Source of the DNA: Ostreococcus lucimarinus | Taxonomy: Eukaryota | Strand: one strand, 5' to 3' | Assembly (NCBI GenBank): GCA_000092065.1 | Contig: CP000591.1 | Length of the DNA: 64,000 bases | Part shown: positions 1 through 64,000 of the stretch, one piece after another | How positions within the stretch are numbered: the stretch's first letter is position 1 | Layout of the letters: each line of letters begins with the position of its first letter | Position numbers and translations under genes: made by a program | Notes under the pieces: generated by a model | What the model saw: only the letters and a program-made list of their open reading frames with translations | What the model was told of the DNA's origin: nothing | Databases searched by the model: none

Positions 1-146
1 CTAAACCCTAAACCCTAAACCCTAAACCCTAAACCCTAAACCCTAAACCCTAAACCCTAAACCCTAAACCCTAAACCCTAAACCCTAAACCCTAAACCCT
101 AAACCCTAAACCCTAAACCCTAAACCCTAAACCGAAACCCTAAACC
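1..146. repeat. Terminal telomere array, about 19 copies of CCCTAAA (C-strand of TTTAGGG) running out to the sequence end, with degenerate units (CCGAAAC) from about 131
   Basis: A perfect 7-bp periodic CCCTAAA repeat runs from base 1. Having the C-rich strand 5'->3' on the + strand is what a left chromosome end looks like. Confidence 0.93.
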
Positions 147-343
147 CTACGCATGAGGGAGGGAGGCGCTTCGGGAGAAGTGCCGTAACCGACCGACTAG
201 CTAATACTTATTACACCCAACCCTATAAACCCTAAACCCTAAACCCTAAACCGAAACCCTAAACCCTACGCATGAGGGAGGGAGGCGCTTCGGGAGAAGT
301 GCCGTAACCGACCGACTAGCTAATACTTATTACACCCAACCCT
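125..343. repeat. Subtelomeric tandem duplication of about 1.85 copies of a 119-bp unit that embeds interstitial telomere repeats (unit core ...CCCTACGCATGAGGGAGGGAGGCGCTTCGGGAGAAGTGCCGTAACCGACCGACTAGCTAATACTTATTACACCCAACCCT)
   Basis: The same string occurs at 125-243 and again at 244-343 (offset 119 bp). Isolated degenerate telomere units also occur at about 361-372 and 566-582. Confidence 0.85.
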
Positions 344-852
344 AGGTTCTCTGGATCGTACTAAACCCTAAAAAGTCACTAGCATTCGCATCCTTCCTGT
401 GCACCTTCACGACACCCTACGGCCAGCACTCGTCGACCAGCACGGCACCGCAGACTTCCCCCTCGACGCTCCGGACGTCTCCGGACTCTTGCGTCAAAGT
501 TCCTTCTTCAGTGTTCGTGTTGGACGACAAACGACCAGTCGTAGTTTGTCCTCTGTGAAAATAATGGAACCCTAAACCCTTCTATTTCTAGCGAGCAATC
601 GTTCATTTTCGGTCCCCGTGTGGTTCACACATGTGTATCTTCACGCGCGCTCGCTCGAGAATGACGCGGGGGCGACGACGGCGACGTGCGAGTAGCGCGA
701 ACACTCGTTACGTTCGTTTATCGTTTTCTTTGCAAATGTGCAAATCAATTTCTAAGTTTCTACGCTTTCGCTCAAGAAGTCGTTCGGTGCTTTCACCATT
801 GACGCTCGTGCGGTGCGACGATTCAACCATTCTAGGTTTCTATGCTGGATGT

Positions 853-2499
853 CTACGTGCACTTCGCGAGCTGCCGCCGCACGCCTAACATGGTGATCCA
901 GAAAGCGTCGCCGAAAATACTACCACGATTGTGGTATTGAAAAAATGAATGAACTTTCACGAGCTCTCTGCGCAAAGAATCATAATCAGCGCGGTCGAGA
1001 ATGCTTGGCAAAGTCGCTACGTCGTCTTCGAGCACTCTCACGCTGAATTTCGACCAATCGAAGAGCCAACTGAACGGTAGATCATAGCCGTCCGCGACGA
1101 TCACGGGCACGCACCCAAATGTGATGATGTCGTACAACCGCGCGGTGTGCGCGCGATCGCCGTAGACGTACAGGCAATATTTGCTCTTGGACAGCATCGT
1201 CATGTAGTCTCGCGGCTTGTCTTGTCCGCTCGTACTCAAGTCCCACCCCCGTCCCGCCTCCGCTTGCTTTAAAGTTGGAAACACGACTCGTCGCACGCCA
1301 CCCCGATGCATGGATCCTCGGAACGAAACTTCAATGGTTCTTACGTTCGTCGATTTGAGCGCGCCCATGCGCACGACTTCGCGAGGTAGATGACTCGAAA
1401 TTCCGAACCAGATAGCGACGTGGCGAGCCGGATCAAAACCAGCTTGCACTGCGTTCGCTCTTCTCGCTCTCGCCTCGTCGTCTTTGGCGTCTTCTGAATT
1501 TTGTATCGGCAATTCAGAGTTGCCAGTTATCACCACAGCACCGTGTCGGACTTCGTCATCGGAGGAATCGAACGCCGAGAGTCCGATATCTATATTCGTC
1601 ATGACGACGCGCGCGCACTTTTGTTTGGACGTCCACGCCTCGGCGTTGATCGCTTTCACGCGCTCAATGTCGCGAGATAGTCTATCGCGAATCGCTTGAC
1701 GAATCGCACCGTTGTTGTTCGACCCTTTAGCCGGGCCTGCCATGACGTACGCTTCAGCCGTGAGCAGTCGCTGGAGGTACGGTCTGACGGGGATGAAGAT
1801 CGCCGTCGCGTCCTTGAACGACCGCGTCGCGAATGGACCTCGTTCAATCTCTCGAGCTAGGTAAGTCTCGACGCCGTAACCGCGATTAAACGTTGGTATT
1901 TTTTCTGCGAAGGCGTACTTCAAGCGCGTGACGCGCGGCGTTTTCAACGTGTACAACCGCAAAGTACCAGGCAAATCGTTGAGCGCTTCGCAAAGCGCGC
2001 GCGAATCCGAAAATCCAGATGAGTTCACGTTCAAAGGCCAATACGTGGCGCTGAGCGAGCCTACCGCGATTTCATCGCACATACTTTGCACTCGCCTCAA
2101 ACCAAACTCATCGGGAAACTTCGCCGCGTGCGCGCCGACGCCGTTCCACGCGCTCACGCGTTCTTCGATGGCCCAACGCACGGTGCCGCGACCGGCATCA
2201 ACCACCTTGTAAACTTCTGGCTTCCTCATGTTCGCGTATAGGTCATTCTTCACGCACGCGAACGTCACCAACGCCGTCGTCAACGCAAAAGTAATCCGTC
2301 GAAGGAATGTCGTCCTCGCCGGTGGACGTGCTTTTTTACTCGACACGCGGCGTTCGACGACAGCTTCGATATCATCACCGTCTTCGGCGCGTCTTCGGCG
2401 ATTCATGACCTGCGCCGCGCGCCCGCGGCGACGGAGGAGCGGACGCGCGTTCTGGCGTTCTCTCAAGGTTCTTGGTCTCGCTTTCTCGCTACAGTACAT
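853..2499 (-). CDS. Exostosin-family (GT47) glycosyltransferase, type II membrane protein
   Basis: The 548-aa ORF starts with ATG at 2499 (an alternative ATG lies at 2406). An N-terminal signal anchor (ITFALTTALVTFACV) is present. The C-terminal segment YCLYVYGD...RLYDIITFGCVPVIVADGYDLPFSWLFDWSKFSVRVLEDDVATLPSILD matches the GT47 exostosin signature. Confidence 0.8.
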   Translation of the reverse strand: MYCSEKARPRTLRERQNARPLLRRRGRAAQVMNRRRRAEDGDDIEAVVERRVSSKKARPPARTTFLRRITFALTTALVTFACVKNDLYANMRKPEVYKVVDAGRGTVRWAIEERVSAWNGVGAHAAKFPDEFGLRRVQSMCDEIAVGSLSATYWPLNVNSSGFSDSRALCEALNDLPGTLRLYTLKTPRVTRLKYAFAEKIPTFNRGYGVETYLAREIERGPFATRSFKDATAIFIPVRPYLQRLLTAEAYVMAGPAKGSNNNGAIRQAIRDRLSRDIERVKAINAEAWTSKQKCARVVMTNIDIGLSAFDSSDDEVRHGAVVITGNSELPIQNSEDAKDDEARARRANAVQAGFDPARHVAIWFGISSHLPREVVRMGALKSTNVRTIEVSFRGSMHRGGVRRVVFPTLKQAEAGRGWDLSTSGQDKPRDYMTMLSKSKYCLYVYGDRAHTARLYDIITFGCVPVIVADGYDLPFSWLFDWSKFSVRVLEDDVATLPSILDRADYDSLRRELVKVHSFFQYHNRGSIFGDAFWITMLGVRRQLAKCT

Positions 2500-2652
2500 A
2501 CGCGCAAGCGCCGCACAACGCGTCGTGACCTGCGCGTGCGTAGTCAGTCATACGTTCGCCTCGAGCGAAAGAAATCGATAAAGGTTGATTCGTGTGCGAC
2601 AACGCGACCGCGATCGCGCGCGTCGCCTTCCGTCGCGTCCGTTCGCGCGTGC

Positions 2653-4683
2653 ATGGGGAAGAAGCATTCGGGAGCCGCCTTTCAATCGCGGCTGAATCAA
2701 CAGCGACAGCGACAGCCAGCGTCTTCGAATAACGGTGTGAAAGGCTTCGTCGGCGGTACAACAGCGGTGAAAGAACGGCGCGTGCGCTTCGTTCGAGCCA
2801 GAAGACCCGATCGCCCGCTTGTTGACGTCGACTTGCTGCGAAACGTCATCGTTCTGAACGGCGACGTCGCCGCGTTTGAAGACGCCGGAGCGACCATGAT
2901 CGCAGAAACGCATGAGCATCGACGTGGGATGAGCACGAGAGGTAACGACAGAGGTGACGACTTGTACGCGTTGTGCGATGTGCGTATGAAATGGGCCGGC
3001 GCGCGACGAGCGGGCGCGGGGCTGGCCAACCTCGGAAACACGTGCTTTCTGAATTCGGTCCTCCAGTGCTTAACACATACACCGGCGTTGGCGAACTTCG
3101 CGCTGCGCGGAGAGCACAAGAAATATAAAACGGGCGGTTCATTCAACGCTTTGTATGAAATCGGTGAGCACGTGGCTCGGGCGTTGAACTCGAGTGGGAG
3201 AACGATTGCGCCGACGGCGTTGGTGAAGAATTTAAGAGCGCTTTCAAAGACCTTTCGTAAAGGTCGACAGGAAGATGCTCACGAGTTGGCGCGTTGTTTG
3301 TTAGATGCGATGCATAAGAAGTGTGTCGAAGTAGTTAAGCCAAAGATATCGCCGAATTCGGCGCGTGCGGAGACGAGCTTTGTTTGGAAGGTTTTTGGAG
3401 GTCGGCTGCGCTCACAGGTGAATTGTAAGACGTGCGGTCGCAACTCGGAGACGTTCGATCCATTTCTTGACTTATCCTTGGAAGTTGGCCGGGCGAAAAG
3501 TGTATTAGGTGCTTTCAAGATGTTCACGCACACTGAAGTGCTCGACGGTGACAACAAGTATAGGTGCGAAGGCAAAAGCGCGAATTCAAAGAGTCACTTG
3601 ACGAAGGCTTCGAAGCAGTTCACGGTGAATCAGGCACCAAACGTGCTCGCGTTACAGTTGAAGAGGTTTGCATACGTGCCTTTCGGGAGAGGAAAGCTGA
3701 ATCATTTCGTTGAGTACCCTCTGGAGCTCGATATCACGCCATACACTTCAGACGAAGGTCTTACGTCGAGAGGAAAGGCAGTTTACGATTTGTACGGCGT
3801 GCTCGTGCACGCGGGTAACAGCTCAAATAGCGGTCATTATTACTGTTTTGTCAAGGTGGCAACGGGAACTTGGTGCTTGATGGATGACGATGAAATTACC
3901 TCAGTGAGTGAAAAAGTGGTGCTCAAGCAGCAAGCGTATTTACTCTTTTATGCTCGCCGCGACGCGCCTGGAACGTTTGAGGAAGAATCAACGACGGCGA
4001 TTCATCAAAATATTCCAGACTTAACGAAGAAAGCTGCGGCGGCGCAAAAGGAACAAAAGGCGAAGCAGAAGATGAAAAAGAAGTCCATCGAAGCCGAAGT
4101 TGTGCCGAAGCGAAAGGTTGAGCCGAAGCGAAAGGTTGAGCCTCCGCCACTGCCTCGTCAATCGGAAGTGCGAAAACTACACGAAAAGGGTAGAGAAAAG
4201 AAGAGGCTGCGCGCATCTGCGTCACCGATCGGAAAATCTATTCGAGCGGGGCGCAGTAAGTCGCCTTCGGTGCGCAGTGCGTTCGATTCAGCCAAGCGCG
4301 CGTTATTGCATCGTCGATTGAAACGATTGAGCGTCGGCGTTACCCTCGAAGATATTCCGAGCGTATCGCTCGATTCTCCCGTGAGAACTCGGAACGCGAA
4401 GAAGTATGTGAGTGGCGGTTTCAAAGTGAAGGAGTGGATCGAAAATATGCCTTCTACGAAATGGGAAGATTGCGACGACGACGATGACGAGCGCGAGAGT
4501 GATCAAGGTGGCTTCAAGAAGGCGGCGACGGCGAAACGCTTGCGTCGCGAATACGATCAGTTCGACGAGGAATACGACCGCGGTAAGCTACCCAAACACA
4601 AACGTAGAAAAGCTAAAGGCGTAAAAGCGCCGCCTATGCCTCGAAAATCGAATCCATTTCAGCGTCGCTCAAAGTCTAGGTAG
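2653..4683 (+). CDS. Ubiquitin carboxyl-terminal hydrolase (USP/UBP, USP36/42-like) with a Lys/Arg-rich C-terminal tail
   Basis: The Cys box GLANLGNTCFLNSVLQCL, the QQD box GRQEDAHELARCLLD and the His box YDLYGVLVHAGNSSNSGHYYCFVK...WCLMDDDEI are all present. The first ATG is at 2653; the ORF track extends to 2536 using a GTG. Confidence 0.88.
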   Translation: MGKKHSGAAFQSRLNQQRQRQPASSNNGVKGFVGGTTAVKERRVRFVRARRPDRPLVDVDLLRNVIVLNGDVAAFEDAGATMIAETHEHRRGMSTRGNDRGDDLYALCDVRMKWAGARRAGAGLANLGNTCFLNSVLQCLTHTPALANFALRGEHKKYKTGGSFNALYEIGEHVARALNSSGRTIAPTALVKNLRALSKTFRKGRQEDAHELARCLLDAMHKKCVEVVKPKISPNSARAETSFVWKVFGGRLRSQVNCKTCGRNSETFDPFLDLSLEVGRAKSVLGAFKMFTHTEVLDGDNKYRCEGKSANSKSHLTKASKQFTVNQAPNVLALQLKRFAYVPFGRGKLNHFVEYPLELDITPYTSDEGLTSRGKAVYDLYGVLVHAGNSSNSGHYYCFVKVATGTWCLMDDDEITSVSEKVVLKQQAYLLFYARRDAPGTFEEESTTAIHQNIPDLTKKAAAAQKEQKAKQKMKKKSIEAEVVPKRKVEPKRKVEPPPLPRQSEVRKLHEKGREKKRLRASASPIGKSIRAGRSKSPSVRSAFDSAKRALLHRRLKRLSVGVTLEDIPSVSLDSPVRTRNAKKYVSGGFKVKEWIENMPSTKWEDCDDDDDERESDQGGFKKAATAKRLRREYDQFDEEYDRGKLPKHKRRKAKGVKAPPMPRKSNPFQRRSKSR

Positions 4684-4728
4684 TTGTGTAGTCGGTGCTG
4701 TTTTGCTGTTTTCGCGCTTTGCTACAAC

Positions 4729-6723
4729 TCAACTCGCCGTGTCATCTACTTCGGCCTCGTTTCGGGCCTCATTCGCGCCAGATTCGGCGCTCGAAGTGTC
4801 GAAATCTTTTCTAGGCAAGCGCTCGAGCGGCTCGGTCGCGTCGTCGCGCGCGAACGCGCGCACGCGCGCGTCAAATAGGCGATTCGCGAACGCCCACAAT
4901 TCGTAATCGAGAAAATTCAACTCGTCGACGCGAGCGATGACGCGCTGAGAAATTCTCTTCCGTCCGCTTGAACTGAAAGTCTCGTACGTACCGTCGATGC
5001 GATCAGTGATGTGTTTGAGAGCGTTTTTACGCAGTCGCTTGTACTTGGCGAACTGATTCGCCTCGCACACGCGATACTGCTCGCCGACGTTTCGTCGCAC
5101 GTTCTTCGATCGTTTCACCGTCGTCCCGGAATCGGGTTTGCAGTCGATAAACACCCCGAAAGCACTGACCTCGAACGATCCGTAGGTCTCATCCGTATTA
5201 ACGTTTGGTGCGATGAGCGTCTCGAAGGCTTTATGACGTTCCAGGACTGCGAACAACGCTCGAGCGGATTCTGGTACGTCGTCGTAAGACGCCTCTGCAG
5301 AATCCTCCCCACCTTGACTATCTACGCGTCGCGTGAACGCGACGGTCATGATGTGAAACCCTTCAAAATTCTTTGTCCAGTCGTCATCGCTATCCATGGG
5401 CCAAATCTGCACGTTTGACTTGTCCACGCCACATCTCATGGACACTCCTTCTTCGAGCACCGACGCGTAGCGCTCCCGAAACGACGCTTCTTTCAGCGCT
5501 TCACTTTTGAGCTTGCTAAATCTAAATGAAAACCCCACCACATCCACGCAATCGCTCGCGTCATCGCTTTTGAACGAGGTCCCAACCTTGGAAATTCGAC
5601 TTTTAACGTTTTGAGCGTCGATTTGAGTCGGATCGGCAAAGTTTGCGTTTGCGCTGAGCGGCAAATCGAGCTGTCGCGCGGCTAATTCTATGGACTCGTC
5701 AAGTCGCTCGTGCAGAGCCAGTACGTCCACCTCGTGCTCTAGACGTTCTTTCGCGTAATCCATCATCATTTTGGATGCTTTTGTACCTCGCCAAAGCGCG
5801 CACTCCCGCAATTCAGCCGCTCGAGGTTCCACCGCGTCGTCGGTGTTATTCGTCAACCCGAGCAATTGGAAGAACTGTCCATTGTGAATGTCGTCGTGAA
5901 CCATCTTCATTTCCGCCCAATCTTCGAACGGCGTATACAATGCATTATCGTATACGTTTGAAATCGAGAGTTCGTTTCGCCCATCCGCATTCACGGCGTC
6001 GTCGTAAGATCGCAGCTCGTCGTCCATGAAGCGCGTCAACACGCTCCAAGGCCAAACATCTCGCGTCTGCACACGCGTCGTGTTCACTGGCTCTTTCCCG
6101 AAACTTCTCGCCGCGACTTCGATCGAAAATTCGTACGACGATAGCGCGCGTGCTGACGGCTTCCGTAGCATGGTCACGACGCGCGGTTGTTCCGTAAACC
6201 GTTCAATCAAGCTGTAGTCATCGTGCGTCGCTAAAAACTCGCACGTTGGCTCGCGGGGATCGATTCTGAGTCCTGTGTACTGATTTCCGCAGAGTTCGTG
6301 ATCCTTAAAAGACGGTTTCAAGAAGCACCAATGAAAGCTCCGTCCCGCCGTCCTCGGAATGTGAAGAAAGTATAAAAATCGTCGTTGCGCGTCGTCGTCG
6401 CGAGCTCGCACTCTGCGCTCGTGCGCACCCCTCTGCTCATCGATCCATGACGTAGCGAGCTTGTCGCACTCATGCATTTTGCGTCCGCGCATCTTACGAG
6501 GTGTGAACGAAGGCTTCGCCCCGACCTCGAGACTGGCGTCGTCGAGACGCCGCCAGCGCCGCCTCGAGAATATCACCAGCAAGATGCACGCGACGATCGT
6601 GCGCGCGAGCGTGAGCCATCTCGATCCTCGATCGCCGCGAGACAGTGTCGTCTTCGCCCTTCGATCGCTCCGTCGAAAACGATGCGCGTCGCCCGCGGGG
6701 TGTCGACGTTGAAGAGGAAACAT
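4729..6723 (-). CDS. Putative Golgi sulfotransferase (type II membrane protein with an HS6ST-like FLHIP[KR]TGG 5'-PSB motif)
   Basis: The 664-aa ORF starts with ATG at 6723. It has a signal-anchor helix LTLARTIVACILLVIFS, the motif FLYFLHIPRTAGRSFHW (sulfotransferase PAPS 5'-phosphosulfate-binding loop) and the segment NGQFFQLLGLTNN. The family call comes from the motifs only. Confidence 0.45.
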   Translation of the reverse strand: MFPLQRRHPAGDAHRFRRSDRRAKTTLSRGDRGSRWLTLARTIVACILLVIFSRRRWRRLDDASLEVGAKPSFTPRKMRGRKMHECDKLATSWIDEQRGAHERRVRARDDDAQRRFLYFLHIPRTAGRSFHWCFLKPSFKDHELCGNQYTGLRIDPREPTCEFLATHDDYSLIERFTEQPRVVTMLRKPSARALSSYEFSIEVAARSFGKEPVNTTRVQTRDVWPWSVLTRFMDDELRSYDDAVNADGRNELSISNVYDNALYTPFEDWAEMKMVHDDIHNGQFFQLLGLTNNTDDAVEPRAAELRECALWRGTKASKMMMDYAKERLEHEVDVLALHERLDESIELAARQLDLPLSANANFADPTQIDAQNVKSRISKVGTSFKSDDASDCVDVVGFSFRFSKLKSEALKEASFRERYASVLEEGVSMRCGVDKSNVQIWPMDSDDDWTKNFEGFHIMTVAFTRRVDSQGGEDSAEASYDDVPESARALFAVLERHKAFETLIAPNVNTDETYGSFEVSAFGVFIDCKPDSGTTVKRSKNVRRNVGEQYRVCEANQFAKYKRLRKNALKHITDRIDGTYETFSSSGRKRISQRVIARVDELNFLDYELWAFANRLFDARVRAFARDDATEPLERLPRKDFDTSSAESGANEARNEAEVDDTAS

Positions 6724-6983
6724 TCGCGAGGTGGAACCGAACCGAAGTCAACCGGTCGCTTCGACGCGATCGATCGATCGAACGACGGCCGTCGCGCGAT
6801 CGCAGTTTGTTCGGCGCGTCGTTATCGTCGCGTTCGCCGTCGATCGAGCGTCGCGTTCACGACCGCTATCGAGTATTTCGCTCTCGTCGTCATCGGCATC
6901 GCGCCATCTCGCGCGCGCATCTGACGCCGCGGTCACACCGCCGCTCACCGCCGCGCGCGGCGACGTCATCGCCGTGCGAGAGT

Positions 6984-7274
6984 ATGGACGGCGAAAGCGG
7001 CGTGTCGACGCGCCAGGAAGACGTCCGCGGCGCGGCGTCGACTCGAAACGGAGGGGATCGCGCGAGCATGGCTGGTGCGCACTCGGCCGACGTGGTCGCG
7101 CGCGCGTTGGCGCTCGCGGCTGAAGCGCGCGGTGATGGCGAGCGAAAACGAACGAACGCGTTGTTGGAAGGCGCGCTGAAGCAGTACGTGAGCGAACTGG
7201 ACGAGTTTAGAGCGGTGTGCGAACGACTGAAGGAACGCGAGACGGCTGGCGGCGGCGCGGCGACGACGAATTGA
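6984..7274 (+). CDS. Possible small hypothetical protein (about 70-96 aa; ATG at 6984 or 7068) with a C-terminal helical segment ALLEGALKQYVSELDEFRAVCERLKERE
   Basis: The open frame lies in a 720-bp gap between two minus-strand genes. TGTAATAACAATAAAG follows about 50 bp after the stop. The upstream part of the ORF (6645-6980) is an Arg-rich low-complexity stretch, probably not coding. Confidence 0.2.
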   Translation: MDGESGVSTRQEDVRGAASTRNGGDRASMAGAHSADVVARALALAAEARGDGERKRTNALLEGALKQYVSELDEFRAVCERLKERETAGGGAATTN

Positions 7275-7441
7275 ATTCGAAGACACGTCGCGCGTCGCGA
7301 GCGTGGCTCTACAGCGGCGATACCGTGTAATAACAATAAAGTTAGACGACGCCCGCGTGCTCCGTTCGCGCCGTCGCCGTCCCTGGCGATGGCGAACTCG
7401 GCACGGATCGACGAACTGCTATCTGTCGGCCGAAATATGGC

Positions 7442-10170
7442 TTACAAATTGGCGACATCGCGCATGATGTCATCTAAAGATTTTTTTAGCGAGCGACGCG
7501 CGTCGAGACATTCAGCGACGCGAGACGCTTCTGCGCGCGCGGCGGCTTCCCACGGAGCGCAAATCGCAGCGATGCTTTGAGTCACTTGACCCACTTCCTT
7601 TGTGCACTCGGTCTCCATCGACCCCTCCAGCTCGTTCAGGAACGTTTCAGCGGTGCGGCGAATTTTCGCCTTGGTCTCGCCTCGCTTGAGCGGAAGTGAC
7701 AAGACGGATATGTATGCGCCAGCGAGCGCGAGCGCGTACACCAACACGTCTTCCGAGAAAGAGTTCATGTACCCGGTGGCGAAGAACGCGACAACGAAAG
7801 CCGCTCCAGCAGAGCCAATCGTTGAATTCACCGCACCTCGAATCGATTCGTCGAGCATTCTCGCCGCAGAATCGTGATCGAAACTCGTCACCACGTCCAT
7901 GCTTGCCTTGCTAGATGCGGCGATATTTTCGCCGGCGTCGTCAGCGTCCCATTGCGCGGAGAGACGGGCGAGGGAAGTGTCGAACCCGCGCGCCTCGACG
8001 GCATCAGCGTACGCTTTGAGTTGCGTCTCATTGTTTCGTTTCAACCACGCCGAAAACTCTCGAACTGAGGCGCTGAGCTTTTCCTCGGAATCGCCCAACA
8101 CGGTGGACTTGTATCGCGACTCGACCGAGCTCGGGCCCGAACCTAAGATGTACGTGCTGAACAGAGATGCGGCGTTGGACAATCGAAGAGACTCGTCTAC
8201 GATCTTCTCTGCGCGCTTTGCCGCCGCTTGCACGACCTCGCGCGCGGCCGCTCGCTGCGCCGCCGCGTCGGTAATCATTTCTTGTCGGTAGCTCTCCATT
8301 TGTGACGTGACCCCCGTCGCCATCGCGACTTCAGACTTTGCTTCCTCGTCTTCTCCTTCTAGAATTTGTTCAGCGGCATTGAGCAAGAGCTCGCTCACGT
8401 TGAGTGGCGTCGAGAGTTTAAGCCGCAGTGCTTCCCCAGCACGCTCGCCCGATCCCCCCAAGAATGACATAACGTAATCTTCAAACTTTCCGAAGCCGCT
8501 TTCGACGAACGCGCGCGAGTTGGCGTAGTTTGACGAATCCGCCTTCTTCGCCTTGAGAGCGTTTCTCGAGCTCACGGGAAGCACCGCGGGATCGCTCACA
8601 CTGAGCAACCGCGTCGCGTTCTCTTTGACAAACGCCACCACTTCGTCCACGTCTCCAAGATCGGAGAGTAAATCCGTCTTGTTCACCACGAAGACGACCT
8701 TTTTCCCCCACTTGCGAATATACGTCAAAAACTTGACCTCGCTCTCTGTCATGGGTCGATCGGCGGACAAGACGAAGAGCACTAAATCGGCGCGCGGCAC
8801 AAATTCTTCCGTCAAGCGCTGCTGGCGTTGCAGAATCACATTCGTGCCGGGCGTGTCCACGATTCTCATCTGCTGTAAGAGCTCGGCGGGAATGCCGACG
8901 TTGAAGAAGCCGTCTTCGGTTTGCTCTCGCGACTTTTTCGAAGAGTATCGCAACACCGCGATTTCGTTTGTCGTCGGAAGAATGCCTTCCGCGACGAATT
9001 TGTCGCCGAGCATAGCGTTGATGACAGAAGACTTACCCGCGTTGAATTCGCCGCAAATGACGACGAGAAACAAGTCTTCCAAACCTTTGCGCGCTTCGGC
9101 GAGCAACTTGATCTCGTCCAAATCCGTGCAGTTTTCGCGCAAAAATTTCAAGATTTCCTCCACCAATTGTCGTTCGCGTTCGATCATTTCTTCGCCGTCC
9201 GCACTAACGAGACTGAACTTTTTCGGCGTGACTTGCGGCGCTGACCCGTTCGCGCCCTTCGAATCGCCCAACGCCTCGTAACTTTGTTCCAACGCGTTCG
9301 CCACCGCGCGCACGGCGGACTGTAGTAAAGCCTCATCACCGCTCGCTGGATCTTTAGTGAGATTGCGTATCGTGACCCCATTCGCACCTTTTGCCGCGAG
9401 ATCTTGCAGTGTGGACGAATTCTCGCTCGCCAGGGCGCCGAGACCGTCCGCGGCGTCCACGAAAATCGGCACGCTCACCGACTGGCGAATCGCCTCCAAC
9501 ATCGCGACGTCGCGCACGAGGAGCAAGTCGGCGCCTTCTTTGCTCGCCTTCTCCGCTTCTTCGGCGCTTTCGCTCTCGTGCGCCACGACAGCTGTTTCAG
9601 GGAGCGCTTTTCTGGCCACGACCGTCGGCACGCCGTCATCCGTGAGCACGACGCCGTCCAACTCGGCGCTCGCGGCGATATCCGTTCTGTCCACAATCAA
9701 CACGCACGCTCGTCCACGCACGAGCGTCTTGAGCGTCGTCGCGGCTTCGTACAATTTCTTCCCGGAATTTCCTCCGCCCGTACCGTCGACGCCGTACTCT
9801 CGCAGCGCCACGCACGTCGCTCCCGCGTGTAAAACCGCGTCGACGACCTCCGCGCCTCGCGTCGACGTCGCCTCGTCCACGTCCACGTACGCCAAGAATC
9901 CCGGAATCCGCACCTCGGCCCGTTTCGTCTGCGCGAACAGATCGCGCTGTTGCTTATCACCCGTCGCCGTCGCGTTCCCGCTCAGGCGGTCCAAGAACGC
10001 CCTCGGCGCCGTCGACGATCGCGCGCGCGTCGATGGATGATAAAGATGCGCGCGTCGTGGACGACGTCGCGTCTGCGTCGCGTGCGCGCGCGCGCGCGCG
10101 TCGATCGAAGGCACCGCGCGCGTCATCACGGATCGCATCGTTCTTCGTCCTCGTCCACTCGACGACCGCG

Positions 10171-10206
<36 letters not shown>

Positions 10207-10243
10207 GGGACGACCGAAGCGCCATCGCCGTCGCCCCGGCCAT
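7442..10243 (-). CDS. FZL: FZO-like (FZL) dynamin-family transmembrane GTPase, probably plastidial, with an N-terminal ThiE/TenI-like domain
   Basis: The 933-aa ORF starts with ATG at 10243. The N-terminus is S/T/A/R-rich and includes an 11-Thr run. Residues about 80-290 resemble TMP-synthase/TenI (VLHAGATCVALRE, ACVLIVDRTDIAASAELDGVVL, GADLLLV, VPIFVDAADG). The GTPase has G1 GEFNAGKSSVINAMLG, G3 DTPGTN and G4 NKTD. C-terminal hydrophobic helices are followed by a coiled coil. Confidence 0.8.
10172..10207. repeat. (GTC)12 trinucleotide microsatellite inside the FZL CDS, encoding the poly-Thr run
   Basis: Perfect gtc repeats are visible at this position. Confidence 0.9.
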
Positions 10244-10561
10244 CGCGCGCGCGGCCGCGGTCTGGCGACGGCGCGACGCGGGCGAGGCCGTGTCGACGTG
10301 ATAAATACTCAGATGGCACTCTGAGATACCACGATGCGGCGTGAAATCGTAGCTCTAGACCCTAATCCGCCCCGCGCGCGACGCCCGAATTCGTCCAAGT
10401 TCGCCCCCCGCAGGCGACGCCCGACGCGCCCGTCTCGGAGGCTGACGTGGATGCGGACTCGCGACACTCGACGACGACGACGACGACGACGACGATCGAT
10501 CGATCGCGCCTCTCCGACGACGACGCGAGTGGAGCGCGAACGCGCGTGACGGTAGCGCGGA

Positions 10562-11428
10562 ATGCGCCGTCTGGCGCGAATCAAGACGATCGAACGCGCG
10601 CGCGCGCGCTCGCGCGATTTGGCGTTTCGGGTGCCGCCGTGGACGGTTGGCCTTCTCGGAACGGCGTCGGCGTTCGCGCGCGACGCGACGACGGCGACGA
10701 CGACGACGACGACGAATGTATCGGCGTTGGTGAAGGATGAATCGACGACGCGTGGGTCGCCGTGCCTGTGCCGCGACATCTTGGCGGCGGCGGCAAAGCG
10801 ATGCAAATCGACGCAACACTTTGAGGCTAATCACTTCTGCACGTACGGGGCGCCCGTCATCGGCGACGTACTGAACGCGACGTCGGATAAACACAAGGCG
10901 TTTGGGAAATCGCACTGGATCGATGGCGACGCGCGCGTGTCCGAAGCCGTGCGTCAGATGCATCTCACCGACCTGTCCGCGCTCGTCGTCATGGATACTC
11001 GCGCGCTCGACGTGGACCGTTCGGGCACGATTACTCAAGAGGAATTGGAACTTTCCGCGAGCAACAACGCCATCATCGGCATCTTGACCGAGCGCGATTA
11101 CCTCAACGCGGTCGCGCGAGGTTTCATCTCCGCGTCGACGAAAGTGAGCGAGGTGATGACATCTTTTCGCGACGCTTCAAAGAAAATCGCAAAGCTCGTG
11201 TCGGTGTCGCCCGAAGATTCTGTTCTGGCGGCGATGGAGAGCATGACGAACAATCGCCTGCGTCACATCCCCGTCATCGCGTCTAAAGGCGTGAATCCAA
11301 AAGATCAATCGCCGATCGAACCGCGCGTTCTGGGCGTGGTCAGCATCGGCGAAGTTTTGAAAGCTTTGCTGGCCGAGTCTCGGTCGGAGATTTCCCACCT
11401 CGAGTCGTACATTTTGGGCCTCGAGTGA
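10562..11428 (+). CDS. CBSX3: CBS-domain pair protein, CBSX3-like (mitochondrial type)
   Basis: ATG at 10562. The motifs GILTERDYLNAV, STKVSEVMTS, MTNNRLRHIPVI, VVSIGEVLKALL and LESYILG are collinear with plant CBSX3. An insertion (DVDRSGTITQEELELSASNNA) sits in CBS1. The N-terminus looks like a presequence. Confidence 0.8.
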   Translation: MRRLARIKTIERARARSRDLAFRVPPWTVGLLGTASAFARDATTATTTTTTNVSALVKDESTTRGSPCLCRDILAAAAKRCKSTQHFEANHFCTYGAPVIGDVLNATSDKHKAFGKSHWIDGDARVSEAVRQMHLTDLSALVVMDTRALDVDRSGTITQEELELSASNNAIIGILTERDYLNAVARGFISASTKVSEVMTSFRDASKKIAKLVSVSPEDSVLAAMESMTNNRLRHIPVIASKGVNPKDQSPIEPRVLGVVSIGEVLKALLAESRSEISHLESYILGLE

Positions 11429-11575
11429 GCGCGCACGACGACGAAGACGAAGACGCATGTCCAAAACACGTAAAGGTATGTAAGCACCATCGACGCCAAA
11501 GAGAGCACGCTGTAAGTTTTGTAAGATACGGATAAAAATTCATCACAACGCGAGCGACGTCGAGACGTCGCGTGT

Positions 11576-12229
11576 TTAATCTTTAATCAACATGATGACG
11601 GTGTGGCACGCGATGCTACGGTTCTCCCCCAAAGAATCCACCTTTTCGTGCGTCTTCGCCTTGACGTTCACCACCGCCTCGTGCACGCCCAAAACCTTCG
11701 CCACATTGGCTCGAATATTATCCTTGTGCGGCGAAATCTTCGGTCGCTGCGCGATGAGCGTGCAGTCCAAGTTGCCTATGGAGTACCCTTCCAGTTTCAT
11801 CAACCGCACCGCTTCCTTGACGAACACGTCGCTCGTTTGCCCTTTCCATTTCGGGTCGGTGTCGGGGAACAGCTGTCCGATATCCGGCAATCCGAGCGCA
11901 CCCGTGATGGCGTCCACGACGCAGTGCATCAACACGTCGCCGTCGCTGTGCGCCACGCACCCGCGGTCGTGCGGAATCTCTATCCCACCGATGATCAGTT
12001 TCAGCTCCGGGAACTCCGCCGTGGATTCGAGACGATGTAAATCGAACCCGTGCCCGACGCGGAACGGCAGCACCGGCGCCGCGCCGTCCACCGTCGCCTC
12101 GGCGCGCGCGCGCATCGCGCGTCGCGTCCCGATCGGTCTCGACGCCGACGTCGTCGTCGTCGTCCCCGCGCGCGCCGACCGCGCCGCGCGCGTCGTCGTC
12201 GTCGTCGTCATCATCGCCATCGTCGCCAT
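11576..12229 (-). CDS. ispF: 2-C-methyl-D-erythritol 2,4-cyclodiphosphate synthase (IspF, plastid MEP pathway) with an N-terminal transit peptide
   Basis: ATG at 12229. The sequence FRVGHGFDLHRL...HSDGDVLMHCVVDAITGALGLPDIGQLFP...LDCTLIAQRPKISPH is the IspF/MECDP synthase signature. The N-terminus MATMAMMTTTTTTRAARSARAGTTTTT is transit-peptide-like. Confidence 0.9.
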   Translation of the reverse strand: MATMAMMTTTTTTRAARSARAGTTTTTSASRPIGTRRAMRARAEATVDGAAPVLPFRVGHGFDLHRLESTAEFPELKLIIGGIEIPHDRGCVAHSDGDVLMHCVVDAITGALGLPDIGQLFPDTDPKWKGQTSDVFVKEAVRLMKLEGYSIGNLDCTLIAQRPKISPHKDNIRANVAKVLGVHEAVVNVKAKTHEKVDSLGENRSIACHTVIMLIKD

Positions 12230-12470
12230 CGTCGTCGTAGGTTCGGCGCCGTCGCGGTGCGCCGGCGCGTCGGGGTCGGCGCGGCGCGGCGTCGTTTATC
12301 CGAACGCGTCGCGCGTCTTCGGTTTTTTTTTTTCAACGCCAGAGTCGTATTCGCCGCGATCGACGCGCCACCTTTTTCACGCGCGCGCGCATCATCTCGA
12401 CCCTCGGGGCGCGGGTGCCGCGGATGGCGCGCCATCCGCACGACGACGCGATTCGTTCGCGACGACGACG

Positions 12471-12585
12471 ACGACGAGCGACGAGCGACGAGCGACGAGC
12501 GACCGAGAGAATAGATGGCGATGCGGTGCCTGAGGTGCGCGACGACGGGCAGTGGACGAATCGAATCGAATCGAATCGAATCGAT
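12471..12585. repeat. Intergenic microsatellites, (GACGAGC)n at about 12471-12506 and (CGAAT)5 at about 12556-12585, plus T13 at 12319-12331
   Basis: Direct tandem repeats are visible in the GC-rich IspF to thioredoxin spacer. Confidence 0.8.
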
Positions 12586-12823
12586 CGCCGCGCGTCGAGT
12601 CGATCGAGCGATCGAAACGACGATGAGACGACCCTCGCGAGACGACGCGACGGCGACGGTCGCGCGCGTGGACGCGCGACGGGCCGCGATCGATGGATGA
12701 AGACGCGGACGCGAGGACTGACCCGGAAACCGCCGCGTTCGCGCGCGCAGCTCCAAGACGACGACGCCGACGACGGCGTTCGCGGCGCGACGCCGACAAA
12801 CGACGGCGAAACGACAACTCCGC

Positions 12824-13195
12824 GTGCGCGCGGGTGAGGGCGAGACGGACGGTAACGTCAAGTTTGCCAATAATAAACCCGAGTTTGAAGCCGTGAGCGC
12901 CGCGGCTGGGAGCGGGTTGGTGGCGGTGCAAATCTCCACGAAGACGTGCGGGCCGTGCAAGATGATTTACCCAACCTTCGTCGGGCTTTCGCAAGAGTTA
13001 CCAAAGGTGACGTTCGTGAAGATCATGGGCGACACTGATTTGGAGTCGCGGGCTTTGATGAAGGAGTGGGGCGTGCGTGTGGTGCCGCTGTTCCTGCTCT
13101 TCCGCAACGGCGAGCGCGTGGGCGAGTGGAGCGGCGCGAAGGCGGACATTTTGAAAGAAAATGTCCGCGCCGCGTGCAACGCGGACGAAAAGTAA
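12824..13195 (+). CDS. Thioredoxin-fold protein with an atypical TCGPC active site; the 5' end is unresolved (no in-frame ATG, so probably an upstream exon)
   Basis: LVAVQISTKTCGPCKMIYPTF...VTFVKIMGDTD...GVRVVPLFLLFRNGERVGEW matches the thioredoxin fold, including the cis-Pro. The frame is open back to a TGA at 12719-12721 with no ATG. The first ATG in the ORF is in MIYP, after the active site. Confidence 0.6.
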   Translation: MRAGEGETDGNVKFANNKPEFEAVSAAAGSGLVAVQISTKTCGPCKMIYPTFVGLSQELPKVTFVKIMGDTDLESRALMKEWGVRVVPLFLLFRNGERVGEWSGAKADILKENVRAACNADEK

Positions 13196-13290
13196 TCAAT
13201 CGTATGTAGTATGACCCCTTTATTACGAGTAGTACGTTGTAATGATCGATTACACGGTATAATTACTATTAAATGACCTCAACAAAGAAT
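13196..13290. promoter_or_regulatory. AT-rich convergent 3' intergenic island between the thioredoxin (+) and hisHF (-) genes, carrying TGTAA (+) and TTACA (i.e. TGTAA on the - strand), the green-algal-type poly(A) signal
   Basis: ACGTTGTAATGAT and GATTACACGG are visible. Similar islands lie at 11429-11575, 30040-30154 and 52657-52753. Confidence 0.45.
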
Positions 13291-15063
13291 CTACGCGCGC
13301 GTCGGCAACCCGTTCGAAGTCATGTGCGCCTTGACTTCGCTCACCAAGACCTCTTCGCGATGAAATATACCGGCTGCGAGCGCGGCCGAACACTTGGTGA
13401 CGTTGAAAACGTTGGTGAAGTGTTCGGGGCATCCCGCACCGGACGAGGCGATGACGGGAATGCCCACCGCGTCCGACACCAGGTTTACGAGCTCGTGATC
13501 GAAGCCGTTTCCTTGGCCGTCCTCGTCGATGCAGTTCAAAAGAATCTCTCCCGCACCGAGAGCCTCCATGGCGATGGCGAGCTCATACGCACCGATATCG
13601 CGACCTTCGCGTCCACCCTTCACGGTGCACTGGAACCACACATACTTTTCTCCGTTCGGGCCCGGGCGAGACGTTTCCACGCACTTGTTCTTCGTCATCG
13701 ATGGATCGGCGACGTATTGCCGGCGCGGGTCAATCGAAATCACCACCGCTTGCACACCGTAACGCTCGGAGATTTGTTCTACGCTCGTCTTGCCCGTGTT
13801 CACCTTGCCAGATGCGTACCAATCTTCGGCGACGTACACGGCATCGCTTCCGATCGACACCTTGTCGGCGCCGCTCGCAAAGTACGCGCTCGCCACCTCG
13901 AGCGCGGTGTACGACTTGCCGTTGCTATCGGTGAAGTCACGAATGCCCCCACCAACCGTGAGCGGCACGAATACGGTTTCACTCGAGCGACGAAGGACCT
14001 CTAGCATGGGTGCATCCGTGAGTGGCAAGTCTCTGTAGCCCGTGATGTTAAGGAACGCGACTTCGTCCGCGCCTTGCTTGAAATATTTGCCCGCTAATTC
14101 AACCGGCTTGCCTAAGTTTCTCACGTCACCACCTTCATCCTTCTCGCGTACGTCGTACGAGTCACCCTTCGTCACTACCAAGTCTCCGCTATCGTTCGAG
14201 CGTACGTCTAGGCACGCGATAACGCGCCTCGCTAAACCGTTTGTCACGCTCGGCGCCGTGCCGAATTGCCCCGTCGGCTTGGCGTCCTCCAGAAAGCGCT
14301 GAAACACCCCCAAACCAGTGGCGCCAGACTTTTCCGGGTGAAACTGACACGCCATGACGTTTCCCTTCTGCACGCTCGCGATGAATTCTCCGCCGTAATC
14401 GCACGTCGCGAGCACCCAATCCTTGTTTGCCTCCGTCGGCGTCGCCCTGTACGAGTGCACAAAGTACACGCGCTCGCTCTCCATGCCGTCCATCAACCCG
14501 CTCGACTTTTTCGTGTTCGTGAGGTTCCACCCGATGTGAGGCACAATCAGCCCCTCACCGCGAAATTTATCGACGCTCCCCGGAATCAGTCCCAAGCCCT
14601 CGACCCCCCCGCTCTCTTCGCTTCCGTCGAATAAAAGTTGCAAACCGAGGCACACGCCCAAGAATGGCTTATCCGCTCTCACGTACTCGCGCAACGGCTC
14701 GATCAACCCGCGCTCGCGCAAGATATCCATCGCACTTCCATACGCCCCCACGCCCGGGAAGATCAACTTCTTCGCTTCGCTCAAATCTTTCGGCGTCTTG
14801 ACGTCTCGCACCTCAAACCCGAGCGCCGTCACCGCGTTTCTCACCGATCGCACGTTCCCGGCGCCGTAATCGAGCAAGTACACCGGTTCTTTCGCCGCAT
14901 TCGTCGCGTGCGTCGCATTCGCGCGTCCTCGTCCCCGTCGCACCGGCGATCGCGTCACCGCACGACGCGTCACCGCGCATCCATCGCCGCGCGCGCGCGC
15001 CGCAAGTCGAAGACCTCGCGCGCGCGCGGTGCGCGCGGGCGACGCCACCGGCGCGGCGCGCAT
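13291..15063 (-). CDS. hisHF: Bifunctional imidazole glycerol phosphate synthase HisH-HisF (glutamine amidotransferase plus cyclase), with a transit-peptide-like N-terminus
   Basis: ATG at 15063. The GATase block VYLLDYGAGNVRSVRNAV...GVCLGLQLLF...HSY is followed by the HisF barrel (VIACLDVR...PLTVGGGIRD...SIGSDAV...VISIDPRR). This is the fused eukaryotic HIS7 type. Confidence 0.9.
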   Translation of the reverse strand: MRAAPVASPARTARARGLRLAARARGDGCAVTRRAVTRSPVRRGRGRANATHATNAAKEPVYLLDYGAGNVRSVRNAVTALGFEVRDVKTPKDLSEAKKLIFPGVGAYGSAMDILRERGLIEPLREYVRADKPFLGVCLGLQLLFDGSEESGGVEGLGLIPGSVDKFRGEGLIVPHIGWNLTNTKKSSGLMDGMESERVYFVHSYRATPTEANKDWVLATCDYGGEFIASVQKGNVMACQFHPEKSGATGLGVFQRFLEDAKPTGQFGTAPSVTNGLARRVIACLDVRSNDSGDLVVTKGDSYDVREKDEGGDVRNLGKPVELAGKYFKQGADEVAFLNITGYRDLPLTDAPMLEVLRRSSETVFVPLTVGGGIRDFTDSNGKSYTALEVASAYFASGADKVSIGSDAVYVAEDWYASGKVNTGKTSVEQISERYGVQAVVISIDPRRQYVADPSMTKNKCVETSRPGPNGEKYVWFQCTVKGGREGRDIGAYELAIAMEALGAGEILLNCIDEDGQGNGFDHELVNLVSDAVGIPVIASSGAGCPEHFTNVFNVTKCSAALAAGIFHREEVLVSEVKAHMTSNGLPTRA

Positions 15064-15244
15064 GACGACGGGGCTCTTCGGACGTGAAAGAGCGCGAGGT
15101 CTTCGCGCCGCCGTCGCGTCCTCGCGCGCGCCGTTCGAGCGCGCGTCGGTGCGGGCGACGGGAAACGACGGGAAATGACGCCACCGCGCGAGGGCTACGG
15201 AGTCGTGTTTTCATGACACGCGCGAGACTACGGGCGTCGGCGAT

Positions 15245-15838
15245 TCAGGCGCCGCCTCGCTTTGATTGCGCGGCGAGGCGAGCGTCGCGCTCGAGCTCGT
15301 ACTCGCGGTAGTCTGCCTGCTGTAAGAAGTCCTGGTGCTCGCGGTACGTGCGACCGCCGCGCTGATGGTGCTGTAAATCTTCCTGAAGCTCGACGTCCAC
15401 GTCCTTGACGCCGCGCCAGTCGGCTTTGGTCTTGTCCAACACGTTTAACTTTTTAGGCTCCATGAGTTCGGCTAAGACGGCGTCGAGGCCGCCCTTCGCG
15501 AGCATTTCGACGCGCTTCGAGCGCGCCTTGGCCTCTTTGCTCCCCTCCACGATCTCGGTCTCGACCTCCACCATCTTACCCGCGAAATTTCTCGTCTCGG
15601 TGAATCTGGCGTTTTGCTCGGCGCGCAAACGCGTGGCTTCGCTCGCGAGCTTCAGCGCCTCTTTCGCCGCCTCGCGCAGGCGCACCGATCGCTCGTCCGT
15701 TTTAACCTTCCCCACGCCCCCGCTCGCTTTCTTCCCCGTCGTCGACTTTGCCCGTTTCCCTCCTCGTTTCGTCGCTCGCGTCTCCTCCGCCTCGTCGTCG
15801 CTCGCGCTCGTCGTCGCCCTCCGCGTCCACGGGTCCAT
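15245..15838 (-). CDS. SWC5: BCNT-C domain protein (SWC5/CFDP1-like chromatin remodelling subunit); the start may extend to the ATG at 16111
   Basis: The C-terminus LDKTKADWRGVKDVDVELQEDLQHHQRGGRTYREHQDFLQQADYREYELERDARLA matches the Bucentaur C-terminal domain, and an acidic DDEAEE stretch lies upstream. ATGs at 15838 and 16111 were both verified. Confidence 0.55.
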   Translation of the reverse strand: MDPWTRRATTSASDDEAEETRATKRGGKRAKSTTGKKASGGVGKVKTDERSVRLREAAKEALKLASEATRLRAEQNARFTETRNFAGKMVEVETEIVEGSKEAKARSKRVEMLAKGGLDAVLAELMEPKKLNVLDKTKADWRGVKDVDVELQEDLQHHQRGGRTYREHQDFLQQADYREYELERDARLAAQSKRGGA

Positions 15839-16158
15839 CCTCGCTTCGCGTCTTCGCGCGATCTCTGCTTCGCACGGCATCACCGCGAGCGCCTTGAGCA
15901 CCGTCACCGCGTCCCTCGCGCGCGCCGTCGTCCCCGTCCCCGTCCCCGTCCCGCGCGCGCCGTCGTCCCCGTCGCGCGCGCCCATCGCTCGCCAAAGTTT
16001 CATCACTCGCGCGTTCTCGCTCGCCGGACGCAGCGGGCGCGCGTCGTACGTCGCGCACGGCTCCTCCCCGGGCCGCGCCACGACCTCGTTCGCGAGCTTG
16101 CGCGCGTACATGGCGCGCGTCGGCGAGTGCGAGCGCGCGCGACCGCACTCGTCCACGC

Positions 16159-17616
16159 ATGGCGACGCGCGCGAAGCGAAGGAAACCGACGAGCGACGCG
16201 CGCGCGCTGCGCGCGGGACGCGCGATGGACGAACGCTCGCCACGTCGCGCGCGGCGAGCCGACGACGCCGGCGACGATGGCGACGGCGACGGCGCCGACG
16301 ACGCGCGGGACGACGCGCGCGCGCGCGCGCGGGACGACGCGGCGACGCGCGCGGCGACGACGCGAGATGGCGCGCGCGTCGGGAACGCCCTCGACGCCGT
16401 GATCGAACGAAACGATTTGTTCGCGCACCCACCGTCGATCACGCGCGATTATCGCGTGGACGAGGCGTTGAAGTTGAGGTACTGCGCGCCGTACGACTTT
16501 GACTTTGTGTGCGGCGTCAAGGCGCGGTGGGCGGGACGGAGGCTGTGCGATTTATTCGCGAGTGAGTTTCCGATGCGACCGAAAGAGTATTACGTGAAAG
16601 CACACGCGATGGGACGGTTGTGCGTGGAGGCGAACGGGTGCGCGCGGACGAACGGGGAGGAGACGACGACGAAGACGACGAACGAGGCGCGAGAACACGA
16701 AGACGGGCCGATGCTCGCCGGAGGAAACCGCGTGCGACACTTCATACACAGGCATGAACCTCCCGTGATGGCGGATGAAGTGCGCGTGTTGACTGTCAAT
16801 GATGACGTCGTATCGGTGTGGAAACCGGCGACGGTGCCCGTACACCCCACGGGGCAATACAGGCGAAACACGGTGCTCGCTTTGCTGGCGGCGTCGCGTA
16901 GGGATTTGGGACGGTTATTTCCCATTCACAGGCTCGATAAGAACGTGTCGGGGTTACTCTTGCTTGCACGTTCGTCAGAAGCCGCGAATGAGATGCGAGT
17001 GAAGATGGAGGCGCGAGAGATGCGGAAGGAGTACGTCGCGCGCGTGCGAGGAGCGTTCAACGACGGTGACGCGACGCCGGTGTCAAACGTAGAGAGTTTA
17101 GGATTCGATAGCAAAGGCCGTGTGGCGATTTGGCGCGGAAAAAAAGGTGTCACCGATCTCGACGAGCGGACTTTGAAGTCATTCAAGGATGCGTCTACGA
17201 AATTTACGTGTATTAAGACGCTCGTTGACGGGACTTCGCTCGTGCGATGCGAACCCTTCACCGGACGCTCGCATCAAATACGAGCGCACTTAGCCATGCT
17301 CGGGTATCCAATCGCAAATGATGTCGCGTATGGGGGTGCATTGGTCGAAGTTGAGCGCGCTCGAGCGATTCAGCACGCGTGCGACGTCACCGTGCTGAAC
17401 GAAGCGGGCGAATTAGTCAAAGACGAGTCGCTCGCCATCGATTACTCCGCTCCCCGCAAGAGCCGGGAGCAGAGCTCCGATTTGTGTCCACACTGCCCGA
17501 GAATCGTGCACGCTGGAGACCAGGCAATCGACCTAGAGGCGATATGGTTACACTGCGTGCGATATAGCGGCGAAGGGTGGGAGTTTGAGTGTCCGATGCC
17601 AGACTGGGCTTTGTAG
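16159..17616 (+). CDS. RluA-family pseudouridine synthase (RPUSD2-like)
   Basis: The catalytic motif HRLDKNVSGLLLLARS and the segment TGRSHQIRAHLAMLGYPIANDVAYGG are present. ATG at 16159; the N-terminus is low-complexity and the true start may lie later. Confidence 0.82.
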   Translation: MATRAKRRKPTSDARALRAGRAMDERSPRRARRADDAGDDGDGDGADDARDDARARARDDAATRAATTRDGARVGNALDAVIERNDLFAHPPSITRDYRVDEALKLRYCAPYDFDFVCGVKARWAGRRLCDLFASEFPMRPKEYYVKAHAMGRLCVEANGCARTNGEETTTKTTNEAREHEDGPMLAGGNRVRHFIHRHEPPVMADEVRVLTVNDDVVSVWKPATVPVHPTGQYRRNTVLALLAASRRDLGRLFPIHRLDKNVSGLLLLARSSEAANEMRVKMEAREMRKEYVARVRGAFNDGDATPVSNVESLGFDSKGRVAIWRGKKGVTDLDERTLKSFKDASTKFTCIKTLVDGTSLVRCEPFTGRSHQIRAHLAMLGYPIANDVAYGGALVEVERARAIQHACDVTVLNEAGELVKDESLAIDYSAPRKSREQSSDLCPHCPRIVHAGDQAIDLEAIWLHCVRYSGEGWEFECPMPDWAL

Positions 17617-17633
17617 TATTATTGTGCTTTTAG

Positions 17634-18644
17634 CTAACATTTGCGCGCTGACCACGGCTCGATGCCGAGCTGCTTCAACACCGAGTTCGGCAACGCAAAC
17701 ACAGGATCAATAGGTTCCACTACAGCGGGATGTCCCATCAAGCTCAAACCGGCGATGCCGAAAAAAGTGTGATAGACGTCTGGCTCGTCGTCTGGCCTGT
17801 CGGAAATCCCTCCCGAAGTTTCGTCTTGGCATCGCAAAATGAAACGTGCCAACGCCCCACGATCAATCCAGTGAGTCTTACCCAGTATGCTCAACGCACT
17901 TAGCACCCACCACGAGTAACAAACGTCCGGGAGCTTCTCTGGGCGCCCGTTCAGCCCACCAACCTTCACTTGTCGCTCCGCGAGCCACCAGCCCAGCAAA
18001 TCGCCGTCGACGTAGTCTAATCTATTCCCAATCGCCAGCGCCCCTACGCACGTGAACACCTGACCGGCGTGTGACTCGCCTCCCGGCGTAGCACCGAAAC
18101 CACCGTCGAAATTCTTACACTTGTTGATGTACGCGCACGCGGCTTCGACGTCCACCTCGTGCAGACGGTCGAGCAAACGCAAAGTGCTCAACGCGCAATA
18201 CGTAAATCTCGTGTCCACCTCCCCCCACTCGTCCCCTTGAAACGAGCCATCCGCCAACTGCAGTCCCTTGACGTAATTCACCACCGAATCGCGATCGATT
18301 CGATCCATCGCGTCGAACAACGCGTAAATTTGGACCGCGCTGAGTGTGTACAACACGTGCCCGTCGTGCCCAGCACCTCCGCTATACGCCCCCGATTCGC
18401 ATCGACAGCTCGCGACGTAACTTAAAATCTCTTCCCGTTTGTCCGCATCCATCGTTTTGCGCAGATTTCCCATCGTCGCCAACGCACAGACGCCCCAATA
18501 GATGCCCGACAATCGCAAGTGTTCGGTGAAGGCGTGTTCGAGCGTGTCCTCGCTCGCGCTCGCGTTGACGATGAACGATGCGTGCGCGTCCACGGCGAGC
18601 GATTCGAAGGCGATCGTCGTAACCTCATCGGCGAGGGATGACAT
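17634..18644 (-). CDS. Protein prenyltransferase beta subunit, most like Rab geranylgeranyltransferase beta
   Basis: ATG at 18644. Prenyltransferase alpha-alpha toroid repeats are repeated ([62 protein letters not shown]). The length of 336 aa fits RabGGT-beta. Confidence 0.78.
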
Positions 18645-18755
18645 CGTTCCGTAGGCGGAATTTCGTGTGCGTCGCCGAGATGTGTGGATGCAAAGTTAGA
18701 GGACGCAAAGAGTGTGCGTTGGAGGTTGCAAAGAAACAAGTTACAAACGCCCTTC

Positions 18756-21701
18756 TCACGTCGGACTCCACGAACAATACGTGCCTTCGCAGACGTACTC
18801 TAACGCGCTATCGACGTAGTTCAAATGATATGGCAAGGATGCCACGGACCCGTCTTGTTGAAGCGGCGGCGCCTCACCCGTGAGGCTTCGTCGCTCAATT
18901 TCGTCAAAGTTGACGCGAGGGAAATTTTGGATGACTATGTAATCGCTGCTTTCATGCGTCGGCACGACTCTGGGTACTTGAATGCCGAACGCTATGGCAG
19001 TTTCTTCAGGACTCCACAAATTAATACCTCCGGATAAGTTGTCCATCTTCTCGGAACACTCCGACCGGAACGTTTGCGACGGGATGAATCGAGACCCGAA
19101 CGATAAAACGCCGTGACACTCCCCCGCCGGGACGCGGTGCAGCGCTTTCTCAGAATCGTCGGACATCACAGGGGGTGGATCCCAACAAATCCACTGATGC
19201 ACAGTATAATATTCACCGGCCTGCACCGGCTCTTCGTACGCGAGGTGAACCGCCATAAGGATCAGCAGGCGCTCGCCGCTCGGGCTCCACTGAATCACCT
19301 CGATGGTGTAACGCAAGACCTCATTCACCACAGATAACACGGGAACTTGGCGCGAACCGTTCCAGGAAGCATAGTTTCGCACGCTAACTTCATCGTATGA
19401 TTTGTTCCATCTGTTCGCACCGTTCAAGATGCTCGTGAAATCGATCACCTGCATCATCGGACCCAGAGTGGGAGGACCCATCCAGTCGCCCTCGGCGTCG
19501 AGATTAAAGTCTACACAGCGCACGAAGAGGCCGTCTACGGTCGACCAAACGACTTGGCGACCTCCCGCCCTTCCAGCATAAAGAAACCGAGCGACTATGT
19601 TGGGCTCCGCGTACGCTGGTGCGGGCGAGATTTCAGTTATCACGCACTCACTAATATTTTGAAACAGTTCGTCGTCGTCCCCGCTGATGAAGGGCTTTAT
19701 CTTTCGTTCCTTGATCGCTTTTTCCGACGGCACCGGAACCATGACGAGGAAGGCGTAGTACGCAGTATCATGATCATCATCATAACGCTCCGGGATAGAC
19801 GACGGTAAAAGCCAAAACCCACGCCCATTAACGTCGCCTCGCTTGGAAGGAACCCATTCGATGCGCTTTGCCGTTTCGTCAGTGTACAGTCGCGCGAGCG
19901 GTTGTTTGGCGTGTTCCTTCACCAAGATATCCGTCAACTTACGAAAGTTGGGGATGTTTGACCACCACGTGCCCGCCTTGAGACAACTCCAATCACTGCG
20001 ATCAATACTATTTGCAGAGTCTTTTATACGTTTAAGCGCGCCATGCTCCGAATCTTCATCGCGTTTTGCCGAAGTCGAGGGTTTTTCGTTGCCCCGCGCG
20101 CCCAAAGTAGCAGACTTTACGCCGGCGAGAATGTTACGACTGAGCTGTTGCCACCAAGTCATCTTGGGCGTTGACACCACTTCTTGACAATCGCGTGTCG
20201 CTCGCTCGTGAATGTCGTCCTGAAAGGCGGATTCGAGCGGCTCAGACGCTGTGTCGCACGCTGGGTGCGCCGCGTTTGAGTTTGCCGATGTGAGAGAATG
20301 ATTGAGAGATCTCGGAACATCGACCGCATCCGGGGGCATTTCGTATTCGCGCTCAAAACCATCTGATGCGTACAGACTGTCGTCGTCTGACGAAACCTCG
20401 TCAAACGCTCGAGTTCCCGGCCAACGATCAGACAGCGGGATCGCGCCCCCGCGTATTCCTTGTTTCCTCAGCAACATGATTTCTCGTTGATCGCCGAACA
20501 TCAGCAAGGAATTGTTATCGATGGGAGAGATGGCGAATCGGATGCTATCCGTACCGCTCGCAACCCTCGTGACGTGCTCTGACGGTGGCGGCACGGGCGA
20601 AGTGCCACTCTTGCCGTTACTGGGACCGTACAAGGACGTAATGCTGATTGCACAATCGAGCGTATATAGCGACGACTCCATGCGGTCTTTGTGCAAGATA
20701 TTCAACATCGTCCCACAAGGCGCAAATGCCATGTGTGCGCACTGTAACCCATGCGGTAACGCTATGATATTATTCATGGGCGGAGCTTCGTATGGATGTC
20801 GCCCGTGTCGCGGCGTCGACACCTCTGCATTTGTGTTTGTAAGCGCGTCGCCCCGGGCAAACTTCAGTTGCCCTGTGAGTACTGCCTTCGGCGCAGACAG
20901 TATAATCTTGCTATGACACGTTTTGGACTCCGCGCCGTTCACGAGGAAAGCACACGCCAGTAATTCCGACCTCGGCGACCACAGGAGCGTATGCGGAACA
21001 AACGAGTTCATCCCGCTGTCGTATACGTTGTAAATGAGTCCCCCCTTCGGTCGTGGATCGCACGTGAACAATTGTTCTTGATTTATCACGGCCAGTCTAC
21101 CGAGGTGACCAATCTTCGACCGCAATTCGCTCGAGCTCGGTCCGGAAGCGTCCGCGCTCAACGCGCGCGTGGCGTCGCCCCGCGCCGCCATCTCGGCGTA
21201 CGCCTTCGTGTTCATCATCGCGCACCCTTTCAGCGTGTGAAGACGCCACATGAACAACTCCTTGTAGCTGAACGCACGAAACTTCCCACTGCCGTTTTGC
21301 ATCAAATCCTCTCGCATCAGCGCGCGCGGTTCGAGTTTAATCAACAACTCGAGCCACAGTTCGTCGTTTTCCCTCCCCGTCGCTTCAAAATCCTTACACG
21401 CGCACGTCGCCATCGCCAGCGAGTAACCATCAAGTTCTTTCATTATCTTCACCACCAGCTCCGTCGGCAGCGTCGCAAATCCTCCGAACGTCGTCCGCGC
21501 GTCCCGCCTTCCCGCGTCGTCGCGTTTGCGTCGCGCGCGCTTCTTCCCTCTCGACTGCGTCTCCGCGTCGTCGCCCTCGCGCTCCGCACCGCGCGTTCGC
21601 GCGTCGCGCGCGAGCGTCATTGTTCTCGCGCGCGCCGCCTCCTCCTCCTCGTCGTCGCCGTCGCCGTCGCGCGCTTCGTCGCGCGCGTCGACGTCGTTCA
21701 T
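18756..21701 (-). CDS. F-box domain protein, function unknown
   Basis: An ATG at 21701 follows a low-complexity upstream extension. The sequence LPTELVVKIMKELDGYSLAMATCACKDFEATGRENDELWLELL is F-box-like. The remainder has no motif I recognise. Its AT-ending codon usage is higher than in neighbouring genes. Confidence 0.45.
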   Translation of the reverse strand: MNDVDARDEARDGDGDDEEEEAARARTMTLARDARTRGAEREGDDAETQSRGKKRARRKRDDAGRRDARTTFGGFATLPTELVVKIMKELDGYSLAMATCACKDFEATGRENDELWLELLIKLEPRALMREDLMQNGSGKFRAFSYKELFMWRLHTLKGCAMMNTKAYAEMAARGDATRALSADASGPSSSELRSKIGHLGRLAVINQEQLFTCDPRPKGGLIYNVYDSGMNSFVPHTLLWSPRSELLACAFLVNGAESKTCHSKIILSAPKAVLTGQLKFARGDALTNTNAEVSTPRHGRHPYEAPPMNNIIALPHGLQCAHMAFAPCGTMLNILHKDRMESSLYTLDCAISITSLYGPSNGKSGTSPVPPPSEHVTRVASGTDSIRFAISPIDNNSLLMFGDQREIMLLRKQGIRGGAIPLSDRWPGTRAFDEVSSDDDSLYASDGFEREYEMPPDAVDVPRSLNHSLTSANSNAAHPACDTASEPLESAFQDDIHERATRDCQEVVSTPKMTWWQQLSRNILAGVKSATLGARGNEKPSTSAKRDEDSEHGALKRIKDSANSIDRSDWSCLKAGTWWSNIPNFRKLTDILVKEHAKQPLARLYTDETAKRIEWVPSKRGDVNGRGFWLLPSSIPERYDDDHDTAYYAFLVMVPVPSEKAIKERKIKPFISGDDDELFQNISECVITEISPAPAYAEPNIVARFLYAGRAGGRQVVWSTVDGLFVRCVDFNLDAEGDWMGPPTLGPMMQVIDFTSILNGANRWNKSYDEVSVRNYASWNGSRQVPVLSVVNEVLRYTIEVIQWSPSGERLLILMAVHLAYEEPVQAGEYYTVHQWICWDPPPVMSDDSEKALHRVPAGECHGVLSFGSRFIPSQTFRSECSEKMDNLSGGINLWSPEETAIAFGIQVPRVVPTHESSDYIVIQNFPRVNFDEIERRSLTGEAPPLQQDGSVASLPYHLNYVDSALEYVCEGTYCSWSPT

Positions 21702-21961
21702 CTTCCCGCGCCGTCGCGTCGTCGTCGTCGCGCGCGCGTCGCGCGTCGCTCGCGGGCGCGACGGCGATGAAATCGTCGACGCCGTCTTCGTCGCGCGCGC
21801 GTCGGCGCGTCGGCGCGTCGGCGCGTCGGCGCGCGTCGCGTTCTTCGGATGAAAGGGCCGGAGACGGCGCCGGAGCGGTGCCGCGGTCGGTCGGTCGGTC
21901 GGACCGCGAACGCCGGCGCGCGACGACCGCTTTACGTTTCGCTTCGTTTGGTTGCGTCGAA

Positions 21962-24900
21962 TCACACGCCTCGCTTGGCGAGTCTAGGGGTCAGGTCTAA
22001 GGTGCGACCGCGGTCGGGCGCGGCGCCGATCTCGCGACGGACGGCGTCGACGAGCGCGCGCGCGGGTTTGGTCGAACGCAAATGCGGCTTGCCGGCGGCG
22101 GCGGCGGCGGCGAGGACGCGGATGTACTCGTTGACGATGGCGTCGATGCGATCGGGAGAATGACTGGGTAAGATGGAGTGACGGAAGATGTGCGTCAGAG
22201 CGGTGGTCAAGGCGTCGGATTGCCGGGCGTGGACGACGGCGAGGATGGCGAAGGATTCGTTGAGCGCGCCGACGGAGACGGCGTCGGAGAGGTCTAAATC
22301 ACCGCGTATAGGCGGTAAGATGCAGCACTCCACGCACACGCGTTCGACAACGAATCGCGTAAAGCCTGGTACGCGTTCATCTCTCGGTCCTTTGGCAGGC
22401 GCTGACGACGTCGGCGCACCTTCGAGCGAAGGTGGTTCGTCGGGCGATGTGTCCAACGTCCATTCTTCAACGAAGCTCTTGAGCGCGGTCAGGGCGACTT
22501 TGCGCGCGCTCACCATGCCGTGCGACTGCGCAGCTTGGACAAGATGCGACAACAGCTGCTCTCTGAGCGGCGCGGTACGCTTGGTGTTGGGATATCCCGT
22601 GAATGTGGGCGCAATGAGCGCGTTGGCGCCGAGGGCCGCCGTCGTAGTAAGCCACATACGTTCGAGCTCGTCGGCTTCGCGCACAACTTCCGTGTTCGTG
22701 GCAATACTCCCCCCCACGGACTCAACCGATGCCTGTGCGTACGCGCTGGAGATCGTGTTGAAGATTTGAGCGGCAAGACCTGGTAATACTTCAACAACAA
22801 ATGGCGCGAGCTCGGCGGCGTACGTCGACGCGAGTTGATTGAAAAGCACCAACGTCTCGCGAAGCTCCACGGCGTCGGCATCGCGACGGAGCTTATGGAC
22901 CGTCGGAGCCAAGTACGGTGTCACAGTCGGTCCGAGCAAATCAATCATTCTGTGCAAGAAACCAGTGGCACGATTGCGCACGCTCGCGTCTCGCGGCCAC
23001 ACGTCGAGACATCGAAGCGACATCTCCAAACACGATCTAAACACTTCTCCAGTGCGAGGTCTACTCGTCAAACATGTTCGCTGCGAAAATCCTTTGGATA
23101 TATTCCCGAACGCCACGATGGCGCGCGTTGCCAATGCGATGCGAATTGGCGCGTCCTCGCCCGACTGTCCTCCCGCCGCGACTTCCTCGATTTGACGACA
23201 AAGCCCAGCGGCGATTTGCGATAAATACCTATACTGTTCCTCTTCTTTCACCTCATCCGCGCCTAGCATCGTGCCGAAGGCTTCGAACAGGTACAACCGA
23301 TCGTCGTTTCCGCTCTCAGCCATCGCTCGAGACTGAATACCAGCCGCGCTCACAGATACAAACGCAGCGTTCTGCGTCGCCGGTTCCGGCAACGATCTCG
23401 CGAATTCCGTGAGATAGGCCGGGAGTACGCACATGATGTTTTCCACCTTATCCGAAAGCTTGCAGCGAAGCGGTCGGGACAGACGCGAAATCAAGTAACA
23501 TGCACGCGACCGCACGGCGAGATCGACGTGACCTATACCTCGCTCGTCTAAGAACGCAGTCAAGGCGGCGACTAGAGCGGCGTCATCGCGCTCCAAAACG
23601 GCGTGATATCTGACGCAAATCTCCAAAAACGTCGGCGCTACGAGGCGATGGTACGCCGCGCGACCAACACTCGTGCCCCATTCGCGTATAAGCGATACCA
23701 CTAGCGCTCCGAGGGGGGTGTCTGTGACCTCACCGGTGCCGTTCGTCGCCTTGGCTCGATCCGCGATGGACATGGGTTTCACCGCGGCGTCGTCGGCGCC
23801 TTCTCCCAGGGTGAACAGCGCCGAAATCGCGACCTCGACGTTTTGCCAGCAAAGCTGGTTTCCTTCGCCACTACCCACGACGGCGCTCATCAAGACTTGA
23901 CGAACGACTTCGCGCGCCAAGTGTGGTGCGAGCCGCGCTATGTTCTTCAGCTGCACGTTTAGTTCAGCGCGAAGACTGAAGACGTCCGCTTCAAATTCTT
24001 GCGTGAGGGCGTTGGAGCCGTCGTTCCAATCCAAGCCGTCTATGTGTTCTGTAGGGAACGCCCCACGCGCTATGAGCGCCTGACACGCCGACGTAAGCGC
24101 CGGCTGCGCCGCATTCAACAACGCCGGCTGTGATTTCATGTACCCAATGTACGCCGTGAGGAATGGTAGCGCCACGAGCACGGCGCGCTCGTGCTTAAAA
24201 CTGATGCTCGACAAAACCAACGGAGTCACCTGATGCAAGGACGAACTGACCTCAGCGGACAGTTCAACACCGAGAGCCGTTATATTCTCGACTTTGTTGG
24301 CGTTCAAAAGCTCCGCGGCGACCGCGGCGGCGAGATTGGTCACCTGAGTTACGAATTCTTCGTCGAAATCATCCTGGGTAGCCGCGCAAATCACCTGCAA
24401 CCGAGCGCACACTTCTACGATCTTCGTGCTGATGATCAGGCGCACTTTTGCACTCGTTTCCATGCCTTTCGTTATGACGGCGTGCAAATACCCTACCGCC
24501 GCGGCGCGCAAACTTTCATCCGCCGCGCCGCTCAAATCGTCGAGCATCAAACACTCCTTGGCGCCCTTCACGTACTCTTCGCTCGCGACAAGACCGACGT
24601 CCACCCACTCGACGTATCGCCGCGCGACAGACCATACCCGCGTCGCCACGCGTGGATCGACGCGCGCATAATGTTCCAAACACTGCCTCCAAGCATCGAA
24701 AACTAAGCGCAAGCTCCCATCCGCTCGCATCGCTTCCTTGATGCGCATCGAACGCGCGAAGTCCTCCTTCCCTGCTCTTCCCGCGTCCACGGTCGCGATC
24801 AGCTCCTCGTCGATCGCCTCGAGCACACGCGTGAACATATCCACGCCTTGCGTCCCTCGGCTCAATAGATTCGCCAAATCCGCGAAGAACGAGGGCCATC

Positions 24901-25360
24901 GTTCTGGGTACTCCAGCGCCACGGCGTACGCGCACGCCTGCGCGAGCTTATTTTTCACGAACGCCGGCGTCGACGTCGACGAGGCCGCCGTCGCCGCCGA
25001 ACTCCGTCGATCATCTCCACCGTCTCCTCCCGTCGCGCTCTCGCCCGTCGCTTCGCTCACGCACGCCCCGAGCGCTCGTCGCAGCGTCTCGGCGTCTTCG
25101 TCCGACATCGTCGTCCCGCCTCCTCTCGCCTCCTTCGCCAGCGCCTCCGTCAGCGTCTGCAGGCACCAAAACTTCGTCTCGCTCGACGTCGTGCGCGAGT
25201 ACGCGCGCAGGCACACCGCCCACGCCCGCGCGTCGCGTTTCAGCGCGTCCAGCGCGCGCGACGCGTCCGCCGCCTTCGCCGTCGCGCGCGCGTCGTTCGT
25301 CCGCGCGAACGCGTCGCGCACGACCGCATCGAGCGCATCGACGTCGTCCAGCGTCGTCAT
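21962..25360 (-). CDS. Importin-beta family karyopherin, exportin-T (tRNA exportin)-like
   Basis: ATG at 25360 (MTTLDDVDALD...). The N-terminal importin-beta N-domain reads LDALKRDARAWAVCLRAYSRTTSSETKFWCLQTLTEALAK. The protein is about 1130 aa and helical/HEAT-like throughout. Confidence 0.55.
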   Translation of the reverse strand: MTTLDDVDALDAVVRDAFARTNDARATAKAADASRALDALKRDARAWAVCLRAYSRTTSSETKFWCLQTLTEALAKEARGGGTTMSDEDAETLRRALGACVSEATGESATGGDGGDDRRSSAATAASSTSTPAFVKNKLAQACAYAVALEYPERWPSFFADLANLLSRGTQGVDMFTRVLEAIDEELIATVDAGRAGKEDFARSMRIKEAMRADGSLRLVFDAWRQCLEHYARVDPRVATRVWSVARRYVEWVDVGLVASEEYVKGAKECLMLDDLSGAADESLRAAAVGYLHAVITKGMETSAKVRLIISTKIVEVCARLQVICAATQDDFDEEFVTQVTNLAAAVAAELLNANKVENITALGVELSAEVSSSLHQVTPLVLSSISFKHERAVLVALPFLTAYIGYMKSQPALLNAAQPALTSACQALIARGAFPTEHIDGLDWNDGSNALTQEFEADVFSLRAELNVQLKNIARLAPHLAREVVRQVLMSAVVGSGEGNQLCWQNVEVAISALFTLGEGADDAAVKPMSIADRAKATNGTGEVTDTPLGALVVSLIREWGTSVGRAAYHRLVAPTFLEICVRYHAVLERDDAALVAALTAFLDERGIGHVDLAVRSRACYLISRLSRPLRCKLSDKVENIMCVLPAYLTEFARSLPEPATQNAAFVSVSAAGIQSRAMAESGNDDRLYLFEAFGTMLGADEVKEEEQYRYLSQIAAGLCRQIEEVAAGGQSGEDAPIRIALATRAIVAFGNISKGFSQRTCLTSRPRTGEVFRSCLEMSLRCLDVWPRDASVRNRATGFLHRMIDLLGPTVTPYLAPTVHKLRRDADAVELRETLVLFNQLASTYAAELAPFVVEVLPGLAAQIFNTISSAYAQASVESVGGSIATNTEVVREADELERMWLTTTAALGANALIAPTFTGYPNTKRTAPLREQLLSHLVQAAQSHGMVSARKVALTALKSFVEEWTLDTSPDEPPSLEGAPTSSAPAKGPRDERVPGFTRFVVERVCVECCILPPIRGDLDLSDAVSVGALNESFAILAVVHARQSDALTTALTHIFRHSILPSHSPDRIDAIVNEYIRVLAAAAAAGKPHLRSTKPARALVDAVRREIGAAPDRGRTLDLTPRLAKRGV

Positions 25361-25941
25361 CCGCTCGATCGCGCGCGTCGCGCGCGGCGCGCGCCGTCGT
25401 CCCGTCGCGCGTCGTAACCGACGCGCGTCGCGGCGGGGCACTGCTCCACACACGGACCGTCGATCGACCATCAGACGCACGTCACACACGGATACCACCC
25501 AAAACGACACCGCACTGTTCGCCCACACGAGTCGATCGCGCGGGTTCGGACGCGCGGATAACGCGACGCCGCGGCGACGGCGCTTCGCGACGCGAGGCGC
25601 GCGCGCGGTGCGTGCGCGCGCGACGCGACGCGCGCGACGACGCGATCGACTCGACGCGCGCGCGACTCGATATCACGCGATCGACGCGAAAATCGCGACG
25701 ATCGCGACGATCGCGCGCGAACGCGCGACGGATTCGACGCAAGATGAACGCCGCGCGGCCGGATGCGTCGTACCCCCGACGACGACGAACGGGGCGACGG
25801 CGCGACGGCCGATGGCGCGACGGCCGATGGCGGCGACGACGCGACGATCGATGCGAGACTGACCGATGACGACGGCGACGCGACGAACCGCAGGAAAACC
25901 ACCGACGCGAACCTCGGGAAGCGGCGTAGATCTCGCGCGAA

Positions 25942-26526
25942 ATGTCCGTCGACGCGGCGAGCGCGAGCGCGGGCGCGGGCGTCTTCGGCGCCGTCGGTCG
26001 GGTGAAGGAGTCGGCGCAACACGTCTGGGCGCAACAGAAACCGATGAGTGAAATATTGGATGCGTCGGCGTACGCGCGTCCGGTGAGTTTCGGCGACGCG
26101 ACGTCGAGGATGCAGAAAAACTTAAACTACTTCAGAATCAACTACTTGGTCTTCGCGAGCGCCGTGCTCTCGCTCTTTGTGTTGTTTCATCCGAGCTCGT
26201 TGGCGATTTTTGGCTCCGTCGCCGCGGCGTGGGTGTACGTGTTTTCCGTTCGCAGCGAACCGCTTAAGATTGGAGATAGAGAGTTGAGTCATCGCGAGAC
26301 GTTGATGGGAATGTCCGCGCTGAGCGCGTTCGTAATCTTCATGCTCACGAGCGCGGGCACGGTTTTGTTTAGCGGCCTCGGCGTGGCGTTGCTCGGCGTC
26401 GGCGCGCACGCCGCGGCGCGCGTTCCGGACGATTTGTTCGTCGAGGACGCGAACGACAATAAAGGATTCTTCTCGTTCTTAGAGCCTCCTTCGCGTAACG
26501 GTCAGGTTTCGTCGGGCACCGTGTAA
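25942..26526 (+). CDS. PRA1 (prenylated Rab acceptor/Yip3) family protein
   Basis: ATG at 25942. The sequence FGDATSRMQKNLNYFRINYLVFASAVLSLFVLFHP...IFGSVAAAWVYVF is typical of PRA1, and four hydrophobic segments are present. Confidence 0.8.
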   Translation: MSVDAASASAGAGVFGAVGRVKESAQHVWAQQKPMSEILDASAYARPVSFGDATSRMQKNLNYFRINYLVFASAVLSLFVLFHPSSLAIFGSVAAAWVYVFSVRSEPLKIGDRELSHRETLMGMSALSAFVIFMLTSAGTVLFSGLGVALLGVGAHAAARVPDDLFVEDANDNKGFFSFLEPPSRNGQVSSGTV

Positions 26527-26705
26527 TTACATAAACTCTCAACGCCCCGCCTCGAGCCCGCGGTCGTCCACGCGCGAATCGACGCGCGGCGGATCGATCC
26601 CTCGTTCGGTCGGTCGGTCGCGTCATTGACCGTCGCGCCGCGCGCGAGTCGCTCGCGAGTCGGAACCGTCGACGATCGCCGCGCGCCGACGCGTTCGTCG
26701 CCGTC

Positions 26706-27611
26706 ATGCACGCCCTCGCGCCGCGCGCCGACGCGAGGCCGTCGTCGTCGGGACGTCGCCATCGTCGACACCGCGCGCGAAATCAAAATCAGCGGACCGC
26801 GACGACGTGCGCGTCGACGACGAGCGCGCGAGTGACGCGCGCGGTGAAAGCGCGATCGCGCGCGTCGATCGCGCGAACGTGCGAAACGCGCGCGGTCGGA
26901 TCGCCGAACGACGAGGCGCTGACGTGGGACGAGATTGAAAACATCGTCAATCGCGACGTGGTGCGAAGCGTCATGACGTCGCGAGTGCTGACGGTGCGAC
27001 CGGATGAGAGCGTGTTTGAGGCGATGAAATTGTTAGTCGATAATCGAATCAGCGCCGTGCCGGTGGTGAACGCGAGTGGTGAGGTTTTGGGCGTGGTGAG
27101 CGAGTACGACCTCATGGCGCGCGTGGGGAAGAAGGAGACGACGAAGAGCGTGGCGGATGACGGGATGTTTCCGCGCGTTGGACGATGCGATGAGTTTAAT
27201 GGGAACGTGAAAGAAATGTGGAGTCAGTTTCACAACTTGCAAGAGCGCATGTATAAAGCCAGCGGGTCGAAGGTATCGACGGCGATGCACGAGGCGACGA
27301 CGTGCACGCCGGACATGCCCCTCGTGGAGGCGACGGAATTGATGCTCAACGGTAATCTCGCGCGCATGCCCGTCGTGGACGATCGCGGCGCGTTAGTCGG
27401 GATTTTATCTCGCGGCGACATCATGCGCAGGACTTTTCAAGCGTTTCTGTTGGCGCAACAAACGTCGGACAAGGAGTCGTTCGCCAAGGAGGTGATGCGT
27501 CTCGATGCGAGCGACCCGAAAATCGTCTCCGAGATCAACGACTCCCCGGGCGTCGTGGAATTCTGCGAGGCGCAGCCGGACGATGATGAGTGTCGCATCT
27601 ACGAAGATTAA
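26706..27611 (+). CDS. CBSX: CBS-domain pair protein, chloroplast CBSX1/2-like
   Basis: ATG at 26706 with an R/S/T-rich transit-peptide-like N-terminus. CBS1 reads VRSVMTSRVLTVRPDESVFEAMKLLVDNRISAVPVVNASGEVLGVVSEYDLMA. A linker follows (MFPRV...WSQFHNLQ). CBS2 reads LARMPVVDDRGALVGILSRGDIMRRTF. Confidence 0.72.
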   Translation: MHALAPRADARPSSSGRRHRRHRARNQNQRTATTCASTTSARVTRAVKARSRASIARTCETRAVGSPNDEALTWDEIENIVNRDVVRSVMTSRVLTVRPDESVFEAMKLLVDNRISAVPVVNASGEVLGVVSEYDLMARVGKKETTKSVADDGMFPRVGRCDEFNGNVKEMWSQFHNLQERMYKASGSKVSTAMHEATTCTPDMPLVEATELMLNGNLARMPVVDDRGALVGILSRGDIMRRTFQAFLLAQQTSDKESFAKEVMRLDASDPKIVSEINDSPGVVEFCEAQPDDDECRIYED

Positions 27612-27780
27612 GTCGTACTTTTGTAAATCACCGTTATCCACGCGATTCTTCCGGCTTTGGCTTTGGCTTTTGCTGCCTGGCTTTGGCTGCGGCGCGCCGC
27701 GGCGCCGTCGACCGCACAACTCGACGATCGGCGACGCTCGGCGATCGCGATCTCGACGCGAGCGTCCGACGCGAAGCGAC

Positions 27781-30039
27781 ATGCCCCGCGCCGAGTCTAA
27801 GGCTGGCGGTGGCGCTAAAGCGCGTCGCGCGGCGAAACGCACGAATAAATTCAATCCGAGCGCCGCCGCCGCCGCGCCCGCGCTCGTGAACGTCGGCGAC
27901 GCGTCGCAGTACGACGATGAGCGCGCGATCGAGCTCGAGCGGAGGAAGAAATCAAACGTTAAGCAAGGGAAGAAGCTTGGCAAGCGAAAGAAGGGAGCGA
28001 CGAGCGACAAGGAGACTGGTTCGAGCGAGGACGCGGCGCCGAAGAAGAAGCGAAGCGACGCCGCGGCAAACGCGGAGAAGGTGGATTTTAGTAAATTGAG
28101 TCGCAAAGAAGCCAAGGCGAAGAGCGATGAGATGAAGGCGCTGAGAAAACCAAACTTTGCGCTGGTGCAGGAGTTGGCGCAGATTTGGGAACGGATGCGA
28201 GGCAAAAAGGTGTCCAAGACGGATCGAAGCGCGATGTGCGACGAAATTTACAAAAAGTGCGTGGGGAAGGTTCCCGAGTTGGCAAACAATCACAAAGGTT
28301 CGCGCGTGGTGCAGGCGGTGTTGAAATACGGCACTACCGAGCAGTGCGCTAAGATCATGAGCGAAGTGACGCCGCAGATGGCGTTGCTGTCAAAGTCGCT
28401 GTACGGGAATTTCCTGGTTCGCAAACTCATAGACGCCGCGGACAAGAAGGAGATACCGGCGCTGGTTGGGAACTTGCGCGGGCAAATCGCGCGATTGGCG
28501 CGACATCCCGTGGGGTCACAAATCGTTGAGGCTTTGTTTCACGCGGCTTCGGCGAAAGAAAAGAAGGCGATGACTTTTGAGTTTTACGGTCCAGAATTCG
28601 TGCACTTCGGCGCAGCGGACGACGTCAAGTCGCTTCGCGAAGCTTTGCTCCTCAAGCCCGTGGCGCAGCGCCAAGGCATGCTTCGTCACATCAACGTGAC
28701 GATGATTCCAGTGTTGGAAAAGGGCTTGGTATCTTCATCAGTGATCCATCGGGTATTGGCGGAGTATCTCAGCGTCGGCGGTCCGAGCACAAAAGCCGAG
28801 GCGGCGGGATCGATAGCCGCCGCCGGCTTGCTTCGCATGATGCACACGAAGGACGGCGCGCACGCGGTGAATATGATACTTGCACACTCTGGCGCCAAGC
28901 AGCGCAAGGGGGTGATCAAGGCGTTGAAAGGTCAAGTTTCGAGGGTATCGCAGGATGATTACGCCCACGTCGTCATCGCCTCGCTCTTCGATTGCGTGGA
29001 CGACACGCAGTTGTTGGGCAAGGGCGTCGTGAGTGAGCTCAAGGCAGAGAGTTTGGCAGAAGTGGCGTCGCACAAAAACGCTCGGCGTGTGCTGTTGCAC
29101 ATCCTCAATCCTCGATCCACAAGATACTTCCCATCGCACCTGCTCGAGTGCATGCCGGATCCTCAAAAAGTTCGCGAGGACGCCGAAGAAACCGTTGTGG
29201 CGATGAAGCGCGGCGGTCAAGCCCAAAAAGATGCGAATAAAGCTGTGGGCAAAGACCTTTCAGATGATGAAGACGATGATGACGATATGGGTACCGTAGA
29301 TGATGAGTTCGGCGGCGAAGACGAAGAAGAAGCGCCAGAGGGCGACGACGACGACGACGACGACGACGGTTTAGAAGAGGCGCCGGCGGATGGTCCTGAT
29401 TTTGGCATCGCCAAGAAACCTGCGAGCACGCGCCGCGCCGAACTGTTTCATCAAGGATTGGGAGACTCCCTCGTTGCAGCATGCAGCGTGAACGCGGCGT
29501 CGATGTTGCGAAGCAACCTCGCGTCCGACGTGTTGTTCGAAGTCGCTGCGGGCGGGTGTGACGACATCTTTTACAAAACTGTCGGCGACAAAAAGATGAC
29601 CGACCTATTTGAAGCCATTTCGGAAGCGGTCGCGACATCCATGACATCCGAACAAATCGACGCGGAATTGGGGGAAAAGCTCGAGCCGTTGCACGCAAAC
29701 TTTTTCTCCACGCGAACGCTTCGTCGCATGGCTTTAGAAGTCAAGCACGCCCAGTTCGTTCCCATTTTCTGGAAAAGTGCGCTGAAGGCGAACTTGAAAA
29801 CCTGGATCGACGGCCACGGCGCTAAAGTCGTCGCTGCCGTCGTTCGCACGAAAACGGATGCAAAAACGCGCAAAGAAATCCACGCAGCCGTGGGAAAACT
29901 GGTCGACAGCGGCGACGCCGCGGCGTGGTCGGAGGGATTTTTCCGCGTCAAGGATGGAGACAAGCCACGAAATTCAGCTGGGAAAGACGAGCAACCGACG
30001 TCAAAGAAGGCGAAGAAGGCGAAGAAGGCGTCAAAGTAG
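27781..30039 (+). CDS. Pumilio-family RNA-binding protein, Puf-A/PUM3/Puf6 class (nucleolar)
   Basis: ATG at 27781 (MPRAESKAGG...). The N-terminus is basic. PUF repeats include HKGSRVVQAVLKYG and SLYGNFLVRKLID. An acidic insertion with a D9 run sits at 29341-29370, and the C-terminal tail is KKAKKAKKASK. Confidence 0.75.
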   Translation: MPRAESKAGGGAKARRAAKRTNKFNPSAAAAAPALVNVGDASQYDDERAIELERRKKSNVKQGKKLGKRKKGATSDKETGSSEDAAPKKKRSDAAANAEKVDFSKLSRKEAKAKSDEMKALRKPNFALVQELAQIWERMRGKKVSKTDRSAMCDEIYKKCVGKVPELANNHKGSRVVQAVLKYGTTEQCAKIMSEVTPQMALLSKSLYGNFLVRKLIDAADKKEIPALVGNLRGQIARLARHPVGSQIVEALFHAASAKEKKAMTFEFYGPEFVHFGAADDVKSLREALLLKPVAQRQGMLRHINVTMIPVLEKGLVSSSVIHRVLAEYLSVGGPSTKAEAAGSIAAAGLLRMMHTKDGAHAVNMILAHSGAKQRKGVIKALKGQVSRVSQDDYAHVVIASLFDCVDDTQLLGKGVVSELKAESLAEVASHKNARRVLLHILNPRSTRYFPSHLLECMPDPQKVREDAEETVVAMKRGGQAQKDANKAVGKDLSDDEDDDDDMGTVDDEFGGEDEEEAPEGDDDDDDDDGLEEAPADGPDFGIAKKPASTRRAELFHQGLGDSLVAACSVNAASMLRSNLASDVLFEVAAGGCDDIFYKTVGDKKMTDLFEAISEAVATSMTSEQIDAELGEKLEPLHANFFSTRTLRRMALEVKHAQFVPIFWKSALKANLKTWIDGHGAKVVAAVVRTKTDAKTRKEIHAAVGKLVDSGDAAAWSEGFFRVKDGDKPRNSAGKDEQPTSKKAKKAKKASK

Positions 30040-30154
30040 ACTTTGCGATTGAAATATGATCTAAGAAGTACATTCATTAAACGCACTACAAACGCACTCC
30101 CGCCATGTAATATTTTTGTAACAACAGTTCGGACGCTCCGATGTACCGCGCAGC

Positions 30155-31096
30155 TCAATCGAACCCGACAAGCATGGGCGTGCATTTTTCGTACAAAGCG
30201 CGCGGCAATTTCGCCTTGAGCGCGGCGCGCACCTCCTCCGCCTTGTACCGCGCGCTGAAATGAATCAATAAAATAGCTTCGTTCTGGAACTTATCCGCGC
30301 GTGCGACGATATCGTCGATGTGCGTGTGCCCGAATCGCTCCGCGTCGTGCTTGCTCACCGCGTCGTCGATGAACGTGCACTCCATGATGAGAAGTTTCGC
30401 CCGGAGCGCGTCCGCGTTCGCGGGGTCGTCGATCCAGTCCCCGGTCGTGTCTCCAGTGAACGCCACCTCTGGGACTTCGACTTTATCCGTCACTTGTTCG
30501 CCGTCGTCGCGCAACCGCTTAATTTCCGGTCCGCTCAACCCCGCGTACGCGGGCTTCAACTTTTGCTTCGTGCCGTACACGACGTACCCTTGACTCGGCA
30601 CCGGATGCCTCGTTCTAAAAGCTGCGATTTCAAACAACTTATTCATCGCGTACCGCTCCCCCGGGTCGATCCCGATCGCGCGATGATTCAACTCGCTATC
30701 GTCCAACGCTCGCAGCGATTCTATAAACGTCCCGAACGCCTCTCTCCGCGCGCTCGGCAGCAGCACCGTCGGCGGCGTCAGGCTCAACAACCCGCGCGTC
30801 GCGATGTACATCCCACACCCTCCGACGTGATCCATGTGCGTGTGACTCAGGCACATCACGTCCGCGTACACGCACCGCTGCGGGCATCGCCCCGAATCGA
30901 ACGCCACCCCCAGCGCCGGCAGCACCACCGACGTCTCGCGTCCGCCCACGGAGACGCCCTCGATCTTATACCCCGCCAGCTCGTGCACCGCGTGTCGATC
31001 GCGATTCTTCGTCCTCTTCTGCGCGGCGTCGTCGCCGTCGCCGTCGCCTTCGCCGTCGCCTTCGCGTCCCGCCGGTCGGTCGCGCGCCGTCGCCAT
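30155..31096 (-). CDS. tRNase Z (RNase Z / ELAC1-type short form, metallo-beta-lactamase)
   Basis: The HxHxDH motif is in CLSHTHMDHVGGCG, and a C-terminal HFSARY block is present. ATG at 31096 (MATARDRP...) was verified. The ORF track extends upstream to 31924 over low-complexity sequence; a possible transit peptide from the MRVATRA... ATG cannot be excluded. Confidence 0.8.
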   Translation of the reverse strand: MATARDRPAGREGDGEGDGDGDDAAQKRTKNRDRHAVHELAGYKIEGVSVGGRETSVVLPALGVAFDSGRCPQRCVYADVMCLSHTHMDHVGGCGMYIATRGLLSLTPPTVLLPSARREAFGTFIESLRALDDSELNHRAIGIDPGERYAMNKLFEIAAFRTRHPVPSQGYVVYGTKQKLKPAYAGLSGPEIKRLRDDGEQVTDKVEVPEVAFTGDTTGDWIDDPANADALRAKLLIMECTFIDDAVSKHDAERFGHTHIDDIVARADKFQNEAILLIHFSARYKAEEVRAALKAKLPRALYEKCTPMLVGFD

Positions 31097-31135
31097 CGCG
31101 CGCGTCGTCGTCGTCCGTCGCGTCGCGTCGCGTCG

Positions 31136-31167
<32 letters not shown>

Positions 31168-31490
31168 ACGTCGACGTCGCGCTCGCGCAGGTCGCGCGCG
31201 TCGCGACGCGCATGCGACGCGCCGCGCTCCGCGGTCGACCGCGCGCGCGACGGCGACGTCGACCGCGGTCGGTCGCCAAACCCCGAGCGGATGATTGACG
31301 ACGACGGCAGAGCGCGACGATCGATCGCGCGTCGAGGGCGACGCGAAGCGCGCGCGAGGCAAAACGCGCGAGGCGACGCGCGGCAGACGAAGGCGTCGCG
31401 CGAATCGATTCGACGAAGAATCGAGTCTTCGCGCGATTTGATTTTGATTTGATTTTGATTTGATTGATTCGACGCGACGCGACGCCGGGG

Positions 31491-34400
31491 ATGGAACGAG
31501 GCGCGCGAACGCGCGCGAATGATGCGCGATGGACGCGAGGGACGATCGGGGCGAGAGGTGCGCGCGAACGGCGCGTCGTCGCGGTGAGAGTGACGACGCG
31601 GAGGGTAGGAGGCGACGCGAGCGTCGGCGCGGGAACGTCGAGGACGCGAACGTCGGTGGGGAAAACGCGCGCCGTGAACGGAGAGCGCGATGGTGAAGGC
31701 GGCGCGAACGATGAGGGAGACGCGGTGAGGGAGTACGGGACGTTTGGTTCGAGCGCGTCGTTCGCTCGAGACGCGGCGCCGGGGGAGGCGGCGGCGAGCG
31801 TGGCGGTGTACGTCGCGCGCGCGGTCGCGCTCGTCGTCGTCTCCGATATCGCGGCGTGGACGGTGACGCTGTATGGAGGGGGGATACCGGCCGCGATGCG
31901 CTCGCTGGTGATTTTTGGCGGCATGTCCGTGGTGTACTACGGCGCGTACGTCGCGCGATGGAATCGGTCGATGTTTGATTTGGCGACGCGCTTGGTCGCC
32001 GCGGCGGCGATTGGTTCGAGCTCGGTGATCTTTGGTACCGCTTTGGCGCTGAAAGTGATTCCGAGGCCGATGATGCAAGTGTTGGCCATCTTGCTCGCGT
32101 CGACGGTGGCGCCGCTGTTGGGCGTATACGTCGAAGAGTTGCGTTTGCACCGTACGTCGACGAGGCGTACGAGACTGATGATATTGTCGGACTGCTCGCT
32201 TTACGGTTCGTGGGACGCCGTCGCCGGCACTGTGGCGTGGGCATGCGCCTTCAACCAGTCCGCTGACGCCTTCGGCCCCGCGCTAGCGCAGAGTTCATTT
32301 GTCGCGTTTATCGTCGCCGCCGCGTGTCGTTGGATGCGAGCCATGTACGTATTGTACGTTATCGATCACTGGATCATTCAGACGGTCGCCGCGATGTCGC
32401 AAGAGTTCACAGAGACGGTGTCGCGAGCGACCGTTGTCGTTATGGAAGAAGTTTCGCGAGCGCCGATCGTCGTTAAGGAAACAGTTTCGCGAGTTTCTGT
32501 CGCGATTGCGGAAACGGTGACCCAAACGCCCGACGTGGTTTCGCACAATGACGAATCTCCGCAACCAGTCGCAGAGCCGAAGATGCACGAACGCTCGGAC
32601 AATAACGAAGCCGCCGTCGCGAGCGTAAAAATGCGGGTTGCGAGAGAACCTCAGCCAGTTGTCATGGAGTCGGCGCCTTCATCCGACGCCGCGCCTGTAG
32701 CAGGCGAAAGCGTGAGTGTCACTCAGCAGCCCGATGAACGGCGTATTGAGTACGCGCCTCCGTATACCGCGGTAATTCGTGAGCAGGATCCTCGTCCAGA
32801 ACCGCCGCGTGTCGTATACGCGCCCGCGTTTGTCGTGGTGGAAGAGGCATCGACGTCGTCTTCTACGGAATCCGACGTCACTCAACCGCTCGAGTCAAAG
32901 CGTCGCCGTCGACAGCGGAAGCGACAGTATCGCCGCCGTGAGTCGCTGGCGAAGAATACTATAGACATGAGCGAGATTGTGTCGAAAGAAGTTAACATAG
33001 CGCTGAACATGGGCGTTTCGATTGAGGCGGAGCTTCAGCGCATGTTGGATCGACGTCAATCGACGCTGAACGACATGAAAAACCAGCAAGCGAATCCAAT
33101 TTCTATCGCGCAAGTGGAAGCGGATATTGCCGCGCTGCGTGCTGAGCTGAGACGAGCCACGACATCACGCGAACAATTTCAACGAGCTCAAACGTCGTAT
33201 GAGAGCGATCTAGAGATGTGGATGGAATCGATACGCGCGGCGGCGGCGGTCTCGCGATTGGACTACGCAATCGATTCACTAAAAAACGCATCGGTCGCCG
33301 ACGACCCGCAGGTCAAGGAACTCATTGATCAAAGGGCTGTTTGGGGGTTGCGTTTGGTCAGCTCTCAAATATTTACGATTGTTGAATTGCAGGATTCACT
33401 TGACTCTGGGGAAGCACGTTCTTCCGCGCGCATAGCAGAATTACGAGGAGCTATAGAAAGTTTGGAGCTCAAATTGACTCGTTTGCAAGAAGAAAAGACG
33501 CAGAGCGTCGATAACCGTATTCTTTTGGAGGATCGTCTGCAGAAATTGAATCTTGAAATCGATTCTGTTCGGGAAAGAGAGCGCGTTGCGCAAGAAGACT
33601 GGCAAAGAGAGCGCCTGCGCCTGGAAGTTGAGCTCGAAGCTTCAGTCAAGGAACTTCAAACTGCCACGAGAACCGTCGACGACGCTCTCAAGGCGAAGTT
33701 AGAACTCCTTGCTAAGCTGCAGACCGCTCAAGATCAGAGCGACACTGATGCAGAGGCGATTCGGCGTCTCGAACATGAAACTGAAACTCTGCAAACGAAG
33801 CTCAAGTCCCTCACCGAGCAGCTATCTGTCGCAAATGCTAGTGTTGAACAAATCAATTCGCGTCGATTTGACTTAGAATCGCAACTGCGAGCAAAGGCAA
33901 CTGAGTTAGACTTGGCAAACGCCAATCGTGCCGATACTTCATTAGTTGAAGAGCTGAGGCGTCAAGTGAAGAATCTATCTACGGAGATCTGTTGGCTCAG
34001 AGATCAAAAATCGAGAGAAGGAAGCGAAGCAGAAGCAGTACTTCAAAAGCAACTCGCAGAGGCTCGTACGCAACTCGAAATCCAGCGAAATGAATTAGAA
34101 ATCGAAGCCAAGGCTGAAATTTCCGAATTGAAGCGATCCATGGATGTTATCCGCGAGGAGATGGAACGTCTAACGTCGGAGATGTCAGAGAAGACTGAAA
34201 AGAGTTTAGAGTATCAACGAATAGTTCAAGAGCGTCAAAAAGAGATTGAAAGTCTTACGAAAAACAAAGAGTTGGCCGCTCGCGCAATCGATGAGTCAAA
34301 GAAAAACTTGGCTCAGGCTCAGGAAGCGCTGGAGACGAAGCAAAAAGCACTAGATGACCGTGTTTCTCAGGTTGCAAGCTTATCTTTGGATCTTGCAGCG

Positions 34401-37400
34401 AGTGAGGAGAAAACGCTCACTCTTGAGCGCGAACTCTCAGCATCATGTCAACGCTCACAAGAGCTCGAAGAACTCATCTCCAGTCTTCGCTCGTACTCAG
34501 AATCACGCGATGCCTTGCTTGCTGACATAGATTTACTTCTCGGCAACGAAAACGACGAGCGCGAAGCGATGTTACGAGGCAGTAAGAACGCATCTGACCT
34601 CGTTGAGCGCATACAGAAACGTCTTCGAAGAGAAGTTGTCCTCGAGAAGAAGCTTGACCAAGCTCAGCTGCTCGAACAGGTAGGTCTCACAGTCGAAGAA
34701 TTGAAAACACGTGAAGCCGCATCACTTTGGTGGAAGGATCTAGTTCAAATTGGTTCTAAGGCTCTGGAAACGATTCAGAGCACCGCAGTGGATCTATCTA
34801 AGGGGACAGTCACGGCTTCATTGTTAGAGCGATCGATCAGTCTACGAGCGAAAGAGCTGCAGAATATCACCAGCGAACCGCAATACCAGAGATTGCAAAA
34901 AAGCTTCAATGATCTGAAGCGTCTTTCCGAAGCCGCAGAGCGAAAGTTGCAAGAAAAAGAGCGAAAGATAAAATCATTGAAGGCCGATAGCAAAGAGTCA
35001 GCTGCGGAATTGAAGGCGCTTACCTCAGAATTGGCCTCCGTGAAAGAAGATCTTAAATACATCAGAGATATTGCAAAAGAAGAGCGTGATGAACAGATTC
35101 AGCGCATAGAATCTCTCATGTTAGAGGTTGATTCATTCGAAAACGCCAAATTTGATGGTGAAGAGGCAGTACGCTTTAGAAACGAAGCAGCGAAGCTTCG
35201 AGGGATGAAAATTCGGTTGGAAGCTGAGCTCAAGTTGAGTCAAGATCTCGCAGAGACAGCGAGCAGCGAACTGGCTCGAGCTCGCGAAGAGCACGATGTC
35301 GTCATCACGCAGTTGAGTGAAGAAATAGCAGCTCTTGAACTCGACATCACAGTTAAATCTGAAGCGATCGAAAAGTTGGAGTCAAAGACGAATAATATTG
35401 AGGTCAAGTTGGGCTCCGATCTTGAGAGCGCGTTAGCAAAACTGAACACCACGCTCGAAGAACTCGATAAAAAGTCCACGGATTTTGCATCTCTTGAAAG
35501 CGCATCGGTTGAACAAAAGCGAAACTTTGAGAAGCACGTGGACGAGCTTGAAAAGCGCCTGGGTGCTTCCGAGGCTGAAGTGCAAAGATTGATACAAGAT
35601 AGAGATCTGGCTATTGAGGCCAAAGACAACGAAATGGTTTCGAAAATTCTTTCGCAGTCCGCTATCGTGTCCGATCTCGAGTCTGAGCGCGACGCGCTGC
35701 GTTCGCAGCTCGCCGACCTTTCGTCCGCTCGCGACTCTGAGCTGGCGTCTGTGCGCGCGGATCTTGAGTCCCAGCTTCGCGAGCGCGAGGAGGACATCGA
35801 GCGCGTGCGTTCTGAGCTCGACGAGTCCAAGGCGGCACTTGAGTCTGAGCGCGACGCGCTGCAGTCGGAGCTCGAGCGCGTGCTTTCTCAGGTGCCCGAG
35901 GTTGACGCGTCGCAGTCCGCTATCGTGTCCGATCTCGAGTCTGAGCGCGACGCGCTGCGTTCGCAGCTCGCCGACCTTTCGTCCGCTCGCGACTCTGAGT
36001 TGGCGTCTGTGCGCGCGGATCTTGAGTCCCAGCTTCGCGAGCGCGAGGAGGACATCGAGCGCGTGCGTTCTGAGCTCGACGAGTCCAAGGCGGCACTTGA
36101 GTCTGAGCGCGACGCGCTGCAGTCGGAGCTCGAGCGCGTGCTTTCTCAGGTGCCCGAGGTTGACGCGTCGCAGTCCGCTGCCGTGTCCGATCTCGAGTCT
36201 GAGCGCGACGCGCTGCGTTCGCAGCTCGCCGACCTTTCGTCCGCTCGCGACTCTGAGTTGGCGTCTGTGCGCGCGGATCTTGAGTCCCAGCTTCGCGAGC
36301 GCGAGGAGGACATCGAGCGCGTGCGTTCTGAGCTCGACGAGTCCAAGGCGGCACTTGAGTCTGAGCGCGACGCGCTGCAGTCGGAGCTCGAGCGCGTGCT
36401 TTCTCAGGTGCCCGAGGTTGACGCGTCGCAGTCCGCTATCGTGTCCGATCTCGAGTCTGAGCGCGACGCGCTGCGTTCGCAGCTCGCCGACCTTTCGTCC
36501 GCTCGCGACTCTGAGTTGGCGTCTGTGCGCGCGGATCTTGAGTCCCAGCTTCGCGAGCGCGAGGAGGACATCGAGCGCGTGCGTTCTGAGCTCGACGAGT
36601 CCAAGGCGGCACTTGAGTCTGAGCGCGACGCGCTGCAGTCGGAGCTCGAGCGCGTGCTTTCTCAGGTGCCCGAGGTTGACGCGTCGCAGTCCGCTGCCGT
36701 GTCCGATCTCGAGTCTGAGCGCGACGCGCTGCGTTCGCAGCTCGCCGACCTTTCGTCCGCTCGCGACTCTGAGTTGGCGTCTGTGCGCGCGGATCTTGAG
36801 TCCCAGCTTCGCGAGCGCGAGGAGGACATCGAGCGCGTGCGTTCTGAGCTCGACGAGTCCAAGGCGGCACTTGAGTCTGAGCGCGACGCGCTGCAGTCGG
36901 AGCTCGAGCGCGTGCTTTCTCAGGTGCCCGAGGTTGACGCGTCGCAGTCCGCTATCGTGTCCGATCTCGAGTCTGAGCGCGACGCGCTGCGTTCGCAGCT
37001 CGCCGACCTTTCGTCCGCTCGCGACTCTGAGTTGGCGTCTGTGCGCGCGGATCTTGAGTCCCAGCTTCGCGAGCGCGAGGAGGACATCGAGCGCGTGCGT
37101 TCTGAGCTCGACGAGTCCAAGGCGGCACTTGAGTCTGAGCGCGACGCGCTGCAGTCGGAGCTCGAGCGCGTGCTTTCTCAGGTGCCCGAGGTTGACGCGT
37201 CGCAGTCCGCTGCCGTGTCCGATCTCGAGTCTGAGCGCGACGCGCTGCGTTCGCAGCTCGCCGACCTTTCGTCCGCTCGCGACTCTGAGTTGGCGTCTGT
37301 GCGCGCGGATCTTGAGTCCCAGCTTCGCGAGCGCGAGGAGGACATCGAGCGCGTGCGTTCTGAGCTCGACGAGTCCAAGGCGGCACTTGAGTCTGAGCGC

Positions 37401-40400
37401 GACGCGCTGCAGTCGGAGCTCGAGCGCGTGCTTTCTCAGGTGCCCGAGGTTGACGCGTCGCAGTCCGCTGCCGTGTCCGATCTCGAGTCTGAGCGCGACG
37501 CGCTGCGTTCGCAGCTCGCCGACCTTTCGTCCGCTCGCGACTCTGAGTTGGCGTCTGTGCGCGCGGATCTTGAGTCCCAGCTTCGCGAGCGCGAGGAGGA
37601 CATCGAGCGCGTGCGTTCTGAGCTCGACGAGTCCAAGGCGGCACTTGAGTCTGAGCGCGACGCGCTGCAGTCGGAGCTCGAGCGCGTGCTTTCTCAGGTG
37701 CCCGAGGTTGACGCGTCGCAGTCCGCTGCCGTGTCCGATCTCGAGTCTGAGCGCGACGCGCTGCGTTCGCAGCTCGCCGACCTTTCGTCCGCTCGCGACT
37801 CTGAGTTGGCGTCTGTGCGCGCGGATCTTGAGTCCCAGCTTCGCGAGCGCGAGGAGGACATCGAGCGCGTGCGTTCTGAGCTCGACGAGTCCAAGGCGGC
37901 ACTTGAGTCTGAGCGCGACGCGCTGCAGTCGGAGCTCGAGCGCGTGCTTTCTCAGGTGCCCGAGGTTGACGCGTCGCAGTCCGCTGCCATGTCCGATCTC
38001 GAGTCTGAGCGCGACGCGCTGCGTTCGCAGCTCTCTGAGCTTCGTCAAATGTCCTCCGAATCCATCGCAGGACTCCAGCAGCAATTAGTCGCATTTTCGG
38101 CGGAGGCGGACTCTGCGGCTTCCTTGAGAAAAACAGTTAAAGAGTTGAAGGCAACTATCAGACAGCGCGAAAATTTGCTTTCTGAAACGGTGTTCGATCC
38201 GATGTTGAATGATGACTTGGACCGTATGAACGATGAGCTTGCATCGAAGAGTGCGGAACTAGATTCTGCACGGACGAAGTTGCAGTCGACTCTTAATAAG
38301 TTAAAAGAACGCGAGGAGCAGGCTGAATCTTCGCAAGCTGTTGCAAGTGCTGTCATAGATGAGATCCGCGCCGAGCTTTTGAATGCAAACGAAAAGTTGG
38401 CTGCTCGTGAGTCATACGCCAACGCTGTTGAGTTGGCGCTGCGGTCAGAACTCACAGAAAGAGAGAAAGAAATTGCGCTTTTGCGTGTCAAGGTAGCTAA
38501 AATTCTCGATGACAGCACGAACAAGCAGACAAGTCTCACCACTGCGCTCGATTCTGCGCAGTCTGAGATTGAGCGCCTCACTCGCGAGCTCGAGGATGTT
38601 GAGCAGAGCAAGCAAGTGGCCATGAAGGAGTCATTTGAGCGCAACGAATCGCAGATTGCGTCTCTGAACGCCGCGCACCGCGAGTTGGATCAGCGCCTGC
38701 GAGACGAGCTCGACGCGGCGCTCAAAGCGAAGGCAAGTCTTGAGAAGGAGCTCAGCGACCGCGCGGAATCCACCGCTGCTACCGAAACAGCGAAGCGCAA
38801 CGCCGAAGCACTGAGCGAAAGCTTGCAATCGCAGCTTGATGCACTGTCCACGCAGCGTGCTGAGCTCGAGCAGCGGCTGGTCAAGCGCGAGGAGGAGCTC
38901 GTCGCTGAGCTTGACGCAGCCAAGCATGAAGCCACAGCGCAGGCCGCACGTTTTGCACAACTTGGCGAGGCGGCCTCAGATCACGCACACGACGAGGTTG
39001 ATAAACTTAAGTCCGAAGTGGAACGACTCGAGTTTGAGCTCGGCGCTGTGAAAAACGAGCTGACAAGCGCGACGTCGACTGCGAAAGCGGACATTGCGAG
39101 GCTTACGGATGAACTTGCAAGCGCCAGCGCCGCGCGAGACGCCGTGGCTGAAACCGCTCATCCAGAAGAAGACGGGTCATCGGAGTCCGCATCGGCGTTC
39201 GAAGCCATGAGACGCGACATGACTCGTCTCGAGTCGGAGCTTGCCGCCGCTCTCGCGGAGCTTGCGGAGCTCGAATCGCCTCGCGAGTCAGAGTCCTCAG
39301 ATACTGAAGCTATTCGCGAGTTCACCACTGCGCTCGATTCTGCGCAGTCTGAGATTGAGCGCCTCACTCGCGAGCTCGAGGATGTTGAGCAGAGCAAGCA
39401 AGTGGCCATGAAGGAGTCATTTGAGCGCAACGAATCGCAGATTGCGTCTCTGAACGCCGCGCACCGCGAGTTGGATCAGCGCCTGCGAGACGAGCTCGAC
39501 GCGGCGCTCAAAGCGAAGGCAAGTCTTGAGGAGCGCAGCGACCGCGCGGAATCCACCGCTGCTACCGAAACAGCGAAGCGCAACGCCGAAGCACTGAGCG
39601 AAAGCTTGCAATCGCAGCTTGATGCACTGTCCACGCAGCGTGCTGAGCTCGAGCAGCGGCTAGTCAAGCGCGAGGAGGAGCTCGTCGCTGAGCTTGACGC
39701 AGCCAAGCATGAAGCCACAGCGCAGGCCGCACGTTTTGCACAACTTGGCGAGGCGGCCTCAGATCACGCACACGACGAGGTTGATAAACTTAAGTCCGAA
39801 GTGGAACGACTCGAGTTTGAGCTCGGCGCTGTGAAAAACGAGCTGACAAGCGCGACGTCGACTGCGAAAGCGGACATTGCGAGGCTTACGGATGAACTTG
39901 CAAGCGCCAGCGCCGCGCGAGACGCCGTGGCTGAAACCGCTCATCCAGAAGAAGACGGGTCATCGGAGTCCGCATCGGCGTTCGAAGCCATGAGACGCGA
40001 CATGACTCGTCTCGAGTCGGAGCTTGCCGCCGCTCTCGCGGAGCTTGCGGAGCTCGAATCGCCTCGCGAGTCAGAGTCCTCAGATACTGAAGCTATTCGC
40101 GAGTTCACCACTGCGCTCGATTCTGCGCAGTCTGAGATTGAGCGCCTCACTCGCGAGCTCGAGGATGTTGAGCAGAGCAAGCAAGTGGCCATGAAGGAGT
40201 CATTTGAGCGCAACGAATCGCAGATTGCGTCTCTGAACGCCGCGCACCGCGAGTTGGATCAGCGCCTGCGAGACGAGCTCGACGCGGCGCTCAAAGCGAA
40301 GGCAAGTCTTGAGAAGGAGCGCAGCGACCGCGCGGAATCCACCGCTGCTACCGAAACAGCGAAGCGCAACGCCGAAGCACTGAGCGAAAGCTTGCAATCG

Positions 40401-42632
40401 CAGCTTGATGCACTGTCCACGCAGCGTGCTGAGCTCGAGCAGCGGCTAGTCAAGCGCGAGGAGGAGCTCGTCGCTGAGCTTGACGCAGCCAAGCATGAAG
40501 CCACAGCGCAGGCCGCACGTTTTGCACAACTTGGCGAGGCGGCCTCAGATCACGCACACGACGAGGTTGATAAACTTAAGTCCGAAGTGGAACGACTCGA
40601 GTTTGAGCTCGGCGCTGTGAAAAACGAGCTGACAAGCGCGACGTCGACTGCGAAAGCGGACATTGCGAGGCTTACGGATGAACTTGCAAGCGCCAGCGCC
40701 GCGCGAGACGCCGTGGCTGAAACCGCTCATCCAGAAGAAGACGGGTCATCGGAGTCTGCATCGGCGTTCGAAGCCATGAGACGCGACATGACTCGTCTCG
40801 AGTCGGAGCTTGCCGCCGCTCTCGCGGAGCTTGCGGAGCTCGAATCGCCTCGCGAGTCAGAGTCCTCAGATACTGAAGCTATTCGCGAGTTCACCACTGC
40901 GCTCGATTCTGCGCAGTCTGAGATTGAGCGCCTCACTCGCGAGCTCGAGGATGTTGAGCAGAGCAAGCAAGTGGCCATGAAGGAGTCATTTGAGCGCAAC
41001 GAATCGCAGATTGCGTCTCTGAACGCCGCGCACCGCGAGTTGGATCAGCGCCTGCGAGACGAGCTCGACGCGGCGCTCAAAGCGAAGGCAAGTCTTGAGA
41101 AGGAGCTCAGCGACCGCGCGGAATCCACCGCTGCTACCGAAATAGCGAAGCGCAACGCCGAAGCACTGAGCGAAAGCTTGCAATCGCAGCTTGATGCTTC
41201 TCGCGCTGAAGAGGCGAAGCTCCGTGATGAGCTCAATCATTTTCAGGAGCTTGCACGAGAGGAGATTTCAGCACTCCATAATGAAATTACCGAAATAAAA
41301 TTCACGTCGCAAGAAAGTCAAGCGTCGCTTGGAGAATCACCGTGGCCGAGTATCACAATTTCCACCCTTGCGGGTCTTAACGAGATGATGTCTCGGGGAT
41401 CTGAATTCGGGAGTGAAGGCTTAGATTGGCTTGAGCACGCCGCACACGAAGTACAAGCGCTTGAAAAGTCCGTGTTGGATGCGACGGCTGAGCTCGAGTT
41501 ACGAGAGAATGAATATGAACAAACTATTGCACAGTTGCAAGATAGTGTTCGTGACGCGGAAACTGACCTCAACTCGCAGAAGAGTCTGGCTAGCGCAGCT
41601 TTGAGCGACGTCGAGCATCTGAATGATAAATTGGCCGAACGCGATGAGGAGCTGGCATCACTCCGGCTCGAACTCGCGAACTTGGTTTCAGATGACGTCA
41701 CACGCGAGCTTGAATTAACGATCAGTAATTTGAGGATACAGCTGACCGCAAAAGATAACGAGTTGAATGGAGCTGTCGCGTCGTTGAATGATTTGGAAAA
41801 CGACAAGAGAGCTATAGAAGAAGCAATGTCCGAACTACAAGCTGCAGCTGACATGCAAGCAGCTCGAGTGCAAACATCGATTGAGCAAATATCAAGTTTG
41901 AATGTTGAGCTGGCCAAGCGCTCTGCAGCTCTTGATGCTAGTTGGGATAATCTTTCTCACGCTGAATCACGCGCACGTTTTGCCGAGCAAGAGCGAGACG
42001 ACGTTCGCCGGCTTTTTGAGGAGCGACTTGCTGTGAAAGAGCGAGCACTACGCGAGACACAAGGAGATGTTGAACATCTTCGTCAGACGGTGCGTAATCT
42101 TCAGGATAAATTGAAAGCACATAGATATGCACGTTCTGAGACCGAAGCTGGTCATCCAGAAGAAGACGGGTCATCGGAGTCTGCATCGGCGTTCGAAGCC
42201 ATGAGACGCGACATGACTCGTCTCGAGTCGGAGCTTGCCGCCGCTCTCGCGGAGCTTGCGGAGCTCGAATCGCCTCGCGAGTCAGAGTCCTCAGATACTG
42301 AAGCTATTCGCGAGTTCACCACTGCGCTCGATTCTGCGCAGTCTGAGATTGAGCGCCTCACTCGCGAGCTCGAGGATGTTGAGCAGAGCAAGCAAGTGGC
42401 CATGAAGGAGTCATTTGAGCGCAACGAATCGCAGATTGCGTCTCTGAACGCCGCGCACCGCGAGTTGGATCAGCGCCTGCGAGACGAGCTCGACGCGGCG
42501 CTCAAAGCGAAGGCAAGTCTTGAGAAGGAGCTCAGCGACCGCGCGGAATCCACCGCTGCTACCGAAACAGCGAAGCGCAACGCCGAAGCACTGAGCGAAA
42601 GCTTGCAATCGCAGCTTGATGGAAAAACTTGA
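31491..42632 (+). CDS. Giant membrane-anchored coiled-coil repeat protein, part A (about 3700 aa): N-terminal multi-TM domain, then about 10 kb of coiled coil carrying 258-bp and 786-bp tandem repeat arrays
   Basis: One continuous frame runs from the first ATG at 31491 (the track starts at a TTG, 31464) to the stop at 42630-42632. The coiled-coil frame (E/L/R/A/S-rich, e.g. SDLESERDALRSQLADLSSARDSELASVRADLESQLREREEDIERVRSELDESKAALESERDALQSELERV) stays open through both the repeats and the unique AT-richer spacers. The stop lies exactly at a repeat junction (see gene B). Confidence 0.75.
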   Translation: MERGARTRANDARWTRGTIGARGARERRVVAVRVTTRRVGGDASVGAGTSRTRTSVGKTRAVNGERDGEGGANDEGDAVREYGTFGSSASFARDAAPGEAAASVAVYVARAVALVVVSDIAAWTVTLYGGGIPAAMRSLVIFGGMSVVYYGAYVARWNRSMFDLATRLVAAAAIGSSSVIFGTALALKVIPRPMMQVLAILLASTVAPLLGVYVEELRLHRTSTRRTRLMILSDCSLYGSWDAVAGTVAWACAFNQSADAFGPALAQSSFVAFIVAAACRWMRAMYVLYVIDHWIIQTVAAMSQEFTETVSRATVVVMEEVSRAPIVVKETVSRVSVAIAETVTQTPDVVSHNDESPQPVAEPKMHERSDNNEAAVASVKMRVAREPQPVVMESAPSSDAAPVAGESVSVTQQPDERRIEYAPPYTAVIREQDPRPEPPRVVYAPAFVVVEEASTSSSTESDVTQPLESKRRRRQRKRQYRRRESLAKNTIDMSEIVSKEVNIALNMGVSIEAELQRMLDRRQSTLNDMKNQQANPISIAQVEADIAALRAELRRATTSREQFQRAQTSYESDLEMWMESIRAAAAVSRLDYAIDSLKNASVADDPQVKELIDQRAVWGLRLVSSQIFTIVELQDSLDSGEARSSARIAELRGAIESLELKLTRLQEEKTQSVDNRILLEDRLQKLNLEIDSVRERERVAQEDWQRERLRLEVELEASVKELQTATRTVDDALKAKLELLAKLQTAQDQSDTDAEAIRRLEHETETLQTKLKSLTEQLSVANASVEQINSRRFDLESQLRAKATELDLANANRADTSLVEELRRQVKNLSTEICWLRDQKSREGSEAEAVLQKQLAEARTQLEIQRNELEIEAKAEISELKRSMDVIREEMERLTSEMSEKTEKSLEYQRIVQERQKEIESLTKNKELAARAIDESKKNLAQAQEALETKQKALDDRVSQVASLSLDLAASEEKTLTLERELSASCQRSQELEELISSLRSYSESRDALLADIDLLLGNENDEREAMLRGSKNASDLVERIQKRLRREVVLEKKLDQAQLLEQVGLTVEELKTREAASLWWKDLVQIGSKALETIQSTAVDLSKGTVTASLLERSISLRAKELQNITSEPQYQRLQKSFNDLKRLSEAAERKLQEKERKIKSLKADSKESAAELKALTSELASVKEDLKYIRDIAKEERDEQIQRIESLMLEVDSFENAKFDGEEAVRFRNEAAKLRGMKIRLEAELKLSQDLAETASSELARAREEHDVVITQLSEEIAALELDITVKSEAIEKLESKTNNIEVKLGSDLESALAKLNTTLEELDKKSTDFASLESASVEQKRNFEKHVDELEKRLGASEAEVQRLIQDRDLAIEAKDNEMVSKILSQSAIVSDLESERDALRSQLADLSSARDSELASVRADLESQLREREEDIERVRSELDESKAALESERDALQSELERVLSQVPEVDASQSAIVSDLESERDALRSQLADLSSARDSELASVRADLESQLREREEDIERVRSELDESKAALESERDALQSELERVLSQVPEVDASQSAAVSDLESERDALRSQLADLSSARDSELASVRADLESQLREREEDIERVRSELDESKAALESERDALQSELERVLSQVPEVDASQSAIVSDLESERDALRSQLADLSSARDSELASVRADLESQLREREEDIERVRSELDESKAALESERDALQSELERVLSQVPEVDASQSAAVSDLESERDALRSQLADLSSARDSELASVRADLESQLREREEDIERVRSELDESKAALESERDALQSELERVLSQVPEVDASQSAIVSDLESERDALRSQLADLSSARDSELASVRADLESQLREREEDIERVRSELDESKAALESERDALQSELERVLSQVPEVDASQSAAVSDLESERDALRSQLADLSSARDSELASVRADLESQLREREEDIERVRSELDESKAALESERDALQSELERVLSQVPEVDASQSAAVSDLESERDALRSQLADLSSARDSELASVRADLESQLREREEDIERVRSELDESKAALESERDALQSELERVLSQVPEVDASQSAAVSDLESERDALRSQLADLSSARDSELASVRADLESQLREREEDIERVRSELDESKAALESERDALQSELERVLSQVPEVDASQSAAMSDLESERDALRSQLSELRQMSSESIAGLQQQLVAFSAEADSAASLRKTVKELKATIRQRENLLSETVFDPMLNDDLDRMNDELASKSAELDSARTKLQSTLNKLKEREEQAESSQAVASAVIDEIRAELLNANEKLAARESYANAVELALRSELTEREKEIALLRVKVAKILDDSTNKQTSLTTALDSAQSEIERLTRELEDVEQSKQVAMKESFERNESQIASLNAAHRELDQRLRDELDAALKAKASLEKELSDRAESTAATETAKRNAEALSESLQSQLDALSTQRAELEQRLVKREEELVAELDAAKHEATAQAARFAQLGEAASDHAHDEVDKLKSEVERLEFELGAVKNELTSATSTAKADIARLTDELASASAARDAVAETAHPEEDGSSESASAFEAMRRDMTRLESELAAALAELAELESPRESESSDTEAIREFTTALDSAQSEIERLTRELEDVEQSKQVAMKESFERNESQIASLNAAHRELDQRLRDELDAALKAKASLEERSDRAESTAATETAKRNAEALSESLQSQLDALSTQRAELEQRLVKREEELVAELDAAKHEATAQAARFAQLGEAASDHAHDEVDKLKSEVERLEFELGAVKNELTSATSTAKADIARLTDELASASAARDAVAETAHPEEDGSSESASAFEAMRRDMTRLESELAAALAELAELESPRESESSDTEAIREFTTALDSAQSEIERLTRELEDVEQSKQVAMKESFERNESQIASLNAAHRELDQRLRDELDAALKAKASLEKERSDRAESTAATETAKRNAEALSESLQSQLDALSTQRAELEQRLVKREEELVAELDAAKHEATAQAARFAQLGEAASDHAHDEVDKLKSEVERLEFELGAVKNELTSATSTAKADIARLTDELASASAARDAVAETAHPEEDGSSESASAFEAMRRDMTRLESELAAALAELAELESPRESESSDTEAIREFTTALDSAQSEIERLTRELEDVEQSKQVAMKESFERNESQIASLNAAHRELDQRLRDELDAALKAKASLEKELSDRAESTAATEIAKRNAEALSESLQSQLDASRAEEAKLRDELNHFQELAREEISALHNEITEIKFTSQESQASLGESPWPSITISTLAGLNEMMSRGSEFGSEGLDWLEHAAHEVQALEKSVLDATAELELRENEYEQTIAQLQDSVRDAETDLNSQKSLASAALSDVEHLNDKLAERDEELASLRLELANLVSDDVTRELELTISNLRIQLTAKDNELNGAVASLNDLENDKRAIEEAMSELQAAADMQAARVQTSIEQISSLNVELAKRSAALDASWDNLSHAESRARFAEQERDDVRRLFEERLAVKERALRETQGDVEHLRQTVRNLQDKLKAHRYARSETEAGHPEEDGSSESASAFEAMRRDMTRLESELAAALAELAELESPRESESSDTEAIREFTTALDSAQSEIERLTRELEDVEQSKQVAMKESFERNESQIASLNAAHRELDQRLRDELDAALKAKASLEKELSDRAESTAATETAKRNAEALSESLQSQLDGKT
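31780..32360 (+). other. N-terminal polytopic membrane domain of the giant protein (4-6 predicted TM helices)
   Basis: Hydrophobic stretches include AAASVAVYVARAVALVVVSDIAAW, MRSLVIFGGMSVVYYGAYV, LVAAAAIGSSSVIFGTALAL, MMQVLAILLASTVAPLLGVYV, AVAGTVAWACAF and SSFVAFIVAAACRWMRAMYVLYVI. Confidence 0.6.
32405..32530 (+). repeat. Short 42-bp (14-aa) tandem repeat, about 3-4 copies of ETVSRxxVVxxE immediately after the TM domain
   Basis: The peptide TETVSRATVVVMEEVSRAPIVVKETVSRVSVAIAETVTQTP is encoded by recurring gtttcgcgag units. Confidence 0.7.
35650..38040 (+). repeat. Tandem array A of about 9.3 copies of a 258-bp (86-aa) coiled-coil unit, with a 516-bp alternation (AIV/AAV variants)
   Basis: Units recur at 35653, 35911, 36169, ... 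with at least 98% identity. Only the first copies (35653, 35911) and every second copy after them carry ...SQSAIVSD...; the rest are ...SQSAAVSD... Confidence 0.92.
38520..41210 (+). repeat. Tandem array of about 3.4 copies of a 786/783-bp (262-aa) coiled-coil unit (TTALDSAQSEIERLTRELEDVEQSKQ...HPEEDGSSESASAFEAMRRDMTRLESELAAALAELAELESPRESESSDTEAIREF). A further partial copy lies at 42150-42620.
   Basis: Unit starts are at 38533, 39318, 40101 and 40887. One copy is 3 bp shorter (LEERSDR versus LEKELSDR). Confidence 0.9.
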
Positions 42633-45600
42633 GTCATTGCGCCGTGAGCACGAAACAAAACTGAACGACATGCGTGAGTCTGCAACACAACAACGCGCGG
42701 ATCTTGAGTCCCAGCTTCGCGAGCGCGAGGAGGACATCGAGCGCGTGCGTTCTGAGCTCGACGAGTCCAAGGCGGCACTTGAGTCTGAGCGCGACGCGCT
42801 GCAGTCGGAGCTCGAGCGCGTGCTTTCTCAGGTGTCTGAGTCTGAGTCTCTGCAGTCCGCTGCCGTGTCCGATCTCGAGTCTGAGCGCGACGCGCTGCGT
42901 TCGCAGCTCGCCGACCTTTCGTCCGCTCGCGACTCTGAGTTGGCGTCTGTGCGCGCGGATCTTGAGTCCCAGCTTCGCGAGCGCGAGGAGGACATCGAGC
43001 GCGTGCGTTCTGAGCTCGACGAGTCCAAGGCGGCACTTGAGTCTGAGCGCGACGCGCTGCAGTCGGAGCTCGAGCGCGTGCTTTCTCAGGTGTCTGAGTC
43101 TGAGTCTCTGCAGTCCGCTGCCGTGTCCGATCTCGAGTCTGAGCGCGACGCGCTGCGTTCGCAGCTCGCCGACCTTTCGTCCGCTCGCGACTCTGAGTTG
43201 GCGTCTGTGCGCGCGGATCTTGAGTCCCAGCTTCGCGAGCGCGAGGAGGACATCGAGCGCGTGCGTTCTGAGCTCGACGAGTCCAAGGCGGCACTTGAGT
43301 CTGAGCGCGACGCGCTGCAGTCGGAGCTCGAGCGCGTGCTTTCTCAGGTGTCTGAGTCTGAGTCTCTGCAGTCCGCTGCCGTGTCCGATCTCGAGTCTGA
43401 GCGCGACGCGCTGCGTTCGCAGCTCGCCGACCTTTCGTCCGCTCGCGACTCTGAGTTGGCGTCTGTGCGCGCGGATCTTGAGTCCCAGCTTCGCGAGCGC
43501 GAGGAGGACATCGAGCGCGTGCGTTCTGAGCTCGACGAGTCCAAGGCGGCACTTGAGTCTGAGCGCGACGCGCTGCAGTCGGAGCTCGAGCGCGTGCTTT
43601 CTCAGGTGTCTGAGTCTGAGTCTCTGCAGTCCGCTGCCGTGTCCGATCTCGAGTCTGAGCGCGACGCGCTGCGTTCGCAGCTCGCCGACCTTTCGTCCGC
43701 TCGCGACTCTGAGTTGGCGTCTGTGCGCGCGGATCTTGAGTCCCAGCTTCGCGAGCGCGAGGACGACATCGAGCGCGTGCGTTCTGAGCTCGACGAGTCC
43801 AAGGCGGCACTTGAGTCTGAGCGCGACGCGCTGCAGTCGGAGCTCGAGCGCGTGCTTTCTCAGGTGCCCGAGGTTGACGCGTCGCAGTCCGCTGCCGTGT
43901 CCGATCTCGAGTCTGAGCGCGACGCGCTGCGTTCGCAGCTCGCCGACCTTTCGTCCGCTCGCGACTCTGAGTTGGCGTCTGTGCGCGCGGATCTTGAGTC
44001 CCAGCTTCGCGAGCGCGAGGAGGACATCGAGCGCGTGCGTTCTGAGCTCGACGAGTCCAAGGCGGCACTTGAGTCTGAGCGCGACGCGCTGCAGTCGGAG
44101 CTCGAGCGCGTGCTTTCTCAGGTGCCCGAGGTTGACGCGTCGCAGTCCGCTGCCGTGTCCGATCTCGAGTCTGAGCGCGACGCGCTGCGTTCGCAGCTCG
44201 CCGACCTTTCGTCCGCTCGCGACTCTGAGTTGGCGTCTGTGCGCGCGGATCTTGAGTCCCAGCTTCGCGAGCGCGAGGAGGACATCGAGCGCGTGCGTTC
44301 TGAGCTCGACGAGTCCAAGGCGGCACTTGAGTCTGAGCGCGACGCGCTGCAGTCGGAGCTCGAGCGCGTGCTTTCTCAGGTGCCCGAGGTTGACGCGTCG
44401 CAGTCCGCTGCCGTGTCCGATCTCGAGTCTGAGCGCGACGCGCTGCGTTCGCAGCTCGCCGACCTTTCGTCCGCTCGCGACTCTGAGTTGGCGTCTGTGC
44501 GCGCGGATCTTGAGTCCCAGCTTCGCGAGCGCGAGGAGGACATCGAGCGCGTGCGTTCTGAGCTCGACGAGTCCAAGGCGGCACTTGAGTCTGAGCGCGA
44601 CGCGCTGCAGTCGGAGCTCGAGCGCGTGCTTTCTCAGGTGCCCGAGGTTGACGCGTCGCAGTCCGCTGCCGTGTCCGATCTCGAGTCTGAGCGCGACGCG
44701 CTGCGTTCGCAGCTCGCCGACCTTTCGTCCGCTCGCGACTCTGAGTTGGCGTCTGTGCGCGCGGATCTTGAGTCCCAGCTTCGCGAGCGCGAGGAGGACA
44801 TCGAGCGCGTGCGTTCTGAGCTCGACGAGTCCAAGGCGGCACTTGAGTCTGAGCGCGACGCGCTGCAGTCGGAGCTCGAGCGCGTGCTGGGAGAGTTGAG
44901 TCAGTCGACTTCGGCGCTTCGGCGCGTTGAGGAGGATCTCAATGCCGCTTTAAGCGACCGCGATGAGTTCGAAGAAGAGAGTGATCGTTTGCGTCGGCGT
45001 CTACCACGACTTGAACGAGAGCATAACGAGTTGGAGGATGCAATGCGCTTGGAAATGGACGAATTGGCTTCAAAGCTTGCAGCGATGTCAAAAGCGCGCG
45101 ATGATCTCGAGAAGGACATGATTGAGCAGAGTGATGGTCTGTACAAGGCACTTGGCAGTAGCCGCGAGGATCTGCAGCGAGAACTAAACGAGGGCAAGAA
45201 GTTACTTGCTCAACGTGAGGCCGAGCTAAAGCGTTTAACTGCCGATTTTTCGTTGAAAGAGCACGCAATTGAGTCTGAGCGAGAAGCACTTGCGACCGAA
45301 TTGGATCGACTGATACACAAGGTGCCAGCCTTGGAGTTGACTACGGCTGAACTAGAGGCTGAACGCGCGGAGTTGCGCGAAAAGCTTGATGATTTGATAG
45401 CAAATCGTGATCAGCTGGCGGCCAATCTGCGAACCGAGAACGATTCGATGTCAGCAGAACTGTCCATGACTCGAGAAGCTCTTGATGAACAATTCAATGC
45501 CGTTACAACACAGCTCCTTGAAACCGATGAGATCATCGACAAGATGCGCAAGGATAACGAAGCTGCAAAGGAAGCAGCAGAGAACGACCGCTTAGCGCTA

Positions 45601-48600
45601 CAAGGTGAGCTTGAGCGCGTGGTGTCGGAATCAAATAAGCTGCGGGCAGCTCAAGCCACGGCCGAGTCTCTTCTACGCGCAGAGCGTGATGATCTCGAAG
45701 ACAAGGTCGAAAAACTTGAGTCATTGCGCCGTGAGCACGAAACAAAACTGAACGACATGCGTGAGTCTGCAACACAACAACGCGCGGATCTTGAGTCCCA
45801 GCTTCGCGAGCGCGAGGAGGACATCGAGCGCGTGCGTTCTGAGCTCGACGAGTCCAAGGCGGCACTTGAGTCTGAGCGCGACGCGCTGCAGTCGGAGCTC
45901 GAGCGCGTGCTTTCTCAGGTGTCTGAGTCTGAGTCTCTGCAGTCCGCTGCCGTGTCCGATCTCGAGTCTGAGCGCGACGCGCTGCGTTCGCAGCTCGCCG
46001 ACCTTTCGTCCGCTCGCGACTCTGAGTTGGCGTCTGTGCGCGCGGATCTTGAGTCCCAGCTTCGCGAGCGCGAGGAGGACATCGAGCGCGTGCGTTCTGA
46101 GCTCGACGAGTCCAAGGCGGCACTTGAGTCTGAGCGCGACGCGCTGCAGTCGGAGCTCGAGCGCGTGCTTTCTCAGGTGCCCGAGGTTGACGCGTCGCAG
46201 TCCGCTGCCGTGTCCGATCTCGAGTCTGAGCGCGACGCGCTGCGTTCGCAGCTCGCCGACCTTTCGTCCGCTCGCGACTCTGAGTTGGCGTCTGTGCGCG
46301 CGGATCTTGAGTCCCAGCTTCGCGAGCGCGAGGAGGACATCGAGCGCGTGCGTTCTGAGCTCGACGAGTCCAAGGCGGCACTTGAGTCTGAGCGCGACGC
46401 GCTGCAGTCGGAGCTCGAGCGCGTGCTGGGAGAGTTGAGTCAGTCGACTTCGGCGCTTCGGCGCGTTGAGGAGGATCTCAATGCCGCTTTAAGCGACCGC
46501 GATGAGTTCGAAGAAGAGAGTGATCGTTTGCGTCGGCGTCTACCACGACTTGAACGAGAGCATAACGAGTTGGAGGATGCAATGCGCTTGGAAATGGACG
46601 AATTGGCTTCAAAGCTTGCAGCGATGTCAAAAGCGCGCGATGATCTCGAGAAGGACATGATTGAGCAGAGTGATGGTCTGTACAAGGCACTTGGCAGTAG
46701 CCGCGAGGATCTGCAGCGAGAACTAAACGAGGGCAAGAAGTTACTTGCTCAACGTGAGGCCGAGCTAAAGCGTTTAACTGCCGATTTTTCGTTGAAAGAG
46801 CACGCACTTGAGTCTGAGCGAGAAGCACTTGCGACCGAATTGGATCGACTGATACACAAGGTGCCAGCCTTGGAGTTGACTGCGGCTGAACTAGAGGCTG
46901 AACGCGCGGAGTTGCGCGAAAAGCTTGATGATTTGATAGCAAATCGTGATCAGCTGGCGGCCAATCTGCGAACCGAGAACGATTCGATGTCAGCAGAACT
47001 GTCCATGACTCGAGAAGCTCTTGATGAACAATTCAATGCCGTTACAACACAGCTCCTTGAAACCGATGAGATCATCGACAAGATGCGCAAGGATAACGAA
47101 GCTGCAAAGGAAGCAGCAGAGAACGACCGCTTAGCGCTACAAGGTGAGCTTGAGCGCGTGGTGTCGGAATCAAATAAGCTGCGGGCAGCTCAAGCCACGG
47201 CCGAGTCTCTTCTACGCGCAGAGCGTGATGATCTCGAAGACAAGGTCGAAAAACTTGAGTCATTGCGCCGTGAGCACGAAACAAAACTGAACGACGTGCG
47301 TGAGTCTGCAACACAACAACGCGCGGATCTTGAGTCCCAGCTTCGCGAGCGCGAGGAGGACATCGAGCGCGTGCGTTCTGAGCTCGACGAGTCCAAGGCG
47401 GCACTTGAGTCTGAGCGCGACGCGCTGCAGTCGGAGCTCGAGCGCGTGCTTTCTCAGGTGTCTGAGTCTGAGTCTCTGCAGTCCGCTGCCGTGTCCGATC
47501 TCGAGTCTGAGCGCGACGCGCTGCGTTCGCAGCTCGCCGACCTTTCGTCCGCTCGCGACTCTGAGTTGGCGTCTGTGCGCGCGGATCTTGAGTCCCAGCT
47601 TCGCGAGCGCGAGGAGGACATCGAGCGCGTGCGTTCTGAGCTCGACGAGTCCAAGGCGGCACTTGAGTCTGAGCGCGACGCGCTGCAGTCGGAGCTCGAG
47701 CGCGTGCTTTCTCAGGTGTCTGAGTCTGAGTCTCTGCAGTCCGCTGCCGTGTCCGATCTCGAGTCTGAGCGCGACGCGCTGCGTTCGCAGCTCGCCGACC
47801 TTTCGTCCGCTCGCGACTCTGAGTTGGCGTCTGTGCGCGCGGATCTTGAGTCCCAGCTTCGCGAGCGCGAGGAGGACATCGAGCGCGTGCGTTCTGAGCT
47901 CGACGAGTCCAAGGCGGCACTTGAGTCTGAGCGCGACGCGCTGCAGTCGGAGCTCGAGCGCGTCATGGACGACGTTCTGAACGCAGAAGCGCTTGCGGAG
48001 CAAGCTGAGCTTATACGCTCGCAGATGCAGGCGGACATGGAGCAACTTGTTGAAGCGCGACAAAGTGTTGAGCAGCGTTTGCAGGATGTGGACAGTGCTC
48101 TTCAGATTTCTTTGAACAAGGTTGCCACGCTTGAGATTGAGCAAGAAAGATTGCGACTCGAACTCTCCGCTTCCGAGAAAGCCTTAGCCGAAAGTGAACG
48201 TGCTAGGTCAGAATCAGACGCAGAAATTCTGGCGCTTAGCGACGAGCTGTCGGACGCTTTGAATGCACGGTTACTTATTGAGCAACGACTTCGTGCGCGC
48301 GACGAGGAACTGGAGACCGCGCGCATCAAACAATCTGAATTAATTACGGAGAATTCAAAGCTCCGAGCTGAACTCATGGATGCCAAAGCAATGGCAGACG
48401 ATTACACTCGGCAGTTGTCTTCAGGGCTATTCGGCGATGAAAAGCGTGTCGAGGCTGGAATTCAACGATTTGACTCTTTCGAGGCGTCGGACACTGGTAT
48501 ATTTGCCACAGACGAAGCAGACGAAGCTTTCGTGACCGCCTGCAATATGGTGCAACGAATTGAAATCTTAGTTCGTCGACAAAAGCAAACGGGCGAAGAA

Positions 48601-49740
48601 TTAAAGCGACTAGATGACACTGGCGCGGCTGAATCAGACGATGCGCGCTTATTGCGCTCCGAGCTCGCCGCTATGGGTTCTCAACTCGACTCGTGCAGAG
48701 AAACTCTCGCTGCGTGCTCGCACGGTCTCAGCGTGCTTGAATCGCGCATGGCCGAAGAATTCGCGGCGATGGGCAAGTCGCCAATGTTCGCAGAAGGCAT
48801 GGACACTACTCGCAGTCGCGTACGCGATCTAGAAAAGTCACTCGCGGCGGCGAATGCCCAGTCCGACGTCACCTTCAAGAATCTGCAAATCGCGCTCGAC
48901 GCATCGACGATGGATGTCGGAAGGGATATTCCTGTCGAGTTTAAAATCCCGTTTCAATCAATCCCAGGACAACGTATTTTAGTCGTTGGTACTTGGTGCG
49001 ATTGGATCACTCAAAACGGCTTGCAGTTGACGTGGACCGAGGGGAACATATGGAAAGGCACGATGACACTGCACACAGGCTCAAATTACGAGTACAAGTA
49101 CGTCGTTGTGGAGGAAGTCCTCGGCGGAGTGCCTGGGGAAGCACCGCCGTACTTTCCGCCCTGGGGCACAACCGAGCCAAAGATTGAGCAGATGTTCGAC
49201 GGACGGGCGTACATGCTCGTCTGGCAGCCAGGAAACAACAAGGCGATGGCGCTCGACAACATTCACACGGATGGCGTCGCGCAAATTAAAGTTTCAGACG
49301 ACTGGATCGCCAATCCCAAGAAATCACCGATCACACTCTTCGCCGCGGATGGAGAAGTGCTTGAGATCGTCGGCTCGACGGCACTGCTCGGTGAAACGGT
49401 CGATCGCGCCGATCACGCCCTCGCCGAGGCTCGAAAGCAAGTCCAAATGATGGCCGACTTGGCGAGCGCCGCGTTGGCTGAAGTCGATACCCAGCTCGCG
49501 AGACGAATCGCCACGCAACTGGACGATATTCGTCACAAAGGAACTTTGTCTACCGACAGCGACGGTAAGCATCACCGTGGAACAAAGGCGCTTCCCTCGA
49601 GCGTTGAGGCCGGCTCGCCAAGGTCTAATCTTAACTGGATGAATATTGGATTCGGGTTGGAAGCCCAAGACGATGGCGAAGATTCAACATCGGCTTCGAC
49701 TGACGCGGAAGACGCCGGCGATGGCATCGACTACGCGTAA
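42619..49740 (+). CDS. Giant coiled-coil repeat protein, part B (about 2370 aa), ending in a CBM20-like starch-binding domain. It is either the +1-frame continuation of part A across a frameshift or misassembly at about 42620, or a separate tandem paralogue starting at ATG 42619.
   Basis: The frame is open from 42616 (ATG at 42619, created exactly at the repeat junction) to the TAA at 49738-49740. It has the same 86-aa repeat family as part A and a unique C-terminal region. Confidence 0.7.
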   Translation: MEKLESLRREHETKLNDMRESATQQRADLESQLREREEDIERVRSELDESKAALESERDALQSELERVLSQVSESESLQSAAVSDLESERDALRSQLADLSSARDSELASVRADLESQLREREEDIERVRSELDESKAALESERDALQSELERVLSQVSESESLQSAAVSDLESERDALRSQLADLSSARDSELASVRADLESQLREREEDIERVRSELDESKAALESERDALQSELERVLSQVSESESLQSAAVSDLESERDALRSQLADLSSARDSELASVRADLESQLREREEDIERVRSELDESKAALESERDALQSELERVLSQVSESESLQSAAVSDLESERDALRSQLADLSSARDSELASVRADLESQLREREDDIERVRSELDESKAALESERDALQSELERVLSQVPEVDASQSAAVSDLESERDALRSQLADLSSARDSELASVRADLESQLREREEDIERVRSELDESKAALESERDALQSELERVLSQVPEVDASQSAAVSDLESERDALRSQLADLSSARDSELASVRADLESQLREREEDIERVRSELDESKAALESERDALQSELERVLSQVPEVDASQSAAVSDLESERDALRSQLADLSSARDSELASVRADLESQLREREEDIERVRSELDESKAALESERDALQSELERVLSQVPEVDASQSAAVSDLESERDALRSQLADLSSARDSELASVRADLESQLREREEDIERVRSELDESKAALESERDALQSELERVLGELSQSTSALRRVEEDLNAALSDRDEFEEESDRLRRRLPRLEREHNELEDAMRLEMDELASKLAAMSKARDDLEKDMIEQSDGLYKALGSSREDLQRELNEGKKLLAQREAELKRLTADFSLKEHAIESEREALATELDRLIHKVPALELTTAELEAERAELREKLDDLIANRDQLAANLRTENDSMSAELSMTREALDEQFNAVTTQLLETDEIIDKMRKDNEAAKEAAENDRLALQGELERVVSESNKLRAAQATAESLLRAERDDLEDKVEKLESLRREHETKLNDMRESATQQRADLESQLREREEDIERVRSELDESKAALESERDALQSELERVLSQVSESESLQSAAVSDLESERDALRSQLADLSSARDSELASVRADLESQLREREEDIERVRSELDESKAALESERDALQSELERVLSQVPEVDASQSAAVSDLESERDALRSQLADLSSARDSELASVRADLESQLREREEDIERVRSELDESKAALESERDALQSELERVLGELSQSTSALRRVEEDLNAALSDRDEFEEESDRLRRRLPRLEREHNELEDAMRLEMDELASKLAAMSKARDDLEKDMIEQSDGLYKALGSSREDLQRELNEGKKLLAQREAELKRLTADFSLKEHALESEREALATELDRLIHKVPALELTAAELEAERAELREKLDDLIANRDQLAANLRTENDSMSAELSMTREALDEQFNAVTTQLLETDEIIDKMRKDNEAAKEAAENDRLALQGELERVVSESNKLRAAQATAESLLRAERDDLEDKVEKLESLRREHETKLNDVRESATQQRADLESQLREREEDIERVRSELDESKAALESERDALQSELERVLSQVSESESLQSAAVSDLESERDALRSQLADLSSARDSELASVRADLESQLREREEDIERVRSELDESKAALESERDALQSELERVLSQVSESESLQSAAVSDLESERDALRSQLADLSSARDSELASVRADLESQLREREEDIERVRSELDESKAALESERDALQSELERVMDDVLNAEALAEQAELIRSQMQADMEQLVEARQSVEQRLQDVDSALQISLNKVATLEIEQERLRLELSASEKALAESERARSESDAEILALSDELSDALNARLLIEQRLRARDEELETARIKQSELITENSKLRAELMDAKAMADDYTRQLSSGLFGDEKRVEAGIQRFDSFEASDTGIFATDEADEAFVTACNMVQRIEILVRRQKQTGEELKRLDDTGAAESDDARLLRSELAAMGSQLDSCRETLAACSHGLSVLESRMAEEFAAMGKSPMFAEGMDTTRSRVRDLEKSLAAANAQSDVTFKNLQIALDASTMDVGRDIPVEFKIPFQSIPGQRILVVGTWCDWITQNGLQLTWTEGNIWKGTMTLHTGSNYEYKYVVVEEVLGGVPGEAPPYFPPWGTTEPKIEQMFDGRAYMLVWQPGNNKAMALDNIHTDGVAQIKVSDDWIANPKKSPITLFAADGEVLEIVGSTALLGETVDRADHALAEARKQVQMMADLASAALAEVDTQLARRIATQLDDIRHKGTLSTDSDGKHHRGTKALPSSVEAGSPRSNLNWMNIGFGLEAQDDGEDSTSASTDAEDAGDGIDYA
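42690..44870 (+). repeat. Tandem array B of about 8.5 copies of the 258-bp unit. The first four copies carry the SQVSESESLQSAAV variant and the next four carry SQVPEVDASQSAAV.
   Basis: The period is 258 bp. Subfamily blocks are visible in the translations. Confidence 0.9.
44872..47950 (+). repeat. Higher-order repeat: two tandem copies of a 1539-bp unit, each made of about 800 bp of unique coiled coil plus about 2.4 copies of the 258-bp repeat
   Basis: GELSQSTSALRRVEEDLNAALSDRDEFEEE... begins at 44891 and again at 46430 (offset 1539 bp). There are only 3 amino-acid differences across about 513 aa. Confidence 0.9.
48926..49260 (+). other. CBM20-like starch-binding domain at the C-terminus of the giant protein
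   Basis: IPVEFKIPFQSIPGQRILVVGTWCDWITQNGLQLTWTEGNIWKGTMTLHTGSNYEYKYVVVEE...MLVWQPGNN matches the CBM20 pattern: V.F.v....Gq.l.vvG....W.......l.W.....W......l.....eYKYvv......W.pG.N. Confidence 0.6.
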
Positions 49741-49820
49741 GGAATGCATGCGATCACGGCAAACGATCGCCATAGCGCGCACCATAGCATTTAGATGTAC
49801 ACGATGAATGTGTCTAGAAA

Positions 49821-50552
49821 TCAAATCGCGCCCGATTCGCCGACGTGAAATTTCTTCGCCCCCAACTCCCTCGCCGCCACGCGCTGTTCCACGGCTCGCG
49901 CGTCACTGACGGGCGGTACCGCGCGCGCGTAATGTCGCATCGCGCGTCCAATATCACGCTCCTCTTCTTCCGCGTCGTCCCCCACCCCATAAAAACCCAC
50001 GAGCTCTAACAAACGATCCGGCTGCTTCGCCACCGCGTCTCTCGCCTCCGCCGCGCCGAGCGTCTCCTCCAACCCGCGCATCGCTTCTTCCAGCGCTCGC
50101 CCATCGCACAGCAGCAGTCCCGGTGCGAGCGTTATCTGCCGCCCTGAGATCCCCGCCACGCATCGTTTCACCATCAACACGCGCTTTACGAATTCGTCCT
50201 CGCGCAGCGCCAACAGCCTCGGCTCTCGCGCCGCGGACGCCGGCACGTCCAACCCGTGCGAGCCGCAATTTCCGTCGCCATCCACCGGGAACACGCGCAA
50301 CAGCGCGCGCACTTTCGATTCCAATCGCGCTGGATCGCGATACAGCGATTCGCGCGATGATTTCGTGACGATTTGTCGGCAGTGCGCGGCGCCCGTCCAA
50401 TTTCTCCAAAACTTTTCAACCGCGCGGTCGTTCGCGTCGGTGAACGCGCACTCGCCGTCGCCCGCGCTGCGCGCGCGCGCCGCGCGACTCGCCGCGCCCG
50501 AAGTCGACGTCGACGGCCCGCGCGACGGCGCGCGCGTGAAGTTTGCGCGCAT
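49821..50552 (-). CDS. Hypothetical protein with a possible diverged OTU-like Cys-protease motif (VDGDGNCGSHGL ... RHY)
   Basis: ATG at 50552. No secure family assignment. Confidence 0.35.
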   Translation of the reverse strand: MRANFTRAPSRGPSTSTSGAASRAARARSAGDGECAFTDANDRAVEKFWRNWTGAAHCRQIVTKSSRESLYRDPARLESKVRALLRVFPVDGDGNCGSHGLDVPASAAREPRLLALREDEFVKRVLMVKRCVAGISGRQITLAPGLLLCDGRALEEAMRGLEETLGAAEARDAVAKQPDRLLELVGFYGVGDDAEEEERDIGRAMRHYARAVPPVSDARAVEQRVAARELGAKKFHVGESGAI

Positions 50553-50578
50553 CTGAATGACGGCGTAACGTCTTCGCG

Positions 50579-51766
50579 ATGGCGCCGGTCGCGGTCGCCG
50601 CGAACGTTGAAATCGCGGCGCCGCTCGCGGTGGAAGACACGGCCACGCTTTGCGACCTCGTGCGCGGCGCGCTGTGCTTCTGGCGGTGCGAGAGGGATTA
50701 TTTCTTCGCGGAAGGGTCGAAGTGCGCGAGGGCGCGAGACGCGTGCGCGGCGGCGTGTCGCCTGCCGCCGGAATGGGTCACGCGAGCGCTCGGCACGACG
50801 CGAGAACGAGAAATCGCGAAGCACACGGACCCTTTGGAACGGAAAGAATATTTGGGGACGCTCACGGAGGAGGAGGCGCGGACGTTGAGGCGGAGACGGG
50901 CGGAGGCGGCGCGCTTCGTGAGACGAAGAGCGATGGCCGCGGCGCCGGAGAGACAGAGCATGACGAAGCGGGCGGGGGAACGACGGAGACGGGAGCGAGC
51001 GTGGACCTCGTCAAAGTTGAGAAAGGATGGGGACGACGCGTCGGTGAGCGCGAGCGATGAGTTCGGGAAGGCGGAGGCGCTCGAGGCCGAGCTAGCGGAG
51101 GCGAACGCTCGGCGGTATCGCCGCGCCTACGACGGCGCCGATGAATCGGGGTATTCGTCGCGATCGTCGTCGTATTACTCGGACGAATCGTCGTATTCGT
51201 CGTACACCGGGTCGTCGTATTCGTCGTACACCGGGTCGTCGTATTCGTCGTACGCCTCGGACGCAGACGCCGAGCGGGAGCGTCGGCGCGCGTTGGCGCT
51301 CGACGCAATGAAGCCCCCGAACGACGCCACGGCGATGACCGTCTCGCGCAAGGATGCGCTCGGCAAACCATTAATCGTCGGCAAGCACTTGGCGTTCGCC
51401 ACCGAAGGTTTACTCCCCGAAGGCTTGACGCGCTGGGAGGCGTACATCGCCGAAGCCGAACGCGCCGGCGAGCTTCGCGACGCCAAAATGCGTCGCCGCG
51501 CCGAGCGTCGCGATCGATCCCTCCACCGCGAGCTCGATGCTCTGAAACTCTACGCCGACAGGGTCAAGCTCAGCGAGCAAGACGTGCAAATCCGTCGTCA
51601 AGCGTTGATCGACGCGCACGACGCGCGCGTTCGCGAATCCGTCGAGCGCGAAGTCAAAATAGCCGCCCGCGCGCGTCGCAAGCGCAACGTCCTGCTCAAT
51701 CTCGACCACGACGCGCGCTCTAGATTATTAAAGCGCTGGGCTCTCCGCCCCAGCGCTCAGAAATAG
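50579..51766 (+). CDS. Hypothetical protein with a Ser/Tyr-rich tandem peptide repeat (SSYYSDESSYSSYTGSSYSSYTGSSYSSYASD) and a basic/helical C-terminus
   Basis: ATG at 50579. The repeat is encoded at about 51160-51260, visible as tcgtcgtattcgtcgtacaccgggtcg x2. Confidence 0.45.
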   Translation: MAPVAVAANVEIAAPLAVEDTATLCDLVRGALCFWRCERDYFFAEGSKCARARDACAAACRLPPEWVTRALGTTREREIAKHTDPLERKEYLGTLTEEEARTLRRRRAEAARFVRRRAMAAAPERQSMTKRAGERRRRERAWTSSKLRKDGDDASVSASDEFGKAEALEAELAEANARRYRRAYDGADESGYSSRSSSYYSDESSYSSYTGSSYSSYTGSSYSSYASDADAERERRRALALDAMKPPNDATAMTVSRKDALGKPLIVGKHLAFATEGLLPEGLTRWEAYIAEAERAGELRDAKMRRRAERRDRSLHRELDALKLYADRVKLSEQDVQIRRQALIDAHDARVRESVEREVKIAARARRKRNVLLNLDHDARSRLLKRWALRPSAQK

Positions 51767-51879
51767 CACCGATTCAGAGTCGTGCCGCGCGTCCGGCGCG
51801 CTCGTTCGCGCGCCGTCGCCGCCTCGCCAGTCTCACACCGCGCCGCGCCGCTTCGCGTCGCCGCCGCCGCGCGCGCGTC

Positions 51880-52656
51880 ATGTCTCGCGCCGGACTCACG
51901 CCCGCCGCGCGCCGCGCGATGGACCGCGCGCTCGACGGCGCGCCCGACGCCGTCGAGCGCGTCGCGCAGAAACCGCCCGCGCCCGCGACGCGCCGCCGCG
52001 CGCGCGGTCGCTCGCTCGCGCGCGCCGTCCCGCTCGTCGCGTTCCTCGACGACCGACCGCGATTGAAACACTTCTCGCTCGGCTTCCTCGCGGGCGCGTG
52101 CGCGATGGCGGCGATCGCGATGGAGGAGGTGAAGAGGATGGTGGCGGCGCGCGACGACGAGCGGCGGCGCGAGCGAGACGCGAGACGACGCGCGAGGATT
52201 GAGAAAAAGGCGGTGAATAAATTGAACTCGGTGCCGATAATCGTGGAGATGAGCGATGAAGAGGCGGGCGACGGGATCGGGGGGGACGTCGGGACGAGGG
52301 ACGAAGAGCACAAGATGGCGCTGCTGGTGCGAGAGGACGTGGCGATGGGGGCGGGGAAGTTGGCGGCGCAGGCGGGACACGCGGCGGTTGGCGCGGCGAT
52401 GGCGACGCGGGATCGATCGCCGATGCTGATGGGAAGATGGGAGTGCGATGGGCAAAAGAAGGTGACGCTGGGGGTGAAGAATCTGAGGGTGATGAATGAA
52501 CTGTTGGGAGAGGCGAAGACGGCGCGGTTGACGACGTTTGTCGTGGAGGACGCCGGCCGCACGGAGGTGGAACCGGGCACGGTGACGGTCGCCGCCATCG
52601 GACCGGCGGCGGCGTCCGACATTGATAAAATCACGGGACACCTGCGTTTGTACTAG
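51880..52656 (+). CDS. PTH2: Peptidyl-tRNA hydrolase 2 (PTH2 family) with an N-terminal membrane anchor
   Basis: ATG at 51880. The anchor is FSLGFLAGACAMAAIAM. The C-terminal domain KMALLVREDVAMGAGKLAAQAGHAAVGA...GQKKVTLGV...VVEDAGRTEVEPGTVTVAAIGPAAASDIDKITGHLRLY matches PTH2. Confidence 0.82.
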   Translation: MSRAGLTPAARRAMDRALDGAPDAVERVAQKPPAPATRRRARGRSLARAVPLVAFLDDRPRLKHFSLGFLAGACAMAAIAMEEVKRMVAARDDERRRERDARRRARIEKKAVNKLNSVPIIVEMSDEEAGDGIGGDVGTRDEEHKMALLVREDVAMGAGKLAAQAGHAAVGAAMATRDRSPMLMGRWECDGQKKVTLGVKNLRVMNELLGEAKTARLTTFVVEDAGRTEVEPGTVTVAAIGPAAASDIDKITGHLRLY

Positions 52657-52753
52657 CGTTTCGTCGATCGTTCCGGGACTAGATTATCATCAATGAGAAA
52701 TTCAATTATTGTTTTACAAATCTTTCGTCGTCGGACGGTCTTGTAAGTCTCGA

Positions 52754-54386
52754 TCAAGAAAAGACGTCTTCCCGATCCATCGGTGCCGTTTCTTCCGGTT
52801 TCTCCGCCTCGAGCGCGGCGAACTCGAGGAAGTGCGTCGGTCTGTGTCGCTCGTGGTAAAATTCGAGCGGATTCCCGAGCTTGAGTGCGTACTTCATGCC
52901 CGCCGAGTGCTTGACGCCTTGGAAAGAATAGTTCCACGACCCGCCGTCGGGAACCATGTAGTAACCCAAGAAACGATCGGAGAGTAACATTTGAACCTTT
53001 TCGAAATGTCCGGGTCCATATCCTTGCGGATTTGTGCTCGTCATGTCCTTGTTCGCGCGGCCCCATTCGTACCCTGCGGGCGTGATCTTGTACGCCGTCA
53101 ACGAGCACGAACCCGGGGTGAACGAGCACGTCAAGATGATGCTCTTTTCTCCATCCCAGGACGAATTTTGCTCGAGAATCTTGGCGTGCTGCGTGCAATC
53201 CTGCGGTTGCAATTGAGAGCTCTCGTTCGGTTGCGTGTGAATCCACCCCAACGGCTCGAGATCGCTCAAGTAGTCGTGCTCCGGGAGCGTCGACGGTAAA
53301 TTCACCGAGCTGTGGTTGCCCCACTGAGGCGGCATCACGACGCAACGGATCTCCTTCACTTGAGGGTTGTCCGGCGGCGAAACGCCGTACATGTAACCCG
53401 CAATCTGCGTACGCAAATCGGCGATAGTGATGAACTTTTTCAACACGTTCTTGGGCATGATGTATGTGTATCCAGTCTCCTTCAAGTCGTCGCTGTTGAC
53501 GTAAATGTGGTTCACGCGCAAATGTAAATTTGTCGCGCTGATGGCTCGAATACGCCAATCGGTCTTACTACCGAACGTTGATTGTTCGTACGGACTCGTA
53601 GTGGTGACGATGAGCTCGTCTCCGTGCACATTCGTAGTCTTGGTCGTGACGGCAATCTGCTGGTTGGCATCTTGCCCACGTTTTTCGATTTCGGCAATCT
53701 CTTGTCGCTGCACAGACGGCGGCGTGATTTCAGCGCCAAGAATGATGTCGCGAACCTCGCTTTGCGTCAACGCCGAGACGTTGACGTTGTTCTTCGCAGA
53801 ATAATCCGCCAAGATCAAGTCTTTCAAAGCGATTTCAACCTTGATCCATTGCTCATCGGTGAGATCTGGCCACACGTGATGCGGTAGCGTCACGACACTC
53901 TTGTCAGGACGCAACATCATCTTTGCCTTTTCGTTGTTGACGTGCAACGCTCGTAAAATCAAAATCAAACGACTAAAGGCTGTGTAACTCGAAATTGTCT
54001 TCAACCAATCGTCGTAGATGTTGAACAACACCATTTGCGGCTCAGTGGCTTTCAAGATGAGATCGCCAAACTTTTCGATCTTCATGCACGCTTGGAACGG
54101 CAGTTGCAACTCGCTTCCCTTGATGACGATGTTCGGGTAATCGAGCATGTGCGTCTCCAACGGGTCGAGCATACCCTTTCTCGTCACGATGATTTGTTTG
54201 GGTTGCTCTTCGATCGGGAGAGAGCGAATCAAGGCCGCGACTTCTTCTGCTGTCTTCCACTTGGCCAACTGCGCGAGACGCTTCTGCCCAGCCCACACGC
54301 TCGTGTGAATGATCTTCAAAAAGAGTTGACCAGTGCGCGGGTTGAAGATGAAAATAGCACCGTTGATTGGTTTTGTCACCAAGTTA

Positions 54387-54427
<41 letters not shown>

Positions 54428-57400
54428 ATCGTCCACGAACCAAATTGTTTGGTTGCTGAACAACTCGCCGTAGTTTTGAGAGTTGAGATACGGTTCGGTG
54501 GGCTCAGAGGAGTACAACTGCAAACCCTTACGAATGCGCTCGCGCAATACGTAAAGCGCCGGGTTAGCTTTCATGATCTTCGCCATCGCTTGTTGCACCA
54601 AAGGTTTGCACCCAGGGAACCAGTTACCGTAGGCTGAGTGCAAGTTGTACGCCAAGTCGATGCCTATCATCACCCCAGTCGGCGACGGGTAAATGGACAT
54701 GTTGTCCGTGGTGTAATCCAAAAACTTTGCGCGCGTGTAACGCTCAATGTCATGAGAATCAAAGTCACCCCAGCGAAGCTGCACGTCGACCCAGAACTTG
54801 TTCGAACTCTTTTGATCGAAAGAATCGTTTGTCTCGCCCATGAGCGACGGCTTGCAAATCGACCACTTGTACGCGGCGAAGAGCAAAATGTCGGCGCAAG
54901 AGCTGTTCATCTTGTACGACTTTCTCGGGTGAATCGTTTCCTTTTGAACCGTTTCAATCTCTAGCGCGTCGAGTTCTTGGTCGAAAACGTTGCACATATC
55001 CATGACGACGGACTCGTGGATCTTTTGCCACAAGTGCGCTCGGAAGATTTGAATCAACGAAATCTTCAGCGTAGGAATTTTACCGTGCATGAAGATGCCT
55101 GTCAAGTCAAGTTGGACTTGGAATCCGACGTAGACATTAGCGCGGTTGATCGTAGGCGACCACCAGAGCGTGAATCGACGATTCGGAATTTGGTTTAAGC
55201 CACTGCGCTGCGCGTTCGTCAATTTCTTGTACTGCATCGATTGCTCGAATCCACTTGCTTTCTCCCAGAACAAACCTTCCCAAGTGGGAAAGTACGTTCC
55301 CTTGAAGAGCGTGTGCTCGAGGATACCCTCGACGCCACCGAGCGCCTGAATGACGTCGGTGCGGTAGTTGTTCAAGTTCCAGAGTTTGCCGTCGTGTCGC
55401 TGATGCGTCCACCAGAACGGATTTTGTCTGGTGAGATTGTACTCTTTGAAAGTCAATCGCACGCGCCAACCCTTATCGTACGCGAGCGTGTGTCGATCCT
55501 TTTGGAACAAGGTGTTGATGCGCGGAATACCGCGATCCCACGAGTCTTCCAAGTCCTCCAATGTGAGACGACGATTCTGCGCCTGCGCTTCTTGACGCTT
55601 CAACGCGTACTCAGCCCACACGCGTTGGGAATCGTTAAATTCAGCCTCCCAAGGTTGGATGTAGCGGAACAGGTTCGGAATGAGTTGATCTTCTTCGTGC
55701 GTCATTCCCGAGCGGAAGTGCGTGATGCCAGAGTCGGTCTGCACGCTGTACCGCAAGTCGCTCTGGGGGATGAGAATGTGACCCATCGAGAGCATACCCA
55801 AACCACCGATTTCTTTCGGTGCGGCGAACACGCACGGCGGGAAACGGCTCGGCATCTTCGAATTCAAACCAATTTTCACGCGAGTCTGAATCTTATTCTC
55901 ACACTTCACCAACAAATCAAGCAACTCCGAGGTGTGAATTGTTGCCTCTCGGTAGTACGTCATCAAGCCGATGAGTGCCGTGTTCCACTTGTTGACAATC
56001 TTGGAAAACGTCGTCGCACCGGATGACATGAGCACTTGCCGGATACGGTTTTCGAATGACTTAAGCGCTTCATCATCGACACGCAAGAATGCCTGCGCCG
56101 TTCGCTCCTTGGTTTGCTCGTTGTGCAAGTTCCAGACGCCGTCCTTGTTGGCAAAGTACTCAGTCGCCATGCGAATCTTTGGCAAAATACGCACTTCAAA
56201 GCCGCTCATGGCAAAGAGCAAGTTGGGGTTGTCGCGAGAGTACACGCTGACGAAACCATTATCCCATTCCAACGTCGTTAACGAGCGCGGAAGACGGTTT
56301 TTGATATCCCAGAATACTGCGCGACCCAAGTTGACGTCGTGCTTCATCAAGCGCATGCGCGCATCGCGAGGCCAGCACTTCTTGTTGTTGTAACCAACCA
56401 TGTTTTCGTTGTTTGGATCGGGATGCTCGGTGAGATAACGCTGAATCAAGTCTTTTGACTCATCAGCGGTGAATCTGAACAGAACGTGCACTCGATCGAT
56501 GTAACGAGAGTACAAACGAATCGGGTGTCGCGTCTCTGTCTCCACGTCTCGATATGAAATGAATTCATTCGGCATGTTCGCCGGACCAGCAATCTCTGAG
56601 GCGCGAGTTAAGCCGAGCAGCAACAAATCTAAAACTAAACCGTAGTACTGCGTCATGAACGATGCGAATTGCAAGCCACGGATCATACCGTAGCTGTTCG
56701 TGTGACTCATGTCCTTGTATGAAATCACCACGTTGTTCTTTGCCGTGCAATAATCAGCGATGTTGTGATCGACAATCAAACGCATCAAACGGTTGAGCAG
56801 GGTGAGGTCAACCTTTTCAAACATTTTCTCGAAGCGCGTTTGCAACATTACCACACATTCGCCCTCGTTCGTGTCCCAAACATCCGTCAAGTTGTTGATG
56901 CCTTGGCACCACTTGTACACCAAGAGCGGCGCCGGCTCGGTGTCTGAAGGCTTGATCCAGTTGGGGAACAGTTGGCGTTTGTCCGCTTCGTACCAGATGT
57001 ACTGATCGAGATACGCGTCAGAAATCTTTTCCAAAGGTTCGATTTCGTACACCGGTATCAAGTGAGAGTACAAATCCATGAACTCGATGTTCACCTCCTT
57101 GAACGCGCGTTGAGTTAGCAAGTGACGCTTGATTCGGCTGAGCGCCTCGTGCGGGTTGTCGAAGGCTTGCTCAATTAAGCCGAGCTCTTCACGCTGATTT
57201 TGATTCAAGCGAGCGTTCACTGAGTAGTTCTCTTTCAAACGCTCGAGCGCCAAGATGAGCAGCTTGCGATCGTGCTTGTACGACAACGGCGGGAAAGGAA
57301 TCGGCGAGAATCTGCGAGATTCAAGCCAGTGCACCGTGGTGGTGTAAATGGCGACTGCTTCTTCTGGAGTGACGTAAGGACCGTCTTTCAGGTAGTTGTG

Positions 57401-59746
57401 CTGTCGCTCTTGTTCCGCTTTCAAGTATAAACGCGTCAAACGGCCGAGATTCTTGCGGCACACCGTCTTGTCCACTGTCGCGCCGCGGCGAATGCGCTCG
57501 CGGTTGTAGTGCGCGACGTTGGTCCACCAATCAGCTTTGCTCTTGACGTATCTCAAGATCATGTTTTCTATAGGTGTCGGCATGCCCGGAACCTTCCACG
57601 GGATGTTCGCCTTGAAGCATCTCCACGCCTCTGAAAGATGCGCGAGAATCGTGCGAGCTTTGTTTTGCTTGACGCCCTCTGGCATGGAATCTAAGATGTC
57701 GTGCATCACGGCTGCGCGTAATTCAAGATCAAAGTGCGACTCGATGCGTTGCTTCGTCACAGTCTTGGCGATGCCCTTGTTGTTACGACCTTCAAATTGA
57801 CGCGCGAGCAAGTTGCCGAGCCATCGTTCGAGTAAAGGCACAATGCCGCGCAAGAAGAAGAGCCACACGCGCCACATGGGGGCCCAGAAGCCCACGCCCG
57901 GCCCTTTACCCACCGGACCCGTATTGAAACGATAGTAAATCAGGTGCTTGAGATCCTTGCACATTCTAATCTGACGCATGAGCTTGTATTTGTATCTGTA
58001 CATCCCAGTCAATTGACCGACGTGCGAGAACACGTATTGCAATCCATCGGCGAGTTGATACGCGTCGATGTTACCGAGACGGAACTGCACGTTGGAATCC
58101 ACCACGAGCTTGGTGAGACGCAAGACTTCGCGGCAGAGGTGGAACGCGTTCCCAAATCGACTCTTCTTACGCTCCTTTGTCGTCAGCGTTTTCACGGGCT
58201 TCAAGTTGAAGTTGTAGTCCAAGTGCAAGTAGTTCAAGTTCTTTCGATGAATCAAGAGATTGAGCATGTTGTAACCTTGCCTACACACTTGCAAACCGAC
58301 TTCGACCCAGTCGAGCTCGGTGCACTGGAAGAATTTCGTCTTCTTCAGCGCGACGAACAAGTTTCGGCGCTTCATCGGCTTCGGCGGGCGCTTATGCAAT
58401 TGGTTCAACACGAAACCTTTCAACAGCTTTTGATACGACACGCGAACCTTGACCGGGTAGCCCGACGGGCAGTGCTCGTGAAACCAGTTGTTCACCAAGG
58501 GCACGTCCATCGCGCGACGCGTCTTCCCGCTCCTCAGGTTGAACGGTCGAGGTGCATAGAGAAGTGCGATCCCACCCGCAGTGTTGTCCGTGTAAAGCGG
58601 GGTGTCTTCTAAAAACGGCTCGATACCATCCGGCAACTGAAAGTCGTCCTCGCCGTCGTCTTCTTCTCGCGGCGTCGTCTTCTGCTTGTTTGACCTATAA
58701 AACGCAATCGGATGAATCAATGGGTCGTAGTAATACGCCGGTAAATCGGGATCTTCCGTCTTGATGAACATCACCATGGGCGTGTGATACACCGCGAGCG
58801 ACACTTTGCGCGGCCGGTTGTTGTACAAGTACGGAAACGCCACCTTGTACTCGGTGCGCAGCGCGCTGCGAATGATGAGCTTGTTGATGTCGTTGAACTC
58901 ATTCCAATCCTCGTCCGCGCGATCCATGTCTCGAAATAACGGCTCAAACTTTGGTCCACCCGGGATGCACATGCCCAAAGCCTTGGCGGTGAAGAAAGAT
59001 TTGTGATCAAAGAGGTAAAAGTAATTTTTATCCGTCAAGTCGCTCAGGAGCTGCGACGACAGTCTGTGCAGGTTCGCCATCACCGGTAGCGGCAACTGCC
59101 ACTTGCGGTAACTCGGTCCGTTGACGAATTTCGTCCACTTCAGCGGGTTATGATCGTAGAACCACTCCGCCACCGCGCCGTCTTCCTCTTCGTCTAACTC
59201 CAGCGCGATCGCCTCCAGCGGGTCCACGTCGAGCAAGTTGTCGGCGTAATCCAACGGCGGTTCTTCGTCGTCAAACGGTGGAAACCGCATGCGCTTAAAA
59301 TGTTTCCTATCCCTCTTCTCCCGTCGCATCATGATCCACATCGTCCCCCACTGCGCGATGAACACCGGCTCGATCACCCTCGGCGTCTCGTTCACAAACG
59401 TAATCGCCCCCGTGATGTGGTAAATCACCTCGCAGTGCCGCACCTGTTCCCACGGCATCGGCATGTTCTCCAACAGTTTATACACCGCGTGCGGCACGAA
59501 TTTCAACGCTCCCAAGTACACCCTCTTATCGTGTCGAAACTTTCGGCTCGACATGTCGCCGTGATCCTTGATAATCTTCCGCACGTGCTCCGGCGGCATC
59601 TCCTCCTTCGGCGGTTCCTGGTACCCAAACTTGCGCCGCGCGCCGTACCGCTTCGCGTTCAGCGCTCGCCACTTCCGCGCCTTCTCCATCACTTCCTCCG
59701 ACACACCGACGTCCATATCATCCCGCGCCGTCGTTTCCTCGTCCAT
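52754..59746 (-). CDS. PRP8: Pre-mRNA-processing-splicing factor 8 (PRP8), intronless, 2330 aa
   Basis: ATG at 59746. The N-terminus is diagnostic ([80 protein letters not shown]), and the full length is conserved. Confidence 0.97.
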
Positions 59747-60075
59747 CGTCTCCGCGTCGTCGTCGCGTCGTCCCGCGCGCGTCGTCGTCGTCGCGATCGT
59801 CCCGCCGCCGCCCTCGCCGGTCGTCGTCTCGCGCGTCGCGTCTCGCGCGCGTCGCGCGCGCGCGTCCGGTCGACGGTTCGCGTCTCACGCGCGTCGCGCG
59901 CGCGTCGCTCGCGTCGCGTCGTCCCGCGCGCGCGCGTCGACGACCGCGCGTCGCGGATTGCGGCGCGGGACGGGACGGAATGCGACGTGGCGCCCGACAA
60001 AGTGGTGCCTCACTGAATGCCCATACGAAGCATCGATGCACTCGTCGACGCGACGACGACGACGCGCGAGACGAC

Positions 60076-60199
60076 ATGGGCGATCTCGAGGGACGAAAAG
60101 AACGCGAACGACGCGCGGGACGTCGCGGGCGGGCGCGGGGGGGGTCGGCGCGCGCGGTTCGGGTCGTCGCGGCGTGGAGCCTCGTCGCGGCGGCGCGCG

Positions 60200-60243
<44 letters not shown>

Positions 60244-60534
60244 TGTCGAGAATGCCTGGCGGAGGGCGGCGAACGGGTGGGGAGAGTTTGGTGCGCGAGC
60301 ACGCAGACGTGCGAGTCGTTGGAGTTCGCGGGAGGGTGCGACGCGGCGGCGCGAGACGCGAGCGCGTGCGCGACGACGCGAGAACGACTGGCGCGCGCCG
60401 CGGCGCTGGGAGTGCCGAAGATTCGGGTTTTATACGACGCGTACGGGAGAATGAGACGAATTTTGGACGATGCGCTGGCGTTCATGGCGCGGCGACGCGA
60501 GGCGAGGCGCGCGAAGAGGGACGAGATGCGTTAG
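60076..60534 (+). CDS. Possible small secreted Cys-rich protein with a poly-Thr (T13) linker
   Basis: The ATG at 60076 (MGDLEG...) is followed by a hydrophobic stretch AVRVVAAWSLVAAARAA, a T13 run encoded by (GAC)n at about 60203-60243, and then CRECLAEGG...WCASTQTCESLEFAGGCDAAARDASAC. The call is weak; the track ORF starts earlier at 59980. Confidence 0.25.
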
Positions 60535-60770
60535 GGCGTCTTCGCGTCGCGTCGGAACTCTCGGCGACGACGTCGCGATTCCTTGTACGCGGCGGCGCAA
60601 GTACAGATTGTGTGTATATTCAAAGTACGTGTACGGGTGAGTAACTAAGATGCTTAATGCCGCGGGCCGATCGTGTTCGCGTCAACTGAAGGTGAGCTGA
60701 CTTCGAGACGAATTTTATGAGAGCGCGCGCGCGCCAGGTGGAATCGTCAACGGGTGGCCGGTCGCATCGC

Positions 60771-63707
60771 TCACTTTCTTTCCGGAACAGTGCACGGCTT
60801 AATGCCCCAAATCTCCTTCGCGTACTGGTCGATGGTACGATCGGAGTTGAACTTACCGCTGAACGCGGTGGAGATGATGGAGGACTCGGTCCAGCCCATG
60901 GAATCGGCGTACGCCACGTCGACGCGCTCTTGCGCTTCGAGGTAAGACGCGAAATCCTTACCGACGAGGAAGTAGTCACCGCGACCGAAGCCCTCGTTGC
61001 CTTCGAGAGAGCCCAACAACTCCTCGAACTTGTCGCCGAAGACGCCAGATCGAACGTATTCCAACGTTTCCGTGAAGCGCGCATCCGGAACAAACTTACC
61101 CGCGGCGCGCTCGGCTCTCGCCGGTTCGACTTCGGGATCGGTGATACCGAACAAGAAGAAGTTGTCGTCGCCGACGCACTCACGAATTTCGACGTTAGCA
61201 CCATCGAGAGTACCGATGATCAAGCAACCATTCATTTGGAACTTCATGTTGGAAGTACCAGACGCCTCGGTACCGGCGGTGGAGATGTGCTGAGACAACT
61301 CGGACGCCGGGATCAAGGTTTCAGCCAAAGAAACGTTGTAATCCGGAACGAAGACGACCTTGAGCAGATCACCGATCTCCGGATCGTTGTTCACGACGCT
61401 ACCGACGTTGTTGATGAGACGAACGATGCGCTTGGCTTGCGTGTAGGTCGCGTACGCCTTGCCGCCAAAGATGCACACGCGCGGCACGCACTTGGCGCGC
61501 TCCTCCGGAGTCATCGCCTTCATCTGCTTGTATCGGTAAATAATGCCTAAGATGTTCAAGAACTGACGCTTGTACTCGTGGATGCGCTTGACTTGGATGT
61601 CAAACATGGAATCGATGGGAACGTCGATGTCCGTAACCTTCTTGATGTAGTCCTTGCAAATTTTCTTGCGAGCCAACTTCGCCGCTTTCCATTCGGCTTG
61701 GAGCTCCGGGTTAGTGGCGTGTTCGGCCAGCTTGCGGAGCTCGTCGGTATCCGTGACCCACTTGTCGTTACCCACCCATTTGGTGATCACCGCAGAGAGT
61801 TGCGGGTTGCAGAACGCCAACCAACGGCGCGGCGTGACGCCGTTCGTCTTGTTTTGGAACTTCTCCGGGAAGAGCTTGTAAAAGTCGTTGAAGGTGAAAT
61901 CCTTGACGATTTCAGAGTGAATGGCGGCGACGCCGTTGATGGCCATGCCAGAGATGCAGCATAAGTTGGCCATGCGAACCATCGCGGGCTTTTCTTCTTC
62001 CGACTCCTTCTTCTTCTTGTCATCCTTCTTCTTGTCATCCTTCTTGGCCGCCTTGGCCGCCTTGGCCTTGGCCGCCTTTTCTTCCGGAGACACGTAGTTT
62101 TCGAGGATGCTCATCACGCCGATGGAGCGCTCGAGCTCGGCCGCCGGCATGTCGGCGTACTTGGCTCGAACAGACGCGATGAATTCTTCGTCGATGCGCT
62201 TGATGATTTCCATGTGGCGCGGGAGGAGCTCCTCGACCAAATCGAGCGGCCACTTTTCGAGCGCCTCCGGCATGACGGTGTGGTTCGTGTACGCCACGGT
62301 CTTCTTCGTGACGGCCCACGCGTCGTCCCAGCTCAAGCCTTCGTCATCCATCAAGATGCGCATGAGTTCCGGCGCGGCAAGCGTCGGGTGCGTGTCGTTC
62401 ATTTGAATCGCAACCTTTTCGTGGAGCTTGCTCCAGTCAGAGTTGCCACGCTCCTTCCAGCGCGCCAAAATGTCTTGCACGGACGCGGAGCAGAGCATGT
62501 ATTGTTGGCTCAAGCGCAACGCCTTACCTTCGCGCGTGCCATCACCCGGGTAAAGCACGGCGCACAACATGGATGCCAAGTTCGTCGGCCCCATGGAGGT
62601 TTCGTAGTCGCTCGCGTTGAACGCGGCCAAATCGAATTCCACGGCGGACGGTTGAGCGTCCCACATGCGAAGAGAGATGCAGTTGCGCGTCTTGTAACCC
62701 GGAATCGGGGAATCGTACGCGACCGCGCGCACTTGCTTGCCCGGCGCCCACTTGCCGTTGACAACCTTACCGTAGAAAGAAATCGGGTAGCTCACTTGCG
62801 GGCGAGCGACTTCCCACGGGTTGCCGACTTCGAGCCAGTCATCAGCGTACTCGAGCTGCTCCCCGGTCGCCTTGTCGACACCTTGCTTGAACAAACCGTA
62901 CTTGTAACGCAAACCGTAGCCCCAAGCCGGAAGGTCGAGGGTGGCGATGGAGTCCAAAAAACACGACGCCAAGCGACCCAAACCGCCGTTGCCGAGACCG
63001 GCATTGCGTTCGACGCTCATGACGTCTTCCAACGTGTAACCGAGCGAGCGAAGCGCCTCAGAGTACTCGCCGGTGAGACCCATGTTACCGATGGCGTTCG
63101 TCAACGCGCGCCCTTGCAAGTACTCCATGGAAAGGTAGTACGCCTGCTTCGGGTTCTCCTTGTGGAAGTGCGCGTACGTGTCGTTCCATCGCTCCACCAA
63201 CCCTTCGCGAACGCTTTGAGCGGTGGCTTGGTACATTTCCGGCACGCCAAACTCAATCGGAAGCGCGCTCGTGGACTTCGCCGCGTGGTACTGCACGTTC
63301 TCCTTGACCGACTCGGACGTCTTACCGACGTCGGCGGCGACGGCGCGAATCGTCGGCTTGTTCGCCGAAGCTATTAGAGCGTTCAAAATCAACAGTCTCG
63401 TCAGTCTCGCGTTCGTCGCGTTCGAAACCCAAACCTCCGCGTCGGCGGCCGCCGCCAGATCGTCGATCGCCCGCCGTCCACGCCGTCGCGTCGCGTCCCT
63501 CGAGCGCCGAGCCTCGCCCAACGCCGTCGCGCCGTCCCGCCGTCGCCTCCGCCGTCGCGTCCGTCGCGCTCGCGTCGTCCTCGTCGCTCGATCGTCAAAA
63601 AGATGTCCGCCTCGACCGCCAGGCCATGCGGACGGTTGCCCATCGGACGATGACGACGGCGACGTCGCGTCGTCGCGCGGTCGCGCGCACCGTTCGTTCG
63701 CGCGCAT
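60771..63707 (-). CDS. PHO1: Alpha-1,4-glucan (starch) phosphorylase, plastidial Pho1/PhoA type, with a Lys/Asp/Glu-rich insertion; the N-terminus is uncertain
   Basis: The pyridoxal-phosphate site is EASGTSNMKFQMNGCLIIGTLDGANVEIRE. The N-terminal block QYHAAKS...ATAQSVREGLVERWNDTYAHFHKENPKQAYYLSMEYLQGRALTNAIGN is present. The insertion EEKAAKAKAAKAAKKDDKKKDDKKKKESEEEK is encoded at about 61990-62090. The first ATG in the frame is at 63707. The frame stays open to 63977 (a GTG) and possibly beyond the window. Confidence 0.88.
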   Translation of the reverse strand: MRANERCARPRDDATSPSSSSDGQPSAWPGGRGGHLFDDRATRTTRARRTRRRRRRRDGATALGEARRSRDATRRRGRRAIDDLAAAADAEVWVSNATNARLTRLLILNALIASANKPTIRAVAADVGKTSESVKENVQYHAAKSTSALPIEFGVPEMYQATAQSVREGLVERWNDTYAHFHKENPKQAYYLSMEYLQGRALTNAIGNMGLTGEYSEALRSLGYTLEDVMSVERNAGLGNGGLGRLASCFLDSIATLDLPAWGYGLRYKYGLFKQGVDKATGEQLEYADDWLEVGNPWEVARPQVSYPISFYGKVVNGKWAPGKQVRAVAYDSPIPGYKTRNCISLRMWDAQPSAVEFDLAAFNASDYETSMGPTNLASMLCAVLYPGDGTREGKALRLSQQYMLCSASVQDILARWKERGNSDWSKLHEKVAIQMNDTHPTLAAPELMRILMDDEGLSWDDAWAVTKKTVAYTNHTVMPEALEKWPLDLVEELLPRHMEIIKRIDEEFIASVRAKYADMPAAELERSIGVMSILENYVSPEEKAAKAKAAKAAKKDDKKKDDKKKKESEEEKPAMVRMANLCCISGMAINGVAAIHSEIVKDFTFNDFYKLFPEKFQNKTNGVTPRRWLAFCNPQLSAVITKWVGNDKWVTDTDELRKLAEHATNPELQAEWKAAKLARKKICKDYIKKVTDIDVPIDSMFDIQVKRIHEYKRQFLNILGIIYRYKQMKAMTPEERAKCVPRVCIFGGKAYATYTQAKRIVRLINNVGSVVNNDPEIGDLLKVVFVPDYNVSLAETLIPASELSQHISTAGTEASGTSNMKFQMNGCLIIGTLDGANVEIRECVGDDNFFLFGITDPEVEPARAERAAGKFVPDARFTETLEYVRSGVFGDKFEELLGSLEGNEGFGRGDYFLVGKDFASYLEAQERVDVAYADSMGWTESSIISTAFSGKFNSDRTIDQYAKEIWGIKPCTVPERK

Positions 63708-64000
63708 CGCGCGTTCGCGCGTCGCGCCGTCGCTCCCGCGGGCGCTCGCGCGCGCATCGTCACCACGCGCGTCGTGCGCGCGGACATGGTCGATCGGTCG
63801 GCGCGTTCTGCGGGCGCGCGGCGGCGTCGCGCGCAACGAGTGGCGCGCGCTCGCGCGTCGCTCGATGGGGTTCGACGTGTGCGGAATACGACGTTTGTGA
63901 AATGTTTGGTTTTTTATGCGCAACGCGATATTTTTGAAACGCGACGCCGCGGCGGCGGCGGCGGAGGCGACGATCACTTGACCACGGCCTCGAAAGCGTC

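What the first reader, a model, noticed from the sequence alone, without database searches (positions are those of the whole stretch)
31491..49740. An 18-kb locus for a giant membrane-anchored coiled-coil protein ending in a CBM20 starch-binding domain
The sequence shows a 4-6 helix membrane domain, then about 5500 residues of continuous coiled coil built from nested repeats, then a C-terminal CBM20-like module. Known starch-organising proteins provide the pieces of this design separately. Land-plant MFP1 has a transit peptide, TM segments and a long coiled coil, and acts with PTST2 in granule initiation. PTST2/3 and MRC/PII1 are coiled-coil proteins, some with CBM48. Chlamydomonas SAGA1/2 combine long helical regions with a CBM20 and shape the pyrenoid starch sheath. 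I know of no described protein that joins a polytopic membrane anchor, a myosin-tail-scale coiled coil and a CBM20 in one chain. In a prasinophyte-like alga with a starch-sheathed pyrenoid or a single dividing starch granule, such a protein could be a molecular ruler or tether between a plastid membrane and the starch surface. The functional reading is inference; the domain content is read directly from the translation.
Basis: partly seen in the sequence, partly recalled or inferred. Interest (0 to 1): 0.85.

Follow-up and report, generated by a model that had tools for sequence, protein, structure and literature searches.

The report
Giant membrane-anchored starch-binding rod protein
This Ostreococcus lucimarinus locus encodes a roughly 6,000-residue protein with a six-helix membrane anchor, a coiled-coil rod about as long as the cell and a starch-binding end, which makes it a testable candidate for holding the alga's single starch granule in place, though the gene family is already in databases and nobody has studied its function.

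Summary
Window 31491-49740 (+) is not one open frame. It is two ORFs, 31491-42632 and 42619-49740, separated by a one-base frameshift at a blunt repeat junction (42621|42622). Deleting one G gives a 6,082-aa chain.

- **Single gene:** Orthologues are single chains with the same three parts. These are the O. tauri model XP_022839880.1 (5,245 aa) and a 4,091-aa metagenome ORF.
- **Frameshift:** An independent long-read contig of the same species has its frameshifts elsewhere, so the break here is most likely an assembly or sequence error.
- **C-terminal domain:** It is a real CBM20. Pfam gives 34-37 bits against a cutoff of 23.3, all top Foldseek hits are CBM20 domains, and the key Trp and Lys residues are invariant.
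- **N-terminal domain:** It is a conserved six-helix membrane domain of no known family.
- **Rod:** About 5,100 residues between the two domains show heptad periodicity and nested repeats.

The family appears confined to Ostreococcus-like green picoalgae, and I found no paper on it. The best reading, which is inferred, is a plastid membrane-to-starch tether or scaffold. This would be a one-chain analogue of plant MFP1 plus PTST2, of Chlamydomonas SAGA1/2, or of animal STBD1. Plastid targeting, starch binding and the true repeat number remain untested.

The parts
31097..31490 (.). Divergent intergenic region between the Lactamase_B_2 gene (30155-31096, minus strand) and the giant gene. It presumably holds the promoter and contains GATTTGATTTT x2.8 at 31435-31465.
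   Evidence: The 313-aa lactamase gene call in the same-species contigs L005 and L022 fixes its start at 31096.
31491..31781 (+). N-terminal leader, aa 1-97. It is rich in Arg, Ala, Thr and Gly and has few acidic residues in the first ~60 aa. Its sequence is not conserved but its character is conserved in orthologues. It is a putative organellar (plastid) transit peptide.
   Evidence: Translation and alignment with P0014 and P0015. Targeting was not tested.
31782..32354 (+). Six-helix membrane domain, aa 98-288, of no known family.
32808..32939 (+). Juxtamembrane linker. It has the conserved R(V/I)(V/I)YAPxF motif (32808-32831) and the polybasic patch KRRRRQRKRQYRRR (32898-32939).
32961..33395 (+). 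The most conserved part of the rod, aa 491-635 (IDMSEIVSKE...TSYESDLEMWMESIRAAAAVSRLD...FTIVELQD). It may be a partner-binding module.
   Evidence: Near-invariant in P0014, P0015, P0016 and P0054.
35652..38046 (+). Array A of the 258-bp (86-aa) repeat, 9.3 copies, 99% identical.
38532..41197 (+). Array of the 783-786-bp (261-262-aa) repeat, about 3.4 copies.
41343..41453 (+). Conserved non-heptad island inside the rod (WPSITISTLAGL...LDWLEHAAHEV).
   Evidence: Conserved in O. tauri P0054 and in P0015.
42318..42621 (+). Partial fifth copy of the 783-786-bp repeat, ending at the blunt junction.
42621..42632 (+). Frameshift site. The junction is GATG|GAAAAA and the ORF1 stop TGA is at 42630-42632. 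Deleting one G restores the frame.
42694..44888 (+). Array B of the 258-bp repeat, 8.5 copies, with two variant blocks (SQVSESESLQ and SQVPEVDASQ).
44242..47963 (+). Two copies of a 1,539-bp higher-order unit. Each has an ~890-bp unique coiled-coil segment plus 2.5 copies of the 258-bp repeat (arrays C 45781-46427 and D 47320-47963).
48925..49296 (+). CBM20 starch-binding domain, carrying a ~25-residue insertion.
   Evidence: Pfam PF00686 at 34-37 bits against GA 23.3, matched by 8 of 8 family members. PDB sequence hits to the A. niger glucoamylase starch-binding domain at E=0.0048 for the single sequence and 1e-5 for the profile. AlphaFold core pLDDT is 80-91, and Foldseek top hits are the CBM20 domains of GDE5, STBD1, glucoamylase, beta-amylase and CGTase.
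49297..49482 (+). Family-specific conserved extension after the CBM20: two strands (NPKKSPITL, EIVGSTALL) and a helix (TVDRADHALAEARKQV).
   Evidence: Invariant columns in 8-10 homologues and model secondary structure.
49483..49740 (+). Low-confidence tail ending in an acidic run plus a short hydrophobic C-terminus (GIDYA), followed by the stop codon.

Best explanation
This is one nuclear gene of Ostreococcus lucimarinus, written in this assembly as two ORFs because of a single-base error or a mis-join at a repeat junction. It encodes a ~6,000-residue protein of about 680 kDa.

Proposed mechanism, all of it inferred:
- The protein is imported into the plastid.
- It sits in a plastid membrane (thylakoid or inner envelope) through a six-helix N-in/C-in domain.
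- It projects a segmented coiled-coil rod, about 0.75 um if straight, into the stroma.
- It grips starch or malto-oligosaccharides with its C-terminal CBM20.

It would therefore act as a membrane-to-starch tether or scaffold that fixes where the single granule forms, grows and is split at plastid division. This would put the roles of plant MFP1 (membrane-anchored coiled coil) and PTST2 (coiled coil plus CBM) into one chain. Because the rod is about as long as the cell is wide, it most likely lies along the membrane or granule surface, or forms a mesh, and does not act as a radial spacer.

Shown here: the gene structure, the domains, the conservation, and the CBM20 identity by sequence and by predicted fold.
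For: One gene:
- The ORFs abut and overlap by 14 nt.
- Deleting one G gives an in-frame QLD-EKLE join.
- O. tauri P0054 (5,245 aa) and P0015 (4,091 aa) are single chains with the same leader or membrane domain, rod and CBM20, and both ends are collinear with the window protein.
- A same-species short-read contig gives a single collapsed 2,421-aa ORF running from the membrane domain to the CBM20.
- A same-species long-read contig has a 5,216-aa ORF across the equivalent middle part and has its frameshifts at other places.

Membrane anchor.

Rod.

CBM20 with conserved Trp, Lys, Trp and Asn positions.

Stromal orientation: the K/R-rich even loops and the polybasic patch lie on the rod side.

Transit-peptide-like leader conserved in character in three species.

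Precedents:
- MFP1 membrane anchorage sets the site of granule initiation (PMC10801857).
- SAGA1/2 CBM20 domains bind starch and maltoheptaose and localise starch (PMC13167743).
- The single O. tauri granule is partitioned at division (Ral et al. 2004, as cited in bioRxiv 10.1101/2024.10.03.616402).
Against: - No localisation, expression or binding data exist.
- No targeting predictor could be run.
- In this window the frame really is broken, and the junction could not be checked in independent data. Both metagenome scans returned nothing.
- HMMER aligns only the first two thirds of the CBM20. The second Trp and Asn of binding site 1 are assigned by motif (WQPGNNK) across a 25-residue insertion.
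- CBM20 site-2 residue Y527 is not conserved.
- The membrane domain has conserved charged residues (R, D) in its helices, so it may do more than anchor.
- Repeat number differs between assemblies (18.25 kb against 25.3 kb), so the rod length is uncertain.
Confidence: 0.55

Rival explanations
1. Two real gene products. The frameshift is genuine in this strain. ORF1 would give a 3,713-aa membrane-anchored coiled coil with no CBM. ORF2 (ATG at 42619) would give a soluble 2,373-aa coiled coil with a CBM20, or would not be made at all, so that the strain carries a truncated allele.
For: The sequence as given has a stop at 42630-42632, and ORF2 has an ATG at 42619. The junction is a blunt join of two unrelated repeat families, which assemblers rarely invent. 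Plants do split the anchor and CBM roles between MFP1 and PTST2 (PMC10801857).
Against: There is no intergenic space or promoter, because the ORFs overlap by 14 nt. A single-base change restores the frame. Orthologues are single chains. A same-species long-read contig carries a 5,216-aa ORF across the equivalent region. ORF2 stays open for 7.1 kb.
Confidence: 0.1
2. A non-plastid tether. The anchor would sit in the ER, nuclear envelope or outer plastid envelope, with the rod in the cytosol. It would resemble animal STBD1 or a golgin or nesprin-type giant coiled coil, with the CBM20 binding a cytosolic glucan or another ligand.
For: STBD1 has the same order of anchor and C-terminal CBM20 and is ER-resident (PMC5358331, PMC11406230). 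The positive-inside pattern fits a cytosolic rod equally well. The polybasic patch resembles a nuclear localisation signal. There is a weak Golgin_A5 similarity at E=0.005, below threshold.
Against: In green algae starch is plastidial (established knowledge). The N-terminus looks like a transit peptide and not a signal anchor. No autophagy-type motif was examined. The CBM20 keeps its starch-site residues.
Confidence: 0.15
3. A structural plastid skeleton or division protein whose CBM20 is secondary. The rod would form filaments or a mesh that shapes or divides the plastid or organises thylakoids, and starch binding would only couple the granule to that structure.
For: The rod length is about equal to the cell diameter. 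Repeats expand independently in each species, which suggests that length is under loose constraint. Conserved islands in the rod suggest protein partners.
Against: Together with the juxtamembrane module at aa 491-635, the CBM20 and its extension are the best-conserved parts of the protein. No similarity to known plastid division proteins was found.
Confidence: 0.15
4. Programmed +1 ribosomal frameshift at ACU-UGA-G (42627-42633), joining ORF1 to ORF2.
For: Skipping U42630 lands in the ORF2 frame (my own reading of the frames).
Against: Orthologues have no such site. The site lies at a strain- or assembly-specific junction. No stimulatory element was looked for or seen.
Confidence: 0.02

Closest known systems
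Ostreococcus tauri XP_022839880.1 / CEF99515.1 / UniProt A0A090M5J2, 'Carbohydrate binding module family 20' (5,245 aa)
   Same: It is the orthologue. It has the same six-helix membrane domain (45% identity), the YAPPF motif, the polybasic patch, the giant nested-repeat coiled coil and the CBM20 with its extension (72% identity). Both ends are collinear with the window protein.
   Different: The repeat units were amplified independently and differ in sequence and number. The deposited model starts inside the leader. It is named only by automatic annotation, and I found no published study of it.
Chlamydomonas SAGA1 and SAGA2 (PMC6744930, PMC13167743)
   Same: They are non-enzymatic plastid proteins that combine a CBM20 with a ~1,000-residue helical or coiled-coil region. 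They position and shape starch, and their CBM20 domains bind starch and maltoheptaose.
   Different: Their CBM20 is near the N-terminus. They have no membrane domain and are anchored through Rubisco-binding motifs. Only one chance W[KR]xx[LIVA] match is present here. SAGA1 is 1,626 aa against ~6,000 aa here. No sequence relation was detected outside the CBM20.
Arabidopsis MFP1 plus PTST2 (PMC10801857)
   Same: MFP1 has a transit peptide, a membrane anchor and a long stromal coiled coil that sets where granules start. PTST2 has a coiled coil plus a C-terminal CBM. Together they make the same logical chain as this one protein.
   Different: They are two proteins. MFP1 has a Tat signal and a single TM, while PTST2 carries a CBM48. 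Both are under ~750 aa (from my own knowledge, not checked here). No homology was detected: the aa 1-1200 search of 1.84 billion proteins gave only 7 family hits.
Animal STBD1 (PMC5358331, PMC11406230)
   Same: It has an N-terminal membrane anchor and a C-terminal CBM20 that tethers an alpha-glucan (glycogen) to a membrane. Its CBM20 structure (8x8k) is among the top fold matches.
   Different: It has a single hydrophobic anchor in the ER, a short disordered middle with autophagy motifs, about 350 aa in total (from my own knowledge, not checked here), and no coiled-coil rod.
Chlamydomonas BSG1 (PMC6374437)
   Same: It has a transit peptide, a CBM20 and a coiled coil, is non-enzymatic, and controls granule size and number.
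   Different: It is 792 aa with an N-terminal CBM20, an 80-residue coiled coil and no membrane domain.

Membership tests
CBM20 (Pfam PF00686, CAZy CBM20) | Match to the family profile above the curated threshold | tested here: met
   34.0 bits (E=2.5e-8) and 36.9 bits against a gathering score of 23.3. 8 of 8 family members match. The CBM48 model AMPK1_CBM stays below its threshold, at 21.6-23.4 against 26.8.
CBM20 (Pfam PF00686, CAZy CBM20) | Beta-sandwich fold of starch-binding domains | tested here: met
   The AlphaFold model has core pLDDT of 80-91. The Foldseek PDB top hits are all CBM20 domains (2z0b, 8x8k, 2vn4, 1cqy, 1kul), with E from 6e-6 to 3.5e-4 and target TM-scores of 0.65-0.77.
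CBM20 (Pfam PF00686, CAZy CBM20) | Binding-site 1 residues (A. niger glucoamylase W543, K578, W590, N595) and site-2 W563 | tested here: inconclusive
   HMMER aligns the W543, W563 and K578 equivalents (cdW, iWkG, eyKy), and they are invariant in 10 homologues. The W590 and N595 equivalents are assigned only by motif (vWQpGNNK, invariant) across a 25-residue insertion. The residue numbering comes from my own knowledge of the glucoamylase domain.
CBM20 (Pfam PF00686, CAZy CBM20) | Binds granular starch, cyclodextrin or malto-oligosaccharide | not testable with these tools
   Needs recombinant protein from nt 48925-49482.
SAGA1/SAGA2-type pyrenoid starch proteins | Rubisco-binding motifs (W[R/K]xx[L/I/V/A]) that anchor the protein to the pyrenoid matrix | tested here: not met
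   One match (WKDLV at aa 1081) in 6,082 residues. Ostreococcus is reported to lack a pyrenoid (my own knowledge).
SAGA1/SAGA2-type pyrenoid starch proteins | Detectable sequence homology outside the CBM20 | tested here: not met
   The aa 1-1200 search and the CBM20-extension profile returned only Ostreococcus-like family members.
MFP1 | Transit peptide, Tat signal and single TM followed by a coiled coil, plus sequence homology | tested here: not met
   Six helices and not one. No plant hit among 1.84 billion representatives. I did not scan specifically for a Tat motif.
PTST family | Coiled coil plus C-terminal CBM48 | tested here: not met
   The CBM is CBM20. The CBM48 model is below threshold.
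STBD1 | Single N-terminal hydrophobic anchor, LC3/GABARAP-interaction motif, C-terminal CBM20 | tested here: inconclusive
   The order of anchor and C-terminal CBM20 is shared, and the CBM20 fold matches 8x8k. The anchor differs, with six helices. Autophagy motifs were not examined. No homology outside the CBM20.
Ostreococcus giant CBM20 protein family (orthologues of O. tauri XP_022839880.1) | Six-helix domain, YAPxF motif, polybasic patch, giant coiled coil and CBM20 with NPKxSPI/VGST extension, in conserved synteny | tested here: met
   Synteny with PTH2 and PRP8 holds in L001, L004, L005 and L008.

The most novel reading that the evidence does not exclude
The protein is the missing positioning and partition machinery for the single starch granule of Ostreococcus. 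It would be a plastid-membrane-anchored filament of ~0.75 um that wraps or cages the granule through its CBM20 ends and couples the granule to the plastid division plane. Its species-specific repeat number would set the size of the cage. This would be a previously undescribed kind of organelle-internal cytoskeleton for a polysaccharide body.
Probability: 0.2. Interest if true: 0.85.

Novelty: new variant of a known kind. Interest (0 to 1): 0.6.

Why it matters
How cells decide where starch granules form, how many there are and how they are inherited is only partly understood. In plants this depends on a membrane-anchored coiled-coil protein (MFP1) acting with a CBM protein (PTST2). In Chlamydomonas it depends on SAGA1/2. 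Ostreococcus has one granule that is split between daughter cells, and no mechanism for that is known.

A single conserved protein that physically joins a membrane anchor, a cell-length rod and a starch-binding domain is a concrete candidate. It can be tested, since to my knowledge O. tauri allows gene targeting by homologous recombination. The protein is also a natural one-chain version of the plant two-protein system.

The locus also shows how giant repeat-built genes get broken or collapsed in assemblies, and so go missing or are only partly represented in protein sets.

Tried and rejected
- **Word-index search with aa 1-603:** It found nothing, not even close relatives, probably because low-complexity words swamped the candidate list. 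I replaced it with the exhaustive HMMER search.
- **Metagenome scan for the junction, allowing 0-3 extra bases:** No hits. A control 29-mer from nearby unique sequence also gave no hits, so the scans say nothing about the junction.
- **Exact look-up of the ORF1 and ORF2 products:** They are not in the collection.
- **Reaching the middle of the long-read contig Ga0527078_0073:** Loci anchored on PTH2, CBS and the lactamase leave 11.5 kb unread, so I could not see what stands at the junction there.
- **AFDB fold library:** Not available.
- **An intron bridging the frameshift:** Rejected. There is no GT between 42580 and the stop, and both flanks are more than 99% identical to copies that are read through as coding elsewhere.
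- **The overlapping 589-aa minus-strand ORF (30155-31924) as a competing gene:** Rejected. Only its C-terminal part is Lactamase_B_2, and the real gene is 313 aa ending at 31096.
- **The long antisense ORFs inside the repeats:** These are by-products of periodic GC-rich sequence.
Full report
**What is in the sequence.**
The window is compact eukaryotic nuclear DNA. It carries PRP8, exportin-T, a PUF protein, PTH2 and a starch phosphorylase. Its PTH2 and pseudouridine-synthase proteins match the Ostreococcus lucimarinus CCE9901 models XP_001420241 and XP_001420235 with no mismatches.

On the + strand, two very long ORFs fill the reported interval. ORF1 runs 31464-42632, with its first ATG at 31491 (3,713 aa from that ATG). 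ORF2 runs 42616-49740, with an ATG at 42619 (2,373 aa). They are in different frames. The 589-aa minus-strand ORF that overlaps the start is really a 313-aa Lactamase_B_2 gene ending at 31096. This leaves a 394-bp divergent intergenic region.

**The frameshift.**
ORF1 ends ...SESLQSQLDGKT* and ORF2 begins (L)MEKLESLRREHETKLND. The left flank, up to ...CAGCTTGATG, is identical to three upstream copies of a 783-786-bp repeat, which continue ...GATGCACTG. The right flank, from GAAAAACTTGAG on, is identical to two downstream copies, which are preceded by ...AAGGTC. So the break is a blunt join of two repeat families. Removing one G gives ...SQLD-EKLESL... and a single 6,082-aa product of about 678 kDa.

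No plausible intron bridges the break. A +1 shift at ACU-UGA-G would formally join the frames, but nothing supports it.

**Is it one gene?**
Four lines of evidence say yes.
1. The O. tauri orthologue is deposited as a single 5,245-aa model named 'Carbohydrate binding module family 20' (XP_022839880.1, CEF99515.1, A0A090M5J2). It has the membrane domain at its N-terminus and the CBM20 at its C-terminus.
2. A 4,091-aa single ORF from a metagenome contig of another relative has the leader, membrane domain, rod and CBM20.
3. A short-read contig of the same species collapses the repeats into one in-frame 2,421-aa ORF running from the membrane domain to the CBM20.
4. A 607,933-bp long-read contig of the same species is 99.84% identical, with no gaps, over the first 6,160 nt that I compared. 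There the gene spans 25.3 kb and is cut into ORFs of 1,913, 5,216, 736 and 789 aa. Its frameshifts lie at other places, one of them in visibly garbled repeat sequence. Its 5,216-aa ORF crosses the part that corresponds to the window's junction.

Related nanopore-plus-pilon assemblies are also broken at varying points. I therefore read the window's break as an assembly or sequence error, or at most a strain-specific lesion, in a single gene. The true repeat number is uncertain. I could not inspect the junction in independent data: both metagenome scans were empty, and 11.5 kb of the long contig stayed out of reach.

**Anatomy of the merged protein.**
- **aa 1-97:** An Arg/Ala/Thr/Gly-rich leader. 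Its sequence is not conserved, but three species have a leader of the same character. It looks like a transit peptide, which I could not test.
- **aa 440-483:** An invariant R(V/I)(V/I)YAPxF motif and a KRRRRQRKRQYRRR patch.
- **aa ~480-5640:** The rod. It is rich in E/L/A/S/R/D, with 0.6% Pro and 0.9% Gly. In 70% of 98-aa windows the 3.5-residue hydrophobic periodicity has z>2 against shuffles (median z 3.5), and in no window outside the rod.
  - It contains 22 full copies of an 86-aa unit in four arrays, about 4.4 copies of a 261-262-aa unit, and two copies of a 513-aa unit.
  - Many 86-aa units carry a Pro linker, so the rod is segmented.
  - Conserved islands at aa 491-635 and 3285-3321 suggest partner sites.
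  - If straight, the rod would measure about 766 nm. That is about the cell diameter of Ostreococcus (my own knowledge).
- **aa ~5812-5935:** The CBM20.
- **aa ~5936-5997:** A family-specific strand-strand-helix extension.
- **C-terminus:** An acidic tail ending in GIDYA.

**CBM20 identity.**
Pfam PF00686 scores 34-37 bits against a gathering score of 23.3, and 8 of 8 family members match. The sequence and its profile hit the Aspergillus niger glucoamylase starch-binding domain in the PDB, at E=0.0048 and 1e-5. The AlphaFold core has pLDDT of 80-91. The best Foldseek PDB matches are all CBM20 domains: GDE5, STBD1 with maltotetraose, glucoamylases, beta-amylase and CGTases.

The Trp of CDW, the Trp of IWKG and the Lys of EYKY align with glucoamylase W543, W563 and K578, and are invariant in ten homologues. 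The second site-1 Trp and Asn are assigned by the invariant motif WQPGNNK across a 25-residue insertion, so that assignment is inference.

**Distribution and prior knowledge.**
An exhaustive HMMER search of 1.84 billion representatives with aa 1-1200 found only seven proteins, all of this family. The C-terminal searches found only family members and fragments. These include a GC-rich lineage (GC 0.69, probably Micromonas-like) with ORFs of 5,908, 471 and 631 aa.

Full-text searches found no paper that names the O. tauri accession or describes an Ostreococcus coiled-coil CBM20 protein. So the family exists in databases, named only by its CBM, and has not been studied.

**Mechanism and comparison.**
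The parts read as a tether: membrane anchor, long stromal rod and glucan-binding end. Three known systems are close.
- In Arabidopsis, thylakoid-anchored MFP1 sets where granules start and works with PTST2, a coiled-coil CBM48 protein. Moving the MFP1 anchor moves the granules (PMC10801857).
- In Chlamydomonas, SAGA1 and SAGA2 combine CBM20 with long helical regions. They bind starch and maltoheptaose, and their authors propose that they combine the MFP1 and PTST2 roles (PMC6744930, PMC13167743).
- Animal STBD1 is an ER-anchored protein with a C-terminal CBM20 that ties glycogen to membranes (PMC5358331, PMC11406230).

The present protein works like these on paper but is a member of none. It has six helices where they have one or none. 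It lacks Rubisco-binding motifs. Its CBM is CBM20 and not CBM48. No homology is detectable outside the CBM.

Because O. tauri keeps one granule that is split at division (Ral et al. 2004, cited in bioRxiv 10.1101/2024.10.03.616402), a granule positioning or partition role is the most attractive reading. It is inferred and not shown. The rivals are two real products, a non-plastid tether, a plastid skeleton with starch binding as a secondary function, and programmed frameshifting. They are listed with their tests.

**Verdict.**
The locus is a new variant of the coiled-coil-plus-CBM starch-organising proteins. Its gene family is already deposited but uncharacterised. I score its interest at 0.6.

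Noticed in passing
window 60771-63977 (-); L002 14553-17678: A starch/glycogen phosphorylase gene (PF00343, E=5.7e-285) lies 11 kb downstream of the CBM20 gene. In the GC-rich relative, a glucan-water-dikinase-like gene lies 2.6 kb downstream of the orthologue. This could be loose clustering of starch genes or chance.
   Followed up: no
window 7442-10243 (-): A 933-aa ORF joins a thiamine-monophosphate-synthase (TMP-TENI) domain to a dynamin-type GTPase domain, which is an unusual combination.
   Followed up: no
JGI contig 3300050343|Ga0527078_0073 (L020 14958-20906 and L008 1-7861): The same gene in an independent long-read contig of the same species spans 25.3 kb against 18.25 kb here, and its frameshifts lie at different places. 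Either repeat copy number varies between strains or the repeats are collapsed in the window.
   Followed up: partly
window 31030-31180 and 31435-31465: A (CGTCGC)n tract encodes a Gly/Asp/Glu run in the N-terminal part of the Lactamase_B_2 gene. GATTTGATTTT x2.8 sits just upstream of the giant gene's ATG.
   Followed up: no
window 49660-49737 and the C-termini of P0005, P0006, P0007, P0010, P0013, P0015 and P0054: All orthologues end in an acidic run followed by a short hydrophobic C-terminus (GIDYA, GVDLA, GIDLV, IDIDIV, GLIIA, GIDIV). This may be a conserved docking motif.
   Followed up: no
window 35433-38084 (-), 42470-44842 (-), 35614-38088 (+): Long ORFs in other frames and on the opposite strand lie inside the repeat arrays. 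They are by-products of periodic GC-rich sequence and not genes.
   Followed up: partly
window 39319-40100 (second copy of the 783-786-bp repeat): The copies differ by a 3-nt deletion and by Leu/Arg changes (LEKELSD, LEERSD, LEKERSD). These are either real variants or residual sequence errors in the repeats.
   Followed up: no

What the first reader, a model, noticed from the sequence alone, without database searches (positions are those of the whole stretch)
35650..38040. A 258-bp (86-aa) coiled-coil module amplified about 20 times across the locus in distinct subfamily blocks
Array A has about 9.3 copies, array B about 8.5, and each 1539-bp unit adds about 2.4 more. Subfamilies are defined by the linker residues: SQVPEVDASQSAIV/AAV in A, then SQVSESESLQSAAV x4 and SQVPEVDASQSAAV x4 in B. 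Blocks of identical variants, together with a 516-bp alternation in array A, point to recent unequal crossing-over or gene conversion rather than ancient divergence. In a compact genome that is otherwise poor in repeats, this is conspicuous.
Basis: seen in the sequence. Interest (0 to 1): 0.5.

Follow-up and report, generated by a model that had tools for sequence, protein, structure and literature searches.

The report
Amplified helical module in giant starch-binding protein
The 258-bp repeat is real: it is an in-frame 86-residue helical building block, copied 24 times inside a roughly 6,000-residue membrane-anchored coiled-coil gene of the picoalga Ostreococcus lucimarinus that ends in a starch-binding domain, and its copy number differs between wild relatives.

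Summary
The window is a chromosome end of Ostreococcus lucimarinus CCE9901. It holds 24 copies of a 258-bp unit (21 full-length) in four arrays: 35652-38046, 42694-44913, 45781-46427 and 47320-47963. The 127-bp core is identical in 23 of the 24 copies. Variation is confined to the linker codons (PEVDAS/SESESL, and Ile/Ala/Met).

The arrays make up about a third of one 18.25-kb gene. It encodes an Arg/Ala/Thr-rich N-terminus, about six hydrophobic helices, roughly 5,000 residues of coiled coil and a C-terminal CBM20 starch-binding domain.

AlphaFold predicts each unit as one helix of about 80 residues, ending at a Pro hinge.

Relatives show concerted evolution. A sister species has a 315-bp unit only 72-79% identical. 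A colinear 4,091-residue ortholog has only single-copy units. Wild O. lucimarinus-like contigs carry the identical core in different numbers per array.

Short-read assemblies break or collapse at the arrays, so exact copy numbers remain uncertain.

The reference also carries a junction without homology at 42621/42622. It shifts the frame and splits the gene into two ORFs.

I infer, without a direct test, that the protein is a plastid-membrane tether or scaffold for the single starch granule. I found no paper describing it.

The parts
31491..42632 (+). ORF1 of the giant gene, counted from the first ATG of the open frame 31464-42632. It covers the N-terminal extension, the hydrophobic domain, unique coiled coil, array A, U1, the 787-bp repeats, U2 and a partial 787 unit. 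It ends at a TGA created by the frameshifting junction.
31794..32390 (+). Hydrophobic domain of about six predicted membrane helices (residues about 102-300). It follows an Arg/Gly/Ala/Thr-rich stretch of about 100 residues that resembles a transit peptide.
   Evidence: Hydropathy. The domain is conserved at the N-terminus of four other large proteins. The AlphaFold model has six to seven helices but low confidence, pLDDT 61.5.
35652..38046 (+). Array A: 9 full 258-bp units plus a degenerating tenth. All linkers are PEVDAS. The variable codon reads I,I,A,I,A,I,A,A,A,M.
38047..38531 (+). U1, a unique coiled-coil segment. It is orthologous to residues 1820-1952 of P0093.
38532..41197 (+). Repeat with a period of about 787 bp (about 262 residues), 3.4 copies at 99.2-99.5% identity. 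Copies differ by an in-frame 3-bp indel and a T/G change (EKELSD / EERSD / EKERSD).
41198..42200 (+). U2, a unique coiled-coil segment. It is orthologous to residues 2792-3094 of P0093.
42313..42621 (+). Partial extra copy of the 787-bp unit (unit positions 1-310). It ends abruptly at the junction.
42621..42632 (+). Junction without homology, ...CAGCTTGATG | GAAAAACTTGAG..., between the 787-bp unit and the last 72 bp of a spacer module. It shifts the frame by +1 and gives a TGA at 42630-42632. An ATG at 42619 opens ORF2.
42619..49740 (+). ORF2 of the giant gene: spacer tail, array B, two spacer-plus-mini-array modules, and the unique C-terminus with CBM20.
42694..44913 (+). Array B: 9 unit cores (the first unit is partial). 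Linkers are SESESL x4, then PEVDAS x4, and the last unit runs into the spacer.
44889..45780 (+). Spacer module Sp, copy 1 (about 297 residues of unique coiled coil). A homologous spacer alternates with repeat arrays in the sister species L001.
45781..46427 (+). Mini-array of 2.5 units (3 cores; linkers S, then P, then into the spacer).
46428..47319 (+). Spacer module Sp, copy 2 (99.66% identical to copy 1).
47320..47963 (+). Mini-array of 2.5 units (3 cores; linkers S, S, then into the C-terminal region).
48928..49116 (+). CBM20 starch-binding domain (residues 310-372 of the translation of 48001-49737).
   Evidence: Pfam PF00686 scores 32.7 bits against a cut-off of 23.3. The best solved relative is the Aspergillus niger glucoamylase starch-binding domain 1AC0, with the Trp/Trp/Lys motif positions aligned. 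PF00686 is on record for all 15 homologs except P0004 and is found in P0093.

Best explanation
Shown. The 258-bp repeat is an in-frame 86-residue module of one very large gene of Ostreococcus lucimarinus. The gene spans 18.25 kb and about 6,086 codons, and about a third of it is this repeat. Its order is: an N-terminal Arg/Ala/Thr-rich extension, a domain of about six hydrophobic helices, about 5,000 residues of coiled-coil sequence, and a C-terminal CBM20 starch-binding domain.

Each module is predicted to be one continuous alpha-helix of about 80 residues, ended by a short Pro-containing break (QVPEVDA). Its hydrophobic period is 86/24 = 3.58 residues, with about four +4 register shifts per unit.

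The module descends from a motif of about 52 residues (…REREEDIERVRSELDESKAALESERDALQSEL…). This motif is single-copy in a distant ortholog and was amplified independently, as a 105-residue unit, in a sister species. Within O. lucimarinus the copies are kept identical at the nucleotide level. Variants survive at array edges and in the linker, and array sizes differ between wild genomes. This is the signature of ongoing unequal crossing-over and gene conversion.

Inferred. The protein is anchored in a plastid membrane. Its hinged rod would be several hundred nm long if extended, comparable to the roughly 1-um cell. It presents the CBM20 domain to the single starch granule, acting as a tether or scaffold that positions or partitions the granule. 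The repeat arrays act as tolerated, length-variable rod segments rather than a precise ruler.

In the CCE9901 reference a junction without homology at 42621/42622 splits the gene into a membrane-anchor ORF and a CBM20 ORF. This is most likely a strain-specific lesion or a cloning chimera, not the ancestral state.
For: Repeat anatomy.

Organism: neighbouring proteins are exact matches to XP_001420240 and XP_001420236 of O. lucimarinus CCE9901. Telomere repeats lie at 1-344.

Domains: CBM_20 scores above the Pfam cut-off and aligns to glucoamylase SBD 1AC0. Hydrophobic helices are seen, and the domain is conserved at the N-terminus of P0090-P0093.

One-gene architecture:
- P0093 is a single 4,091-residue ORF, colinear in the order TM domain, N, U1, M, U2, R-like, Sp-like, CBM20.
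- Contig_17669 carries an uninterrupted ORF of at least 6,692 residues starting at the same N-terminus.
- Short-read collapsed versions keep the N-terminus and CBM20 in one frame.

Helix plus hinge: AlphaFold gives H2-80, H86-166 and H174-251 at pLDDT 83.8.

Concerted evolution:
- The sister-species unit is 315 bp and 72-79% identical.
- There are no tandem arrays in L040, L038 or L039.
- 169 of 170 cores are identical across contigs.

Copy-number differences between contigs. Gene spans run from 13.7 to 25.8 kb.

Starch context: known non-catalytic scaffolds that combine coiled coil with a CBM (PTST, BSG1) and the membrane-anchored coiled-coil protein MFP1 act on granule initiation and positioning (10.1101/2024.10.03.616402; PMC6374437). 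Ostreococcus has one granule that is divided and partitioned with the plastid (PMC3056741, citing Ral et al. 2004).
Against: - No expression, localisation or starch-binding data exist. The plastid targeting is read by eye from N-terminal composition.
- The reference gene is interrupted by a frameshift. One wild contig also shows two ORFs (3080 + 5509 residues). An intact single protein in CCE9901 is therefore not shown.
- The two complete long-read contigs lack the U1-M-U2 segment. They contain indel errors, so some of the 'polymorphism' may be assembly collapse.
- A two-fold range in rod length argues against any length-critical role.
- The single-chain AlphaFold model says nothing about oligomeric state, and pTM is only 0.29.
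- The transmembrane-domain model has low confidence.
Confidence: 0.7

Rival explanations
1. The repeat is real, but its copy numbers and block order in this reference, and in the wild contigs, are largely assembly products. Arrays of identical 258-bp units exceed read or k-mer length, so assemblers pick arbitrary paths. On this reading the apparent polymorphism and the I/A alternation carry little biological information.
For: - Four short-read metagenome contigs end within about 165 bp of the last repeat.
- Megahit and scaffolded contigs collapse the gene to 1,994 or 2,421 residues, or to a single unit.
- Three long JGI/ENA contigs end inside the gene.
- ENA long-read contigs carry frameshifts in unique sequence and lack the ancestral U1-M-U2 segment.
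Against: - The 3' architecture [S S P P P P > Sp][S P > Sp][S S > C] recurs in three independent samples. It differs from the reference only by steps of one or two units. That pattern looks like real stepwise variation, not random path choice.
- Variant order inside arrays (S units at array starts, P units later) is consistent in all contigs.
- The reference was assembled with a non-repeat junction that reads must have spanned.
Confidence: 0.25
2. In CCE9901 the locus is a broken gene. The junction at 42621/42622 is a genuine illegitimate recombination that truncates the protein after 3,713 residues. The downstream arrays and CBM20 are then untranslated, or translated separately from ATG 42619. 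The arrays are neutral expansions in a decaying or culture-relaxed gene.
For: - The junction has no homology between its partners, shifts the frame by +1 and creates a stop 9 nt later.
- Misassemblies normally occur inside shared repeats, not at unique breakpoints.
- The spacer upstream of array B is truncated to 72 bp, whereas wild contigs have a full spacer there.
Against: - Both ORFs are otherwise perfectly open over 11.2 and 7.1 kb, so any inactivation must be very recent.
- Orthologs and a wild contig have one long ORF.
- A 1-nt error or a chimeric clone at that point would give the same picture.
Confidence: 0.3
3. The protein is not a starch-granule tether. It is a cytoplasmic or endomembrane giant coiled-coil tether, like a golgin or a nuclear-envelope/cytoskeletal linker, whose CBM20-like domain binds another glucan or a protein.
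For: - Pfam finds nothing but generic coiled-coil similarities in the rod.
- No targeting predictor could be run.
- CBM20 domains occur in non-plastid proteins too, which I state from general knowledge of the family. Laforin is one example. A glycerophosphodiester phosphodiesterase was among the weak hits.
Against: - The CBM20 motif positions that align with the glucoamylase starch-binding sites are conserved.
- The domain is retained in every ortholog found.
- The N-terminal extension is basic and hydroxylated and poor in acidic residues in three orthologs.
- In green algae starch is plastidial.
Confidence: 0.15
4. Each 86-residue unit does not extend a two-stranded coiled coil. Instead it folds back at the Pro hinge on its neighbours to form spectrin-like antiparallel helical bundles, giving a shorter, elastic, beaded chain.
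For: - The unit length is not a multiple of 7, and there are four register shifts per unit.
- There is a regular Pro-containing break every 86 residues.
- pTM is low at 0.29, so the relative arrangement of the helices is undefined.
Against: - Helices of about 80 residues are far longer than the roughly 30-residue helices of spectrin-type bundles.
- The sister species' 105-residue unit has no proline.
- The sequence is highly charged, with an a/d-type hydrophobic stripe typical of extended coiled coils.
Confidence: 0.12

Closest known systems
PTST family (PROTEIN TARGETING TO STARCH 1/2/3, rice FLO6) of land plants
   Same: Non-catalytic. The coiled coil lies N-terminal to a C-terminal starch-binding module of the CBM20/CBM48 group. 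The role is to bring partners to the granule or to granule initiation sites (10.1101/2024.10.03.616402; PMC6243121).
   Different: The module here is CBM20, not CBM48: AMPK1_CBM scores 20.9 bits, below its 26.8 cut-off. The protein is 10-20 times larger, has a multi-helix membrane anchor, and contains tandemly amplified rod modules. No sequence homology outside the CBM was detected.
Chlamydomonas BSG1 (Cre02.g091750)
   Same: A green-algal, non-catalytic protein combining CBM20 with a coiled coil. Its loss alters starch granule size and initiation (PMC6374437).
   Different: BSG1 has 792 residues, with CBM20 at the N-terminus and one short coiled coil (residues 302-380). It has no membrane domain and no repeats. 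Its authors found homologs only in close relatives of Chlamydomonas.
Arabidopsis MFP1 and MRC/PII1
   Same: Long plastidial coiled-coil proteins. According to 10.1101/2024.10.03.616402, MFP1 sets the sub-chloroplast location of starch granule initiation. That MFP1 is membrane-anchored is my own knowledge.
   Different: Neither has a carbohydrate-binding module, since they act through PTST2. They are much smaller and no tandem arrays are reported. Homology was not tested here.
Tandem-repeat coiled-coil proteins that evolve by unequal exchange, such as streptococcal M proteins and giant eukaryotic rod proteins with higher-order repeats (from general knowledge)
   Same: In-frame head-to-tail helical modules. 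The arrays are homogenised and vary in copy number between strains, with variant units at the array edges.
   Different: Those examples are surface or antigenic, or cytoskeletal. This one is an intracellular algal protein with a starch-binding end. The unit here is unusually long (86 residues) and identical even at synonymous sites.

Membership tests
CBM20 starch-binding domain (Pfam PF00686) | Profile match above the curated gathering score | tested here: met
   32.7 bits against a cut-off of 23.3, E 6.6e-8, residues 310-372 of the C-terminal query. P0093 scores 27.3 bits. PF00686 is on record for 14 of the 15 homologs.
CBM20 starch-binding domain (Pfam PF00686) | Conserved aromatic and Lys positions of the glucoamylase-type binding sites | tested here: met
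   In the alignment to 1AC0, GTWCDW pairs with LGDW, NIWKGT with PLWYVT, and YEYKYV with FEYKFI.
CBM20 starch-binding domain (Pfam PF00686) | Binds starch or alpha-glucan | not testable with these tools
   Needs a pull-down or isotherm with the recombinant domain.
PTST family | C-terminal CBM48 (AMPK beta-type glycogen-binding module) | tested here: not met
   PF16561 AMPK1_CBM scores 20.9 bits, below its 26.8 cut-off. CBM_20 is the better match and passes its own cut-off.
PTST family | Coiled coil N-terminal to the CBM, with no catalytic domain | tested here: met
   Translations. Pfam finds no other domain.
PTST family | Plastid localisation and interaction with starch synthases | not testable with these tools
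   Only the transit-peptide-like N-terminal composition is available.
BSG1 (Chlamydomonas) | N-terminal CBM20 followed by a coiled coil, about 800 residues | tested here: not met
   Here CBM20 lies at the C-terminal end of a gene of about 6,086 codons. The BSG1 architecture is taken from PMC6374437.
MFP1-like membrane-anchored plastid coiled-coil proteins | N-terminal membrane anchor followed by a long coiled coil | tested here: met
   Hydrophobic segments at residues about 102-300, conserved in orthologs. This is an architectural resemblance only. Sequence homology to MFP1 was not tested.
Canonical heptad coiled coil | Continuous a/d hydrophobic stripe with a 3.5-residue period | tested here: inconclusive
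   The strongest period is 3.583 (86/24). The register shifts by +4 about four times per unit. Helices of about 80 residues are predicted. The oligomeric state is untestable here, and no COILS or Marcoil program was available.
Tandem array under concerted evolution (unequal crossing-over / gene conversion) | Copies within a genome are more alike than orthologous units between species | tested here: met
   Within the genome, 23 of 24 cores are identical. Against the L001 unit, identity is 72-79% and the period is 315 bp.
Tandem array under concerted evolution (unequal crossing-over / gene conversion) | Copy-number polymorphism among conspecific genomes | tested here: met
   Array barcodes differ between the window and six or seven wild contigs that are 99.3-100% identical in unique modules. 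The caveat is assembly reliability.
Tandem array under concerted evolution (unequal crossing-over / gene conversion) | Variant units concentrated at array edges | tested here: met
   SESESL-linker units always follow a spacer. Terminal units diverge into the flanks.

The most novel reading that the evidence does not exclude
The gene encodes a previously undescribed protein that may be restricted to Ostreococcus and its closest relatives. It would be a plastid-membrane-anchored, hinged rod, several hundred nm long if extended, that grips the cell's single starch granule through a terminal CBM20 domain. On this reading it combines in one polypeptide the roles split between MFP1 (membrane position) and PTST (glucan binding) in land plants. 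It would then be part of the unknown machinery that positions and partitions the granule at plastid division. The hypervariable 86-residue modules would set a rod length that natural populations vary about two-fold.
Probability: 0.3. Interest if true: 0.7.

Novelty: new variant of a known kind. Interest (0 to 1): 0.5.

Why it matters
Ostreococcus is the smallest free-living eukaryote. It keeps one starch granule, which must be divided and handed to both daughter cells, and the proteins that hold or split that granule are unknown.

A conserved gene of 4,000 to more than 8,000 codons with a membrane anchor at one end and a starch-binding module at the other is a concrete, testable candidate for that role. 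It is probably among the largest genes in a 13-Mb genome. That size figure is from my own knowledge and was not tested here.

The repeat arrays are also a clean natural example of concerted evolution inside a coding rod. They are a practical warning as well: this locus is broken, collapsed or frameshifted in most assemblies, including the finished reference, so gene catalogues are likely to miss or fragment the protein.

Tried and rejected
1. The search for homologous proteins with the N-terminal region and with U2 returned nothing, although near-identical ORFs exist on fetched contigs. The word index seems not to hold, or not to rank, these giant low-complexity proteins. These nulls are therefore uninformative.

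2. A metagenome scan with U2 found no relative. I first read this as absence of U1-M-U2 in nature. I dropped that reading once P0093 showed the segment is ancestral.

3. I first took the JGI ORFs of 4,988, 5,509 and 4,348 residues as complete single-ORF genes. Record coordinates show two are cut by contig ends and the third is the second of two ORFs. This was corrected in the notebook.

4. Exact look-up of ORF1, ORF2 and several neighbouring proteins failed. How the reference annotation treats the gene is therefore unknown.

5. An alignment-based AlphaFold model of the membrane domain reached only pLDDT 61.5. I ran no fold search on it, because matches would be meaningless.

6. The long ORFs on the minus strand and in other frames across the arrays (for example 35433-38084 on the minus strand, 35614-38088 on the plus strand) were rejected. 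They are by-products of a stop-free periodic sequence. Only the frame continuous with the conserved N- and C-terminal regions has homologs.

7. An intron rescuing the frame at 42.6 kb was considered. It cannot be tested without RNA data, and no evidence for one was found.

8. I checked whether the frameshift in contig Ga0494219_00053 is the same junction as in the window. The 1,494-bp offset difference is not a combination of whole 258- or about 786-bp units, so it is probably not the same junction.

Full report
**Where the window comes from.** The window begins with (CCCTAAA)n telomere repeats at 1-344. Two of its proteins are exact matches to Ostreococcus lucimarinus CCE9901 entries. XP_001420240 is encoded at 50579-51766 and XP_001420236 at 25942-26526, on a 593,542-bp record. 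The finding therefore lies 31-50 kb from a chromosome end of a very compact green picoalga with about 59% GC.

**Checking the observation.** Tandem Repeats Finder reports four period-258 arrays:
- 35652-38033, 9.2 copies
- 42694-44888, 8.5 copies
- 45781-46427, 2.5 copies
- 47320-47963, 2.5 copies

An in-register scan gives 21 full units at 92-100% identity. There are 24 copies of the 127-bp core, all on the + strand and none elsewhere in the window.

The difference map is striking. Outside the linker there are only two singleton substitutions in all copies. 23 of the 24 cores are identical.

One is AT versus GC at unit positions 13-14, giving Ile or Ala. The other is the last roughly 25 nt, giving the PEVDAS or SESESL linker. 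Array A reads I,I,A,I,A,I,A,A,A and then a Met variant that degenerates into unique sequence. Array B is SESESL x4 followed by PEVDAS x4. The 1539-bp higher-order unit is confirmed at 99.1%.

It has a period of about 787 bp (38532-41197, 3.4 copies), with a partial copy at 42313-42621.

**The gene that contains the repeats.** The arrays lie in two huge + strand ORFs, 31464-42632 (3,722 codons) and 42616-49740 (2,374 codons). Only this frame continues into conserved unique sequence. The long ORFs in other frames and on the minus strand are by-products of a stop-free periodic sequence.

The C-terminal region has a CBM_20 starch-binding domain above Pfam's cut-off (32.7 bits against 23.3). Its best solved relative is the Aspergillus niger glucoamylase starch-binding domain. 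The Trp, Trp and Lys motif positions align.

The N-terminus has about 100 Arg/Gly/Ala/Thr-rich residues, then about six hydrophobic segments at residues 102-300. Everything between is charged, helix-forming sequence that hits only generic coiled-coil families, below their thresholds. From ATG 31491 to stop 49740 the gene spans 18,250 bp. The 24 units make up 34% of it.

**Structure of the unit.** The hydrophobic pattern has its strongest period at 3.583 residues, which is 86/24. The best heptad register moves by +4 about four times per unit, so 86 is roughly six heptads plus four hendecads.

AlphaFold2 on three units, run without an alignment, gives three helices of 79-81 residues (2-80, 86-166, 174-251). 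They are separated by breaks of 5-7 residues at QVPEVDA. Mean pLDDT is 83.8 and pTM is 0.29, so the helices are confident but their mutual arrangement is not.

At about 0.15 nm per residue, one unit would be about 12 nm and 24 units about 285 nm. The whole rod would be several hundred nm, comparable to the roughly 1-um cell. These lengths are my own inference.

**Relatives of the gene.** All 15 homologs of the C-terminal region except one carry PF00686.

A syntenic sister-species locus (L001, with PRP8 and PTH2 downstream) also has giant arrays. Its period is 315 bp, equal to 153 + 162 bp or 105 residues. The motif is clearly related (…SDRESEIARVQSELAETKSSLESERDALQAEL…), and a homologous spacer module alternates with the arrays. 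At the nucleotide level the two species' units are only 72-79% identical.

A full HMMER scan with the hydrophobic domain found four convincing relatives, all with the domain at the N-terminus of large proteins. One of them, P0093, is a complete single ORF of 4,091 residues on a short-read contig with no tandem repeats. It is colinear with the window gene. The order is membrane domain, N region, U1, two M-like segments, U2, single R-like units (one with a QVPVLE hinge), an Sp-like segment, and CBM20.

More distant loci (L038, L039) also have ORFs of more than 6,000-7,000 residues ending in CBM20, without recent arrays.

The architecture is therefore conserved. The amplification of the 86-residue unit is specific to this lineage.

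**Polymorphism between wild genomes.** Neighbouring proteins led to seven long contigs from other samples that are 99.3-100% identical in the unique modules. The core is identical in 169 of 170 units examined, but the arrangement differs.

Below, P is a PEVDAS-linker unit, S is a SESESL-linker unit, Pi/Pa/Pm mark the Ile, Ala and Met variants, '> Sp' means the array runs into a spacer, and '> C' means it runs into the C-terminal region.

| Source | Arrangement |
|---|---|
| Window | [Pi Pa Pi Pa Pi Pa Pa Pa Pm] - U1 - M - U2 - [S S S S P P P P > Sp][S P > Sp][S S > C] |
| Three JGI contigs | share [S S P P P P > Sp][S P > Sp] |
| Their terminal array | [S S > C] in two, [S S S > C] in one |
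| Further upstream in those contigs | different arrays, or extra [S > Sp] modules |

From record coordinates, complete gene spans are 13.7 kb in two ENA contigs, 18.25 kb in the window, and 25.3 and 25.8 kb in two JGI contigs. One contig has an uninterrupted ORF of at least 6,692 residues that is cut by the contig end.

The step-like differences of one or two units look biological. Several caveats apply:
- The two 13.7-kb versions lack the ancestral U1-M-U2 block and carry indel errors, so they may be collapsed.
- Short-read contigs stop at the array edge or collapse the gene to 1,994-2,421 residues.
- Three long contigs end inside the gene.

**The frameshift in the reference.** At 42621/42622 a 787-bp unit (…CAGCTTGATG) abuts the last 72 bp of a spacer (GAAAAACTTGAG…). 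The two partners share no homology at that point. The frame shifts by +1 and a TGA follows at 42630-42632. Wild contigs have a complete spacer upstream of the equivalent array.

A breakpoint outside any shared repeat is unlikely to be an ordinary repeat-mediated misassembly. It is either a real, recent lesion in the cultured strain or a chimeric clone or base error. It is not the ancestral state.

**Mechanism and function.** The following points are shown:
- The unit is an in-frame helical module.
- Copies are homogenised within the genome.
- The unit has diverged and been re-formatted between species.
- Variants sit at array edges.
- Copy number varies between wild genomes.

The function is inferred. 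The protein would be a plastid-membrane-anchored, hinged coiled-coil tether or scaffold that binds the single starch granule through CBM20. This is analogous to the land-plant combination of MFP1 with PTST2, and to Chlamydomonas BSG1 (10.1101/2024.10.03.616402; PMC6374437). It is relevant to the granule division and partitioning described for Ostreococcus (PMC3056741, citing Ral et al. 2004).

The protein is not a member of the PTST family, because the CBM48 profile scores below its cut-off. It also does not have the BSG1 architecture. Four literature searches found no description of this protein.

**Verdict.** The repeat phenomenon itself is an ordinary, though very clean, case of concerted evolution in a coiled-coil rod. 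The host gene is the more interesting object. It is a giant membrane-to-starch protein with no description in the held literature, and assemblies systematically mishandle it.

Noticed in passing
window 1-344: Telomere-type (CCCTAAA)n repeats with an embedded 119-bp unit present twice at 100% identity (107-344). The window is therefore a chromosome end, and the giant repeat gene is subtelomeric, 31-50 kb from the end.
   Followed up: partly
window 42621-42632: A junction without homology joins a 787-bp repeat unit to a truncated spacer. It causes a +1 frameshift and a stop, splitting the giant gene into two ORFs in the reference. Orthologs and one wild contig have one continuous ORF.
   Followed up: yes
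window 38724-41150 (the 787-bp units): Copies differ by an in-frame 3-bp indel plus a T/G change in one spot (GAGAAGGAGCTCAGC / GAGGAGCGCAGC / GAGAAGGAGCGCAGC, giving EKELS / EERS / EKERS). This is either real micro-variation or GC-compression errors in the reference.
   Followed up: partly
window 60771-63977 (- strand); L038/L039 15186-18336: An alpha-glucan (starch) phosphorylase gene (PF00343) lies 11 kb downstream of the giant CBM20 gene. In two distant relatives the orthologous giant gene sits next to a gene resembling a glucan water dikinase (GWD1_pHisD, PPDK_N). This may be loose clustering with starch-metabolism genes, or coincidence.
   Followed up: no
L030+L013 and L035+L015 (ENA contig_23990, contig_26746): Two complete long-read versions of the gene, 13.7 kb each, go straight from one big array to spacer and C-terminus. 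They lack the 4.6-kb U1-M-U2 block, which is ancestral according to P0093. This is either a real deletion between arrays A and B or an assembly collapse.
   Followed up: partly
L033 about 19743-20585; unit codon 5 in all arrays: The fifth codon of the unit is a hotspot. It is Ala (GCC) or Ile (ATC) in the window, Met in the terminal unit, and Val in one wild contig. Val would be the one-step intermediate between the Ala and Ile codons.
   Followed up: no
L021 13586-20906 (ENA GIFF20-1 scaffold_86): In this scaffold the genes after the PUF gene are unrelated to the giant gene (COMM_HN, a MYST acetyltransferase, a metallophosphatase). None of its modules is present. The scaffold has 100 Ns. This is either a scaffolding jump or a structural variant.
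   Followed up: no
window 35433-38084 (-), 35614-38088 (+), 42470-44842 (-), 42674-44899 (+): ORFs of 740-880 codons lie in other frames and on the opposite strand across the arrays. A stop-free unit repeated many times keeps every stop-free frame open. These are not evidence of overlapping genes.
   Followed up: yes
(tool behaviour): The word-indexed protein search returned no hit for two unique parts of this gene, and it never returned the giant ORFs that exist on fetched contigs. Very long coiled-coil proteins seem to be invisible to that index, so nulls from it should not be read as absence.
   Followed up: partly
window 26706-31220: The upstream neighbours are a CBS-domain gene, a pumilio-family (PUF) gene and a minus-strand gene resembling a metallo-beta-lactamase fold. 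Only three GenBank protein accessions fall between XP_001420236 and XP_001420240, although about six genes lie there. The giant gene may therefore be unannotated or only partly annotated in the reference.
   Followed up: no

What the first reader, a model, noticed from the sequence alone, without database searches (positions are those of the whole stretch)
42560..42700. Reading-frame break exactly at a repeat-to-repeat junction between parts A and B
At 42611-42632 the 786-bp unit is cut off after ...LQSQLD. The sequence then continues mid-sentence into ...(V)EKLESLRREHETKLND..., which in the 1539-bp repeat copies (45706, 47245) is preceded by DKVEKLESL. The junction cagcttgatg|gaaaaacttgag shifts the frame by +1. 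This places a TGA in frame A at 42630-42632 and creates an ATG at 42619 in frame B. There are three possibilities. It may be an assembly error or collapse inside near-identical repeats, so that the real gene is one roughly 6000-aa protein. It may be a genuine recombination scar that split an ancestral giant gene into a truncated part A lacking the CBM20 and a part B lacking the membrane anchor. Or it may be an unrecognised intron. Each has different consequences for the biology of the locus.
Basis: seen in the sequence. Interest (0 to 1): 0.6.

Follow-up and report, generated by a model that had tools for sequence, protein, structure and literature searches.

The report
Break inside one giant starch-binding gene
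The frame break is real in this sequence, but the two huge reading frames are halves of one conserved Ostreococcus gene, joined at a deletion-type breakpoint that lacks a conserved piece and is one base out of frame, so it is a sequence-record error or a strain-specific lesion, not a gene boundary or intron.

Summary
786-bp-unit homology ends at 42621 and 1539-bp-unit homology starts at 42622. Frame A stops at TGA 42630-42632, and frame B (+1) has an ATG at 42619.

The window is Ostreococcus lucimarinus: its PRP8 protein is 100% identical to the strain CCE9901 reference protein. ORF A (membrane-spanning N-terminus plus coiled coil) and ORF B (coiled coil plus CBM20 starch-binding domain) together are collinear with a single O. 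tauri protein of 5,245 aa, annotated "Carbohydrate binding module family 20". A 4,091-aa relative also carries both end domains.

In a long-read marine contig (L010) that is 100% identical to the window in the flanking repeats, the sequence is collinear up to base 42621. It then continues in frame through the rest of the 786-bp unit, a unique 615-bp linker and a 258-bp array. That linker is absent from the whole window. It is conserved in a sister lineage, in clade B and in O. tauri, at this position.

The junction is therefore a non-homologous deletion breakpoint (0-1 nt of shared sequence) inside one gene. An intron, programmed frameshifting and an ancestral two-gene layout are not supported.

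I cannot tell without reads whether the lesion is in the alga or only in the record. I lean towards a record artefact (about 0.5) over a real strain lesion (about 0.35). Interest is low to moderate.

The parts
31491..42632 (+). ORF A, the 5' part of the gene: 3,713 aa from the first ATG, ending ...LQSQLDGKT then TGA at 42630-42632.
   Evidence: The N-terminus aligns with O. tauri XP_022839880.1 residues 4-888 at 49% identity.
31782..32354 (+). Cluster of hydrophobic segments, the putative membrane-spanning N-terminal domain.
   Evidence: Kyte-Doolittle scan. This domain finds only four homologs among 1.84 billion representatives, two of which belong to CBM20 giants.
35652..38046 (+). 258-bp (86-aa) tandem array, 9.2 copies, in part A.
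   Evidence: It is 96-99% identical to the arrays in part B and in the same codon phase.
38532..41197 (+). 786-bp tandem array, about 3.4 copies. I call the two halves of the unit X and Y.
   Evidence: Indels between copies are multiples of 3.
41198..42151 (+). Unique segment U2 (ASRAEEAKL...), which is part of the gene.
   Evidence: It is homologous to O. tauri residues 2572-2860 at 42% identity.
42152..42621 (+). Last partial 786-bp unit (tail of Y plus a full X). It ends at the breakpoint base 42621.
   Evidence: L010 positions 1-3295 are collinear with window 39351-42621 and stop matching exactly here.
42621..42622 (+). Non-homologous junction with a +1 frame shift. This is where Y, the truncated copy X', the linker and following sequence are missing relative to L010.
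42619..49740 (+). ORF B, the 3' part of the gene: 2,373 aa from ATG 42619.
   Evidence: The C-terminus aligns with O. tauri residues 4652-5231 at 53% identity.
42622..42693 (+). 72-bp 'EKLESL...' tail of the 1539-bp unit, here without the upstream part of that unit.
   Evidence: 42622-43337 matches 47248-47963 at 99.9%.
42694..44888 (+). 258-bp array, 8.5 copies, in part B.
44242..47963 (+). 1539-bp repeats, about 2.4 copies. Each is a unique part (R3u) plus EKLESL plus 2.5 copies of the 258-bp unit.
   Evidence: offset 1539, 99.1% identity.
48928..49116 (+). CBM20 starch-binding domain, ORF B residues 2104-2166.
   Evidence: Pfam PF00686, 28.9 bits against a cut-off of 23.3.

Best explanation
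ORF A and ORF B are the two halves of one gene. That gene is the O. lucimarinus ortholog of the O. tauri 5,245-aa protein with a membrane-spanning N-terminus, a giant coiled coil and a C-terminal CBM20 domain.

The junction at 42621|42622 is a non-homologous, deletion-type breakpoint. At this point at least 1.34 kb is missing: the rest of the 786-bp unit, a further truncated unit, a conserved unique 615-bp/205-aa linker, and the entry into a 258-bp array. Probably several more kb are missing too. The two ends are joined one base out of frame.

The single-gene and deletion-breakpoint part is shown (confidence about 0.9). What follows is inferred. I think the lesion is more likely in the sequence record than in the living alga. 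Candidate causes are a clone-borne deletion, a chimeric read or a forced join made while resolving about 18 kb of 99-100% identical repeats. On this reading the true gene is one ORF of more than 6,000 aa that contains the linker.
For: Organism:
- PRP8 in the window is 2320/2320 identical to O. lucimarinus CCE9901 XP_001420401.1.

Single gene in relatives:
- O. tauri XP_022839880.1 (5,245 aa, 'Carbohydrate binding module family 20') is collinear with the A N-terminus, u1, U2, the L010 linker, R3u and the B C-terminus.
- P0084 (4,091 aa) has both the N-terminal domain and CBM20.
- The clade B contig L007 holds the X-to-Y-like sequence, the linker homolog and the following repeats in one frame. 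The L009 contig has a 4,197-aa ORF.
- Sister-lineage P0080/L012 is one 3,783-aa ORF running from the N-terminus into the linker.

The missing piece:
- L010 tiles flanking the linker are 100% identical to the window.
- L010 is collinear with the window exactly up to 42621. It then continues in frame for a 2,378-aa ORF through Y, X', the linker, the 258-bp array, R3u and EKLESL.
- The linker has no counterpart anywhere in the window.

Frame compatibility:
- The repeat-collapsed short-read contig L013/P0077 reads from the membrane N-terminus to CBM20 in one 2,421-aa frame.

Pointers to a technical origin:
- The left breakpoint falls within 1 nt of the point where the five X copies diverge, which is where read alignments would be clipped.
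- The locus is a worst case for assembly.
- Giant repetitive genes in O. tauri also differ between the reference and long-read resequencing (10.1101/2025.04.21.649811).
Against: - A plain repeat collapse would place the join inside homologous sequence. Here the two sides share at most one base, so at least one read or clone must have carried the join.
- Base-level quality of the window is high. There are 0 indels against three independent Illumina contigs over 16 kb, and other indels between repeat copies are multiples of 3.
- L010 is a metagenomic contig of mosaic quality and may represent another strain.
- Neither the junction nor the linker was found in JGI metagenome contigs.
- I could not see any reads or learn how the record was assembled.
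Confidence: 0.5

Rival explanations
1. The lesion is real. The sequenced O. lucimarinus strain carries an illegitimate (end-joining type) deletion inside the giant gene. The deletion removed the linker and neighbouring repeats and shifted the frame. The strain would then make a truncated membrane-anchored protein without CBM20, and part B would be a young, still intact pseudogene remnant.
For: - The junction is blunt or has 1 nt of microhomology, which is typical of non-homologous deletions and not of assembler collapse.
- The assembly is otherwise base-accurate.
- A random deletion is out of frame two times in three.
- Both ORFs are fully open, as expected for a recent event.
- The linker was not seen in JGI contigs (weak evidence).
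Against: - The prior that one particular gene carries a multi-kb loss-of-function deletion in the sequenced clone is low.
- The left breakpoint coincides to within 1 nt with a repeat-divergence point, which is unexpected for a random break.
- A wild contig 100% identical in the flanking repeats has the intact in-frame arrangement.
- The gene is conserved as a single ORF across four other Ostreococcus lineages.
Confidence: 0.35
2. The strain has a real but in-frame rearranged allele, LQSQLD-EKLESL, giving a protein of about 6,082 aa without the linker. Only one extra G in the GG at 42621/42622 is a base-calling or consensus error.
For: - Removing one G restores a single 6,082-aa ORF.
- The error would sit next to an A5 run, inside repeats that are hard to polish.
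Against: - No indel errors were detected over 16 kb of comparison.
- The reading needs two independent things: a real rearrangement and an error at exactly its junction.
- The conserved linker would still be lost.
Confidence: 0.07
3. This is a genuine, functional gene fission. A (membrane anchor plus coiled coil) and B (coiled coil plus CBM20) are expressed as two proteins. B would be made from an internal promoter, or by re-initiation at the ATG that overlaps A's stop (ATGGAAAAACTTGA).
For: - An ATG at 42619 lies 11 nt before A's stop.
- ORF B is open for 2,373 aa.
- Polycistronic loci are known in green algae (PMC7896298, title and abstract only).
Against: - No intergenic or promoter sequence exists, because both sides are copies of internal coding repeats.
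- Re-initiation after a 3,713-codon ORF is implausible.
- The layout is absent from O. tauri, clade B, the sister lineage and L010.
Confidence: 0.05
4. The frames are reconnected at the RNA or translation level, either by an unrecognised intron or by programmed +1 frameshifting at ACU-UGA-G.
For: - A +1 slip at the stop would read ...GKT-ESLRREH... in frame B (seen directly in the sequence).
Against: - There is no GT in the 112 nt upstream of the TGA. The only GT donors that give the required intron length (3n+1) are at 42378 and 42396. They are weak and lie in sequence translated in four other copies.
- The site is not conserved in any relative, all of which read straight through other sequence.
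- ACU-UGA is not a known shift-prone context (my own knowledge).
Confidence: 0.02

Closest known systems
Ostreococcus tauri XP_022839880.1 / CEF99515.1, 'Carbohydrate binding module family 20' (5,245 aa)
   Same: It has the same N-terminal hydrophobic domain (49% identity over 942 aa). It has the same order of unique segments: u1, U2, linker, R3u-like. It has the same CBM20-containing C-terminus (53% identity over 588 aa).
   Different: It is one uninterrupted gene model. The window version is broken at 42621|42622 and lacks the linker homolog (O. tauri residues 3034-3194). The repeat families are species-specific: X and Y give no BLASTP hit in O. tauri.
The same locus in the wild O. lucimarinus-like contig L010, the sister lineage L012/P0080 and Ostreococcus clade B (L007/L009, Great Barrier Reef metagenome-assembled genomes)
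   Same: Synteny is the same: exportin-T, PRA1, CBS, PUF and a metallo-beta-lactamase-like gene upstream, and PTH2 and PRP8 downstream. The repeat families are the same in L010 and L012.
   Different: All of them continue from the X-type sequence into the linker in frame. In clade B the gene is about 24.9 kb. The long-read contigs carry their own scattered frameshift errors, which differ between assemblies.
Structural discrepancies in giant repetitive genes between reference and long-read resequencing (O. tauri polyketide synthase locus)
   Same: It is a giant modular or repetitive gene in a Mamiellales reference genome whose structure differs from independent long-read data (10.1101/2025.04.21.649811).
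   Different: It is a different gene, and the reported difference there is extra modules, not a frame-breaking junction.
Plant coiled-coil starch-granule proteins (PTST2/3, MFP1, MRC)
   Same: This is a lead recalled from my own knowledge only. They are long coiled-coil proteins that combine a starch-binding module or a membrane anchor.
   Different: No sequence relationship was tested or found. Those proteins are far smaller, and PTST proteins use CBM48 rather than CBM20. This bears on the gene's possible role, not on the junction.

Membership tests
Ortholog of the Ostreococcus giant protein with membrane N-terminus, coiled coil and CBM20 (O. tauri XP_022839880.1) | Homologous N-terminal hydrophobic domain | tested here: met
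   BLASTP gives 49% identity over 942 aa. HMMER over 1.84 billion representatives finds only this family.
Ortholog of the Ostreococcus giant protein with membrane N-terminus, coiled coil and CBM20 (O. tauri XP_022839880.1) | C-terminal CBM20 domain and homologous flanks | tested here: met
   PF00686 scores 28.9 bits against a cut-off of 23.3. The region is 53% identical over 588 aa to O. tauri residues 4652-5231.
Ortholog of the Ostreococcus giant protein with membrane N-terminus, coiled coil and CBM20 (O. tauri XP_022839880.1) | Collinear internal unique segments, including the linker | tested here: not met
   u1, U2 and R3u are present and in order. The linker (O. tauri residues 3034-3194; L010 positions 4021-4635) is absent from the window.
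Ortholog of the Ostreococcus giant protein with membrane N-terminus, coiled coil and CBM20 (O. tauri XP_022839880.1) | One uninterrupted reading frame | tested here: not met
   There is a +1 shift at 42621|42622 and a TGA at 42630-42632. The locus is therefore a disrupted copy, in the record or in the strain.
Spliceosomal intron | A GT (or GC) donor before the stop and an AG acceptor, with a length that restores the frame, in sequence not otherwise used as exon | tested here: not met
   No GT occurs at 42518-42629. The frame-compatible GT donors at 42378 and 42396 lie in repeat sequence translated in four other copies.
Programmed +1 ribosomal frameshift site | A shift site conserved among relatives | tested here: not met
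   No relative has this junction. L010, L012, clade B and O. tauri read on through different sequence.
Programmed +1 ribosomal frameshift site | Trans-frame protein product | not testable with these tools
   This needs proteomics or ribosome profiling.
Repeat-collapse misassembly | The join lies inside sequence that is homologous on both sides | tested here: not met
   The continuation of X (CACTGTCC...) and the sequence upstream of EKLESL (...GACAAGGTC) are unrelated to their partners, and the overlap is at most 1 nt. An artefact would have to be a chimeric or deleted clone, or a forced join.
Illegitimate (non-homologous) deletion, in vivo or in a clone | A breakpoint with 0 to a few nt of microhomology, and loss of intervening sequence that is present in relatives | tested here: met
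Illegitimate (non-homologous) deletion, in vivo or in a clone | The junction is supported by independent reads from the organism | not testable with these tools
   No read data were accessible. The JGI contig scan for the junction found nothing, but junction contigs would be too short to be kept.

The most novel reading that the evidence does not exclude
O. lucimarinus has truly split the conserved giant gene into two expressed proteins. One is a membrane-anchored coiled coil without CBM20. The other is a free coiled-coil CBM20 protein made from the ATG that overlaps the upstream stop, by an internal promoter, by re-initiation or by +1 frameshifting. This would be a very recent natural gene fission created by one illegitimate recombination between repeats.
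Probability: 0.05. Interest if true: 0.6.

Novelty: new member of a known kind. Interest (0 to 1): 0.3.

Why it matters
For anyone using this locus, the two ORFs should not be annotated or analysed as two genes. They are a disrupted copy of one conserved gene of more than 6,000 aa (membrane N-terminus, coiled coil, CBM20), and about 0.6 kb of conserved unique coding sequence is missing from the record.

The gene itself is uncharacterised. It is restricted to Ostreococcus and close relatives: only four representative hits in 1.84 billion proteins. By its domains it is a candidate tether between a membrane and the starch granule.

If the lesion is real, the sequenced strain is a natural knockout of the CBM20 end, which would be useful. 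If it is an artefact, the reference needs correcting. Either way the junction is not a new biological mechanism.

Tried and rejected
- **Exact look-ups of ORF A and ORF B.** I tried several start codons against the gene-position and protein collections. Nothing is on record, so the locus seems unannotated.
- **Protein search with an in-frame chimeric junction peptide.** It returned only two X-to-Y fragments. The search clearly missed known identical proteins such as P0005 and P0077, so the negative result is not informative.
- **DNA scan of JGI metagenome contigs for the junction.** The pattern allowed 0-8 spacer bases and gave 0 hits.
- **DNA scan of JGI metagenome contigs for a degenerate linker pattern.** It gave 0 hits. 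Both targets are flanked by repeats, so short-read contigs holding them would be under about 0.9 kb. These negatives carry little weight.
- **Direct alignment of L007 and L009 (clade B).** It was confounded by 315-bp repeats. Only the 621-bp anchor L007 22878-23498 = L009 344-964 could be used.
- **Literature.** No paper on an Ostreococcus CBM20 coiled-coil giant was found. The O. lucimarinus genome paper (PMC1863510) is not held, so I could not check how the reference was finished.
- **Evidence of sloppy base calling.** I looked for frame-breaking indels among the 786-bp copies and found none; all indels are multiples of 3.
- **Homology-mediated recombination via the shared CTTGA / AAAACTTGAGTC motifs.** Rejected, because both flanking copies of the motif are retained at the junction.

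Full report
**1. What is in the sequence**

The window has two very long + strand ORFs. ORF A runs 31464-42632, with its first ATG at 31491. ORF B runs 42616-49740, with an ATG at 42619.

Self-BLAST and TRF confirm three nested repeat families at 96-100% identity:
- a 258-bp (86-aa) unit, present both in A (35652-38046, 9.2 copies) and in B (42694-44888, 45781-46427, 47320-47963);
- a 786-bp unit in A (38532-41197, plus a partial copy at 42152-42621);
- a 1539-bp unit in B (44242-47963).

- The 20-mer ending ...CAGCTTGAT occurs five times, and in every copy the next base is G. Four copies then continue with C, and the fifth continues with GAAAAACTTGAG.
- That second motif occurs three times. 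In the other two copies it is preceded by GACAAGGTC.
- A-type homology therefore ends at 42621 and B-type homology begins at 42622.
- The frames differ by +1. A stops at TGA 42630-42632, and an ATG in frame B lies at 42619.
- Removing one G of the GG at 42621/42622 gives a single 6,082-aa ORF.

**2. Organism and context**

The window is a compact, GC-rich eukaryotic genome.
- PRP8 is a single 2,330-aa ORF, and exportin-T and a PUF protein lie nearby.
- The PRP8 protein is 2320/2320 identical to O. lucimarinus CCE9901 XP_001420401.1.
- Illumina marine metagenome contigs match window 47.8-64.0 kb at 99.9% identity with zero gaps. Base-level accuracy of the window is therefore high.
- All such short-read contigs stop where the repeats begin.
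- Neither ORF A nor ORF B is present in the 15-billion-protein collection.

**3. A and B are halves of one conserved gene**

- ORF A starts with a cluster of hydrophobic segments. ORF B ends with a CBM20 starch-binding domain.
- A full HMMER search of 1.84 billion representatives with the hydrophobic domain gave only four hits.
- One hit, P0084 (4,091 aa), also has CBM20 at residues 3818-3881.
- Another hit's cluster contains O. tauri XP_022839880.1, 'Carbohydrate binding module family 20', 5,245 aa.
- That single O. tauri protein is collinear with the window pieces:

| Segment | O. tauri residues | Identity |
|---|---|---|
| A N-terminus | 4-888 | 49% |
| u1 | 1740-1907 | 43% |
| U2 | 2572-2860 | 42% |
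| R3u | 3149-3665 | 27-29% |
| B C-terminus | 4652-5231 | 53% |

- In Ostreococcus clade B, the syntenic gene spans about 24.9 kb. These are nanopore plus Racon/Pilon metagenome-assembled genomes from the Great Barrier Reef (PMC13558084).
- Clade B assemblies carry different scattered frame breaks. One contig has a 4,197-aa ORF.
- A repeat-collapsed short-read contig of O. lucimarinus itself (P0077/L013) reads from the membrane N-terminus to CBM20 in one frame. The repeats in A and B are thus in the same phase.

**4. What is missing at the junction**

L010 is a 100.8-kb long-read metagenome contig of mosaic quality.
- Some tiles are 89-96% identical to the window with many 1-bp indels. Tiles 3001-9600 and 10501-15900 are 99-100% identical.
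- L010 positions 1-3295 are collinear with window 39351-42621. The alignment ends exactly at the junction base.
- From there L010 continues in frame in this order:
  - the X unit ending ...LQSQLD;
  - then Y (ALSTQRAEL...);
  - then a truncated X, called X' (ending ...ELSDRAESTAA);
  - then a unique 615-bp, 205-aa linker (PHGASGDDEELRRQL...DAEERRAK);
  - then thirteen 258-bp units;
  - then R3u;
  - then DKVEKLESL.
- All of this lies inside one 2,378-aa ORF.

The linker has no counterpart anywhere in the window, by BLASTN with word size 7 or by TBLASTN. It is conserved elsewhere:

| Source | Identity to L010 linker | Position and context |
|---|---|---|
| Sister lineage P0080/L012 | 92% (DNA) | follows X' inside a 3,783-aa ORF that starts at the N-terminus |
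| Clade B, L007 22305-22748 | 34% (protein), E 5e-16 | same frame as the X-to-Y-like sequence upstream |
| O. tauri residues 3034-3194 | 34% (protein), E 1e-13 | between U2 and R3u |

That O. tauri position corresponds exactly to where the window has its junction.

The window therefore lacks at least 1.34 kb relative to L010 (positions 3296-4635). Of this, 615 bp is unique, conserved coding sequence. The junction is a deletion-type breakpoint inside one gene.

**5. Readings that are rejected or unlikely**

- **Intron.** There is no GT in the 112 nt before the TGA. The only GT donors giving the required length (3n+1) are at 42378 and 42396. They lie in sequence translated in four other copies. 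No relative has an intron-like gap at this position.
- **Programmed +1 frameshift or stop/start overlap.** The site is unique to this record and absent from every relative. Both flanks are copies of internal coding repeats, so there is no intergenic or promoter sequence.
- **Simple repeat collapse.** The two sides of the join are not homologous and share at most 1 nt.

**6. Real lesion or record artefact?**

These tools cannot decide this.

For a real illegitimate deletion:
- the blunt join;
- the high base accuracy elsewhere in the window.

For an artefact (a clone-borne deletion in E. coli, a chimeric read or a forced join):
- The region is about 18 kb of arrays longer than a Sanger read at 99-100% identity.
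- The left breakpoint falls within 1 nt of the point where the five X copies diverge. That is natural for clipped alignments. For a random break I estimate a chance of about 0.2%.
- A wild contig identical in the flanking repeats has the intact arrangement.
- The prior for a multi-kb loss-of-function deletion in one particular gene of the sequenced clone is low.
- Reference-versus-long-read discrepancies in giant repetitive Ostreococcus genes have been reported.

My estimates:

| Reading | Probability |
|---|---|
| Record artefact | about 0.5 |
| Real strain lesion | about 0.35 |
| In-frame rearranged allele plus a 1-nt error | about 0.07 |
| Functional fission | about 0.05 |
| Intron or frameshifting | about 0.02 |

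Public CCE9901 read sets that could settle it are named.

**7. Comparison, novelty and verdict**

- The locus is the O. lucimarinus copy of a known, though uncharacterised, annotated O. tauri gene. It meets the domain and collinearity criteria. It fails the 'uninterrupted ORF' and 'linker present' criteria.
- The junction is an instance of a known kind of thing: a gene-disrupting deletion or assembly lesion. It is not a new mechanism.
- It matters practically, for annotation and for correcting the reference. If the lesion is real, it also marks a natural knockout of the starch-binding end of a giant putative membrane-to-starch tether.
- Interest is 0.3.

Noticed in passing
window 31491-49740; O. 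tauri XP_022839880.1; P0084: The gene itself is notable. It is a protein of 4,000 to more than 8,000 aa with a multi-pass hydrophobic N-terminus, an enormous coiled coil and a C-terminal CBM20. Only four representative homologs of the N-terminal domain exist among 1.84 billion proteins, which suggests a lineage-restricted family. No paper on it was found. It is a candidate membrane-to-starch-granule tether, which is my inference only.
   Followed up: partly
window 60771-63977 (-): A 1,068-aa alpha-glucan (starch/glycogen) phosphorylase gene (PF00343, taken from the annotation of the matching metagenome contigs) lies about 11 kb downstream of the CBM20 gene. The next gene but a few after the giant gene is PRP8. 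A possible starch-related neighbourhood was not examined.
   Followed up: no
window 38532-41197: The copies of the 786-bp unit differ by in-frame variants at one spot: ...SLEKELSD... versus ...SLEERSD... (a 3-bp deletion plus T>G) versus ...SLEKERSD.... The assembly therefore did keep copy-specific differences apart.
   Followed up: partly
window 42694-44888, 45781-46427, 47320-47963 versus 35652-38046: The 258-bp unit has two subtypes, ...SQVPEVDASQ... and ...SQVSESESLQ.... The second occurs only in part B and always directly after an EKLESL segment. An I/A variant (SAIVSD) occurs only in the part A array of the window, but it also occurs in the post-linker array of L010.
   Followed up: no
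L010 (ENA ERZ10646538 contig_11424), whole locus: This contig is a mosaic. Stretches 99-100% identical to the window alternate with stretches of 88-95% identity. The divergent stretches carry about 1.7% 1-bp indels, and their mismatches are mostly at third codon positions. It looks like a mixed-strain or partly polished long-read consensus of two Ostreococcus lineages.
   Followed up: partly
L007 / L009 (Ostreococcus clade B Great Barrier Reef contigs); clusters: Across the clade B metagenome-assembled genomes the giant gene is cut into different sets of ORFs in each assembly. N-terminal ORFs are 541-1,690 aa and C-terminal ORFs are 671-1,755 aa. This indicates residual frameshift errors in repeats of nanopore plus Pilon assemblies. 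L009 9480-9800 is a garbled stretch between two ORFs that are in the same frame.
   Followed up: partly
window 50579-51766 (+), compared with L003-L005: A hypothetical 395-aa ORF is 387 aa in some wild contigs. The indels of 24-45 nt between the window and L003-L005 are multiples of 3, which suggests natural in-frame length polymorphism.
   Followed up: no
window 41170-41197 versus L012 (P0080): In the sister lineage, the fourth 786-bp copy leaves the repeat earlier (...ELSDRAES|DEINERNFVLDFDNQIDALKSELD|ASRAEE...). In the window the repeat homology extends up to ...LQSQLD|ASRAEE.... This looks like a gene-conversion tract that ends at the same site as the junction breakpoint. The coincidence is unexplained.
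   Followed up: partly
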